This document shows positions 1 to 64,000 of a DNA stretch of 64,000 nucleotides, piece after piece. Both the position numbers and the translations under genes were made by a program. Positions within the stretch are counted from its first letter, which is position 1. Every line of letters begins with the position of its first letter. The notes beneath the pieces are model-generated. The model had not been told where the DNA came from. It worked only from the letters and a program-made list of their open reading frames with translations, and ran no database searches. Source of the DNA: Mytilus trossulus (lineage: Eukaryota); contig NC_086375.1 in NCBI RefSeq assembly GCF_036588685.1, positions 63,178,001-63,242,000 of the forward strand. The letters run 5' to 3'.

Positions 1-749
1 CTATTTCTAAACTATTCTGGAGAATAATGATCCTGAAGAGGATTTGATCTTTTAAAATGCAGGATAACAGACAGGTTGTGTAAAACTGATGATTTTCCAG
101 TGAAAGACACAAGGGGATAAAAAGCCTATTATTTCTGAAATAAAAGTATAGTTTAATTTATGATCTTACATGTGATTTTTCTAATTTCAGTTAAATTCCA
201 TTCTTAATTTTATTTCTAGCTACATTGTTCATTTGTACATAATAAGCAAGCTCTCATCCACCATAATCTCATAGTAATTAAAACATGATAAGAGTTTGAT
301 TTTTTGCTCCATGTTGAAGGCCTCACTTTGACTTTGAGATGAAGAACAGCAATAAAAGCACTATTCCTTTGCCGTTTGTGTGTGTTCATTTTTGATGTGC
401 GTTTTCAGACTGTTTCATGAATGGATTCCCTTTATTCTTTTTTTTTTTATATATATAATAGAAGTCTCCCTCAGAAGAAAAATGTCTCCTTTTAACCTGC
501 CAGAGTAAACTAATTTCCATTAGAATAAAAGACATACATATAAATTAGATAACCTTAAAAAATTAAACGAAAATACAAAACAAAATTTTCTATTTCATTA
601 AGTTAATCCTACATCTAGAAGCTTCTTAGTTTGTAAAGATGATACTATAGGTTAGAATGTTTGGGCTTAAAACAGTTAGAATTATCTAAATATGCTGCCT
701 GTAGAAATGAAATGAATTATATGAAAATACTATATATACAAGAACTAAT

Positions 750-831
750 TTAATCAATTTTAAATTTTGCATACAGAAAAGTTTCTTGTCATTTTCCTTA
801 TATAGTATATGGTATGTGTAAAACGCCAATC
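750..831 (-). pseudogene. Degenerate partial duplicate of the last PRORP coding exon, lying in the 3' UTR
   Basis: Minus strand reads GVLHIPYTI*GK*QETFLYAKFKID*, against the functional exon GALHIPF...TTFLCAKFNIK* about 110 bp away. It has internal stops. Confidence 0.6.
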
Positions 832-859
832 ATACAAAATATATCTATATTAAACTGAT

Positions 860-3800
860 TTATTTAATATTAAATTTTGCACACAGGAAAGTTGTTGGAG
901 TTTCATAAGATGTCCTCCTGTCATATTCACTTCTAAAAGGTATGTGTAAAGCACCATCGTCTGTCATCTGTGCTCGTGGATCATAGGTCCTTGGCCACTA
1001 AAAAAAAATAAATAACTTCTGAAGAATCTTTTGAATTGATTGTTTAAACACCACTTTTTAGCACCAAATTTGGGCTATTTCGTGGCAGCCAATTTTTATT
1101 GGTGGAGGTAGCCTAGCGAAAACCATCAACCTTAGGGGCATTTTTTAAAGGAATTACATAAAGATTGCACTCTCATTTCAGCAATATAATTTCTAAACAT
1201 GTCCATATTTATGAACAAAGTATATGTACATGTATTGGTACACTTTTCAAAAGTAGGAACCCACTTCTCCTATAATCAAGTAAGAAAAATAATAACCAAG
1301 TTGTTTTCTACTCCTTCTTCAGGGATAGGAACCATATTCAAAATGTGAATATATTGTTTTGTGTCATGGTAGGAACATAAAAATTATACTGTTCTCGGGA
1401 TATGGTGATCAATTGTTTATATGAATTCTTTGTTGTGACACTAGAATGTGTGATATGTATGATTAAAAGCATTAGAGCATAGGAATTAAATGCAAAGGAT
1501 AATGATAGGCATGCATGGCCTTATTTGGGAATATTTTAAAGTTAAAATATACATTGTATAGATCATTCAATAGATTTTGCTAATAACTACTCATTAAAAA
1601 GACTTTTTCCAAGAAAAATCAATTGCTCTACCAGCAGCCTCATTGTTTAATATATTTTTTGTGAAGGATTTCCATTAAAGTCTGGATAGGTACAAATAGC
1701 ATTGAATCTGTGAAAAGTCAGTCATATCATAACTCATTCATCATTTAACACCAACTCTGCAGTTAAATTCATACACAAATGTACCTACTAAAACTCAGAT
1801 CTATATCTGCAGATATAAAGAAAATGTTTGTAAAAACTACCTAACAGAATGATGGACATTGGTAAAAACAGTGTGCAATGGTCAGTTAGTGGTGTTTGAG
1901 ACATGGTGTTTACAACAGAGAGATATAAACTATGTTAATTATAAATCTGTGCTAAAAAAAATGAATATTGCAGAATGACTGACATTCATTGGTAAAAACA
2001 ATGTCCAATGGTCAGTTAGTGGTGTTTGATAACATAATGTTTACAACAGAGAGATATGAACTATGTTAATTATAGTTCTTTGCTATCTAAATATTTTTTC
2101 TGTATCCTACTAATTCTTTATATTTTAACTTTTTTAAATACATACCAGAACAGTAAAGTGATCACTGTATGCTTTTGTTAGCAAGCTAACCTGCCTAGAT
2201 CTCTGCCATTTTTGGAAAATCTCTCCATGTTTGGTTCCTAGTCTATGCTTACTGTCACGAAAATAATCTTTGGACATAAACATACAGGAATAACCACTGA
2301 ACAATGCACCAAATAACATGTAAGAGTCGTCATGTGTACTGCAAAAAAAGAATATACAGGAATAACATCTAAACAAAATACCAAATAATATATATTGTAA
2401 TGCTATTTGGATGTAAAAGTTTTTTCATTGGCTAAAAGTTGCCGTCAAATCCACAGTTGACCAGACGTAGCTAAGGAGGGACCCTCCATTTTGAATTGAT
2501 TGAATCAACAAATGTTCAATTACACCTATATTACGGGGAAAAAAAACACCTACCTCAAATTCGTCGTTTTTATGTTATTTTATCAGAATTTGAAGCGTAC
2601 GGGTAACGTAATAACCTCCATTTTATAAGTTTCCATTTGTATGAAGTCATGTTTAGCCATGACATATTTTATCAAAATCATTCATGAAGTTTGGCGGATT
2701 TTTTTCTATTTGTCAAATTAGACATTTTTCAAGTTTTATCGTATTTTTTCTTTTTGTAATGCATTAGAATAGGAATAACAGTACTGTAGTTAAAAGTTGC
2801 CACCGTCAATTTTGATTTGACGATCGCAAATCTCCGTTTTACTGTCTCTGCTACGCATAGCCAGTAAACTGCATTCTAATATGACGTGCTTCTTTAGCTT
2901 TGGGTACAAAGCCATGTTCTAATACGAATAGAACATGGGCTGCACGTGATTGACGTCACAATTGAAATTGCAACGTCAGATGAATTTTTAAACAACACCA
3001 GACATCCAAATGGACATTTTTGTTGGTGTTGCTCGCTAGGAAATTAAATAAAAACATTCTAAAAGTAAGTTACAATTTTTCTGTTCTTTTTTTTTATCAA
3101 TAAACTGATGATTTTACTATAACGTTTTTGTTCATCAATCAAAATGGCGACGTTCAAAATATTCCTATTAGAATCGAAATAATTCTATCATGCCATGCTC
3201 TATGCTCATTTTAACATGGGTAGGCATTATATTTGTAAACATTTAATACCTCGCTAACGCTCGGTATTAAGATATTAACAAATATAATGCCTACCCATGT
3301 TAAAATGAGCATAGAGCATGGCAAGAAAGAATTATTTCTTAATTTGCAACTGTCAAATCTACAATTGACGTTGGCAACTCTTCAACTACAGTACTTTCAT
3401 AAGTGGGGGCCCACTGACTGACTGACTGCTCCTGTCACGCTTCAGTGATTCCCTATATAAGCAACCAATTGTTTTCCCTAAAATTTGCAAATTTTTAAGA
3501 AAATTATAAATCCCCAATAATACTCAAAAGAATTTTTTGAATAAAGAAAATGTGGGGGTTGGGAATTAGGCCTACTGATAGAAACCTGTATTGGAGGATA
3601 AAATGGTAACCATTTTATTATGTTTATACAAAAGGGACAAGTGCTAGCCATAGCATGTCCAGGGAGGTGTTGTCACTGTCCCCTCCTGTTAAAAAATAAA
3701 CAGAATTTACCTTCTATCAACTTTAAATGTGTTTGCATTTCTGTATTCTCTAGGGAAAGTTTTTCTTGTTACAACTAATACTCTCTTTCCTTTGTTTGCC

Positions 3801-6800
3801 AAATAATCCACAACCTCTTGACACTGCAAAAAAATCAATAAGTTTTAAAACATTTCTTTTTATGAGTAAGTTTTTTTATCTTTTCCTTTTGACAAGAAAA
3901 CTATGTAAGGACTTAGAAAACTGAGAACCAAACTACCACACACTTAAAAGGCTATTTCCATGTTTAGCTACGTGAAACCCCATTAAACCAATTTAGATCT
4001 CATGTCTTTAAATAAACAGAATGTGCTTAATTTTGTTTTTATTTTTAAGATACTGAAAATTTTCTAGAAGTTTCATTGAATTCCATTCACTTAACTTTAT
4101 AGCTTGCTGTTTGGTGCGAGCCATTGCTCTGTGTTGAAGGCCATACTTTGACCTTACTTTTACAAATTGTGACTTAGATGGAGAGTTGTCTCTTTGGCAC
4201 TCACCACATCGTCTTATATCTACTTAAGTAATACATGTAGCAGTATAAACAAAGTTTACCACCCTTTAGTTTATAGGTCAGGGTCATGTTTTTCAATTAG
4301 AAACTTGTAAAAAGATGGATGAATTGAAAACAACAAAAGAGTACACAAAGATCACTATTCATTTCATTGTAGGATATATGATCATCAAAGGCATTCTTTT
4401 TTTTTATTTATCCATCCAAATCACTGGAAGCAAAAGTTATTATATAATTTAACTATCTACTGTAAATTCAGAAATTTTTGCATGTGGGTTTATTATAGGG
4501 AATTTTAGAGAATGAACCCAAAATGTGAGATTAATTTTTGTCATTTCAGATAAAACTGCATACAGATGTATGTATCAGACATAAGAATGTGAGTTCTCAT
4601 TATTGTGATTCACACCCAGTTGCATTATACGCATGAATAAAAACCTTGCATGATTTCTGAATTTACGGTATTGAAATGTTTGATCAATTAAGATTTCTGA
4701 ATTTACGTATTGAAATGTTTGATCAATTTAATTACTGTAAATGCTGAACTGTGTGGAATATGTTTTTCTATCTTAAATTGGTAAGCATAAATGTTAAACT
4801 TGCTGGCTAAATACATTTACTGTTTTAAAATTAATCATGATTATAGTCTTTACAAGTTTGTCTTGCTTAAACTAAACTGCTTTGTTTGTGTTATAAACCT
4901 CAAATAAGAAAAAAGGATGCTTTTAATTTTGCCCAAAAACTGATATACAAAACATTTTTCAACTATATGTTGCTTTTTTAAAAAAACATATTGATCCCAA
5001 ACTTAAAAGTCGCAAACATCTGTAAGTTCAGAAAGTATTCCAATTTTTTTATTCTTGTGAAAACTGCGACAGGGTTTTAATTGCAATAATTTTAACTTGC
5101 GTTTAAAGGAAATTTTTTATATGAATTAAACCTGATTTTTCTCAATATCGCAAAAACTTAAAATTGCATTTTAGAGTAAAATGACAAAATTGCAATAATT
5201 TTAAATGCACTCAATATGATTTCTGAATTTACTGTATACTTCATCATTTCTTAATGTTCCGAGAATATTTCATGACTGTTGATCAAGAGGCAAATATTTT
5301 TTTTAATTAAATCATAATATATAAATATTATTAACATCACCACAGTAAGCTACATGCATATAGACCTTAAAATAAGGACTGAAGTGATTGAAGCCAAAAA
5401 TAGTAAATGTGATTATGCGATTCAAATCAACCACTGAATATCATAAGATGTAAGACTGTTCAAAGTTTTCCAGGAAAGAATTTATAAGAGGTACAAAAGC
5501 TTAAGAAACTTTGCCTAATTACAGTAAATTCAGAAATTATTGCATACATTTATTATTGTTATATTTTTTAAATGGACAAAAAAGAGAGCTTAATTATTGC
5601 ATTTTTTACATAAAATCTCCATATAGGTATAATAAGTATCATATATCAGAATGTTTGTTCTTATAATTAGATACTCATTGAATAGACCTCTTTCAAGTTA
5701 ATCTGTCACCAAAAAAAACTCGACAATTATGCGCGCCTTTATGACGTGATTTACCAGATAGAGGGGATTGCCTGTATCCCTGCACTATTAACGTTCATCA
5801 AGCGTCATAGTGACCGTCATTGTGCAGGATAAACTAGAAATAGTATTTGTTCCGTAGGTACCTAATCACAATTCCCTTACGATAGCAGTGCTTAGTATCA
5901 ATTATAAGAATTTAATTTGCTGAATTTTGTGTGCAATATAGCATTATCATTTTTTCCACCAATTGCTCAACAAAAGAACGGAAGTGACGACACCCCTAAA
6001 CACATGAAAGATGTTCACTAAAACTAAAGTTTTTGAGGGATTTGCAACAAACTCGAAAGTTGTCTACTATATAATTTGCATTAATGAAAACCTTACAATT
6101 ATTTCTGAATTTAGTCATGACAGTGTAATAGAATAGAAGTTTCTTCATAATATAAGTTCCTAAAGAAACATTATTCTGGAATATTATTTCCACTGGGATA
6201 AATATAACAGTAAATGCTCCTAACGGAATACATGGTATAGAATATTTTTTCCAACATGAATAGGTATTTATATGACATTGTTTATAACAAAGTTTCCAGA
6301 GGAACTTCTGTTAGGTGGAACAAATATACCTTGACACCTGTATGTTATATGTATTGATCTATGTAAGACACTAGCATAAAGTACAGATTTAAGTATGTTG
6401 AGTAAATTAACCTTCTGAAATGAACTTCCATGTTGGTTAGGCCTTGTGACTTGAGAAAATACCAAATTCAGATTATCTATCACTATATCAAATGGACCAT
6501 TCTTTTCGAGAAAACTTAGGAATGTCTTCAACTCTTCTGGTGATGTCCAATAAAAGGTGTCACCCTCATACAAGGTACGATCAAGAAATACACTTCTTAA
6601 TTCCTGAAATTCTTCTTTTGTTAATTCAGCATGTTCCATTTTTCTCATACAACTTTTACACTCTCCCCTGTAAACAAATGAAATAAATTTTTGGAACTTT
6701 AATTCAAACTTTAAAAGTCTATATAACTTTTACTTTTCTGTGAATAAAACTATTGTTTAATCATACATTTATTTAAATCATTAAAAAACTTTTGTCTAAT

Positions 6801-9800
6801 CAAATCTTCATAAAAAGTTTTATAGCACTCAATTCACTCAAAGTGGTAAATTTCTTTTAAAAAGTATATATACATGTAATTTGATTCATTCTGTATTTAC
6901 TTATTTCATGTTGACCAAAAAAAAATTTTTTAATCAAGTTAATCAGTTTGTAGAATGGAATAAAATAGTTAAATCTCCAATTACTAAGAGAATATGTGCA
7001 TACTTGTAATTAATAACAGTTTTCTTTACTTCACAACCATAAACCCTGAAAAACAAAACAAGAAATAAACTACATGGAGATATATTGTCAAAATATGTGT
7101 GCATTATTGCATATTTTGAGAGTGCACACCAACATTGCCTTGTGTTTTATCTCAATGAAAAATCAACATACATGAAGGATCACTTTTGTATCAATTGCCT
7201 TAGGCCAAATAAAATAGTATGTGTGGTTCCAGTTACATCTGAAAACAAGAGGCTCTCAAGAGCCTGAATCGCTCACCTTAATTCTTTTGGTTAAATCTCC
7301 CATCAATGATTATTTTGGCTTTTCAATTTATTTAAATGTTTTTTGGATCGTCCTATTTTCTTCAAAAGCCAAAAAAAATAATCATTTTCTCCTATGTTCT
7401 ATTTTAGCCATAGGAGCTATGTTTCTTGACATACAAGGAAATAAAATATAAAATTTATACTAGATACTCTGAAACTCATTTAGCCTAAGTTTGGCTGAAA
7501 TTGATACAGCAGTTTCAAAGGAGAAGATTTTTTAAAGTAAGTCAACAGTGATGATGAACAAATTGTGAAAAAAGTATTTAAAGGGCAATAACTCCTTAAG
7601 GGGTCAATTGACAATTTTGGTCAAATTGACTTAATTGAAGATCTTACTTTGCTGAACATTATTGCTGTTTACAGTTTATTTCTATCTATAATTATATTCA
7701 AGATAATAAACAAAAACAGCAAAATTTCCTTAAAATTATCAATTCAGGGGCAGCAACCCAACAACAGGTTGTCTGATTCATCTGAAAATTTCAGGGCAGA
7801 TAGATCCTGATAAACAATTTTACCCAACGTCAGATTTGCTCTTAATGCTTTGGTTTTTGAGTTATAAGCCAAAAACGGCATTTGACCCCTTTGTTCTATT
7901 TTTAGCAATGGCGACCATGTTTGTTGATAGATCATAACTTCGGATACAATTTACAAACTAGATACCCTAAGGAACATTCAGTTAAAGTTTGGAAGTATTT
8001 GGCCCAGTAGTTTCAGAGGAGAAGATTTTTGTAAAAGATTACTAAGATTTACGAAAAATGGTTAAAAATTGACTATAAAGGGCAATAACTCCTAAAGGGG
8101 TCAACTGACCATTTCCGTCATGTTGACTTATTTGTAAATCTTACTTTGCTGAACATTATTCCTGTTTACAGTTTATCTCTATCTATAATAATATTCAGGA
8201 TAATAACCAAAAACAGCAAAATTTCCTTAAAATTACCAATTCAGGGGCAGCATCCCAACAACGGGTTGTCTGATTCATCTGAAAATTTTAGGGCAGATAG
8301 ATCTTGACCTGATAAACAATATTACCCCATGTCAGATTTGCTCTAAATGCTTTGGTTTTTGAGTTATAAGCCAAAAACTGCATTTGACCCCTATGTTCTA
8401 TTTTTAGCAATGGCGACCATGTTTGTTGATAGATCAAAACTTCGGATACAATTTATAAATTAGATACCCTAAGGAACATTCAGTTAAAGTTTGAAAGTAT
8501 TTGGCCCAGTAGTTTCAGAGGAGAAGATTCTTGAAATAGTTTACGACGACGACAGACGACAGACGACGGACGACGACGTACGCCAAGTGATGGCATAAGC
8601 TCACTTGTCCCTTCGGGACAGGTGAGCTAAAAAGTCTGGTAGTTAGGTAGGGATTTTTTTATTTTTTTTTTATATATTGAGTCTATGGAAGCAACATTCT
8701 GTCTTTAACAGTGCTTAATGAAAAATGACAATAAAATCATTAGGGTAGGCCATTTTTAAGACAAAAAAGTAGGGAAGGTAGGGTTACTGGAACCACACAT
8801 ACATTTTTATTTGGCCTTAGAGAGGAGCACACAAGTATTTATTCCAAATTGAGTTGCATTTAGTCCTTCCAATGAATTACTTTTAGATTTTTATATTACT
8901 TGAAGATTGCAATTGCACATTTTAAAAAACTGTTTTGTCCCACTATTTGGTAAAAAGAAAATTTTATAAAATTGAAATAACATGAAAATGAGTGAGGACA
9001 TTGCTTAATTTCTAGACTATAAGATTATGGATGTTTGATGGCTTTTTTTTTGCTTGTCACTTTTATAAGTTTGGTTTTCTGAAAAATTTCCGCCTGTCAG
9101 ACTTTAACCATATAATATGGTTTTTAAGATACAAGCTGATAACTTGCATTTACATACATGTTTGTTTATTTTTGATAATAAATTAGAAGCTGTTGTATGA
9201 CTATCACTGAGACAACTATCAACTAATGACCTAAGGACAAATATGTGAACAATTACAGGTTTCTGCATGACCTTTAAGAATAAGCAAAACCTATTTGTTA
9301 TATGTATTCATATAACATGTATAAGGCTACTTCACTGCAAACTGTAAACAACTTTAATGATAAAACTTGATTTATTATTACAATGACTAGTAAAAAAAGA
9401 AAGAAAGAAAAAAAAAAAGGTGACAGCAACCATTGTCACCAATTGGTCAATAAGCTACTGGTTTTGGAAATACACACAAAAAAGTACATGTAGAGTGGTT
9501 AATAGTTCTTTTGAACTCTCAACCTCTACATGTAGCTTGGGACAGTGGTGTAATGACCTAACATAAGAACAACAAGTAGAAATTAGAATGCCAGATTGTA
9601 CCAGTAAAATTTTAGATGAGAGCTTTTTGAGTTTTGGCATACAAAAAAATCTAACAGTTAAAAATACTAACTTTTCCAAGTAGTTTTGAATGTCATTAGC
9701 TGTGTCTTCATTTGGAAATATATAATACTTTTGAAGCATGTTGAGGAGATAGTCAAATGTTGGACCTTCTGGATACTTTTTACATACATCTATAGTTTCC

Positions 9801-10612
9801 TCCAGAATTTCTTGAATAATGCTTTCATGTGGGTCGTGTGAAGGTCTGTCATTGTATCCTTTGTCAAAGGTAGAAATGAAGCACTCTAAATCTTGATTGT
9901 TCAAAGCAGCCTTTAAAATAGGGATATAAAATGAGAATGGTAAACCTTTAAAAGAATCAACCTTGTTTACAAATTCCAGTCCTTTCTTCCATTGTGTCGT
10001 TGTTGAAAAAGCAGCAATTAATTTTTGTAACAACCTCCTGTCTAAAATATCTAGATAACCTTCACATTCCTTGAAATGTGAGTAAATTAGGTCATCATTC
10101 TCATGATTACTGTTAGTTTTCCCTAACAACTCTATGTACTCAACTCTTGGAATAATTCCAAGTTTTCTTCCTTTCTGGGACAAATACTCTAAAAATATAT
10201 TAGCTCCATCTAAATTTTTATCTTCTTCCAGTGCTATCATAACAATATTGTCAAATAGTTTAGATTTATGATGATTTTCCTCTTTCACTCTTGATTCCAG
10301 ATCTTCAAAATACTGAACAGTGAACTGAGTGTTTGACTCGATAACAGCTAAATGAAACTCCTTTAAAACTGTTCCAAATCCATCCCATTTGTCTATACCA
10401 ATTTCTTCAACATTTTCAGTCTCTTTTTTAAAAGAATGGCTTTTTGTGTTTAATTGTCTACATTGTTGAACTTTGATACTACTATAATAATATCTTATTT
10501 TACTATATGTTGGTTTGTTATAAAGACAAATATTCTTAGAAGAATGGAAGTGTGATCTTGTCAAAGTAGCACCGCATCTCCAGGATAGCTTGATCAATTG
10601 CCGAAATGTCAT
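860..10612 (-). CDS. PRORP: Mitochondrial protein-only RNase P catalytic subunit (MRPP3/KIAA0391), 6 coding exons, about 560 aa
   Basis: Exons 9672-10612, 7004-7045, 6412-6667, 3711-3823, 2146-2338 and 860-997, all GT-AG and phase-compatible (1683 nt). Basic mitochondrial-type N-terminus and helical PPR-like region. Zn ligands CKSC ... HIP ... LC. NYN nuclease motifs FDIVIDNLN, HDDSYML, SKDYFRD and FQKWQRSRQ match the order in human PRORP. Confidence 0.93.
2780..3394. mobile_element. Two nested foldback (long terminal palindrome) non-autonomous elements
   Basis: Outer inverted arms at about 2780-2831 and 3342-3394 (agtactgtagtt...gcaaat). An inner element of about 2870-3338 ends in a ~75-bp-arm hairpin at 3176-3338. 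Confidence 0.6.
4460..4668. mobile_element. MITE with TA target duplication (related copies at about 5020-5236 and 5521-6118)
   Basis: ta|ctgtaaattcagaaat ... atttctgaatttacgg|ta terminal inverted repeats. The same termini recur twice in this intron. Confidence 0.7.
7203..8816. mobile_element. PIF/Harbinger-type MITE hosting a nested Helentron-like insertion
   Basis: TIRs ggccaaataaaa..gtatgtgtggttccagt / actggaaccacacatac..tttatttggcc, flanked by TTA on both sides (7200-7202, 8817-8819). Confidence 0.7.
7244..8633. mobile_element. Non-autonomous Helentron/HINE-like element, family 1, with ~500-bp internal tandem repeats
   Basis: Subterminal gctcacc motif, about 2.3 internal units, (GAC/GGAC) microsatellite, and terminal stem-loop agctcacttgtcccttcgggacaggtgagct. 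The family recurs at 11840-13457, 46776-48066 and 59113-60403. Confidence 0.75.
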
Positions 10613-10869
10613 TATGACTGAGTATCTGTATCAAAAGAAATCTTTTCTATTCCATAACGATCAAGTCCATCTTTCTAAAAAATAAATGTTGAGACTGTTA
10701 TTCATGAAATCGTAATTTGAATAACATGTTAAACAATGTATGGTCGATAAGATGTTATGTCATGTAATTAATGTAACATATATTTTGCATCAAATGTTTA
10801 TCTAGTTTCAGATATATGTACTTAATAAGAACATCATTCGTAAATATATGTCAACATGCAGACTTCTTA

Positions 10870-11590
10870 TACGTTTAAGTATTTCACATCCATTTTTTTA
10901 TGGAAATATTCTTTATAAAGCACAAAGGTGTCAGTATTCACCTCAGAAACTAACAAAACCTTTGAATAGACTTTTTAAGAAGGGATATAGTTACGATACT
11001 GTTGTCATTAAAGATTGCATATTTTGGCGTTAGTATTGATTCATTTATATGGTCTTTGCATCTGAACTAAACACATTTATTCAAAAACCAGTTGTTGGCA
11101 TGACACGGGTTGTGTTCTTCTCATATATGTTATGATAGTATGATACTAAACCCCTAACGGGAAGGATTGTGCCTGATGTTCATATGATGAAATCATAATC
11201 TTTCAGTCAGTTTAATTGAAGTCTGGAGTCAGTTAACTGCTAGTAGTCTGTTGTTATTTATGTATTATTGTCATTTTCTTTATTTTCTTTGGTTTCATCT
11301 TCTGACATTAGACTGGGACTTCTCTTGAACTGAATTTTAATGTGCCTATTGTTATGTGTTTACTTTTCTTCATTGGCTAGAGGTATAGGCATGATAGGGG
11401 CGGGTTGAGATCTCACAAAGCATTTTTGCGCCTGTCCCAAGTCAGGAGCCTCTTTGTATTATTTTATTTGAGTTTCTTGTGTACAATTTGGAAATTAGTA
11501 TGGCGTTCATTATCACTGAACTAGTATATATTTGTTTAGGGGCCAGCTGAAGGACGCCTCAGGGTGCGGGAATTTCTCGCTACATTGACA
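10870..11590 (+). mobile_element. Retroelement 3' fragment (possibly Penelope-like) joined to an abundant interspersed repeat
   Basis: Decayed ORF ISHPFFYGNILYKAQRC...LNRLFKKGY resembles, from recall, the C-terminal part of Penelope-like RTs. The downstream part is shared with copies at about 18006, 18900, 19600 and 23141. Confidence 0.4.
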
Positions 11591-11839
11591 TTTTCAGTAT
11601 TACCCTATTATATTAAATTAGTACATGTAATGGAAAAGAAATTAATCTAATTAAATGACCAAAAAGTGTATGATCATCAGTTTGATCAAAATAAGTAACT
11701 AGTGAGGGGAAATAAATTCAATTCAATCCAATTAAGCAATCTAATTACAGCTTGTTGATAAATCAATCTTAAAAACCAACATCTCAATAGATATAAAACT
11801 TACATAGTACTCATAAATCAATGTCTTTCAAACAAACTT

Positions 11840-13457
11840 AACCCTGGGTCAGATTTGCTCTAAATGCTTTGGTTTCAGAGTTATAAGCCAAAATCTACTT
11901 TTTACCCCTACATTCTATTTTTAGCAATGGTGGCCATCTTGGTAAGTTGGCTTGGTCACCTCACACATTTTTAAACTAGATACCCTAATAATGATTGTGG
12001 CTAAGTTTGGTTTAATTTGGCGCAGTGTTTCAGAGGAGAAGATTTTTGTAAAAGATTACAAAAAGGACTAGGTCCGGTAAGACCTCTATTTGGCCCCAAA
12101 ATAAAGTAGTTTTACAAAATTGTCAAAATGTAAACTTTAAAGTCATAAGAAACGAGTGACCGGTGAAAAATGTTGTTCTTTCAATTCTTGAACCAATGTA
12201 TACAAACATCATAAACTTAGTCTTCTGTGCACGAATTTATAATTTTTTTCATGTAAGTTTCGTATAGTCCTCATTTTTTATTTCAATCGGACAGTGTTGT
12301 TGTGAAAATATGGCAGGTAATTAAAGTTCGTGTTTTGAAGCCAAAGTTTAACGATTGTCACCTGTTTCCAGGAAGCAATTAAAATAAAGTAAACTTCTTC
12401 TAAATATGAATAAGTTAAAGAATTTTCTTCAGAACAAAGTATTTGTACATAAGTTTTATAATAAAAACTATCCATTGAGTTATAAATAAACATATGCATT
12501 ATTTTTTTTGATTTGAGGTTTCTTATGACCTTAAGTTATCTATTGGAAAATAGAATGCTTCTTTAACATACTTATGGGTTGTTTTTAACAATAACATGCA
12601 CGTTTATTTGGTATTGGCATTATTAAGTGACTTAAAGTCACGCTTAATTACTGAAATCTTCACAATTATAGCATTTTAGTTAAATTTTAGATGGTTTCCT
12701 GAAATGAAAGTGGCCACATTTGTGTTCATTCTTCATATTGAAATGTAAGTTGTATTTGATGATTTTACATAACATATATATAAAGGTTGAGGATGAACAC
12801 AGATGCAGCCACTTTCGTATTTGATAAAAACCATCTGAAAAGTGACATTTTTTGGCATCTTTGGTAGATTCTTCATATTTGAGATTAAATTGGAGCGTTA
12901 TCAATGACTGAAACAGTTAAAATCTTTCAAATAAATTAATTGAATCAAATGAAAGTGTTTAAAAAGTGTCCAAAACTGACCATTTTGGCATGTTGACTTA
13001 TTTGTAGATCTTACTTTGCTGAACATTATTGCTGTTTACAGTTTTATCTCTATCTGTAATAATATTCAAGATAATAACCAAAACCAGCAAAATTTCCTTA
13101 AAATTACCAATTCAGCCTGGGGCAGTAACCCAACAACGTGTTGTCTGATTCATCTGAAAATTTACCCCATGGCAGATTGCTCTAAATGCTTTGGTTAAGT
13201 TTCAGAGTTAAAAGCCAAAATCTACATTTTACCCTATGATCTATTTTTAGGCATGGCGTCCATCTTGGTTGGTTGGCAAGGTCACTGGACACATTTTTGA
13301 AATTAGATACCCCAATGATGATTGTTGCCAAGATGGTTAAATTTAGCCCAGTAGTTTCAGAGGAGAAGATTTTTGTAAAAGTTAACAACGACGACGACAA
13401 AGGATGCCAAGTGATGAGAAAAGCTCACTTGGCCCTATGAGCCAGGTGAGCTAAAAA
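11840..13457. mobile_element. Truncated HINE family-1 copy interrupted by younger insertions
   Basis: Family-1 sequence at 11840-12060 and 12977-13457, with terminal stem-loop agctcacttggcc..gccaggtgagct. Unrelated sequence lies between. Confidence 0.65.
12141..12530. mobile_element. TTAA-specific MITE (Kolobok-like termini)
   Basis: ttaa|agtcataagaaac ... gtttcttatgacc|ttaa. TIR matches 12/13, RR...YY ends, TTAA TSD. Confidence 0.7.
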
Positions 13458-13741
13458 TTATTTAAACCTGCGAGCCCACTTAATACATATTCAGACTTTA
13501 ATATAGCATAATTTAAAGGATACAATATTCATCAAGCAAGAAAAAATCTACCCAAAATCAAAATCAAAATCACAAGTGTACATAAACAAACAAACAAACA
13601 AACAAATATTTTATTTGCCAATCACGGCGCCCAAAATGAGCAGAATAATTACAATATAATTTTCAATCATAATGTACAGTAAATTAAAAATAGGTCAAAC
13701 AAAGTACATAATATGATTGATTTTGATTAACTTGATTGATA

Positions 13742-25774: not shown

Positions 25775-28700
25775 CACGCATTTTCAATAAGGGGGTGCAT
25801 TTGCGATATTTCAATATCGAAAATTTGAAGGAAAACAAACCCAACAATTCATGCTGATTTTGTTTCATTGATATGTTGTCTTGCTCGATATAAAAGCATT
25901 TGAACAAATAACAAAGGGTTTTCGTTTCACGATTCGCCAACTACAAGCTAAAATACTGTTCTAAAACTAGTTTAAAATGTCCGTTACGCTGCAGGTACTC
26001 CAATAGATATTCAAGTGTTTTTATTTTACGAATATCCTCGTTTGAATAATGGGTGTGATCGCTTAACATATGCCGTAAATGACTTTCCCGTTTCAACATT
26101 TACCTACTGTTGTACTTTTTCACTCTTTTCTCACTAATTCAAAATTGCATATCTTTTTACAGAGTAAAACTCCTGGCAAAATTATTTAAAAGGTTGCGTT
26201 TAATTCCGGAATATGTCAATAATCTGGATATTTTGTAATGACAAAGTTATATGACATCCTGCAAACTGACATAGTATCCAAAATGTGAAAGTTAATCAGT
26301 TAAAAAAAGTCAGTGTTTAGTAAAACCCATATATTTTCCGCAGGCTTATGAAAGTAACGAACATTTTCTAAAAATGGTTAAAAAATTAAATACAATCTTT
26401 TTTGTATTCTGAAGGAGAGAGTGTTGAGAGATGTTGGGAAAACGATGATAAAGTGCAGCATTATAATTGAAACTTGATATATATCTGAAATTAAGGACTT
26501 CCTGGTGTTTCGACCAAAACGAAATGTACGTTACTGTAGTGACACAATACAGAAACACATTTTCTTGTCAATTTCAGAATGAAATATAGCTACTAAAAGT
26601 TAAAATTTGATAGAAATGAGAGTATATTATAGACAATTCAATGAAACAACATGTAAACTTTAATAAACAGAAGCAAGTAACGAACATTTCAAAATTTTAT
26701 AATCTTCTGCTCAAGTCAATTTTTATTACTGTAAAGTTTCTCAATTTTTGCTGCATCATCGGGGTTTACTTTAAGCATTCTTTTCGATTTCCCGGAGGGT
26801 TGTGGATTTGATATCTTGCACAAAATGTCCTTACGGTCAACCCAAATGATATCAGACCTACTTGGCCACTGGAACATTGCTTTCTTCTTTTCTAGAAAAG
26901 AGATTTCAATGGTGTTATCTTCAATATCGATTGTTTTTATTTGACCGATGTACCATTTATTTAAGTAGATAGCAGCCACGTAATCTGCAATGCTATAGTC
27001 CATTTCTGGATAGGTTTCCCTGGCTTCATCTGCAACCTCTGCTGTTTCACCCTCTTGAGTTCCGGTCTTCAAAACTGTTTCCAGCTGCCAATTTTCACAT
27101 GTAAATTCATCTGACAAACAGGTTACGCAATAACAACTTGTATTACGAACAGCAACTACATCATTGCCCTTTTCTGCTACAGCATGTAATTTCATCGTAC
27201 CTGGTACCGGACGAAGCTTTTGTTCAGATAAAAGTTTGCTTTTGTTTTCACATTTGTCTTTTGGCAAGAAAATAAACTTGATGCTCTTTAGGCTACATGA
27301 TTGTGATTGTGTCCATGCAAAGAAATCATGTGGGTCTTGTATTGCGACTTTCCCAGTACGCACCGCTTCGTCTGCCATTCGTTTACTAGTACCTCCAATC
27401 CCATCGCATGGGCCTTTCCCATGACCGGCCTCCCAATAGTTCCACTTGGCCCTTATGCCGTAATCGAGACTGTGATTGGCAATAGCATTAAATATTGCTT
27501 TATTGCGATATTGAGATGTCGGACTATCCGTCCAGTAATGGATACATTCTACAGTTGGAAGAAGTTGTTTTATCTCTGGTATAATTAGGTCGATGATGGA
27601 TAGTACAGTTGCTGAATTGTGACCCATCTCATCTGAGATTACTACTATACTTTTGTGTAGCAGCTCATCCTCGTCAACCTCGTAGTAAACTACAACGGGA
27701 TGTATTGTCACGCTAGTCTGATTCCAATAGGCAGACTGGATCTCTTCCACGGATTTGCACTGATAGTTTTCGGCAAAGTCCATATGTACAATGCAATGAT
27801 TTTTTGGTAGATTTATCTTCAATTCTTTCATTTGTGCATATTGTGTTTGTATTCTTGTTACATGGTCTTTGAATTCGTTCATCTGTTTTTCGAAATGAGC
27901 TATAAATCCACTTTTGTCAACTGTGCTGTCTACAACTTTCATTGTCATTTTTGTTCTGCCCTTCTCTTCTACTTTAACTCTTTTCCACTGACTAAATACC
28001 ACATCACTGGCCTCTGTATTTTTCATGTCTTGTATAATCTTTTCTTGTTTTTCAACTTCTTTTTCTGCATTCAAAGAAACGTCTATTCCTAATCGTTTTA
28101 CAGCTTTTAATGTAAATGACATGTTTTGGTGTTTGGTACATAAACATGTGTCTCTTCTTATAAATGATGTCAGAAGAATATTCTTTGGACGAAGTCGTGT
28201 AAAGGTGGTAAATGACAGCTTCACTGTGGGATGCTCCATCATAAATTTATGGTACAAGTTTGAAAGGTAGTCTGTCAAGATTCTTTTCTGAACTTTCTTA
28301 GCATCTGTTTTAACATAATCTGCCTTTCCTGGCATAACTCTAGAGTTTTCATCCCTCTGTAGAAATCTTGTTACATTGTATCTATACTTTCCCATCTCTC
28401 GAATTCGATAAAACCTTTTGATATTGATGTCTTTAGTTGCTACTTTTGCTAGTTTATTTCTACTGAGTCCTATTCTTTGTGCTAGTGTCTTAATCATCCT
28501 GTACTTTTTCATGGTTTTACCCGAGACAATGTTTCTTACTATCCTAGTTCTCATTCTTGCCTGAGTCGATGTTCCCTCTCCTGCTGATTTAATTTCATTA
28601 CAAATTGTATTAGCGAAAAGTAATTCTTTTCTGACACTGCTTCTCTGTTCAGCTGATAAGTTCATTTCATCGAGTTGCTGTTCAGTTTTGGATCTTGGTG

Positions 28701-30810
28701 TACTTGTGTTTTTGTCAGTTTTTTTTCGTTTCACTCGTTGCAAAGAGCGAGCAGTTGTTCTGTACTTCCTCTTTAAATTTTCATGCTTGGCTTGTAGACT
28801 TTTCATTTCGGCCTTTATTTTAGTTAATTCTTTGCTTATTCTCATTTTCGGACCATTGGCTTTCTTCTGGAATCTCATTTGGACCAGCAGTCTATTTTCA
28901 GTAGGAATGACAGACGATGTTCCACTTTCATATCCACTTGTGGAGGGTTCAATCTGCTGGTTATTGGCATGGATTAATTCTAATACCTCTTTTTTTCTTG
29001 CTCTATAATGTTTTAGATAATCTCTGTTATATTCGTTTCTTTGCCTCCTCTTTCTTTGAGATAATTGACTACTAGGTACATAATTTTGTTTCCGTCTCTC
29101 TCTTTCCTTTTGAAGATAAGCTTCATTGTTTTTTTCTTTCAGGCGCTGTCTGTATTCTCTCTGAATCTGGGCCCTCGATTTGACCATTCCTGTAAATGAA
29201 AGATAATTGTATGTAGATACGGGTTCAATGATATACATAAAAAGCTTTCGGGGAAGTCGTTGAAGTCTTTAGAAATATTTATTTAGTAAACATTTAAATT
29301 TGAATACAAAATTTCATACGAGGTAAGCTAAAAATTATTTTGAAATGTTCGTTACTAGAGACGAAATGTACGTTACCACTACATATGTGGGAATTGTCCT
29401 ACATTTTGAATGCACAAACTTAAACGTGACGATTGGAAACGTAGTACTGTCATCACATTAGTAATTTCTTCAAGAAATTGCATTCAAGTTGCATGCATTC
29501 TTTTGAAGCAGGTAAGTTATCATAGACGTGATAATTTTCAATACAAAAATATTAGAAAACGTCTGTTTCTGTAGGATTCAACTTTTTATTAATTTGTTAT
29601 GTACTTTTATTTATTCAACTGACATACAATTATGCAATGAAAAGTGATAAATAGACATAGTGATAGTTTTAAGACAACATTAAAGAACTATTTCAATGTG
29701 TATAAATAGTAAAAAGTTCGTTACTTTATATAACGAACATGTCACAACTACAATGTCATTGATTAACACATTTTAAGACATCCATGTCAATTACGATGTA
29801 TGACCATATTGTTTGGGTTATTATGTAAACACGGTGATATAATATTTCATAGTTGTGTATTTCATAATAAGAAATGCGTAATAATGTAAAATGTAAACGT
29901 ACCTTATAAATGTGGATCCTTCTCCTGTCAAAAGTGTATAAATGAATGAAACTGTTTTCGTTTTAAATAAATGGCGGCAGTCAACTCATCCAGCATCCCA
30001 TACTTTTATGTAAAGCTATCACGTTTTGAGTCTGTTTCGTATCCTAGGTAACGAATTTGTCAGTAACGTACATTTCAAGTATACTGAAGACCTTCAATTT
30101 AAGAAACCAATAGAGTTTATTGAATCGAAAAGGTTTATTTTTCTAGAAAGGATAATATACAGAATTACCCAGTGCTAATCGGAATATACTGAGGTTTAAC
30201 TGAGAGAAGTTTTTAGCAGTAACGAACATGTCATAACTACGTTTTTACATCTAATATCTTCCCTTCCGACATTCCCAGAATCTGTTAACTGTACAATACA
30301 GAAAATTATATCTGTCTTGATTTGAGTAACTTTATCAACAAAGTTTTATTCCCTGTTTCAGCTCAAGTTTGATCATGTATATATATATATATTAAAAATT
30401 TCGACGTATTTAAGTTGGCGTAACGAACATGTACCTGCTTTTTGTGACAACCCTTAAGGAGTATGCTGTCATGCGTTTTCGGGAGATTGACGAATGAAAG
30501 TTTTTTCCCTGAAAGATATCACCAATTCCTCAACGCTGTGTAACTGTAAGGGATAAAGAAATGCACAAAGAGGCAACTTTCTAGTGATCAACACCTTATT
30601 TAAGATTTGGCGACAGTAACGAACATTTCAATTTGTTGATTCCGTTACCGAAAATTAAAAAAAAAAATTAAAAATTCTGATAACATTTTTTAATTAAAAG
30701 AGTGTTGGTCCACATGGATTAAAAATATACAGCAAATAAATCTGATACTCATACAGGAATTCGTACACACACCGGCGACAGCACATGCACCCTCTTATTG
30801 AAAATGCGTG
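25775..30810 (-). mobile_element. Full-length autonomous DNA transposon (5,036 bp)
   Basis: 30-bp TIRs cacgcattttcaataaggggg.. (25775-25804) and ..ccctcttattgaaaatgcgtg (30781-30810), 28/30 identical. GGA on both flanks. Uninterrupted transposase ORF. Repeated GTAACGAACAT motifs in both non-coding arms. Confidence 0.85.
26716..29187 (-). CDS. DDE/D transposase, Sola2-like, 823 aa from the probable ATG at 29187
   Basis: Motifs CLCTKH, HMDFAENY, QSAYW, WTDSPTSQYRNK, GHGKGPCDGIGG, SCYCVTC and a C-terminal Tudor/SH3-like block. Acceptor tttcatttacag lies 2 nt before ATG 29187, with a candidate donor at 29902 (5' UTR intron). Subfamily assignment is from motif recall only. Confidence 0.8.
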   Translation of the reverse strand: MVKSRAQIQREYRQRLKEKNNEAYLQKERERRKQNYVPSSQLSQRKRRQRNEYNRDYLKHYRARKKEVLELIHANNQQIEPSTSGYESGTSSVIPTENRLLVQMRFQKKANGPKMRISKELTKIKAEMKSLQAKHENLKRKYRTTARSLQRVKRKKTDKNTSTPRSKTEQQLDEMNLSAEQRSSVRKELLFANTICNEIKSAGEGTSTQARMRTRIVRNIVSGKTMKKYRMIKTLAQRIGLSRNKLAKVATKDINIKRFYRIREMGKYRYNVTRFLQRDENSRVMPGKADYVKTDAKKVQKRILTDYLSNLYHKFMMEHPTVKLSFTTFTRLRPKNILLTSFIRRDTCLCTKHQNMSFTLKAVKRLGIDVSLNAEKEVEKQEKIIQDMKNTEASDVVFSQWKRVKVEEKGRTKMTMKVVDSTVDKSGFIAHFEKQMNEFKDHVTRIQTQYAQMKELKINLPKNHCIVHMDFAENYQCKSVEEIQSAYWNQTSVTIHPVVVYYEVDEDELLHKSIVVISDEMGHNSATVLSIIDLIIPEIKQLLPTVECIHYWTDSPTSQYRNKAIFNAIANHSLDYGIRAKWNYWEAGHGKGPCDGIGGTSKRMADEAVRTGKVAIQDPHDFFAWTQSQSCSLKSIKFIFLPKDKCENKSKLLSEQKLRPVPGTMKLHAVAEKGNDVVAVRNTSCYCVTCLSDEFTCENWQLETVLKTGTQEGETAEVADEARETYPEMDYSIADYVAAIYLNKWYIGQIKTIDIEDNTIEISFLEKKKAMFQWPSRSDIIWVDRKDILCKISNPQPSGKSKRMLKVNPDDAAKIEKLYSNKN

Positions 30811-33800
30811 GGAGCTAAAATGGGGGATATACAAAAAAAAGATTTTATGAGGAGCGGTTCTACAATTTTGAGGTATGAGATTGTGTGCATAAAGACATTT
30901 TATTTTCATCAAGGGATAACATCCAGAAAGATATTCGAAAGATGACAAAAAGTAACATCAAGTGTGACGGAAAGATAAGATTTTTACAGTCTGTGTGTAA
31001 AGATAATAAAGTTAGTCCTCTACCAGAGAAAATGCTTTCTACTAATATTATCCAACATGAATCCTTACCAAAAGCAACAGAGAGAAAAGGTATATAAGCA
31101 TAAAAAACAGAAAATCCTAGTCTAACTATACAAATCCTTGGATAAACTAATGAGTCACCTCGCCCCCACTAACCAAATGACGTATAAGTTAAAGCAATTA
31201 GCAAACATCTCACAGTTGGAAGGCAAACGCCTGAATCTGACAGTTAAAGGTCAATTTGTCGACAAAAAAAGGACCCGTATGTAAAAGGTTTACGCCCACA
31301 AACAGCGCCACCTATAATTTTGTCTACGGCATCTTTGAGAACGATGTCCCGTTCTGTAGTAAATTAAAACATTAAATTAACTAAAACATATAAAAGTAAG
31401 TGTAAAAAACATATTGAAAGATATATTTGCAGATGACTGGTTATGCATGATACGCTGGCAATGTGCGCAATGTCCTTTAATCGAAGATTGAAAATTAGTT
31501 TGTTTCCTACGTCAAAATGGCGGATTTCAATGTTTACATTTTTTCCTCTATTTATAATCTGACACAATTTCATATCCAATCATTTATTAGCAATTTTATT
31601 ATTGATCTTTGGAGATCATCCAATTAGATTTGCCGTTAGAAAGTGGCTATACGTTACCAGCCATCGTTACAAAGTAGCCATGTGTTTTGTGGGGATACCT
31701 TGGGAATGTTGTGTATTCAAAAGTTACGGTAAAAATCAATGTTTTCTTCATTATGTTTCCATGCATACACAAGTCATACCACCAAATCCATTATTTACAG
31801 ACCTCATAAGGTAAACAGACATATTTAGCTGTCTGCTTTAGCAAAAATTCGTGTAAATAAGGCCTGATGGGTCGTTTTGAATTCAAGTACAGCCGACAAA
31901 CACGTGGTAGATTGTTTATGTTTGACAGTTTGCTTTACCTTAATTGCACGTCGATGTTACATATATACTTAGCAATAACCTTTATCGTGTTATACTTTCA
32001 AGAGTTATATAAAACATCTTGTCTAAGAAACTGGTCTAGCGAGGTGCAGGGACTTCCTTTACTAGGTCTTTAAATAGTGAGGGTGTAATGTGATGTTTAC
32101 AAATTACCATATTTACATTACAGCATTTTTTTTTGCATTTGATATATTTCATATACATGTACATTTTATGTACACAAAGAACAATAGAGTAAATAAACAT
32201 GCATGGATTTAAGACATTTAATTCCCACCCTAGGTATAAAATTTTATACTCATTATACATTGGAACAAATAGAGCAGATTGCAATTGACATTATTATGTA
32301 TTAAATGTCTAAAATCCTAGCTGATTGATGGGGCCAAATCCTCAACATATTTTTTTCTATAAAGTATACAGCAGCTCCTCCAAGGATTAGTAAGGGAATA
32401 CTTTACATATAGTCCAATGGCTAAGTCCTGTCTTTTTTGTCTTTGATTATTCCTTATTTATATTATCATTTCTATTATTCTCTTGTACATGTAGTAAGAC
32501 AAAAGCTATTGGTACTCTTATTTTCCTCATTTGCCTGAAAACAATGGAATGTATTCATTGTTGATGTATGTAAAGTGACTTGTAATTTAACTGTCACTGC
32601 TAACAGGTACTTGGACTCTGGTGATAAGTTTCTAGACTGTTATCTTATTGGCAATTATACCATATTTAAATGTCAGTTTCCCCTTTATAACTTTTAAAGA
32701 AAAGAATTAAATGACAGTATAATAAGTTGTAAAAAATTTGAAATGTTTAGCACAAGTGCAAAATTTAATTGGCATATTCAAGAAAATCTAGAGATATTGA
32801 AAAATGTTGCAATTTAAAATAAATGTTTTGCACTCAGAAAACTATAAATACAGTACAGATATTGTTTTAATTAAGACTTTGAGAATATTTGCCTGTTTAA
32901 TAATCATGATAATAGAAGATATAATTGTTATACCCTTTTTTACTAATATATGTGTGGCCCTGGTCTGGCTGTGGTTTAAAATCTAAGAATGGAGTTGGTT
33001 ATATTCATGTTTATCTGATTTATATCAACATTATTGTGTCAATTATATAAATCATTGTAACACATTACTTTGCTCTTCATGACCTTTTTTAATTGGAATA
33101 AAATATCTTATCTTATCTTATACCACATCTCTTTTATTTTAGTACTAACAGGTTAATTTTAAAAGCATTTGAAGTAAGTGAGATGTTGACAAGCTTTTAT
33201 ATAGTCCATGATTGTAAATACAGATAATATCATGAGTTTTTTTTATAAAAGTAAATAATGTGATTAAATTGATTATCTCAATTAAAAGAACTGACATTCT
33301 TATTTGATACTATGAGATTATTTCTGATATCAGAATAATAAATATCTTATTGTTGTCCTGTTTACAAAAAAACATTAACATACTTAATTTAAGTCAGTTT
33401 TATTTTTGTCTATGACTACTATAACATGGGAAGTGGCCGTGCAATCTCTATGTTATACATTGTAGTGTTCTCAGGTTTTTGTTTTTCAATTGATTATGCA
33501 TTTTAGAGCAGGTAAGTATGAATTTGGATTAAATTTAAAGTTGATTCAGTATATTTTATGATATAATACCACTATTGTATTTCAACAAAGCATTTTCAAA
33601 CTTTATTTACTGGTCAGCTTTATAGCTTACTATTCAATCAATAATTTAATTGAATGCACTCAACAGTTGGTTGCAGGACTATTGAATTCAAATATAAGAA
33701 GAAGAAAAATAAAGCAAAATTTGAAATAATACATATAATAGGAATTATGATGAGAACTGCATGATATCAGGTTGCAATACAGCTTTTGCTCAGTTATCTT

Positions 33801-35531
33801 TGTGTTGATTATTATGTTCTAAATCCCTTTCTGGTTCTTTGGGTTCAGATATTTTCTCTTGATTAAGGCAAGCAACATAACTTGTACATCTTATAAAGGT
33901 TCTTATCTCAGGGTGAATCCAGACAATTTTAAACATAAGTGGTGGTATTCTCAACCAAGGATAAAAAGGAGAGTTAACTATATGATCCCTGAATTCAAAT
34001 GCATTAATCTTCCATAAAAGAGGAGGTCACCAGAACCCCTGGGATCCACCACTGTGTCTTAAAGCAGGTACAATAAAACAAGCATTGTACATGTACTTCT
34101 GTCCACTGCAAATTCATATTATTTTCATTCAAAAGTATAAATGTTCACAATTTTAAAGACTATATTTCCTTTGTTTCCATATTCAGTTTGCTTTCATGCA
34201 ATGAAAAGTTCAATTCTATTGTTACACAGGTTCTACTGACAACTGATAAACCCCTCTTGTATCCTTCTATCTACCAAAAGGGTGTTTGAGAAAATACAAT
34301 AAGTCCAAGTTCAGAATTTTCTTCTTTGGAAGTGTTCAATAACCTGTAAGTACTTGAAAAAAAATGTCATATTCAACCTTCCCATGACTATTTTAATGTT
34401 ACAACAGTAGAGGAACATGGAATATTGAAAATTTACTGAAGAAATTGTCGAAATATATCTGCAATCATTAATTTTACTCGAATTTACTGTTGTGAACTTG
34501 CAATATCCTACGATGCGCGTACCGAGTTATCTCCCTTTGATCTCCGCTTCGCAACGAATAATCTGACACAATTGCGTATCCGGGGTTTTTGTGATCTGAT
34601 AAAGTACTTTTAGAAGCAAAAAATGGTTTTACTTCATATTTTATACCCCTCAACACGTTACCAAACCTATTTGAGGAATTATAAAGGATTTCCGTGGACC
34701 TACGCAAATTTTCAGAAAAAAAGTTTCACTTCACTCGTGAATTTATAACATTTTTACAACACTTTTTAATGATAATTATATAAAATAAGGAAGCTTATTC
34801 AATCTAGAATTGAACTCTTTGGTTTTTATCAATGTACGAGTACAAATAAGACAATACGAGTTCAAAAACCACGAGGCGTGCACGTTTACCAAAAATCGTA
34901 AACTCTGACCTTTTATCACGTGACCAATGTCTTGACCTTAGAAGCCATTAAATCGTTTGCCGTTCAACTGTCAAATGGTTGCAAACGAAAACTTTGTAAA
35001 TACAGCTGTTTCACAAGCCAAACTGCTCTCAAACACACTATTCATAAGAACTTGGAAATTATCTCAATAGATATAGGAAGATGTAGTATGAGTGCCAATG
35101 AGACAACTCTCCATCCAAATAACAATTTAAAAAGTAAACCATTATAGGTTAAAGTACGGCCTTCAACACGGAGCCTTGGCTCACACCGAACAACAAGCTA
35201 TAAAGGGCCCCAAAATTATTAGTGTAAAACCATTCAAACTGGAAAACCAACGGTCTATATATAAACAAAATTAATACATACTAATCATTTGTATACTTGG
35301 ATATTGAGGTTTAAAAATTTCTATAGTTGTTTATATCCACAGCCTGTGGTCTCTGTGCGGTTGTTGTATCGTTGTCAATCATACAACATTTCGGTGGTTT
35401 TTTATCAATGGCGTTTCATTTTTAAGGATATTTTTTTATCTTTTTTTATGCGAAATGTTTGATTTTTTTGTTTTTATTTATGTACTATTTGATTTTAAAA
35501 TCGGATGTTTTATAATTACTGTTTGATAAAG

Positions 35532-38500
35532 GTAAACGACCAGCACCAAACCCTAGCGTTTATGACTTTCCCGAGGAATACTGGCCATCACCAGACACAG
35601 AACTAGTACCTTCAGACATGAGTGCAAATCAGGTAGTCATTGTTGAACATACGTTAATGCTAGCTTAAAAAAATCTAATTCTTATAATAATTCCTCACTT
35701 AGCAATACATGCATCTACAAGTAAGAGTACGAAGTATTGGACTGCCAATGCGACTATTCGTGAAGCCAATTTTACATTAGTGGTGACAATCGTGTCAATA
35801 GTTCATCGCATAAGCTTGTTATCAGCTAAATAAGATCAATGGAGGTTGAAAAATATCATTGTACTTTGTACTTAAAAAGTTTCTCAAATACATATTCCAA
35901 ATGTTGTTATTTCATTTCATACTTATATCATACATTTATGACTGATAATAAGACTATCTTCAGCTATTGATGGAGTGTAGCAGAGAAAAAAGAAGGAAAA
36001 AAGAAAACCATTCTAATAGCGCCGTAGAACCTAATTCGTAAGCATCTCCTTTATACCCTCTTGTATATACTTGGCATTGTTTACTGATTGATTGAAGTGA
36101 AACAATTCGAAAAAAGAATTTGTGAACAAATATTTTGTAAATGTTTAAGTTTCGCTACATATGATATATAGTATGTGGTCTGATCATTCACTTTAATACC
36201 ATGTTACAGATCACACAAGCTCGAGAAAAACTTTGCATGTTTGATATGAAGAGATGAAACATGCACAATTATTCAATTTCGGCTGCACATTGAAAAAATG
36301 AGATAGTTACAATATAGTTTTCCATAAATTTACAAAAGGGGAATCTTTATCACACAGGGATCGACATATTATAACCAGACATATCCAAACCATGCACACC
36401 ATTCATTAAGAAGGTTAATATTACAAACGTTGTTTCAAATTAAAAAATAAACAGCTGCGCCATGAGCGCATGATACGCCCGATGTCTTATGTGGAAGTTA
36501 TATGCAATAATCATAAATAGTTTCTGAGAAAGTTTTAAGCAATAACCATATATAGTTTTTGAGACACAGCGGGAAACCCCCCCACCCTGGTTTTTTTTTT
36601 TACAAAAAACTCAATATCACTAAAATAAAATTTTGAATCAAAACCAAAAAGTATACAGATCTTTAGATTAATGAGACAAAGAAGTGTGTAAAGTTTTAAG
36701 CAATAATCATAAATTATTTTTGAGATACAGCGTGACATGTAAAAAAAACTCCCTTGTTTAACAAAATACTCAATAACTCAAAAATAAAATTTTGAATCAT
36801 CAGCACAAAGTATACAGATCTTTAGATCGATATAACAAAGAAGTGTGTAAAGTTTTAAGCAATAATCATAAATTGTTATAGAGATACGGCACAACATGTA
36901 AAAAACCCTCCCCCTTTTTAACAAAATACTCGATCACACAAAAATAAAATTTTGAATCATCATCAAAAAGTATACAGATATTAAGATTTATATAACTAAG
37001 AAGTGATTAATATAACAAAGACATGTGTAAAGTTTGTAGCAATAATCATAAATCTATTTTGAGATATGGCGCGACATGTAAAAAAAACCTCCCCCTTTTT
37101 TACAAAATACTCAATAACTCAAAAATGAAATTTTGAATCATCACCAAAAAGTATACAGATATTAAGATTTATATAACTAAGAAGTGTTTAAAGTTTTAAG
37201 CCATAATCAAGAATAGTTTTTGAGATACAGTGCGACATGTGAAATAAACACCCCCTGTTTTAGCTACTAAGTGCCGTAAATCAAAAAGTTTAAATCTAAT
37301 TTTCACCAAAAAGTATACAGATCATTTGACCATCATAAGAAACAATTATATTAAGTTTCATGAAATTTGGATAAGTTGTTCTCAAGTTACGGTGCGACAT
37401 GTTTACGCCGGACAGACGGACGGACAGACGGACGGACACCGGACATGTGTATACCATAATACGTCCCGTCAAAATTTTGACGGGCGTATAAAAATAGCAT
37501 TACAAATGTGTTGGTTATAGCATATATCAAATAATTGAATTGGGTATGACTTAGTTAAAGATCTCCCTGTTCATATTCCTTACATTAAACACCGGTTATA
37601 ATGTAGTTCTGAAAAGCAGTGGTAATTAAGGATTTATTGAGCTGCGAATTAAACACAAACCATCGACTGGTGTTAATTTCTGCGAGGAAAGAAACATCTA
37701 TTATGTAAATGGCATTTATATTTTTTACAGATCGTCTTTAGACCTTTTAAATGCGGTAAGAAGAACTGAACGTTTGCCAATTGTCTCCCTTAAACAGAAT
37801 CTTTCCGTGGTAAAACAAGCACTAAGTTATCCGGATAGTACAATATTTGAACAGAAAATCACAGAGAAGAGAAAGACCTTTGTCAAGGTATTTAACTGTT
37901 GATGTGCGAGTTCTGTCGATCAGATTTCAAACTACTAGTAATTGATGTTTCGATTAAAATCGTCAATTAAACAGTTTTGGTTTTCGTACACAAATTGGGT
38001 TTTACCCCCATAAATCAAAGTTTAAAAGGAATAGGTAAAAAATAAAATATATATTCTGATAATTTAATCTCAATTGAAACCGCTAAATTCTTAGACTTGT
38101 TCCTTTGTTCGTTTCAAACAGTGCTGCTAACGAAGAGTGAAAAAAAACCAAATAGTATTATAATCCACTTCACGTACCGCTATAAAGATGATATCCTGTT
38201 TATACCATTCAACTTGTTCTTATAAAAGCACCACAGATATATGATCATACAGTAGCTCTGCTTCGTATTTCCACTGTTTAAATATGTTTGTATATTTTTT
38301 AGACTTTGAAAGAAGTTTTTGCTGAACGAAATATCGGAGACTCTCCTAATATAGATTGTCCTGAGCAGCTGACTAGGGAGATAGGTAGACGATTGCGACT
38401 TTGCTTAATGGGTCAAAGAACAGTCAAATCCATACCATGTGGCATCGATATAACAATCGATAACCTCAAGTCTAATGTTACTGAAACAAGAACCTCAAAC

Positions 38501-38536
38501 ATTTATCCAGAATCAAGTTCAGAAGTGTGCGTGTAA
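35532..38536 (+). CDS. Last four coding exons of an uncharacterised gene ('gene X'); 5' part unresolved
   Basis: Exons 35532-35632, 35964-36037, 37731-37887 and 38303-38536 have AG/GT ends and chain in frame without stops (GKRPAPNPSVYDFPEEYWP...LLMECSREKRRKKE...SSLDLLNAVRRTERLP...TLKEVFAERN...EVCV*). AATAAA at about 38632. No family recognised. Confidence 0.65.
36450..37493. mobile_element. HINE-like element, family 3 (mirror copy 53756-54799)
   Basis: atacgccc / gggcgtat subterminal inverted motif, ~160-bp tandem units, GGAC microsatellite, terminal palindrome cccgtcaaaattttgacggg. Confidence 0.75.
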
Positions 38537-38996
38537 TAACTTCAATGTACCATGGTTTGGACAAGCGGACCTTAAAATTTGCATTGCCTAAATCTGGTTG
38601 ATCATCATCATCTTTATGCTGTTTTAACTTCAATAAAACATTTAGTCGTTTTTTTCCTATTCTCTTATTTTTGTTTCATTCTGTATAGTTTATTTTGTAT
38701 TTGTTGAACTGTTATTCTGTTATTCTGCTTGAAGATAAAAAAAGAAAATCCGTATTGAAAAAGTAACAAGGACAAAATGGTACATGGTTGTAATTGCCAA
38801 TGAAAGATATACAAACCTATCAACACACCACACTAACACACACAAACCAACAAAATGAAACACAGTCTTAACAAAAGGCAAATATTTAGCTAATCGCCAC
38901 AGTGTCTTAACTAATTGCAAATAAAGAGGTGATAACAACATTTAGCATTTAATATTGGTTCTCCTGGTATAAACCACCCATCAATGTAGAAATAAA

Positions 38997-39117
38997 ACCA
39001 ATACTTGCACCAAATAAACAAGTATAATCAATACTTGTACAAAATATCCAAGTATAATCAATACTTGTACCAAATATCCAAGTATAACCAATACTTGTAC
39101 CAAACATCCAAGTATAT
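38997..39117. repeat. 30-bp minisatellite, 4 copies (mirror 52132-52252)
   Basis: atacttg recurs at 39001, 39031, 39061 and 39091. Confidence 0.9.
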
Positions 39118-40320
39118 ATATGTACACACTCTGCATATAAACGCCATAAAAGGCTATAATAAATACCAAAGACTTTGTAAAGTGGATAGTCGCACGACAA
39201 CGCCGATGCTCTATATTTAATGATAAATAATCTCAATACATACATATATATCTACACATATAATATATAACTCAAACATCAGTATCGGCACAAAAAACTC
39301 TCCAAATAAAAAGCTTAATAAACTTTAACCAGAATTAAAATTTTACCAAGAAAATTCGACTGCTCAGATTGACGATGTCGTGCTGAATGATAACATAGGC
39401 AATAAAATACCGCGAAAATAATTTTGAAGCGGGAAAACATTACGCCCTCTATGCTACATATGATGAAACACCCAGGAGAAATTAATTTCACTCTAATGCA
39501 CTGCCCATTTAAACGAATGAAATTATAATTCTAAAATTGATTTTGTAATTGGTAAAGAGGTAGGGCCAATTTCAAAAATTGACGACAGAATAGAATTTAC
39601 TTTTAGAAACAAAAAATAAAAATGCTTTCGACCAATATCTCGATTAACATATACATTGTATTATGATATGTGTGATAAATAGATCAATTAAACCATCAAA
39701 AAGGATGAAAGTCCAATGTGCGGAATTTACGGTGATTTTAGGTGGAAAAAAACAGGGAATCACCCAGAAGGACATTTCCAACCAAAAAAAGTAATGTTTT
39801 TGTGACTGTTGTAATTTATTCTTCTTTTTCCCTCAAAAATGAAATTGGTTTGGTGTGTCCTTATCACATAAAAAAACAAAACTTTTTAATAAAAAAAATT
39901 GTAACAACACTAATTGTACTGATATAGCTCCTAAATAACACAGTATAACAAGCGTCGGCGTGGCTCCATCAATAGAGCATAGAACTACTATTCAAAGACT
40001 GTTTTGAAGATAACATTCGAATCTCGCTTAGACTTATTGCATTTTTTGTGTTGTTATATTAAATTTTGATGTTTCTATCATATTTTTTGGATGTTGGCTC
40101 AATTCATACAGTCATTCTGGTTTATTTTGACTTTATAGTATATCATTTTATTAAAGAAAAAATAATGTATCTCTTATTGTGTGCATTCCCATGACTGTCC
40201 ATACTCTTGACTTACTTTCTATTCAATGTTTACATTTATAACATATGTGCACGGAACAACTGCCGTCAAACTGATGTAGGTGCCTGTACATAACTAATAA
40301 CACGAAATTTTATTATATAG

Positions 40321-41165
40321 TGTAACGTGTATATATATATAACCAGGCGTTTATATCGCAAACGTCCGTTCCAGTAAATACTTGGATCCAAGTTGTTCAC
40401 AAACAAAATGGTAATACTAAAAAATACAACTATCTATATTATGCACAATGAACTAAAATATACACACTGACTCTTTGTCGAAATAAAGTTACAACGGACA
40501 ATTATATATATACAAATATAATACAATAAACCAGCCTGTCCTCAAGATGGGACGATGTGTCACTTAGAGATAGTATAGCTGGTACAGCTTGTCCTCCGAA
40601 TGGGACAGTTTGTCAGTACAAGACAGAGCGGTCTGGTACAACTTGTCCTCCGAGTGGGTCAACCTGTCACTACCAGAAAGTGCGGCCTGGAACAACTTGT
40701 CCTCCGAGTGAGACAACCTGTCACTACCAGACAGAGCGGGCTGATACAGCCTGTCCTCCGAGTGGGACAGTCTGCTATGTCAATCCCGTCAACATGTACA
40801 TCCACCTTGTACCCAGTACAAAGTGTCCTCTGAATATCAAGGCTCTTCTAGCACTAATTATATCCGACGTACGCTCAGTTGAAGGATGGCAGCTCATCGA
40901 CAGTCAACCGACAGCCCCGTGTATCGTTTCTCACTCTCTTATATACCCCAGGACGACTATACTATTTACTTGATAGGGGTGTTCTCTAAATGTTCCCGAT
41001 ACCGAACACAAGAGTACCTCCCAAACAACCCCCATACCGATGGACCCAACCACTGACTCTCCCGCCAAACGTCTAAATCTGTTTAACTCTTTCTCAAGCA
41101 TAAACCATGCATTGATACACCAAGATTCTACTTGATTATAACCTTAACGACCAATAAACATTACA
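40321..41165. mobile_element. Solo LTR (Gypsy-like), 845 bp, with an internal 54-bp tandem repeat (mirror 50084-50928)
   Basis: atag|TGTAA ... TTACA|atag: TG...CA ends, 5-bp terminal inverted repeat, 4-bp TSD. TATA-like gggtatataag on the minus strand at about 40940. Confidence 0.75.
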
Positions 41166-41570
41166 ATAGCAATGAAGCCCAAATGCTGCGTGTGTAAAAT
41201 ACACATAACTTAAAATGAGGCCATTGTATACAAGTTTCAAAACAACACAAACAATTTTTCGAAACCTTTTTAAACTTTCTAAACTAATTTAAATAAACTA
41301 TTCCCGATGAGAGACTGTCAAAATCAAAGTCTTACAAATAAAAGAACAAACATAAAAGACAAAAGAAGATTTTCAAGAACATTCATTGTATTGTTCTGTA
41401 AACTATATCAACCTTAGATTAGCACAAGATTCGATCAAATAGTGAAAAACAATATGACATTTTGTGTAGTGTATTTGAAGACAGTCTGTATATATATATA
41501 AAAATAAAAAATAGGTATTTGTTTTGTTTTTATGACTTGTAAGCGACCATATGATAATTAAGCCCGTCCT

Positions 41571-44500
41571 TTAACCAATGATCTGCTGTCCTGTAGCCGC
41601 CCTGAAAAAGATACAGAAACATAGATCAACTTAGGTCTAGTATTCGTTTGTTGATGCGGTTCATAAGTGTTTAGGAAAACCCCCAAATGGCTAGTGTAAA
41701 ACCATTCAAACAGGAAAAGCAACTGTAACTTTATAGCTCAAGTTGTTTGGTGTGAGCTTACGTCCGTGTTGAAGGACGTACTTTGACCTAATTTGGTTTT
41801 CTTTTATAAATACGTAAAAACGATGTTTACGATTACATGATATTTTTAAAGATATTTTTTTAATTAAAGCTCTAAAGTTAAAAAAAATATCAAACAAATG
41901 AATTCCAAAACTTACGGTCTAATATCTATCAACTAACTTTAACCCAGTTTACGATGACATGATATTTTTAAAGATAATTTTTTAATTAAAGCAAAATCAA
42001 ACAAATGAATTCCAAAACTTACTGTTTTTCGCAAAGGAAATTTGCCTGGCGATCACACCGTTCGTCGTTCCAGTTATAATTTTCGTGGTGAAGGAGATCC
42101 ATGCAATCTTCTCCGAGGTTTCCACTAGAGTTTGGCTCTCCTGGCCACCAATGAGTGAATTCCTGTTGGTTGATGGACACTCCAGTTTTTACCCACTGCC
42201 ATTCGCCTTCTACTAAAGAATCTGTACCTCCTATCCACACACCATCGGACATACCTTTATGTATTAATAATAAACATAAGTCACATTTTTCTCTCCAAAT
42301 TTCGATTACAACCAGTGATTTTTACAAGTTTATGGACCTGAACTTTTTTTAAAGCTAGAACAAAATAACACAGATTTTTCTTCGAAATAACAGAAGTGCG
42401 TCAAGTTAATCGATTTTGTTGATAGGGTTATCATATAAATAAATCTAAGGATATGAGGGAATTGAGTTGATTCTTTCCCTTCAAATAATAAAGGATCACA
42501 TTCATCACCATGACAAACTTACAGAACACGAAGTGAATAAGATTTTTTCTTCCCATTTCCACCTTGAATATTGAGCATTGTTTGTCACCAAAAAGGGATT
42601 TCGATAGTACTATACAAATCCTTGCGTCGAATGAGTGAAAATAAGAATGTCAACCCTTAGCTGGAGAAATGCAAGAACGGGAAAATGTTTGAAATATCAT
42701 ATAAAATTTCAGTTTTATCGTGATTAAAGCTATAATGATTGATGATTGGTGGTTGTTATTACATGTACATGTATATACTTTTCCTTAAAAAAATGATGTC
42801 GAACATTCACATAAGCAACACGACAGGTGCCACATGTGGAGCAGAATCTGCTTACCCTTCCGGAGCACCTGAGATCACCCCTAGTTTTTGGTGGGGTTCG
42901 TGTTGTTTATTCTTTATGCCCGCGTCACACTGTCCCGATTTTTACGAATTTTCGCGCTAAAATACATTTAAAGTGCCATGCGCGATATGCACTGGTCAGT
43001 CTAATACGACAGTTAAGAAAGACGTTCACAAAACATGGAGCTTACATCATATGATTCTATGCGAACATGAAAGGCGACAGCGTTGTTTCTATTAATTCAA
43101 ATGGAACAAGAAGAGCAGCTATTACAGGCTCAGGATTTACTTTAACAAGTAAAATATTATTTTTTGTCAATTTTTCATATCAAGTAACATAATGAAAATC
43201 ATAAACGCGCCTCGTACTCGTACTGCAGGTACAAGTATATAGGGAAACCAACTTTTTCATTATTCTGATTTTTTATGTATCGTCTGAGTTGTTGTCACAC
43301 GAATGTTTACTCCTTAACCATTTTGTTTTCTATATGTTATATCTTGCCGCATTTGTTGCTTCCCCCACATCCTTCCTTTTGTCTATAGTATTATGATATT
43401 CTCCTGGAAAGGGCTCTTTTGAATAAAAGGGATCAACGAACCCATGACCTTACCTTAAGGAAAGATCAGTAAACATGGGCATGATTATGGGTGATTATTC
43501 AGACTAGTGCACACATTTTTAGCTCGTATGTTCCAATTTTGTATCTCCCTTTCTCTGTGCTATGTGTATCCGATTGCGAACTTTCCACTTCTGTATCTAT
43601 TTTTCTTTTGGTCTTGTACTTTCCTGCTAGACTCATACCCCTCCCTTTTCCTCTTCCTCTCCCTCTCCCTGATTTTGGTGGCATTATATGCAGAGACTCA
43701 GAGTCAAGTTTTACCCTTCAAGCCCAATGTCTTCTATCTTATGATTAAACCAGAAATGAAATGTACAATATAATATATATTCAATATTGATCAAATCAAA
43801 TGCATCGTTAGCTGTACACGACGTCTTTTAGACATCGTATGGCCATCGCGCCATCATTGTAATCCATCCTGTAGCCTTCGTAATCCATCATGTAGCCTTC
43901 GTGATCCATCGTGAAGGCTTCGGCTGAGATATGAAGCTTAAATACCCGTCTTCGGTTAACCTTCGTATGTCCATCTTTTGCTATCGTATATAAATTCGGC
44001 ACCATCGTATAGACTTCGTTATTCATCGTACTTGCTTCGGTCACATTTTGGTATTTTAACGAGATCGGGACCAACTTCGTACGAACTTACAATTTTCGCA
44101 TTCGGGTGTCCATCGTATATAAAAATCGGGACAGTGTGACGCGGGCATTAGTTTTCTATGTTGTGGCATGTGTTTTTCTGTTTTTCTTTTTCATTTTTAG
44201 CCATGGCGTTGTCAGTTTGTTTTAGATTTATGATTTTGACTTTCCCTTTGGTATTTTTCGTCCCTCTTCTAGATGTTCAAAATGTACCAATGAATACCCT
44301 ATAAGAAGAAGATAGATATTCGGAGGGCTTTACCTGACTTGAATTCCCTTCTAAGAAAACCTTCTACAAAGTTCTGTTCTCTTGCTGTTTCAATTATTGC
44401 CAAATCTGAACCAAACACTTGGCAATACATCTGTGATAAAACAACAGATTTATATACACACATATATATCCATCTTACATTTCCGATTTGTCCTTATGTT

Positions 44501-45755
44501 ATCACGTAAATGAGATTTTTGTTTTTCAGTTACTGTCGTGTCCGATATTTTCGGCCAAAAATGAACTTTATGTTGTTCGTTCTTATGTTGCACTGTTATA
44601 CCACTGTCCCACGTTAGGGGGAGGGGGGGACCCCGCTAACTTGTTTAACCCCGCCACATTATTTATGTGTGTGCCTGTCACAAGTCAGGAGCCTGTAATT
44701 CAGTGGTTGTCGTTCGTTTGTTGATGTGTTACATATTTGTTTTTCGTTTACATTTTTTATATAAATAAGGCCGTTAGTTTTCTCGTTTGAATTGTTTTAC
44801 ATTGTCCTATCGGGGCCTTTTATTACTGACTATGCGGTATATGTTTTGCTCATTGCTGAAGGCCGTTGGTGACCTACAGTTGTTTATGTCTGTGTCATTT
44901 TGCTCTGTTGTGGACTGTTTTCTTATTGGCATCAGACCACATCTTCTTTTTTATATTTAAAATAATTCTAAGGAAAAGGTTAATGGATTTTAGAACTATA
45001 AATCATTCATATATATGAAGAATAAGTCTATAGGTACTAAGAAAGGATAACATTTCAAAATTTGTCTCGCGTTCATGGCTGAAACAAATATAGAGAACAT
45101 TAAAACGACCTCTTTTACAAGTGGTGACTAACTTGACAGTTATTTCCAAACAATTTAAACAAAGCGAAAATAAAATATATACAGCAGTTCATATAAATAT
45201 TTAGTATTGGTTAAATAATAAAATAACAAATATATATTATGTATCTTAAAACTTACAAATGCCTCGGCCCATGATGCTTTAGTAGAAGCATACAATTTAT
45301 AGCAGGAATCGTCATGCCTCATATAACCATTAGGACAATCGCAAACAGCTACAACATAACATATACGGCTTATATATTAGATATTTTGTCATACATTTTG
45401 TAATTAAATTAGATTTATTCATTTGTGTTTTCTCGACAAATTTATTTCATCATATTATGAGTTATGTATGTACTGTATTTGTCCATTGAAGAACGCAGCT
45501 TTGGGGTAATTCAATCAATTATAAATCATAGCCGGCATAAAAATGCTTTAACTATACGTATTTACCAAAATATATTTGGTATATGTCATTCAAAGAGTTA
45601 GACGTTAACGATATGACGAAATGTTAACGTTAAGTTTATGACCAAAAAAAACTTTAAAAAAACTCCCAAGCATCCAATATTTTAAAACAAGATAAAACAA
45701 TCTTACCATTCACAACAAACAGTCCAAATATTGCAATCGTGGCAATCAATTTCAT
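41571..45755 (-). CDS. Secreted single-domain C-type lectin (perlucin-like), EPN/WND type, 166 aa ('lectin 1')
   Basis: Exons 45707-45755 (signal peptide MKLIATIAIFGLFVVN), 45257-45348 (CPNGY..DSCY..SWAEA), 44334-44430 (YCQVFGSDLAIIET..EQNF), 42023-42254 (VWIGGTD..GEPN..EDC..WNDERC..FLCE) and 41571-41601 (AATGQQIIG*). All are GT-AG and in phase. Confidence 0.92.
42917..44147. mobile_element. Non-autonomous PIF/Harbinger-type element in intron 3 of lectin 1
   Basis: Perfect 28-bp TIR tgcccgcgtcacactgtcccgattttta. TTA TSD (42914-42916, 44148-44150). Removing it restores the host repeat tattcttta-gttttctatg. Confidence 0.88.
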
Positions 45756-46011
45756 GTTCAATTTAATAATGTGGAAATACAGTAGTCTATACAGTAGATA
45801 ACCCATGACCTTGGACACAGAAACACCAATCTTAAAAGTAAACTGTTCCTGTACTTTGACCAGGAATCGTAACAGACAAAAATAACTGCGTTCTCAAATA
45901 CATTTCACGGCAACTACTACTCGACGTTTAGTAGATATTTCGAGAGATCTTCCCATATTTAGCATTACTATCACGGAACGACAAAAATTGTGATAGTCTG
46001 GAACCTACAAA
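45756..46011. promoter_or_regulatory. Putative bidirectional promoter and 5' UTRs between the divergent lectin start codons (second copy 58093-58348)
   Basis: ATG of lectin 1 (45755, minus) and ATG of lectin 2 exon 1 (46012, plus) are separated by 256 bp. Upstream non-coding exons cannot be excluded. Confidence 0.6.
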
Positions 46012-49000
46012 ATGTTGTGGAAATATTTTTCAGTTTTTCTCACTTTAGCTATTCTCGGATCACCACTAGGTAAGTTAAATTTCTGTACACAAAATATTCG
46101 AAATTACTTATCTGAACTATCGTTTTATGTATGAAACTGAATTTCAATTTATTGACATGTAGTAATCGAATTAAAACTTTGATTTCGTTATAAGACATAC
46201 GAGCTCATATGTACATGACTGTACTTATAACGAAATCAGAGACTCATGTCGATTTATAGACAAATTCACGGTTCAAGGTCTAACTTTTTTTATTGAAAAA
46301 GAAACGTCTTTTAGAATTAGAGTAGATGGTCGTTAACTTGGCCACAATCAATAATAGGGTATCTAGTTTAAAAAAAATGTGTCCGATAACCCCCGCCCTT
46401 GAGTTCGTAATTTTAAGGACATTTTGCAGTTTTTTAAGTTATTATCTTGAATACTACTATAGAAAGAGAGTAAACAGCAATAATGTTCAGCATGATTTCA
46501 TTACGGGTATCTACGGATTATTTTCTACAAATACTTCAACAGGACTAAAATTGTCAATTGACCAAGTAAGGAGTTATTGCCCTTTATAGTCAATGTTTTA
46601 ACAATTTTTCGTAAATTTTTGGAATCATTTACAAAAATCGTCTACTCTGAACTCTACATAGACAGATTCAGACAGTCTTAGCCACAATCATGATTAATTT
46701 AGGGTATATTGTTAAAAAAAAAGAATATGTCGGATGCGGACCACGCCTGCCAACCAACATGGCCGCTACAGCTACCTAGAGGCTCTAAAGAGCCTGTGTC
46801 GCTCACCTTGTTCTATGTGAATATTAAACAAAGGAAGCAGATGGATTCATGACAAAATTGTGTTTTGGTGATGGTGATGTGTTTGTACATTTTACTTTAC
46901 TGAACATTCTTGCTGCTTACAATTATCTCTATCTATGATGAACTTGGCCCAGTAGCTTCTGTGGAAAACGTTACCGGTAGTAAAAATTTACAAATTTTAT
47001 GAAAATTGTTTAAAATTGACTATAAAGGACAATAACTCCTTAGGGGGTCAATTGACCATTTTGGTCATGTTGACTTATTTGTAAATCTTACTTTGCTAAA
47101 CATTATTGCTGTTTACAGTTTATCTCTATCTATAATAATATTCAAGATAATAACCAAAAACAGCAAAATTTCCTTAAAATTACCAATGCAGGGGCAGGAA
47201 CCCAACAACAGGTTCTTTGATTTATTTGAAAATTTCAGGGCAGATAGATCTTGACCTGGTTAACAATTTCACTACCTGTCAGATTTGCTCTAAATGCTTT
47301 GGTTTTTGAGTTATAAGCCAAAAGCTGCATTTCACCCCTATGTTCTTTTTTTAGCCATGGCAGCCATCTTGGTTGATTTGGCGGGTCACGCCACACATTT
47401 TTTAAACTAAATACCCCAATGATAATTGTGGCCAAGTTTGGATTAATTTGGCCCAGCAGTTTCAGAGCAGAAGATTTTTGTAAAAGATATATAAAATTTA
47501 CAAAAAATGGTTAAAAATTGACTTTAAAGGGCAATAACTCCTAAAGGGATCAACTGAAAATTTTGGTCATGTTGACTTATTTGTAAATCTTACTTTGCTG
47601 AACATTATTGCTGTTTACAGTTTATCTCTATCTATAATAACATTCAAGATAATAACCAAAAACAGCAAAATTTCCCTAAAATTACCAATTCAGGGACAGT
47701 AACCCAACAAAGGTTTGTCCGATTCATCTGAAAATTCCAGGGCAGATAGATCTTGACCTGATAATCAATTTTACCCCGTCAGATTTGCTCTAAATGCTTT
47801 GGTTTTTGAGTTATAAGCCAAAAACTGCATTTTACCCCTATGTTCTATTTTTAGCCATGGCGGCCATCTTGGTTGGTTTGGCGGGTCATATCACACATTT
47901 TTTTTAATTTAGATACCCCAATGATGATTGTGGCCAAGTTTGGTTAAATTTGGCCCAGTAGTTTCAGAGGAGAAGATTTTCGTAAAAGCTAACGACGGAC
48001 GACGACGGACGACGGACGCCAAGTGATGAGAAAAGCTCACTTGGCCCTTTTGGCCAGATGAGCTAAACATAGAACAGAGGGGTAAAATGCAAGCTGCGAC
48101 TATCATCTTGAAACTGCTATGAGTAAAAAAAAATCTAACAGGTGCAATAATGTTCAGAATGTTGAGATATACATACTGTCCGTCTCTAAGTCAAAACAGT
48201 CAGATGACTTCTTACAGGAGTTAATGACCTTACTGATCGTCAGATGACCATGACCCATGACCTTGGACACAGAAACACCAATCTTAAAAGTAAACTGTTC
48301 CTGTACTTTGACCAGGAATCGTAACGCGGGCATAAAGAATAAACAACACGAACCCCACCAAAAACTAGGGGTGATCTCAGGTGCTCCGGAAGGGTAAGCA
48401 GATTCTGCTCCACATGTGGCACCTGTCGTGTTGCTTATGTGAATGTTCGACATCATTTTTTTAAGGAAAAGTATATACATGTACATGTAATAACAACCAC
48501 CAATCATCAATCATTATAGCTTTAATCACGATAAAACTGAAATTTTATATGATATTTCAAACATTTTCCCGTTCTTGCATTTCTCCAGCTAAGGGTTGAC
48601 ATTCTTATTTTCACTCATTCGACGCAAGGATTTGTATAGTACTATCGAAATCCCTTTTTGGTGACAAACAATGCTCAATATTCAAGGTGGAAATGGGAAG
48701 AAAAAATCTTATTCACTTCGTGTTCTGTAAGTTTGTCATGGTGATGAATGTGATCCTTTATTATTTGAAGGGAAAGAATCAACTCAATTCCCTCATATCC
48801 TTAGATTTATTTATATGATAACCCTATCAACAAAATCGATTAACTTGACGCACTTCTGTTATTTCGAAGAAAAATCTGTGTTATTTTGTTCTAGCTTTAA
48901 AAAAAGTTCAGGTCCATAAACTTGTAAAAATCACTGGTTGTAATCGAAATTTGGAGAGAAAAATGTGACTTATGTTTATTATTAATACATAAAGGTATGT

Positions 49001-49678
49001 CCGATGGTGTGTGGATAGGAGGTACAGATTCTTTAGTAGAAGGCGAATGGCAGTGGGTAAAAACTGGAGTGTCCATCAACCAACAGGAATTCACTCATTG
49101 GTGGCCAGGAGAGCCAAACTCTAGTGGAAACCTCGGAGAAGATTGCATGGATCTCCTTCACCACGAAAATTATAACTGGAACGACGAACGGTGTGATCGC
49201 CAGGCAAATTTCCTTTGCGAAAAACAGTAAGTTTTGGAATTCATTTGTTTGATTTTGCTTTAATTAAAAAATTATCTTTAAAAATATCATGTCATCGTAA
49301 ACTGGGTTAAAGTTAGTTGATAGATATTAGACCGTAAGTTTTGGAATTCATTTGTTTGATATTTTTTTTAACTTTAGAGCTTTAATTAAAAAAATATCTT
49401 TAAAAATATCATGTAATCGTAAACATCGTTTTTACGTATTTATAAAAGAAAACCAAATTAGGTCAAAGTACGTCCTTCAACACGGACGTAAGCTCACACC
49501 AAACAACTTGAGCTATAAAGTTACAGTTGCTTTTCCTGTTTGAATGGTTTTACACTAGCCATTTGGGGGTTTTCCTAAACACTTATGAACCGCATCAACA
49601 AACGAATACTAGACCTAAGTTGATCTATGTTTCTGTATCTTTTTCAGGGCGGCTACAGGACAGCAGATCATTGGTTAA
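46012..49678 (+). CDS. Predicted chimera A: lectin-2 signal-peptide exon plus lectin-1 exons 4-5, 106 aa
   Basis: 46012-46069 (MLWKYFSVFLTLAILGSPL, phase-1 donor g|gtaagt) joins 48995-49226 (phase-1 acceptor) and 49648-49678 in frame. Expression not shown. Confidence 0.5.
46776..48066. mobile_element. HINE family-1 copy in intron 1 of lectin 2 (duplicate 59113-60403)
   Basis: Same internal repeat, GAC microsatellite and terminal stem-loop as 7244-8633. Confidence 0.75.
48253..48325 (+). repeat. 73-bp templated insertion at the rearrangement junction
   Basis: Exact copy of 45801-45873 (acccatgaccttggacacag...ggaatcgtaac). Confidence 0.93.
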
Positions 49679-52600
49679 AGGACGGGCTTAATTATCATAT
49701 GGTCGCTTACAAGTCATAAAAACAAAACAAATACCTATTTTTTATTTTTATATATATATACAGACTGTCTTCAAATACACTACACAAAATGTCATATTGT
49801 TTTTCACTATTTGATCGAATCTTGTGCTAATCTAAGGTTGATATAGTTTACAGAACAATACAATGAATGTTCTTGAAAATCTTCTTTTGTCTTTTATGTT
49901 TGTTCTTTTATTTGTAAGACTTTGATTTTGACAGTCTCTCATCGGGAATAGTTTATTTAAATTAGTTTAGAAAGTTTAAAAAGGTTTCGAAAAATTGTTT
50001 GTGTTGTTTTGAAACTTGTATACAATGGCCTCATTTTAAGTTATGTGTATTTTACACACGCAGCATTTGGGCTTCATTGCTATTGTAATGTTTATTGGTC
50101 GTTAAGGTTATAATCAAGTAGAATCTTGGTGTATCAATGCATGGTTTATGCTTGAGAAAGAGTTAAACAGATTTAGACGTTTGGCGGGAGAGTCAGTGGT
50201 TGGGTCCATCGGTATGGGGGTTGTTTGGGAGGTACTCTTGTGTTCGGTATCGGGAACATTTAGAGAACACCCCTATCAAGTAAATAGTATAGTCGTCCTG
50301 GGGTATATAAGAGAGTGAGAAACGATACACGGGGCTGTCGGTTGACTGTCGATGAGCTGCCATCCTTCAACTGAGCGTACGTCGGATATAATTAGTGCTA
50401 GAAGAGCCTTGATATTCAGAGGACACTTTGTACTGGGTACAAGGTGGATGTACATGTTGACGGGATTGACATAGCAGACTGTCCCACTCGGAGGACAGGC
50501 TGTATCAGCCCGCTCTGTCTGGTAGTGACAGGTTGTCTCACTCGGAGGACAAGTTGTTCCAGGCCGCACTTTCTGGTAGTGACAGGTTGACCCACTCGGA
50601 GGACAAGTTGTACCAGACCGCTCTGTCTTGTACTGACAAACTGTCCCATTCGGAGGACAAGCTGTACCAGCTATACTATCTCTAAGTGACACATCGTCCC
50701 ATCTTGAGGACAGGCTGGTTTATTGTATTATATTTGTATATATATAATTGTCCGTTGTAACTTTATTTCGACAAAGAGTCAGTGTGTATATTTTAGTTCA
50801 TTGTGCATAATATAGATAGTTGTATTTTTTAGTATTACCATTTTGTTTGTGAACAACTTGGATCCAAGTATTTACTGGAACGGACGTTTGCGATATAAAC
50901 GCCTGGTTATATATATATACACGTTACACTATATAATAAAATTTCGTGTTATTAGTTATGTACAGGCACCTACATCAGTTTGACGGCAGTTGTTCCGTGC
51001 ACATATGTTATAAATGTAAACATTGAATAGAAAGTAAGTCAAGAGTATGGACAGTCATGGGAATGCACACAATAAGAGATACATTATTTTTTCTTTAATA
51101 AAATGATATACTATAAAGTCAAAATAAACCAGAATGACTGTATGAATTGAGCCAACATCCAAAAAATATGATAGAAACATCAAAATTTAATATAACAACA
51201 CAAAAAATGCAATAAGTCTAAGCGAGATTCGAATGTTATCTTCAAAACAGTCTTTGAATAGTAGTTCTATGCTCTATTGATGGAGCCACGCCGACGCTTG
51301 TTATACTGTGTTATTTAGGAGCTATATCAGTACAATTAGTGTTGTTACAATTTTTTTTATTAAAAAGTTTTGTTTTTTTATGTGATAAGGACACACCAAA
51401 CCAATTTCATTTTTGAGGGAAAAAGAAGAATAAATTACAACAGTCACAAAAACATTACTTTTTTTGGTTGGAAATGTCCTTCTGGGTGATTCCCTGTTTT
51501 TTTCCACCTAAAATCACCGTAAATTCCGCACATTGGACTTTCATCCTTTTTGATGGTTTAATTGATCTATTTATCACACATATCATAATACAATGTATAT
51601 GTTAATCGAGATATTGGTCGAAAGCATTTTTATTTTTTGTTTCTAAAAGTAAATTCTATTCTGTCGTCAATTTTTGAAATTGGCCCTACCTCTTTACCAA
51701 TTACAAAATCAATTTTAGAATTATAATTTCATTCGTTTAAATGGGCAGTGCATTAGAGTGAAATTAATTTCTCCTGGGTGTTTCATCATATGTAGCATAG
51801 AGGGCGTAATGTTTTCCCGCTTCAAAATTATTTTCGCGGTATTTTATTGCCTATGTTATCATTCAGCACGACATCGTCAATCTGAGCAGTCGAATTTTCT
51901 TGGTAAAATTTTAATTCTGGTTAAAGTTTATTAAGCTTTTTATTTGGAGAGTTTTTTGTGCCGATACTGATGTTTGAGTTATATATTATATGTGTAGATA
52001 TATATGTATGTATTGAGATTATTTATCATTAAATATAGAGCATCGGCGTTGTCGTGCGACTATCCACTTTACAAAGTCTTTGGTATTTATTATAGCCTTT
52101 TATGGCGTTTATATGCAGAGTGTGTACATATATATACTTGGATGTTTGGTACAAGTATTGGTTATACTTGGATATTTGGTACAAGTATTGATTATACTTG
52201 GATATTTTGTACAAGTATTGATTATACTTGTTTATTTGGTGCAAGTATTGGTTTTATTTCTACATTGATGGGTGGTTTATACCAGGAGAACCAATATTAA
52301 ATGCTAAATGTTGTTATCACCTCTTTATTTGCAATTAGTTAAGACACTGTGGCGATTAGCTAAATATTTGCCTTTTGTTAAGACTGTGTTTCATTTTGTT
52401 GGTTTGTGTGTGTTAGTGTGGTGTGTTGATAGGTTTGTATATCTTTCATTGGCAATTACAACCATGTACCATTTTGTCCTTGTTACTTTTTCAATACGGA
52501 TTTTCTTTTTTTATCTTCAAGCAGAATAACAGAATAACAGTTCAACAAATACAAAATAAACTATACAGAATGAAACAAAAATAAGAGAATAGGAAAAAAA

Positions 52601-55600
52601 CGACTAAATGTTTTATTGAAGTTAAAACAGCATAAAGATGATGATGATCAACCAGATTTAGGCAATGCAAATTTTAAGGTCCGCTTGTCCAAACCATGGT
52701 ACATTGAAGTTATTACACGCACACTTCTGAACTTGATTCTGGATAAATGTTTGAGGTTCTTGTTTCAGTAACATTAGACTTGAGGTTATCGATTGTTATA
52801 TCGATGCCACATGGTATGGATTTGACTGTTCTTTGACCCATTAAGCAAAGTCGCAATCGTCTACCTATCTCCCTAGTCAGCTGCTCAGGACAATCTATAT
52901 TAGGAGAGTCTCCGATATTTCGTTCAGCAAAAACTTCTTTCAAAGTCTAAAAAATATACAAACATATTTAAACAGTGGAAATACGAAGCAGAGCTACTGT
53001 ATGATCATATATCTGTGGTGCTTTTATAAGAACAAGTTGAATGGTATAAACAGGATATCATCTTTATAGCGGTACGTGAAGTGGATTATAATACTATTTG
53101 GTTTTTTTTCACTCTTCGTTAGCAGCACTGTTTGAAACGAACAAAGGAACAAGTCTAAGAATTTAGCGGTTTCAATTGAGATTAAATTATCAGAATATAT
53201 ATTTTATTTTTTACCTATTCCTTTTAAACTTTGATTTATGGGGGTAAAACCCAATTTGTGTACGAAAACCAAAACTGTTTAATTGACGATTTTAATCGAA
53301 ACATCAATTACTAGTAGTTTGAAATCTGATCGACAGAACTCGCACATCAACAGTTAAATACCTTGACAAAGGTCTTTCTCTTCTCTGTGATTTTCTGTTC
53401 AAATATTGTACTATCCGGATAACTTAGTGCTTGTTTTACCACGGAAAGATTCTGTTTAAGGGAGACAATTGGCAAACGTTCAGTTCTTCTTACCGCATTT
53501 AAAAGGTCTAAAGACGATCTGTAAAAAATATAAATGCCATTTACATAATAGATGTTTCTTTCCTCGCAGAAATTAACACCAGTCGATGGTTTGTGTTTAA
53601 TTCGCAGCTCAATAAATCCTTAATTACCACTGCTTTTCAGAACTACATTATAACCGGTGTTTAATGTAAGGAATATGAACAGGGAGATCTTTAACTAAGT
53701 CATACCCAATTCAATTATTTGATATATGCTATAACCAACACATTTGTAATGCTATTTTTATACGCCCGTCAAAATTTTGACGGGACGTATTATGGTATAC
53801 ACATGTCCGGTGTCCGTCCGTCTGTCCGTCCGTCTGTCCGGCGTAAACATGTCGCACCGTAACTTGAGAACAACTTATCCAAATTTCATGAAACTTAATA
53901 TAATTGTTTCTTATGATGGTCAAATGATCTGTATACTTTTTGGTGAAAATTAGATTTAAACTTTTTGATTTACGGCACTTAGTAGCTAAAACAGGGGGTG
54001 TTTATTTCACATGTCGCACTGTATCTCAAAAACTATTCTTGATTATGGCTTAAAACTTTAAACACTTCTTAGTTATATAAATCTTAATATCTGTATACTT
54101 TTTGGTGATGATTCAAAATTTCATTTTTGAGTTATTGAGTATTTTGTAAAAAAGGGGGAGGTTTTTTTTACATGTCGCGCCATATCTCAAAATAGATTTA
54201 TGATTATTGCTACAAACTTTACACATGTCTTTGTTATATTAATCACTTCTTAGTTATATAAATCTTAATATCTGTATACTTTTTGATGATGATTCAAAAT
54301 TTTATTTTTGTGTGATCGAGTATTTTGTTAAAAAGGGGGAGGGTTTTTTACATGTTGTGCCGTATCTCTATAACAATTTATGATTATTGCTTAAAACTTT
54401 ACACACTTCTTTGTTATATCGATCTAAAGATCTGTATACTTTGTGCTGATGATTCAAAATTTTATTTTTGAGTTATTGAGTATTTTGTTAAACAAGGGAG
54501 TTTTTTTTACATGTCACGCTGTATCTCAAAAATAATTTATGATTATTGCTTAAAACTTTACACACTTCTTTGTCTCATTAATCTAAAGATCTGTATACTT
54601 TTTGGTTTTGATTCAAAATTTTATTTTAGTGATATTGAGTTTTTTGTAAAAAAAAAAACCAGGGTGGGGGGGTTTCCCGCTGTGTCTCAAAAACTATATA
54701 TGGTTATTGCTTAAAACTTTCTCAGAAACTATTTATGATTATTGCATATAACTTCCACATAAGACATCGGGCGTATCATGCGCTCATGGCGCAGCTGTTT
54801 ATTTTTTAATTTGAAACAACGTTTGTAATATTAACCTTCTTAATGAATGGTGTGCATGGTTTGGATATGTCTGGTTATAATATGTCGATCCCTGTGTGAT
54901 AAAGATTCCCCTTTTGTAAATTTATGGAAAACTATATTGTAACTATCTCATTTTTTCAATGTGCAGCCGAAATTGAATAATTGTGCATGTTTCATCTCTT
55001 CATATCAAACATGCAAAGTTTTTCTCGAGCTTGTGTGATCTGTAACATGGTATTAAAGTGAATGATCAGACCACATACTATATATCATATGTAGCGAAAC
55101 TTAAACATTTACAAAATATTTGTTCACAAATTCTTTTTTCGAATTGTTTCACTTCAATCAATCAGTAAACAATGCCAAGTATATACAAGAGGGTATAAAG
55201 GAGATGCTTACGAATTAGGTTCTACGGCGCTATTAGAATGGTTTTCTTTTTTCCTTCTTTTTTCTCTGCTACACTCCATCAATAGCTGAAGATAGTCTTA
55301 TTATCAGTCATAAATGTATGATATAAGTATGAAATGAAATAACAACATTTGGAATATGTATTTGAGAAACTTTTTAAGTACAAAGTACAATGATATTTTT
55401 CAACCTCCATTGATCTTATTTAGCTGATAACAAGCTTATGCGATGAACTATTGACACGATTGTCACCACTAATGTAAAATTGGCTTCACGAATAGTCGCA
55501 TTGGCAGTCCAATACTTCGTACTCTTACTTGTAGATGCATGTATTGCTAAGTGAGGAATTATTATAAGAATTAGATTTTTTTAAGCTAGCATTAACGTAT

Positions 55601-56536
55601 GTTCAACAATGACTACCTGATTTGCACTCATGTCTGAAGGTACTAGTTCTGTGTCTGGTGATGGCCAGTATTCCTCGGGAAAGTCATAAACGCTAGGGTT
55701 TGGTGCTGGTCGTTTACCTTTATCAAACAGTAATTATAAAACATCCGATTTTAAAATCAAATAGTACATAAATAAAAACAAAAAAATCAAACATTTCGCA
55801 TAAAAAAAGATAAAAAAATATCCTTAAAAATGAAACGCCATTGATAAAAAACCACCGAAATGTTGTATGATTGACAACGATACAACAACCGCACAGAGAC
55901 CACAGGCTGTGGATATAAACAACTATAGAAATTTTTAAACCTCAATATCCAAGTATACAAATGATTAGTATGTATTAATTTTGTTTATATATAGACCGTT
56001 GGTTTTCCAGTTTGAATGGTTTTACACTAATAATTTTGGGGCCCTTTATAGCTTGTTGTTCGGTGTGAGCCAAGGCTCCGTGTTGAAGGCCGTACTTTAA
56101 CCTATAATGGTTTACTTTTTAAATTGTTATTTGGATGGAGAGTTGTCTCATTGGCACTCATACTACATCTTCCTATATCTATTGAGATAATTTCCAAGTT
56201 CTTATGAATAGTGTGTTTGAGAGCAGTTTGGCTTGTGAAACAGCTGTATTTACAAAGTTTTCGTTTGCAACCATTTGACAGTTGAACGGCAAACGATTTA
56301 ATGGCTTCTAAGGTCAAGACATTGGTCACGTGATAAAAGGTCAGAGTTTACGATTTTTGGTAAACGTGCACGCCTCGTGGTTTTTGAACTCGTATTGTCT
56401 TATTTGTACTCGTACATTGATAAAAACCAAAGAGTTCAATTCTAGATTGAATAAGCTTCCTTATTTTATATAATTATCATTAAAAAGTGTTGTAAAAATG
56501 TTATAAATTCACGAGTGAAGTGAAACTTTTTTTCTG
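48324..56536 (-). repeat. Right arm (inverted A) of the 8,213-bp inverted repeat
   Basis: Reverse complement of 34713-42925. Confidence 0.97.
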
Positions 56537-58092
56537 GCCATGGCGTTGTCAGTTTGTTTTAGATTTATGATTTTGACTTTCCCTTTGGTATTTTTCGTCC
56601 CTCTTCTAGATGTTCAAAATGTACCAATGAATACCCTATAAGAAGAAGATAGATATTCGGAGGGCTTTACCTGACTTGAATTCCCTTCTAAGAAAACCTT
56701 CTACAAAGTTCTGTTCTCTTGCTGTTTCAATTATTGCCAAATCTGAACCAAACACTTGGCAATACATCTGTGATAAAACAACAGATTTATATACACACAT
56801 ATATATCCATCTTACATTTCCGATTTGTCCTTATGTTATCACGTAAATGAGATTTTTGTTTTTCAGTTACTGTCGTGTCCGATATTTTCGGCCAAAAATG
56901 AACTTTATGTTGTTCGTTCTTATGTTGCACTGTTATACCACTGTCCCACGTTAGGGGGAGGGGGGGACCCCGCTAACTTGTTTAACCCCGCCACATTATT
57001 TATGTGTGTGCCTGTCACAAGTCAGGAGCCTGTAATTCAGTGGTTGTCGTTCGTTTGTTGATGTGTTACATATTTGTTTTTCGTTTACATTTTTTATATA
57101 AATAAGGCCGTTAGTTTTCTCGTTTGAATTGTTTTACATTGTCCTATCGGGGCCTTTTATTACTGACTATGCGGTATATGTTTTGCTCATTGCTGAAGGC
57201 CGTTGGTGACCTACAGTTGTTTATGTCTGTGTCATTTTGCTCTGTTGTGGACTGTTTTCTTATTGGCATCAGACCACATCTTCTTTTTTATATTTAAAAT
57301 AATTCTAAGGAAAAGGTTAATGGATTTTAGAACTATAAATCATTCATATATATGAAGAATAAGTCTATAGGTACTAAGAAAGGATAACATTTCAAAATTT
57401 GTCTCGCGTTCATGGCTGAAACAAATATAGAGAACATTAAAACGACCTCTTTTACAAGTGGTGACTAACTTGACAGTTATTTCCAAACAATTTAAACAAA
57501 GCGAAAATAAAATATATACAGCAGTTCATATAAATATTTAGTATTGGTTAAATAATAAAATAACAAATATATATTATGTATCTTAAAACTTACAAATGCC
57601 TCGGCCCATGATGCTTTAGTAGAAGCATACAATTTATAGCAGGAATCGTCATGCCTCATATAACCATTAGGACAATCGCAAACAGCTACAACATAACATA
57701 TACGGCTTATATATTAGATATTTTGTCATACATTTTGTAATTAAATTAGATTTATTCATTTGTGTTTTCTCGACAAATTTATTTCATCATATTATGAGTT
57801 ATGTATGTACTGTATTTGTCCATTGAAGAACGCAGCTTTGGGGTAATTCAATCAATTATAAATCATAGCCGGCATAAAAATGCTTTAACTATACGTATTT
57901 ACCAAAATATATTTGGTATATGTCATTCAAAGAGTTAGACGTTAACGATATGACGAAATGTTAACGTTAAGTTTATGACCAAAAAAAACTTTAAAAAAAC
58001 TCCCAAGCATCCAATATTTTAAAACAAGATAAAACAATCTTACCATTCACAACAAACAGTCCAAATATTGCAATCGTGGCAATCAATTTCAT
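52713..58092 (-). CDS. Predicted chimera B: lectin-1 exons 1-3 plus the last four exons of gene X, 267 aa
   Basis: Exons 58044-58092, 57594-57685 and 56671-56767 (phase-1 donor), then 55617-55717 (phase-1 acceptor), 55212-55285, 53362-53518 and 52713-52946: 804 nt, open frame. Depends on the gene X model. Expression not shown. Confidence 0.45.
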
Positions 58093-60585
58093 GTTCAATT
58101 TAATAATGTGGAAATACAGTAGTCTATACAGTAGATAACCCATGACCTTGGACACAGAAACACCAATCTTAAAAGTAAACTGTTCCTGTACTTTGACCAG
58201 GAATCGTAACAGACAAAAATAACTGCGTTCTCAAATACATTTCACGGCAACTACTACTCGACGTTTAGTAGATATTTCGAGAGATCTTCCCATATTTAGC
58301 ATTACTATCACGGAACGACAAAAATTGTGATAGTCTGGAACCTACAAAATGTTGTGGAAATATTTTTCAGTTTTTCTCACTTTAGCTATTCTCGGATCAC
58401 CACTAGGTAAGTTAAATTTCTGTACACAAAATATTCGAAATTACTTATCTGAACTATCGTTTTATGTATGAAACTGAATTTCAATTTATTGACATGTAGT
58501 AATCGAATTAAAACTTTGATTTCGTTATAAGACATACGAGCTCATATGTACATGACTGTACTTATAACGAAATCAGAGACTCATGTCGATTTATAGACAA
58601 ATTCACGGTTCAAGGTCTAACTTTTTTTATTGAAAAAGAAACGTCTTTTAGAATTAGAGTAGATGGTCGTTAACTTGGCCACAATCAATAATAGGGTATC
58701 TAGTTTAAAAAAAATGTGTCCGATAACCCCCGCCCTTGAGTTCGTAATTTTAAGGACATTTTGCAGTTTTTTAAGTTATTATCTTGAATACTACTATAGA
58801 AAGAGAGTAAACAGCAATAATGTTCAGCATGATTTCATTACGGGTATCTACGGATTATTTTCTACAAATACTTCAACAGGACTAAAATTGTCAATTGACC
58901 AAGTAAGGAGTTATTGCCCTTTATAGTCAATGTTTTAACAATTTTTCGTAAATTTTTGGAATCATTTACAAAAATCGTCTACTCTGAACTCTACATAGAC
59001 AGATTCAGACAGTCTTAGCCACAATCATGATTAATTTAGGGTATATTGTTAAAAAAAAAGAATATGTCGGATGCGGACCACGCCTGCCAACCAACATGGC
59101 CGCTACAGCTACCTAGAGGCTCTAAAGAGCCTGTGTCGCTCACCTTGTTCTATGTGAATATTAAACAAAGGAAGCAGATGGATTCATGACAAAATTGTGT
59201 TTTGGTGATGGTGATGTGTTTGTACATTTTACTTTACTGAACATTCTTGCTGCTTACAATTATCTCTATCTATGATGAACTTGGCCCAGTAGCTTCTGTG
59301 GAAAACGTTACCGGTAGTAAAAATTTACAAATTTTATGAAAATTGTTTAAAATTGACTATAAAGGACAATAACTCCTTAGGGGGTCAATTGACCATTTTG
59401 GTCATGTTGACTTATTTGTAAATCTTACTTTGCTAAACATTATTGCTGTTTACAGTTTATCTCTATCTATAATAATATTCAAGATAATAACCAAAAACAG
59501 CAAAATTTCCTTAAAATTACCAATGCAGGGGCAGGAACCCAACAACAGGTTCTTTGATTTATTTGAAAATTTCAGGGCAGATAGATCTTGACCTGGTTAA
59601 CAATTTCACTACCTGTCAGATTTGCTCTAAATGCTTTGGTTTTTGAGTTATAAGCCAAAAGCTGCATTTCACCCCTATGTTCTTTTTTTAGCCATGGCAG
59701 CCATCTTGGTTGATTTGGCGGGTCACGCCACACATTTTTTAAACTAAATACCCCAATGATAATTGTGGCCAAGTTTGGATTAATTTGGCCCAGCAGTTTC
59801 AGAGCAGAAGATTTTTGTAAAAGATATATAAAATTTACAAAAAATGGTTAAAAATTGACTTTAAAGGGCAATAACTCCTAAAGGGATCAACTGAAAATTT
59901 TGGTCATGTTGACTTATTTGTAAATCTTACTTTGCTGAACATTATTGCTGTTTACAGTTTATCTCTATCTATAATAACATTCAAGATAATAACCAAAAAC
60001 AGCAAAATTTCCCTAAAATTACCAATTCAGGGACAGTAACCCAACAAAGGTTTGTCCGATTCATCTGAAAATTCCAGGGCAGATAGATCTTGACCTGATA
60101 ATCAATTTTACCCCGTCAGATTTGCTCTAAATGCTTTGGTTTTTGAGTTATAAGCCAAAAACTGCATTTTACCCCTATGTTCTATTTTTAGCCATGGCGG
60201 CCATCTTGGTTGGTTTGGCGGGTCATATCACACATTTTTTTTAATTTAGATACCCCAATGATGATTGTGGCCAAGTTTGGTTAAATTTGGCCCAGTAGTT
60301 TCAGAGGAGAAGATTTTCGTAAAAGCTAACGACGGACGACGACGGACGACGGACGCCAAGTGATGAGAAAAGCTCACTTGGCCCTTTTGGCCAGATGAGC
60401 TAAACATAGAACAGAGGGGTAAAATGCAAGCTGCGACTATCATCTTGAAACTGCTATGAGTAAAAAAAAATCTAACAGGTGCAATAATGTTCAGAATGTT
60501 GAGATATACATACTGTCCGTCTCTAAGTCAAAACAGTCAGATGACTTCTTACAGGAGTTAATGACCTTACTGATCGTCAGATGAC
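56537..60585 (+). repeat. Second copy (C) of the 4,049-bp direct repeat
   Basis: Matches 44200-48248 and continues into unique sequence containing the rest of lectin 2. Confidence 0.97.
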
Positions 60586-63474
60586 TTCTTACAGGAGTTA
60601 ATGACCTTACTGACTGTCAGATGACTTCTTACAGGAGTTAATGACCTTACTGACTGTCAGATGACTTCTTACAGGAGTTAATGACCTTACTGACACAAAA
60701 TTATATTTATGTATCATTTGGAATCAATTTCAGATATTTAGAAACTTAAACAAGCAAAAATAATCAGTTCAACAAGATCTCCAAATAAGTCAAACATGGT
60801 CGAAACAATAAGACGACTTTTTAATACACATATTCCTTTAAAAAAGTATTATTGTTGCATTGTTTCATGCATCAATTGTAAACAAAAATTCAAGTGAACG
60901 ACACAGGCTCCTTGGAGCCTCTTGTTTTATTACCCGTAAAATCTCAACTATAAAAGCATAATCTCGAGCGCTCAAGAGGTGTAAGCAAGTCATGCTCCAC
61001 AAGTGATCTTTGATGTTGTGTTCATCGAAAGGAGAAAGCATGAGAAGTCATAATCGGGGAAACTTAAGAAAACGAATACAGTATTGTGGCTTCGACCGTG
61101 GCCATAAGTGACACATGCTTTATTTATATCTTTCTTCATTACAACTCTTCAATATTCTTTTTGTAGTGCTTTCTGACTGTCCAGGTGGTTTCGTCCATAA
61201 TGGAGATTCTTGTTACTTGTTTTCAATTCTTCGAGTCTCCTGGATACAAGCCATGGTAATATATTTGATGTGTACATGATCTAAAAACAAGACACATGTA
61301 ATTTTTTTAAAGATTTGGTATTTTGTCGTTTCATGACTAATTGCCAGATTCTATGTTTGGTTTGTTCACTGTTTTCCTCTTTACGCATCACTTTAAAACA
61401 CCAAATTTTCAGCAATAACGATTAAATAAAAAAAAAAAATAAACAACCACACGCAAGATCTTATCATTAAAGTCTAATTAATCTATTAATTCAAATACTG
61501 AATCATACTCCAAATGACAGTTGCTGTTGAAAATATTTTCAATTTATTTTGAAATGAATTTAAACTGCTAGATTCTTGCATAATGACGGTGCAGAATACT
61601 TTGCATACTCATAATCAACCTCATTATCTCGTACTGACAGTTGTTGAGTAAAAGTTTTGGAGAACCACACTGGAAATATTTCACTTTGACTACAAAAAAA
61701 AACGTAAATATTATTAAATTATGATTAATTATTTCAGAAATTTTGTGAAATTTACCAGGGAGAATTAGCAGTTATCGAGACAGAAGCAGAACAACTCTTT
61801 CTTGAAAGTTACCTTAATTCAACGTGGAAAAATGGTAATTTAACATGGTCTGAATTTAAAGAACTGATAAGACGCACTTTTTATCAAATTTAAATTAATC
61901 ATAATATTTAATATACAGTTTGTGAATTTTTAAGTTCTTTCTTCTTTATTTCTGACCTTTTTATTTTGTTTATGCTCCCAATATTTCTTCCAAATTCCAG
62001 GCTAATCGTATTTGATGAATCATCGGTTTGAAAAGGGTTGCTTTGTAAACTATGCAAGATAAGTTTCGAATTTCACAATAAAACAAATAAGATATATTAA
62101 AGAAACTGAAATATTGTTTATCTTACTACATGTATGGAACAGCAAATCAGACTGATGTTTGGATTAGTGGAACTGACTTGCTAGTGGATGGCGAGTGGAT
62201 CTGGGCTAAGGAAGGCAGGTCAATAGATTATTTTCGATGGGCTCCAGGACAACCAGACAGTTCACACATGAGCATGGGAGGAGAAGATTGTATTGAATTA
62301 GTTCGTGGTAACAACTTCATGTGGAATGATGCTCCTTGCGAAACGCACATCAACTTTGTCTGTGAACGCCCGTAAGTTTCCTTTTATATATCATGACATA
62401 TCAACTGTGTCTGTGAACGCACGTAAGTCTCCTATTATATGTCATGGCATATTAACTATGTCTGTGAACGCCTGTAAGTCTCCTTTTATATGTCATGATA
62501 TCAACTATGTCTGTGAACACCCGTAAGTCTCCTTTTATAGATCATGACATATCAAATGTGTCTGTGAACGCCTGTAAGTCTCCTTTTATATGTCATGACA
62601 TATCAACTATGTCTGTGAACACCCGTAAGTCTCCTTTTATAGATCATGACATATCAAATGTGTCTGTGAACGCCCGTAAGTTTCCTTTTATATGTCATGA
62701 CATATCAACTGTGTCTGTGAACGCCCATAAGTCTCCTGTTATATGTCATGACATATCAACTATGTCTGTGAACGCCCATAAGTCTCCTTTTAAATATCAT
62801 GACATATCAACTTTTTTGTGTGAACGCCCGTAAGTTTCCTTTTATATATCATTAAAAATCAATTTGAAATTGTTTTTTTTTATTTTATGTCATTTGCTTT
62901 AAATACTGATGTTCTGCTTTGTTGAATACCGTTATATTAATAAGTTCTGTCAGAATGGGCCGCTTGAAATTCCTATTGATTATTTTTTTGGACGATTGGC
63001 ATGAATTTAAAAGTATTGCTGTGAAGATTGCAAATATTCTCACAGAAAGTTTCCGTTCAGAATAGAAAATAAATTTAAAACCAAACATTAAATATGATTA
63101 TTAGATAAAGATGTTAATACGGTTAAATGTTAAGAAATTTGTACCAATCAAGTACTAATTTGTTTTTTACAATAATGTGCATCTATGTCAGATGAAACGT
63201 ACCTTGACGAAGTTGGATTACATGATGGTCATTTAATGCAAAGTTGCATTTTTAGAAACATGATTACAGTACTTTATTATCATTTTGTCAAAGTTTCACT
63301 TCTGTTTTGGGAAAATTGAATAATATGGGCACGAGAAAGTCAAACTGTAGATAACCAATACAACCAAAATCATTTATATACCCATCAGTAATATATAGGT
63401 CTGAAGATAATTTGCATCCAATCAAACAAACAATACATCTTCTTTTCAGATTTATGGTATCAGCGGACTCATAA
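58349..63474 (+). CDS. Secreted single-domain C-type lectin (perlucin-like), QPD/WND type ('lectin 2')
   Basis: Exons 58349-58406, 61167-61255 (DCPGGF..DSCYLF..SWIQAM), 61738-61834 (FCEIYQGELAVIETEAEQLF) and 62143-62371 (VWISGTD..GQPD..EDC..WNDAPC..FVCE). The last exon 63450-63474 (PFMVSADS*) is tentative; without it the ORF stops at 62375. Intron phases match lectin 1. Confidence 0.88.
60536..60694. repeat. 40-bp minisatellite, 4 copies
   Basis: Unit gtcagatgacttcttacaggagttaatgaccttactga(tc/ct). Only about 1.25 units are present in the first C copy. Confidence 0.92.
62348..62851 (+). repeat. 51-bp minisatellite, 10 copies, built from the lectin-2 exon-4 end plus its splice donor
   Basis: tgtgaac recurs at about 62361, 62412, 62463, 62512, 62563, 62614, 62665, 62716, 62767 and 62819. 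Confidence 0.92.
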
Positions 63475-64000
63475 TTTATCACTGATTAGTCTGTTATATG
63501 TATTGCCAAAGACTTGAAAGTTTAAGTCTGTATATGATTTGAAAGAAATAAAATATTGAAATCAAAAGAATAGTTTGAATACACCAAGTGTATTGGTGGT
63601 AATATCAGAGAGTAAAGGCAATTAAGTCTAGTATACTTAAATTGACACCAATTGTGAGGCACTCTAATATCTAAAATCATTTCCGTATAACTACATTACA
63701 TGTACATGTAATTTTGATTGACTGACAGCAACAATCGCGATGCTGTCCTGATGTCCAATATCGTTTTTATTTCTGCCAATCAAAATATAACGTGAGTCTC
63801 TAATTACGTTATTCCGGCTTTATCTGCCAATAAAAACTGATCACCACAAAATAGAATAATAGTGTTGAAAGTGGCGCTAAAACACAAATCAACCAATCAA
63901 TCAAACAATCAATTTGATTTCGTTATTCTCTTGTAAGAACGCAAACGCGAGTTAATATATATATATATAAGAAGATGTGGTATGAGTGCCAATGGGACAA

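What the first reader, a model, noticed from the sequence alone, without database searches (positions are those of the whole stretch)
34713..60585. Complex inverted-plus-direct duplication that keeps the parent genes and creates two in-frame chimeric genes
Seen: order A-B-C-ins-invA-C-D, with A = 8,213 bp, B = 1,274 bp (single copy) and C = 4,049 bp. Constant offsets imply no indels between copies. Lectin 1, lectin 2 and gene X each keep an undisturbed copy. Each copy of the head-to-head interval now drives one parent lectin outward and one fusion inward, and both fusions join phase-1 donors to phase-1 acceptors. Inference: new-gene birth by exon shuffling caught at a very early stage in an immune or shell lectin locus. 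The alternative is misassembly.
Basis: partly seen in the sequence, partly recalled or inferred. Interest (0 to 1): 0.9.

Follow-up and report, generated by a model that had tools for sequence, protein, structure and literature searches.

The report
Fresh complex duplication in mussel lectin pair
A mussel (Mytilus-type) chromosome carries an error-free inverted-plus-direct duplication around two head-to-head immune-type lectin genes, with copy-and-switch scars typical of a real replication accident; it is a known kind of rearrangement, its two by-product "fusion genes" are unproven, and sequencing reads could not be checked here.

Summary
The layout is exactly as reported: A 34713-42925 equals the reverse complement of 48324-56536 (0/8213 mismatches), and C 44200-48248 equals 56537-60585 (0/4049). 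B (1,274 bp) is a multi-copy Harbinger-type MITE. The 75-nt filler is 4 nt plus an exact 73-nt copy of 45801-45873, taken from the 256-bp interval between the two lectin start codons.

Truncated repeats at all four breakpoints show that A-B-C-D was the parent order. The filler, a short stutter and 0-2-nt microhomologies fit replicative template switching. No assembler can invent such junctions. The junction set is that of the known human "dupINVdup" class; the assembled form is its spacer-flipped conformer.

Both parent lectins are intact, each with four exons and intron phases 1/0/1. Mytilus homologues support them at 87% and 91% identity. Chimera A is a real in-frame 97-aa ORF but encodes only half a lectin domain. 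Chimera B rests on "gene X", which has no supporting evidence.

The scan holds four notes on this same stretch and none on other DNA.

Verdict: probably a real, very young structural variant and a new example of a known kind. New-gene birth is not shown.

The parts
34713..42925 (+). Segment A (8,213 bp), parental copy. It holds EPN-lectin exon 4 and several repeats.
   Evidence: Exact reverse complement of 48324-56536. Its first ~260 bp are the right end of a full young transposon that continues leftwards beyond A.
34113..34972 (.). Part of a very young high-copy transposon. The outer breakpoint of A (34712/34713) lies inside it.
   Evidence: At least 30 genomic copies at 96-99% identity cover 34113-34972. 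The inverted copy keeps only the 260-bp fragment 56277-56536, which marks it as the derived copy.
42917..44147 (.). PIF/Harbinger-type non-autonomous transposon (1,231 bp). It makes up the bulk of segment B (42926-44199) and sits in intron 3 of the EPN lectin.
   Evidence: TTA target duplication at 42914-42916 and 44148-44150, and 28-nt perfect terminal inverted repeats. Many genomic copies at ~92-94%. A ends 9 nt inside its left end; C starts 52 nt beyond its right end.
44200..48248 (+). Segment C, copy 1 (4,049 bp). It holds EPN exons 1-3 (minus strand), the 256-bp bidirectional interval and QPD exon 1 (plus strand). Its right end is truncated inside a 40-bp tandem array.
   Evidence: Identical to 56537-60585. 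Array truncation seen.
45801..45873 (+). Source of the templated insertion, inside the interval between the two lectin start codons.
   Evidence: 73/73 identity to 48253-48325.
48249..48323 (+). Junction 1 filler. Four nt (CATG, part of a 6-7-nt stutter) plus a 73-nt templated copy, which overlaps the start of inverted A by 2 nt (AC).
48324..56536 (-). Inverted copy of A. It starts with 9 nt of the MITE end and finishes with a 260-bp fragment of the young transposon.
56537..60585 (+). Segment C, copy 2. Junction 2 (56536/56537) is blunt, and this copy runs on into D through the intact 4-unit 40-bp array (60536-60694).
42019..45755 (-). Parent EPN lectin (perlucin-like, 157 aa). Exons: 45755-45707, 45348-45257, 44430-44334, 42254-42019.
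   Evidence: tblastn of homologues, GT-AG sites and phases, 86.6% identity to M. californianus perlucin-like P0151, Pfam Lectin_C.
58349..62375 (+). Parent QPD lectin (perlucin-like, 158 aa). Exons: 58349-58406, 61167-61255, 61738-61834, 62143-62375.
   Evidence: 91.1% identity to M. galloprovincialis perlucin-like P0162, including the signal-peptide exon. Pfam Lectin_C.
46012..49230 (+). Chimera A (predicted only). QPD exon 1 copy 46012-46069 plus EPN exon 4 copy 48995-49230 gives a 97-aa ORF. Its intron contains junction 1.
   Evidence: In-silico splice and translation. No expression data.
56671..58092 (-).
   Evidence: Unspliced read-through stops after 11 codons.
38306..38536 (+). There is no evidence that it is a gene.
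   Evidence: No homologue, no paralogue in the genome, no Pfam match, only weak acceptor candidates.

Best explanation
This is a genuine, very recent complex structural variant made in a single event in a Mytilus-type mussel genome. The parent order was L-A-B-C-D.

Mechanism (inferred). During replication, or repair of a break, the growing strand switched template three times over short range:
1. It left the 40-bp tandem array at the end of C, stuttered, and copied 73 nt from the lectin promoter interval.
2. It then used a 2-nt microhomology to copy A on the opposite strand.
3. It finally rejoined bluntly at the start of C.
Read in the opposite sense, the same junctions describe synthesis that stops 9 nt inside a MITE, copies C-B-A backwards and resumes 52 nt beyond the MITE. 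That is the classical dupINVdup product. The assembled order is its conformer, with the 5.4-kb spacer flipped between the 8.2-kb perfect arms.

Consequences (shown). Both perlucin-like lectin genes stay intact. Each copy of their shared 256-bp head-to-head promoter interval also faces inward. One inward unit has an in-frame 97-aa ORF: the QPD signal peptide plus the EPN C-terminal half-domain. The other is an EPN gene that has lost its last exon.

Which steps are shown and which inferred. The sequence identities, junction anatomy, polarity and ORFs are shown. The single-event template-switch mechanism and the young age are inferred. Transcription and function of the fusions are not shown and are, on balance, unlikely to amount to new functional genes yet.
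For: - Both repeat pairs are exactly identical.
- Polarity is clear at all four breakpoints. A full MITE, a full young transposon and a full 4-unit array sit in the parental contexts; a 9-nt stub, a 260-bp stub and a 1.25-unit stub sit in the derived contexts.
- The 73-nt filler is an exact copy of sequence 2.4 kb away in cis. There is a 6-7-nt stutter, and microhomology of 2 nt at one junction and 0-1 nt at the others.
- These features match published replication-based complex variants. One example is a dupINVdup with a 100-bp junction insertion (PMC6286558). The subclass is defined in PMC5338099, and multiple conformers generated through inverted repeats are described in PMC11293582.
- No N gap separates the copies and they show no haplotype-type divergence. 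Gaps and divergence are hallmarks of false duplications (PMC9516828).
- Junction sequences of this kind must exist in sequenced molecules, because an assembler cannot create them.
- Gene models: with homologues.
Against: - No read-level evidence was obtained.
- Perfectly identical kilobase repeats in a reference assembly always carry some risk of artefact.
- Microhomology is minimal and one junction is blunt, so end-joining of a broken end is as good as template switching for that step.
The parent order therefore rests on internal polarity alone.
Confidence: 0.62

Rival explanations
1. Assembly or library artefact. The true genome is A-B-C-D, and the extra [filler - inverted A - C] comes from one or a few chimeric molecules or reads. 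These could arise by in-vitro polymerase template switching during amplification, or through gap filling with a chimeric long read, and were then threaded into the contig.
For: The copies are 100% identical, so nothing in the sequence proves two physical copies. The assembly holds no alternative haplotig to compare with. No reads could be examined. In-vitro strand-displacing amplification is known, from general knowledge, to give short-range inverted chimeras with microhomology.
Against: There is no N gap at or between the copies, and no heterozygous divergence, unlike typical false duplications (PMC9516828). Three chained switches with a templated 73-nt insertion are not what ligation chimeras or graph errors produce. 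An assembler would need to traverse A and C twice against the well-supported direct C-to-D path. Both inner breakpoints bracket one MITE, which suggests a biological cause.
Confidence: 0.25
2. The event is real but was triggered by a break at the MITE rather than by a stalled fork. Attempted excision, or breakage at the Harbinger-type element, left two ends: 42925, 9 nt inside the element, and 44200, 52 nt outside it after resection. The left end invaded the sister chromatid in inverted orientation at the end of C, with a short filler. It copied C-B-A backwards and was then end-joined bluntly to the right end. This gives the dupINVdup conformer, and the spacer later flipped or was assembled flipped.
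For: The forward path skips almost exactly the element. Junction 2 is blunt, as expected for end joining. By my rough estimate, both inner breakpoints falling within 9 and 52 nt of the two ends of one 1.2-kb element has a chance probability of order 1e-4. The element has perfect 28-nt terminal repeats and an intact TTA duplication, so it could still be a transposase substrate.
Against: The breakpoints are near the element termini but not at them. The family looks middle-aged, with a best full-length copy at 94%, whereas the rearrangement shows zero divergence. No transposase gene lies in the window. The model needs a spacer flip, or an arbitrary assembler choice, to give the assembled order.
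Confidence: 0.2
3. One reading: two new, functional chimeric genes have been born by exon shuffling and are at the earliest stage of their life.
For: Each inward-facing unit has a complete copy of the bidirectional promoter interval and a first exon. Chimera A has a strong donor (consensus GTAAGT), the native exon-4 acceptor, an open 97-aa frame, a stop in the last exon and the native polyadenylation signals.
Against: The in-frame join follows from intron phases shared by the paralogues. Chimera A lacks exons 2-3 and so half the lectin fold, including the partner of its last cysteine. Chimera B's acceptor gene has no support. There are no expression data, and zero divergence leaves no room to detect selection.
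Confidence: 0.08
4. An older duplication whose copies are kept identical by gene conversion between the repeats.
For: Long inverted repeats elsewhere are known to be homogenised by conversion (general knowledge).
Against: Both the inverted pair and the direct pair are identical at every one of 12,262 positions, right up to the breakpoints. The short filler is also identical to its source at 73/73. Conversion would not be expected to preserve that.
Confidence: 0.04

Closest known systems
dupINVdup complex structural variants of the human genome (paired-duplication inversions; Brand 2015 as cited in PMC5338099; case P4 in PMC6286558)
   Same: Two segments are duplicated and the segment between them is single-copy. 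One duplicate is inverted. Two novel junctions lie in cis, one of them with an inserted sequence of ~75-100 bp. Microhomology is small or absent. The class is attributed to FoSTeS/MMBIR. The junction set here is identical to A - filler - (C B A inverted) - C.
   Different: As assembled, the spacer B-C is in direct orientation, which makes this the flipped conformer. The scale is kilobases rather than hundreds of kilobases. The inner breakpoints bracket a MITE. The organism is a bivalve and the variant sits in the reference assembly itself.
DUP-TRP/INV-DUP rearrangements formed by iterative template switches (PMC11293582, PMC4352052)
   Same: An inverted copy embedded between direct copies, chained template switches, and several possible conformers with the same junctions.
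   Different: Those events are started by pre-existing inverted low-copy repeats and produce a triplicated segment. Here no pre-existing inverted repeat is used at a junction and nothing is triplicated.
Chimeric genes formed by partial or complex gene duplication (known mainly from Drosophila population genomics; my own knowledge, not checked here)
   Same: A duplication breakpoint inside genes recombines a promoter plus first exon with a foreign downstream exon, while the parents stay intact.
   Different: Here the partners are paralogues with the same exon phases, the product is a truncated domain, and expression is untested.
False duplications in genome assemblies (PMC9516828)
   Same: Near-identical adjacent copies in a haploid reference create apparent extra genes.
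   Different: There is no gap between the copies, no heterozygous divergence, an inverted arrangement and templated junction scars. Read depth, the decisive criterion, could not be tested.

Membership tests
dupINVdup complex structural variant | Two flanking segments at copy number 2 and a middle segment at copy number 1 | tested here: met
   In the assembly, A occurs twice, C twice and B once. Not verified by read depth.
dupINVdup complex structural variant | Two novel junctions in cis: right end of the distal duplicate joined to the inverted right end of the proximal duplicate, and inverted left end of the proximal duplicate joined to the left end of the distal duplicate | tested here: met
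   Junction 1: 48248 - filler - rc(42925). Junction 2: rc(34713) - 44200.
dupINVdup complex structural variant | The single-copy middle segment is inverted | tested here: inconclusive
   B-C lies in direct orientation in the assembly. The classical form is the conformer obtained by flipping the spacer between the identical 8.2-kb arms. The two cannot be told apart from the junctions.
Replicative template switching (FoSTeS/MMBIR) scar | Templated insertion copied from nearby sequence at a junction | tested here: met
   73/73-nt copy of 45801-45873, 2.4 kb away in cis.
Replicative template switching (FoSTeS/MMBIR) scar | Microhomology at the junctions | tested here: inconclusive
   2 nt (AC) at filler/inverted A. 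0-1 nt plus a 6-7-nt stutter at C/filler. 0 nt at junction 2.
C-type lectin (perlucin-like) genes | Lectin_C domain with a carbohydrate-site motif (EPN or QPD) and WND | tested here: met
   Pfam PF00059, E = 6e-11 and 6e-9 on the last exons. The motifs are read directly in the translations. Annotated Mytilus perlucin-like homologues at 87% and 91% identity.
PIF/Harbinger-type MITE (segment B) | 3-bp TWA target duplication, terminal inverted repeats, many copies | tested here: met
   TTA on both sides and a 28-nt perfect TIR. More than 40 copies scored. No transposase is encoded, so the superfamily is assigned from the TSD and TIR only.
False (assembly) duplication | Gap between the copies, or haplotype-level divergence between them | tested here: not met
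   The only N run is 17075-17915, 17 kb away. 0 differences in 12,262 nt.
False (assembly) duplication | Half or low read depth and discordant reads over the copies | not testable with these tools
New chimeric gene | Transcribed and spliced as predicted | not testable with these tools
No RNA runs were obtainable.
New chimeric gene | Open reading frame across the fusion | tested here: met
   Chimera A has a 97-aa ORF. Chimera B has no defensible acceptor.

The most novel reading that the evidence does not exclude
The variant is real, segregates in the population and was triggered at a transposon end. At least chimera A is transcribed and secreted as a half-domain lectin. It would then be a direct snapshot, with unblurred scars, of the process that feeds the massive presence/absence variation and lectin diversification of mussel immune loci.
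Probability: 0.1. Interest if true: 0.65.

Novelty: new member of a known kind. Interest (0 to 1): 0.35.

Why it matters
Mussels show extreme gene presence/absence variation (PMC7653742), and bivalves have greatly expanded C-type lectin families (PMC10140915). The mutational processes behind this are poorly documented at base resolution.

If reads confirm this locus, it gives a zero-divergence example in which every breakpoint, the filler and the transposon context can still be read. It would show that short-range template switching around a MITE can double a bidirectional lectin promoter and create partial gene copies in one step. It would also be a convenient natural test of whether such by-products are expressed.

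If reads do not confirm it, it is a warning that lectin 'gene gains' in this assembly need depth checks.

Tried and rejected
I then made one exact-protein look-up of ORFs crossing junction 1 and of their parental counterparts. None of the four is in the collection, so it carries no information.
- Orthologous locus. The look-up of encoding contigs for the M. californianus homologue was closed.
- Base rate of exact inverted repeats in flanking DNA.
- Earlier scan notes on other identical duplications in this genome gave no read-checked precedent.
- 'Gene X'. No homologue, no paralogue, no Pfam match and no good acceptor.
- A protein alignment suggested an exon-3-like remnant just upstream of EPN exon 4. 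It is not significant at the DNA level (score 14 against a shuffle mean of 15.6) and was dropped.
- Alternative transposition of the MITE as the direct mechanism was rejected, because the junctions are not at the element termini.
- Repeat-mediated misjoining was rejected. Junction 2 joins the middle of a transposon to unique sequence with no shared homology.
- Spliced (joined-exon) models were translated only inside the sandbox. They were searched exon by exon, and the joined step was left out.
- The species could not be named. The 1.41-Gb M. galloprovincialis assembly of PMC11183127 differs in size from this 1.30-Gb genome.
Full report
**Observation**

- The repeat finder gives one inverted pair, 34713-42928 / 48321-56536, and direct copies at an offset of 12,337.
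- Base-by-base comparison refines the pairs. A = 34713-42925 is the perfect reverse complement of 48324-56536: 8,213 nt with 0 mismatches, the first mismatch being 42926/48323.
- C = 44200-48248 is identical to 56537-60585: 4,049 nt, no mismatch and no indel.
- B = 42926-44199 is 1,274 nt, and 75 nt (48249-48323) lie between C and inverted A.
- A self-comparison of the whole window shows nothing else of this kind.
- The only N run is 17075-17915, far from the structure. I did not touch it.
- The window is C3:63178001-63242000 of a 1.30-Gb, 541-contig genome. Whole-genome searches find A and C only at these two places each, so the assembly has no alternative haplotig.

**What the pieces are**

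- B is not unique DNA. It is a 1,231-bp non-autonomous transposon (42917-44147) with a TTA target duplication on both sides and 28-nt perfect terminal inverted repeats. Dozens of copies at about 92-94% identity occur elsewhere in the genome. The TTA duplication and the repeats point to the PIF/Harbinger superfamily.
- The left edge of A (34712/34713) lies inside a different and very young transposon. More than 30 copies at 96-99% identity cover 34113-34972.
- The right edge of C (48248, equivalent to 60585) lies inside a 40-bp tandem array that has four units in the C'-D context, 60536-60694.
- The filler is CATG followed by a 73-nt stretch (48253-48325) identical to 45801-45873 within C.

**Polarity**

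At every breakpoint one context is complete and the other is truncated.
- The MITE is whole between A and C. Only its first 9 nt are attached to inverted A.
- The young transposon is whole across L|A. Only its last 260 bp are attached to C'.
- The 40-bp array is whole in C'-D. It is cut after 1.25 units before the filler.

This shows directly that L-A-B-C-D was the parent arrangement, and that 48248-filler-48324 and 56536/56537 are the only two novel junctions.

**Junction anatomy and mechanism**

- Junction 1 reads: end of C, then a 6-7-nt stutter, then the 73-nt copy of sequence lying 2.4 kb away on the same strand, then inverted A. The 73-nt copy overlaps inverted A by 2 nt (AC).
- Junction 2 is blunt, with only a T-rich resemblance on one side.
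- Chained short-range switches, a templated insertion, a stutter and minimal microhomology are the published signature of replication-based complex rearrangements (FoSTeS/MMBIR). One published dupINVdup has the structure forward - 100-bp insertion - inverted block - forward (PMC6286558). The subclass definition is in PMC5338099.
- The reverse complement of junction 1 is 'end of A - filler - inverted end of C'. The junction set here is therefore exactly that of a dupINVdup, A - filler' - (C B A inverted) - C - D.
- The assembled order A - B - C - filler - A' - C - D is the conformer in which the 5.4-kb spacer between the two identical 8.2-kb arms is flipped. The two forms cannot be told apart without reads that span a whole arm. 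Inverted-repeat-bearing rearrangements are known to exist as several conformers (PMC11293582).
- In the dupINVdup reading, forward synthesis stops 9 nt inside the MITE and resumes 52 nt beyond it. That explains why both inner breakpoints bracket this element. By my rough estimate the chance of this is of order 1e-4.
- Whether the trigger was a fork stalled at the element or a break made at it, with end joining closing the blunt junction 2, cannot be decided. The family's 6% divergence argues mildly against recent excision.
- All of this mechanism is inference from the scars.

**Is it real?**

- Sequence alone cannot prove that two physical copies exist.
- Points against an artefact:
  - An assembler cannot invent a stutter plus a templated 73-mer, so the junctions must exist in sequenced molecules.
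  - Ligation chimeras do not carry such features.
  - The copies have no gap between them and no haplotype-type divergence. Gaps and divergence are two of the four hallmarks of false duplications (PMC9516828).
  - The transposon bracketing looks biological.
- The other two hallmarks, depth and discordant reads, could not be tested.
- My estimates are about 0.7 that the structure exists in the animal's germline DNA and about 0.25 that it is an artefact.
- Zero differences in 12,262 compared positions put a 95% upper bound of about 2.4e-4 per site on divergence. That corresponds to roughly 1e4-1e5 generations for mutation rates of 1e-8 to 1e-9. This is an inference, because the mussel mutation rate is not known to me.

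**Genes**

- A profile-free search with the EPN exon returned many C-type lectins. Aligning four of them to the window located all exons.
- EPN lectin, minus strand: exons 45755-45707, 45348-45257, 44430-44334 (all in C) and 42254-42019 (in A). The MITE lies in intron 3. The product is 157 aa.
- QPD lectin, plus strand: exons 58349-58406 (in C'), 61167-61255, 61738-61834 and 62143-62375 (in D). The product is 158 aa.
- Both genes have GT-AG introns of phases 1, 0, 1, and the two proteins are 43% identical to each other. The two start codons are head to head, 256 bp apart, and the 73-nt filler comes from that interval.
- The models are backed by annotated proteins: perlucin-like of M. californianus (P0151, 86.6% identity) and of M. 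galloprovincialis (P0162, 91.1%, including the signal-peptide exon). Pfam Lectin_C matches the last exons.
- The organism is therefore a Mytilus-type mussel. I could not name the species.

**The fusions**

- Chimera A: copy 1 of C places QPD exon 1 (46012-46069, consensus GTAAGT donor, phase 1) upstream of the inverted copy of EPN exon 4 (48995-49230, native acceptor, phase 1).
  - Joined in the sandbox, the two give an open 97-aa frame ending at the native stop, with the native polyadenylation signals downstream.
  - The frame match is automatic, because the two paralogues share intron phases.
  - The product would be a signal peptide plus only the C-terminal half of the lectin domain. It would lack exons 2-3 and the partner of its last cysteine, so a folded lectin is unlikely.
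- Chimera B: copy 2 of C places EPN exons 1-3 (58092-56671, minus strand) in front of inverted A.
Only weak acceptor candidates are present.
  - Without splicing, the frame stops 11 codons after exon 3.
- Flipping the spacer does not change any of these gene consequences. No expression data could be obtained.

**Comparison with what is known, and novelty**

- The rearrangement is a member of a known class (dupINVdup-type complex variants made by template switching). Chimeric transcription units as by-products of partial duplication are also known.
- What is particular here is the complete absence of divergence, the legible scars, the MITE bracketing, and the setting in a mussel lectin pair. 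Mussels show massive gene presence/absence variation and bivalve lectin families are expanded (PMC7653742, PMC10140915).
- I rate it a new member of a known kind, of moderate interest pending read confirmation.

**Earlier notes of the scan**

Four first-reader notes cover parts of this same stretch.
- The 73-nt promoter-derived filler and the transposon bracketing were both confirmed here. The element is not 'young': its best copy is 94% identical.
- Chimera A was confirmed as an ORF.
- Chimera B was not supported.
- No note on other DNA describes the same thing.

Noticed in passing
window 62349-62852: A 51-bp tandem array (9.9 copies, 88% matches) begins inside the last coding exon of the QPD lectin. 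It repeats the exon's final codons with the stop codon, producing a ladder of '...VCERP-stop'-like units downstream. It resembles the exon-edge minisatellites that other notes report for this genome.
   Followed up: no
window 34113-34972 (extends left of 34113): A transposon family with more than 30 genomic copies at 96-99% identity, so probably recently active. Its type was not determined.
   Followed up: partly
window 38959-39532: A 574-bp unit with 98-99% identical copies on many chromosomes. Elsewhere it recurs at 7,800-bp spacing (C3:66931866, 66939666, 66947466). It contains a 30-bp internal tandem repeat.
   Followed up: no
window 40340-41165: A repeat family (86-92% copies genome-wide) carrying a 54-bp tandem array that reads as a Cys/Pro/Thr-rich 138-aa ORF (40557-40973). 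It looks like a repeat, not a gene.
   Followed up: no
window 20783-22837 (+) and 26716-29238 (-): Two long intronless ORFs of 684 aa and 840 aa. By eye, the first starts with a BTB/POZ-like motif and the second looks transposon-derived. Neither was tested.
   Followed up: no
window 17075-17915: A run of 841 N (gap or masked).
   Followed up: no
window 46776-48070 and 59113-60407: Intron 1 of the QPD lectin, and its copy, contain a 1.3-kb repeat with internal ~500-bp direct repeats and more than 40 genomic copies at 90-93% identity.
   Followed up: no

Follow-up and report, generated by a model that had tools for sequence, protein, structure and literature searches.

In Mytilus trossulus, a 106-aa reading frame that joins the leader of one C-type lectin to the C-terminal half of its neighbour is probably the by-product of a recent template-switching duplication; its half domain would stay unfolded and be degraded, and the allele that carries it is likely a passenger. 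The frame lies in a stretch of 64,000 nucleotides of contig NC_086375.1 (assembly GCF_036588685.1, positions 63,178,001 to 63,242,000, forward strand), the whole of which is hereafter called the window and to which all coordinates refer.

Parent genes and chimeric reading frame

The parents, lectin 1 and lectin 2, are five-exon C-type lectin genes arranged head to head, with start codons 205-256 nt apart. Lectin 1, an EPN lectin (41571..45806, minus strand), is intact and codes for 183 aa from its upstream ATG, identical to RefSeq XP_063425845.1; lectin 2, a QPD lectin (58349..63474, plus strand), is likewise intact and codes for 165 aa, identical to XP_063429304.1. RefSeq names both of them perlucin-like, from M. 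trossulus. In two protein clusters, their counterparts bear consecutive accessions in M. edulis, M. galloprovincialis and M. californianus, and this numbering suggests that the pair is old and adjacent in Mytilus. The same two clusters contain an 86-aa and a 107-aa half, named from M. trossulus only.

The chimera is composed of three exons on the plus strand. Exon 1 (46012..46069, 58 nt, donor GTAAGT) is copy 1 of lectin-2 exon 1 and is identical to that exon at 58349-58406; its 19 codons plus one nucleotide encode a hydrophobic leader, and it ends in phase 1. Exon 2 (48995..49226, 232 nt, bordered by AG and GTAAGT) starts in phase 1 and corresponds to lectin-1 exon 4; it carries the WIGG, EPN and WND motifs and Cys residues 70, 86 and 94. 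The last coding exon, which includes the stop (49648..49678), is lectin-1 exon 5. The two 3' exons reproduce lectin-1 exons 4 and 5 (42254-42023 and 41601-41571) letter for letter, in inverted orientation. Translation of the window DNA gives a single frame through the three exons, with GT-AG borders, 106 aa and then a stop. An earlier note on this DNA had described just such a frame, using native splice sites and the lectin-1 3' end, and our exon coordinates, borders and translation agree. From residue 21 to residue 106 the chimera matches lectin 1 (residues 98-183) without a difference, and its product corresponds to a lectin-1 isoform lacking exons 2 and 3, but with another leader. It is an in-frame fusion of two lectin genes, both of which persist intact.

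Because both parents have intron phases 1-0-1-2, exon 1 always stays in frame when joined to exon 4. With one breakpoint in intron 1 and the other in intron 3, these shared phases yield the frame automatically, and the open frame is therefore not a sign of selection; judged from the gene structures, it is no more than chance, given such breakpoints. The 5' part of the chimeric intron (46070..48248, plus strand) derives from lectin-2 intron 1, holds two repeat units of ~500 nt and stops at the distal end of a duplicated segment, inside a 40-nt tandem repeat. The arrangement and frame of the chimera are confirmed at the DNA level, and the chimeric splice itself is predicted.

Architecture and age of the rearrangement

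Self-comparison of the window showed two segments, A and B, each present twice, and a segment X present once. They follow one another in the order A, X, B, an insert, inverted A and B, after which comes segment C, the remainder of lectin 2. The original of A (34713..42928, plus strand) carries lectin-1 exons 4-5 on the minus strand and candidate 3' exons of a third gene on the plus strand. A' (48321..56536, plus strand), the inverted copy of 34713-42928, has a single mismatch, at the junction (42926), and is otherwise without internal difference over 8213 nt. Copy 1 of B (44200..48248, plus strand) contains lectin-1 exons 1-3, the shared promoter interval and lectin-2 exon 1. Copy 2 (56537..60585, plus strand) is identical to it over 4049 nt and drives the intact lectin 2 together with a reciprocal lectin-1 5' fragment.

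Junction 1 (48249..48325, plus strand) begins with 5 extra nt, a slip of the neighbouring motif. A templated insert follows, a 72-nt exact copy of 45802-45873 (the lectin-1 5' end and shared promoter interval), and a 2-nt microhomology leads into the inverted A copy. At the first switch, the end of B and the template are alike at 6 of 7 letters. Junction 2 (56536..56537) is a blunt join between the proximal ends of A and B, with no exact microhomology and with T-rich sequence on both sides.

Nearly all of segment X is a single element of 1231 nt (42917..44147), bounded by 28-nt perfect terminal inverted repeats (TIRs) and flanked on either side by TTA, a duplication that we take to be typical of PIF/Harbinger elements. 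Its insertion site is a short repeat element of lectin-1 intron 3, and an empty form of that repeat is present at 24459-24690. Segment A ends 7-12 nt inside the left TIR, and B begins 53 nt past the right end of the element. The window holds two full TIRs only, A' retaining 7-12 nt of one. A Pack-TIR or alternative transposition origin was ruled out, because the TIRs are absent from the junctions and the ends of the element are kept neither there nor flanking the duplicated DNA. By analogy with the fork stalling at TIR elements proposed in PMC8277862 (in excerpt), the element may have contributed to stalling of the fork; it was itself neither moved nor duplicated.

In the mechanism that we propose, a replication fork would leave the end of B within the 40-nt tandem repeat and prime twice on the lectin-1 5' region, copying 72 nt. 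It would then switch strands, landing just within the TIR element, copy 8.2 kb backwards and rejoin at the start of B.

Provided that the assembly is correct and has not homogenised the copies, they diverge by less than about 2.4e-4 per site. If mutation rates of 1e-9 to 1e-8 are assumed, the duplication would date back at most some 12,000 to 120,000 generations. By this measure the rearrangement is very recent, and the chimera is a young allele, not an evolved gene, since the duplicated copies are still identical. The cause of the chimera, a duplication with still-identical copies, had been left out of the earlier note.

Read depth across the duplicated segments

The duplications might instead have arisen in the assembly or the library, through chimeric long molecules, in which case neither junction would be present in the animal. 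A search returned a list of 24 sequencing runs, of which one, X1, contained more than half of the words searched for (0.83); X1 may be the source sample of the assembly, so that it informs on the assembly and not on allele frequency. Contigs of 4 of the 24 runs were placed on 48170-62385, two of these runs being guessed to be DNA and two of unrecorded kind; the list also includes six RNA runs, and the four come from the others. Runs X8 and X15 behave as DNA despite their RNA-like size, as their contigs cross exon-intron borders.

Of the eight X1 records listed, seven fall in A' or B, at depths of 46.5-53.6 and with 0-1 other letters, and a second allele was seen at 49122, at a depth of 20.7 out of a total of 74.3. 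In single-copy C, single-allele depths were 25.9, 30.8 and 34.1, and both alleles were seen at one site, 61936 (24.1 and 34.1, total 58.2). Contigs identical to the window in A' and B are thus about twice as deep as the second allele (46.5-53.6 versus 20.7), whereas at the one site of C that shows both alleles their depths are nearly the same. Although contig depth is not copy number, these values favour three copies in A' and B versus two in C.

An artefact would find support in the zero differences across 12.2 kb of copies, in the lack of any trace of the halves in other species' records, and in the mean depths of three C bins (85.9, 62 and 98), which are not below those of the repeat-poor A' and B bins (70-83); repeats may account for the high C-bin means. 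Among the contig records listed, moreover, none bridges either junction, with 943 joints, 210,840 pieces and 175 difference rows lying outside these records. The X1 allele depths described above speak against an artefact, as do the junctions themselves, since four switches with a templated insert and a slip would seem unlike the overlap joins of an assembler. Taken with these points, an artefactual origin appears quite improbable to us. One X8 record (26) contains 544 letters without a match to the window; on our reading of its coordinates these lie beyond 56536, where an unrearranged allele would have them.

Predicted transcription and splicing of the chimera

If the duplication is real, promoter copy 1 would fire, exon 1 would splice to the first native acceptor downstream, and the stop in the last exon would spare the chimeric mRNA from decay. 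We infer that the chimera would be under lectin-2 control, from the duplicated promoter interval of 205-256 nt common to both lectins. It is also conceivable, if unlikely, that the rearrangement is real and that the chimeric mRNA is hardly made, transcripts ending or splicing elsewhere in the repeat-rich intron and the frame existing on paper only. Several features of the intron and of the RefSeq records bear on this. The native exon-4 acceptor is weak, with 91 of the 144 AG sites in the chimeric intron reaching an equal or higher value on a crude score, and better-scoring AG sites are found in the new part of the intron, including one in the templated insert (48316). RefSeq entry XP_063425846.1 (86 aa, no leader) is identical to residues 21-106 of the chimera; this protein starts at the exon-4 Met, so its model, presumably located on A', does not use exon 1 in frame. 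No 106-aa form was found among the 11 members of the RefSeq protein cluster, a silence that would nevertheless be uninformative if the RNA used for annotation came from non-carriers. Among the contig joints listed for the four runs placed on the locus, none of which is recorded as RNA, no row leads from 58406 back to 48995, the form that the exon 1 to exon 4 splice would take; with 943 joints masked by repeat families, this does not count against the splice. Against poor production of the mRNA, promoter copy 1 keeps all of its native upstream sequence, the donor and the final 670 nt before the acceptor are native, and the chimeric intron, at 2.9 kb, is close in length to native lectin-2 intron 1 (2.76 kb). 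A canonical AATAAA or ATTAAA was not found in 49680-50400, from which nothing is drawn, the 3' end being the native one of lectin 1.

Leader and half lectin domain

The chimera had been described as carrying the signal peptide of lectin 2. Exon 1 does supply 19 hydrophobic residues, but the likely lectin-2 cleavage site (VLS↓D, residues 20-22) is in exon 2 and is lost from the chimera. The fusion sets GMS↓D in the same register, and this sequence also satisfies the (-3,-1) rule for signal cleavage. The leader would be cut after Ser22, and the mature chimera would consist of 84 residues, purely the C-terminal half of lectin 1. The contrast between QPD and EPN parents drawn in the earlier note consequently carries no mechanistic weight: lectin 2 gives the leader only, and since this sole contribution would be cleaved, the QPD parent would have no influence on specificity.

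Against Pfam Lectin_C (PF00059), the middle exon aligns to profile positions 41-107 of 107 only. Exon 4 begins at residue 97 of lectin 1, after the modelled E48-53, H60-69 (with Cys67) and H80-93, which bears out the statement that the helices are missing. The chimera has three Cys residues (70, 86 and 94) and lacks Cys67 of lectin 1, the partner of Cys94 in what we take to be the disulfide from helix 1 to strand 5; an unpaired Cys had rightly been noticed. In the account of C-type lectin domains excerpted from PMC7618208, the lower lobe is made of strands 1 and 5 and both helices, and the upper lobe of strands 2-4 and the long loop. Mapped onto the model of lectin 1, the chimera retains the upper lobe and an orphaned strand 5, while strand 1 and helices 1 and 2 are lost. 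Compared with a functional C-type lectin domain, it possesses the WIGL-type core motif (WIGG), EPN and WND, and it lacks both the lower lobe and the at least two intrachain disulfides. The absence of these two defining features places it outside functional C-type lectin domains.

Structure prediction gave the half domain a pLDDT of 44.8 and a pTM of 0.29, with no residue above 70 (24 relatives aligned, 25 rows), versus 66.1 and 0.59 for full lectin 1, modelled with alignments of the same 24 relatives. For these relatives, three of the 150 listed cluster representatives were used, the list consisting mostly of multi-domain lectins. The core blocks fall from 60-73 in the full model to 41-46 in the half model. 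The full model is an imperfect control: its own sugar-binding loop (111-141) is below 50, lower than the matching residues 11-30 in the half model (55-58), and its best solved match, codakine (2vuv), has an rmsd of 7.4 A. A homodimer prediction of the 86-aa half scored 0.00 and carries no weight either way, its alignment being unused and its controls not folded. The half domain is predicted not to fold, and misfolding, one of the possible fates raised in the earlier note, is the likely one. Unfolded chains with free thiols are generally retained and degraded in the endoplasmic reticulum (ER), and the 84-residue lectin-1 half, with its free thiol, would be held and destroyed there. A search for natural half-domain relatives returned six matches, each either a 77-aa single-exon gene call or a partial model; in none is a leader attached to exon 4.

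Reciprocal product and possible activity of the halves

The same event yields a reciprocal product. In copy 2 of B, lectin-1 exons 1-3 (56611..58143, minus strand) give, by intron read-through, RefSeq XP_063427427.1, of 107 aa. Alternatively, three candidate exons of the third gene in A could splice on in frame, for a predicted 220 residues; a search of the ESM Atlas and Pfam gave no match for this third gene. We considered whether the reciprocal transcript might silence lectin 1 as an antisense RNA and set the idea aside, as this transcript would presumably meet the copies of the third-gene 3' exons (mirror 55717-52713) long before those of lectin 1.

That the half domain is made and acts, by folding as an upper lobe, pairing through Cys94 (with another copy of itself or with the reciprocal N-terminal half) or trapping intact lectins, strikes us as very unlikely. 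Every upper-lobe residue is kept (WIGG, EPN, WND and the Cys70-Cys86 pair), and the event also produces a leader-bearing N-terminal half with Cys67 from a copy of the same promoter interval, both of which would suit such an activity. However, the half model is of low confidence, the copies are identical to the parents and so leave neither time for selection nor a trace of it, and both parents are intact, with a second allele present. In Drosophila, moreover, most segregating duplications occur in single strains (PMC4069613, in excerpt). The dominant-negative role raised in the earlier note gains nothing from our analysis, in which no result favours it and the parents are intact.

One form of activity would be a split lectin. 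Both reciprocal forms retain the leader, both helices and Cys67, which makes two-chain reassembly thinkable: if made in the same cell, the chimera, with free Cys94, and the leader-bearing N-terminal half, with free Cys67, would reassemble as a two-chain domain held by an interchain disulfide. Each half would be driven by its own copy of the shared promoter interval, and the N-terminal chain could possibly bear a new 140-residue tail from the neighbouring gene. We regard this outcome as extremely improbable. The reading that we prefer remains that of a half domain that would be unfolded and degraded, on a passenger allele.

Comparison with known systems

The arrangement resembles the DUP-NML-INV/DUP rearrangements of the human PLP1 locus, as presented in an excerpt of PMC6902434. 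According to that text, a proximal segment inverted between two direct distal copies is one of three structures compatible with an identical set of junctions, repeated template switching is the given cause of such junctions, and templated inserts and microhomology occur in replicative rearrangements. The chimera requires junction 1 alone and is therefore found in each of the three possible structures. Both loci have two duplicated segments around a single-copy one, with one junction of distal ends, another of proximal ends and an inverted copy. A templated insert and microhomology at the joins are also shared, although junction 2 of the mussel is blunt. The PLP1 rearrangements span hundreds of kilobases and that of the mussel kilobases. 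In contrast to the human case, none of the mussel junctions is an Alu/Alu or LINE/LINE hybrid, and the single-copy segment of the mussel coincides almost exactly with a single TIR element.

Young chimeric genes have been characterized in Drosophila, where 78 and 38 were found segregating in two species, and the excerpted text takes the predominance of duplications in single strains to indicate that harmful effects are frequent (PMC4069613). Chimeric structures in Drosophila often alter expression (PMC5460883, in excerpt). The mussel chimera, as compared with these accounts, likewise places one gene's promoter and 5' end in front of the 3' end of an adjacent gene, with intact parents and a young age. 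It differs in that an inverted segment fuses divergently transcribed paralogues, which is impossible by simple tandem duplication, and in being known from DNA alone. With Pack-TIRs and the FoSTeST model, as outlined in part of PMC8277862, the mussel locus shares a switch point inside a TIR element, a 2-nt microhomology and a nearby template. In the mussel, however, nothing was captured between two TIRs or transposed, the element is single, and both of its flanks were duplicated.

Among proteins, the closest comparison is with perlucin-like single-domain C-type lectins of Mytilus and oyster (XP_063425845.1, XP_063429304.1, XP_052103509.1 and XP_022330927.1). The chimera has the WIGG, EPN and WND of lectin 1 and is without strand 1, helices 1 and 2, the N-terminal Cys pair and Cys67. 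In the literature listings and abstract openings consulted, we found no description of this locus, of chimeric mussel lectins or of similarly truncated lectin domains. The matches in PMC10140915, confined to its reference list, and the abstracts of PMC4019660 and PMC12616954 say nothing on what becomes of a half domain.

Significance

The chimera is probably a young chimeric allele of a known kind, without function, and more likely a passenger than a novel type of lectin. Greater importance would come only if the two halves were expressed and complemented each other. If our best explanation is true, two odd RefSeq entries, the 86-aa 'perlucin-like' and the 107-aa 'snaclec-like' proteins, are the halves of one broken copy and as such are not to be counted as lectin genes. 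The locus would also provide a small, sequence-resolved mollusc example of a template-switching rearrangement of the type seen in human disease, caught before any mutation accrued and with a DNA transposon whose ends mark two of its breakpoints. It would thereby illustrate one route by which the large lectin repertoires of bivalves acquire fragments.

Genes, open frames and a run of N left of the rearrangement

To the left of the rearranged lectin genes, a gene for protein-only RNase P (PRORP) has exons on the minus strand at 6268-10630, among which 6271-6729 gave a PF16953 match in the Pfam search. A run of 841 N occupies 17075-17915, 17 kb left of the rearrangement. A single plus-strand open frame of 685 codons (20780-22837) encodes BTB and BACK domains and is apparently intronless. 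The 850-codon frame on the minus strand (26716-29268) had no significant match in the Pfam search; its composition may be reminiscent of a transposase-like gene.

Breakpoints and sequences of the lectin genes

An element with terminal inverted repeats (TIR; 42917-44147), which looks non-coding, has a TTA target duplication and sits inside a short repeat; two rearrangement breakpoints lie at its ends.

The intron of the chimeric lectin gene contains a templated insert (48254-48325), a copy of 45802-45873, which supplies an AG at 48316 with a good pyrimidine tract. This insert includes the lectin-1 5' region together with the upstream start codon of that gene, so it may have promoter activity, directed antisense into the chimeric intron.

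Approximately ten 51-nt tandem units at 62345-62865 each resemble the end of lectin-2 exon 4, including its splice donor, and could serve as alternative donors. Across exon 4 itself (62171-62311), the sole contig displayed from sequencing run X1 has eight differences from the window, just one of which is present in runs X8, X15 and X2. The X1 contig may come from a second allele that has diverged, or from a paralogue.

Segment A, the duplicated and inverted segment, harbours three plus-strand candidate exons of a third gene (35532-35632, 37798-37887 and 38303-38536), across which a single open frame of ~140 residues extends; Pfam and Atlas gave no match for it. The candidate exons are mirrored on the minus strand of the inverted copy (55717-52713), downstream of lectin-1 exons 1-3, to which they are predicted to splice in frame; the resulting product would be 220 aa long.

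Follow-up and report, generated by a model that had tools for sequence, protein, structure and literature searches.

A likely young complex duplication in Mytilus trossulus with a predicted in-frame fusion of a lectin gene to a lineage-restricted gene

A complex duplication in Mytilus trossulus, read in a window of 64,000 nucleotides (the whole stretch of DNA analysed, to which all positions refer), appears to have placed a copied lectin promoter and the first three exons of lectin 1 ahead of four exons of a second gene, here termed gene X. We assign a probability of about 0.58 to the reading that this duplication is young and real, and that it gives rise to a seven-exon, 267-aa fusion that is bound for the ER, lacks a sugar-binding domain and is degraded or inert. 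The segments at the locus follow the order A B T C B' C' D, comprising an inverted copy of 8.2 kb and a direct copy of 4.05 kb. This arrangement fits the DUP-NML-INV/DUP pattern, with a single-copy segment between two duplicated ones, one of them inverted. Native lectin 1, native lectin 2 and native gene X are all intact beside the copies. The principal features are as follows.

30942..38536, plus strand: native gene X, intact, 237 aa in five exons, the first of which (30942-31089) is not part of the duplication
41571..45755, minus strand: native lectin 1, intact, with five exons that encode 166 aa counted from the second Met (RefSeq P0027; spliced RNA joints in runs X19 and X20)
42917..44147, no strand assigned: segment T, in the middle, a single-copy element of 1231 bp with 28-bp perfect terminal inverted repeats and a TTA target duplication
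48249..48325, plus strand: junction J1, consisting of 4 slipped bases and a 73-bp templated copy of 45801-45873
48324..56536, minus strand: segment B', native 34713-42925 copied inverted, from self-comparison of the window
56537..60585, plus strand: segment C', native 44200-48248 copied direct, running on into lectin 2 downstream

Junction J2, at 56536/56537, joins native 34713 to native 44200. Besides the 73-bp insert and slipped repeat of J1, the junctions are marked by a 2-bp microhomology and by an 8-bp match, after which 19 bp are skipped. J2, on which the chimera depends, lies in a high-copy repeat without direct read support. Segment T is flanked on both sides by TTA, as a 3-bp TTA/TAA target duplication requires, a target site that we take to tie the element to the PIF/Harbinger superfamily as a non-autonomous member; a joint at 42904-44148 and loose ends at 42916 in DNA runs X1 and X2 fit sites empty of this element. 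The ends of T coincide with two of the main breakpoints. The rearrangement may have started at this inverted-repeat element and would have been made by replication template switching or polymerase-theta-type joining. Comparison of the copies with their natives revealed 0 differences in 12,262 internal bases, and the duplication, judged from sequence, is likely very young.

Joining the exon coordinates yields 267 codons without an internal stop, confirming the exon layout and reading frame of the original prediction. The chimera and the copied region ahead of it comprise the following.

58093..58348, no strand assigned: copy of the 256 bp that separate the start codons of lectin 1 and lectin 2, which lie head to head
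58044..58092, minus strand: exon 1, lectin-1 exon 1 with the predicted signal peptide, ending in phase 1; matches P0027/P0030
57594..57685, minus strand: exon 2, lectin-1 exon 2
56671..56767, minus strand: exon 3, lectin-1 exon 3, ending in phase 1
55718..56670, minus strand: hybrid intron of 953 nt, containing J2
55617..55717, minus strand: exon 4, gene X exon 2 (native 35532-35632), with a phase-1 acceptor
55212..55285, minus strand: exon 5, from gene X exon 3 (native 35964-36037), which carries the basic cluster
53362..53518, minus strand: exon 6, gene X exon 4 (native 37731-37887)
52713..52946, minus strand: exon 7, gene X exon 5 with the stop (native 38303-38536)

Lectin exons 1-3 of the second copy have GT-AG ends and sum to 238 nt, so that exon 3 ends in phase 1. 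Lectin exons 4-5 are gone downstream on the minus strand, as had been noted, and their second copy lies on the plus strand (48995-49226 and from 49648). The next same-strand exon had been placed at 55717, some 0.95 kb away; it is separated from lectin exon 3 by a GT-AG intron of exactly 953 nt, to which lectin intron 3 contributes 134 nt and gene X intron 1 contributes 819 nt. Phase 1 on either side bears out the proposed agreement between the two halves, a match expected about one time in three by chance and carrying no selection signal. Splicing lectin exon 3 instead to exon 3, 4 or 5 of gene X leads to a stop at 82-86 aa. Over residues 1-79 the chimera has the sequence of the intact M. trossulus lectin (P0027, counted from its second Met), and residues 81-267 equal native gene X residues 51-237; the earlier description of this part as a C-terminus was too small, given a gene X share of 187 of 237 residues. 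As in other duplication-born chimeras, the 5' part belongs to one genuine gene and the 3' part to another, and the poly(A) signal is kept, the first AATAAA after exon 7 lying at 52617.

The exons of gene X are real beyond chance: RefSeq protein P0016 has the same four, and a protein of M. californianus aligns with the full set of five native exons. That counterpart, P0033 (LOC127698581, uncharacterized), is full-length at 237 aa (198/237 identical), and with two more predicted in M. coruscus (P0017 and P0018) it overturns the designation of gene X as an orphan. A more distant relative is the fragment P0021, and none longer was found among 8000 candidates scored, which is weak evidence; by sequence comparison gene X is best called lineage-restricted. 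Its exon-2 acceptor is in use in Logan proteins P0034/P0035 and in P0033 and P0017, and exon 3, bearing the basic cluster, has 23 of 25 residues the same in M. californianus. RNA also supports the gene as predicted, since a relative's 780-nt contig (depth 35.8) agrees in length with the five exons together (779) and in depth with three of the exon bins. The exon 4 bin has a depth of 10.1 against 10.2 expected, and contig 25 of run X20 spans 38301-38615 (exon 5); cover in run X19 is near nil (bins 0.09-0.31) and uninformative. Gene X is conserved at 198/237 residues, compared with 144/166 in the lectin, and constraint at the DNA level may be weaker in gene X. Frame shifts in P0018 and 28 differences over 315 bases in the contig of X20 had raised the idea of a non-coding status, which was discarded because P0033 keeps the 237-codon frame, and additional exons at 33426-33510 and 34230-34345 were discarded as having no open, conserved frame.

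Pfam searches of gene X pieces and relatives returned no family at cut-off, and the ESM Atlas queried with P0016 and P0033 gave no usable match; three of the seven representative-search matches (P0019, P0020 and P0022) were set aside as long repetitive proteins and spurious. The AlphaFold model of P0033 (7-row alignment) has a mean pLDDT of 48 and a pTM of 0.24, a low-confidence model that appears largely unstructured, and Foldseek of this model against the PDB produced 0 of 161 matches at E<=0.001, a result uninformative at such model confidence. A death-domain or prohormone identity of gene X was also considered, and no analysis backed either.

The gap between the lectin start codons is likely a shared promoter or a region of overlapping 5' ends, and RNA contig 26 of run X20 crosses the native gap to the lectin-2 exon-1 donor at 46069. 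As this gap is copied whole, the proposed capture of a lectin signal peptide and promoter holds, with promoter function presumed. The window exons match annotated M. trossulus proteins, and the native lectin joints 45348-45707 and 44430-45257 are present in both RNA runs compared (X19 and X20); a repeat-like frame at 40567-40779 was rejected as lectin exon 5, which is annotated at 41571-41601. Within the complex duplication, lectin intron 3 would be joined to gene X intron 1, and the copied promoter would drive a seven-exon, in-frame transcript. We predict that this fusion is transcribed and spliced; its donor (lectin exon 3) and acceptor (gene X exon 2) are both used in the native genes, and the latter resembles the lectin's own exon-4 acceptor.

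Alternatively, the rearrangement may be real and the second lectin copy a truncated pseudogene (read-through, spliced at a cryptic site or silent) that is not joined to gene X of B', which we regard as rather unlikely. RefSeq model P0030 is just such a read-through, a 107-aa product (90 aa from the second Met) with its stop ~30 nt into lectin intron 3. The hybrid intron holds no AATAAA but one ATTAAA (at 56302), and the only AG to pass a crude acceptor filter is a candidate cryptic acceptor at 55823 that would give a stop after 29 codons. Both signals, however, sit in the stretch taken over from the native intron of gene X, which that gene normally removes by splicing, and the filter is weak on cryptic sites because it passes two of the eight real acceptors printed and misses that of gene X exon 2. 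The fusion junction is absent among the 15 joints listed of 1913 (DNA and RNA), in which X19 and X20, two of the six listed RNA runs and not known to be carriers, contribute normal lectin joints. RefSeq has gene X as a separate 159-aa gene, which, like P0030, counts against the fusion. Against a pseudogene, the fusion would use the lectin's regular donor, which is spliced in both of these runs, and the regular acceptor of gene X. Both RefSeq accessions of gene X are without exon 1, a sign that RNA support for these models is thin.

An assembly artefact, with B and C doubled through a graph error or a chimeric long read and the locus present in no animal, would account for copies identical across all 12,262 bases and for the lack of a read-level view of J2, and other Mytilus annotations returned have one intact lectin apiece. 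We consider this quite improbable, and the rearrangement likely genuine. Two of the 18 listed non-RNA runs were compared, X1, which is not known to be the assembled animal, and X2. The six listed window-identical contigs of X1 within B or C have depths of 46.5-53.6, about twice the single-allele depth. Total depth in X1 is 66 inside the duplication (position 38344; other allele 16.2) and 49.3 outside it (position 31015; other allele 20.7), or about three copies against two, where the outside value is one contig pair (31015/31020) and summed contig depth does not equal copy number. Record 8 of X1 stops at 45830, exactly the branch base predicted for a 31-mer graph that includes the templated insert. 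Heterozygosity at 45831 would likewise end this record. Templated inserts with slippage are typical of repair-born junctions, which further argues against an artefact. A retained second haplotype would differ by ~1-2%; contigs of a second animal differ from the window by ~1% (11/1049, 9/959 and 10/720), and heterozygosity in M. galloprovincialis is 1.73% (PMC7653742). Run X2 is flat, its eight listed pieces lying at 4.9-10.6 inside and outside alike, and this missing depth step favours an artefact. We infer that the chimera allele is at low population frequency.

On the preferred reading of a real duplication and a spliced fusion, the encoded protein would have lost lectin function. EPN and WND are the calcium/sugar motifs of C-type lectins. 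Both sit in exon 4, which is absent from the chimera, and the name 'EPN lectin' given to its N-terminal half is thus misplaced. In the intact 166-aa lectin they occupy residues 119 and 141, respectively, and the break falls at residue 80. Three of seven lectin cysteines are lost (Cys130, 146 and 154) and Cys50 is retained; the core disulfide presumably pairs the helix-1 cysteine with that of the last strand, and it cannot form in the chimera because the partner is lost. Lectin_C, scored on pieces, reaches 16.4 bits for the exon-3 frame against a cut-off of 22.6 and gives no match for the exon-2 frame in the piecewise Pfam search, and the lost exon 4 by itself reaches 44.1 bits. Hydropathy predicts a signal peptide (peak 2.19 at residues 3-21; later stretches <=0.93), and the sequence contains four N-glycosylation sequons. 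The basic cluster, earlier described as NLS-like, would end up in the ER lumen, being placed behind the signal peptide. Since the sugar site and the core disulfide partner are lost, ER degradation of the fusion protein is likely and the cluster irrelevant, a view of the fold argued from the parts of the protein. Nonsense-mediated decay is not expected, as the frame is open and the stop lies in the last exon, and the intact parents imply no loss of function. The chimera is probably young, rare, non-functional and of a known kind.

At the other junction, lectin 2 exon 1 followed by lectin 1 exons 4-5 makes up another in-frame product, predicted from sequence as a 106-aa half-lectin in which the EPN site follows the signal peptide of lectin 2. 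We think it very improbable that one transposon-triggered event split a lectin at its phase-1 intron and yielded two expressed in-frame secreted proteins, both driven by duplicated copies of one bidirectional promoter, as a functional birth of segregating immune-type genes with all parents intact. Scarcely any credence attaches to a functional new gene, a stable secreted protein that exports gene X helices under lectin control and is selected for: the signal peptide, four sequons and retained poly(A) signal suit it, as does the D. yakuba precedent (24 of 76 duplication-born chimeras with changed expression; PMC5460883), but the half lectin domain leaves a core cysteine unpaired, the gene X part is a low-confidence, largely unstructured model (mean pLDDT 48), the one other animal tested gave no sign of the allele, chimeras are at lower frequency than whole-gene duplicates in that D. 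yakuba report, and copies without divergence mean that selection has had no time to show.

Human DUP-NML-DUP and DUP-NML-INV/DUP events create fusions such as the putative DMD-IL1RAPL1, and a fusion from a complex rearrangement, SUPT16H-CHD8, is expressed (PMC11610597 and PMC9851044). The mussel event shares with the human DUP-NML-INV/DUP cases a single-copy segment flanked by two duplicated ones, one inverted, an intronic junction that sets the 5' exons of one gene in frame with the 3' exons of another, and a fusion that hangs on one junction and survives alternative segment orders. Unlike the human events, which span tens to hundreds of kb, it covers 4-8 kb, is known from DNA sequence, leaves all three parents intact and has a second in-frame product at its other junction. 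Like the segregating chimeras described in PMC5460883, it is young, likely polymorphic, ignores gene borders and endows a 3' part with a promoter, whereas it differs from the simple tandem cases there in being inverted and complex and in adding a signal peptide. Among the Mytilus perlucin-like single-domain C-type lectins (P0001, P0024-P0028; PF00059; codakine, 2vuv, among solved relatives), the intact M. trossulus lectin P0027 shares residues 1-79 with the chimera, but the chimera is not a lectin because the domain half with WIG, EPN, WND and three cysteines is missing. Relative to LOC127698581/P0033 and relatives P0016-P0018, it swaps the first 49 gene X residues for the lectin part.

The class of event is already well known from humans and flies and nothing points to a useful protein, so its interest is modest. 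One rearrangement accounts for three odd RefSeq models, the 86-aa and 107-aa lectin halves and the duplicated 159-aa protein. If transcribed, the fusion would offer a clean view, at base resolution, of newly arisen exon shuffling in a bivalve, with known parents and intact controls on the same chromosome, and would represent one route from mussel structural variation to new secreted proteins.

Self-comparison of the window revealed two near-perfect duplications: 34713–42925 recurs inverted at 48324–56536, and 44200–48248 is repeated directly at 56537–60585. Their raw alignments contain three mismatches, all at the edges, and the internal 12,262 bases are without a difference. Along the window the segments succeed one another as A, B, T (the single-copy middle), C, a short insert, inverted B, a second C and D. 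At junction J1 (48249–48325), four slipped bases and a 73-bp copy of 45801–45873 precede 2 bp of microhomology into B; at J2 (56536/56537), an 8-bp match is followed by a 19-bp skip. Both junctions look cell-made, and the second C copy runs on uninterrupted into native upstream DNA. A run of 841 Ns (17075–17915) lies ~17 kb away from the duplication, without contact with it.

Lectin 1, which equals RefSeq XP_063425845.1 (Mytilus trossulus) from the second methionine of that model, retains only exons 1–3 in the second C, with inverted B and four gene X exons behind them on the same strand. The features are as follows.

45707–45755, 45257–45348, 44334–44430, 42023–42254 and 41571–41601, minus strand: lectin 1 exons, spanning C, T and B
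30942–38536, plus strand: native gene X, five exons
52713–58092, minus strand: chimera of lectin 1 exons 1–3 and gene X exons 2–5
46012–46069, 48995–49226 and 49648–49680: reciprocal product of the other junction

The original prediction of an in-frame, 267-aa fusion is borne out: the lectin part (238 nt) ends in phase 1, the first gene X exon acceptor is also phase 1, and the joined frame of 267 codons is stop-free. Of these codons, 79 come from the lectin, the next encodes a glycine at the junction and the other 187 belong to gene X; the hybrid intron between the two parts is 953 nt long.

Because the copies are identical, assembly error had to be considered. Four of the 24 sequencing runs listed were compared with the window; DNA run X1 holds 0.83 of its words. 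Six listed X1 contigs within B or C are identical to the window at depths of 46.5–53.6, against 16–22 for contigs of the other allele and ~29 for the window allele outside the duplication (49.3 minus 20.7, from one place, summed contig depth not being copy number according to the tool). One of the six ends precisely at 45830, where the templated insert, if present, would force a branch in a 31-mer graph. Since X1 may derive from the assembled animal itself, this run bears on artefact rather than on frequency. DNA run X2 is flat in depth (4.9–10.6) over its eight listed pieces, two of which, one spanning the left border of B, differ by ~13% from the window and may represent another haplotype or copy. 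J2, located in repeats, was not among the joints listed. Taken together, the rearrangement is very probably real. Three segment orders would be compatible with the same junctions, J2 being present in all three; the same ambiguity is described in PMC11610597. The absence of differences bounds copy divergence at about 0.024%, against ~1% between three X2 contigs and the window and a reported heterozygosity of 1.73% in M. galloprovincialis (PMC7653742), which makes a very recent origin likely.

Segment T corresponds almost exactly to a 1231-bp element (42917–44147) whose 28-bp inverted ends match perfectly and which has a TTA target duplication. Clean transposition is an unlikely origin, since the cuts fall away from the element tips, one breakpoint lying 9 bp inside the left end and another 53 bp outside the right. 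The proposed route is that a replication fork stalled or broke at the inverted repeats and that template switching or polymerase-theta-type joining then completed the rearrangement, whose pattern matches the DUP-NML-INV/DUP class (PMC9851044).

Gene X is a real gene and not the orphan it had been taken for, with counterparts in M. californianus (P0033) and M. coruscus (P0017, P0018). P0033 has 237 aa, 198/237 identical to gene X (144/166 comparably for the lectin). The extra first exon of the M. coruscus models maps to 30942–31089, outside the duplication, giving a native protein of 237 aa, and the P0017 accession adjoins that of the lectin on a 34-kb contig. P0034 and P0035, from contigs <1 kb, join exon 1 to exon 2 over a 4.4-kb intron (sequence inspected for P0034), indicating that the exon-2 acceptor is in use. 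The last exon matched seven proteins among 1.84 billion representatives, three of them dropped as repetitive. P0016, a RefSeq model built on the chimera's four gene X exons, carries two accessions, presumably the two gene X copies in the window.

In RNA run X20, a single 780-nt contig (depth 35.8) covers 38301–38615, with equal depth at 31015 and 31020; the five exons total 779 nt. Observed and expected bin depths agree for exons 2 (6.87/6.56), 4 (10.1/10.2) and 5 (20.6/20.5), with a poorer fit for exon 1 (10.2/8.7). Gene X splice joints were absent among the joints listed. The X20 contig differs from the window at 28/315 bases (3/228 for lectin exon 4), which, with frame shifts in P0018, speaks against strong constraint. 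Searches for a family (Pfam), fold or Atlas match were negative. A second gene X allele in X1 (31015, 31020, 38344) has letters common to the X20 contig, which bears another species label, compatible with a divergent haplotype, introgression or a paralogue.

Elsewhere in the window, an 850-codon open frame immediately upstream of native gene X (26719–29268, minus), lacking a Pfam family at cut-off, gives the impression of probably being a transposon gene. A BTB-BACK protein gene occupies a single 685-codon frame (20780–22834, plus), and long frames of another gene lie on the minus strand at 9458–10630 (391 codons, no Pfam match) and 6271–6729 (153 codons).

Lectin 1, on the minus strand, and lectin 2, on the plus strand, form a head-to-head pair whose start codons are 256 bp apart (45756–46069; copy, 58093–58406). 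A single RNA contig crosses this gap and reaches the donor of lectin-2 exon 1, which points to 5' ends that overlap and to a common promoter. The second C copy retains the full 256-bp gap; the chimera donor is the lectin's own, its native splice to exon 4 being seen in both RNA runs compared (depth 49 and 368); the acceptor is gene X's own, similar to that of lectin exon 4; and the last exon carries the stop codon, AATAAA being present at 52617. On these grounds a carrier would by default be expected to make a spliced fusion mRNA, at a probability we judge to be about 70–75%. The X20 lectin contig is ~10x deeper than that of gene X, although contig depth cannot rank genes. Against the expectation, the fusion joint was not among the 15 of 1913 joints listed, and RefSeq models the second lectin copy as a 107-aa read-through; the animals behind the RNA, RefSeq's included, may not be carriers. 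A ~51-bp tandem array (62345–62862), derived from the lectin-2 exon 4 end and donor site, supplies several spare donor copies.

A search of papers outside subscription journals, judged on titles and the opening lines of abstracts, showed none on the locus; tables of mussel structural variants could be informative about its frequency. The chimera resembles human duplication-born fusions in how it works, one of the putative fusions PCR-tested in PMC11610597 being expressed, and segregating fly chimeras, for which PMC5460883 reports altered expression in 24/76 and a tendency to be rarer than whole-gene duplicates.

The predicted protein keeps the signal peptide, with no later membrane stretch, and loses WIG, EPN, WND and cysteines 130, 146 and 154. 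Half a C-type lectin domain whose core cysteine is left unpaired does not fold and does not bind sugar. In Pfam, the kept exon-3 frame falls under the cut-off and the lost exon alone exceeds it; the chimera fails every domain test for a C-type lectin. Its gene X part, modelled at low confidence as a few helices amid unstructured stretches, has four glycosylation sequons and would sit in the ER lumen, where the basic cluster would not reach the nuclear import machinery, and the protein is likely degraded. The reciprocal product joins the lectin-2 signal exon in frame to lectin-1 exons 4–5 (106 aa, EPN site included); RefSeq holds just an 86-aa model of exons 4–5 (P0023). That one event yielded two expressed, useful secreted proteins is highly improbable. 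Since an intact copy of each of the three parent genes remains, the fusion allele may be near neutral.
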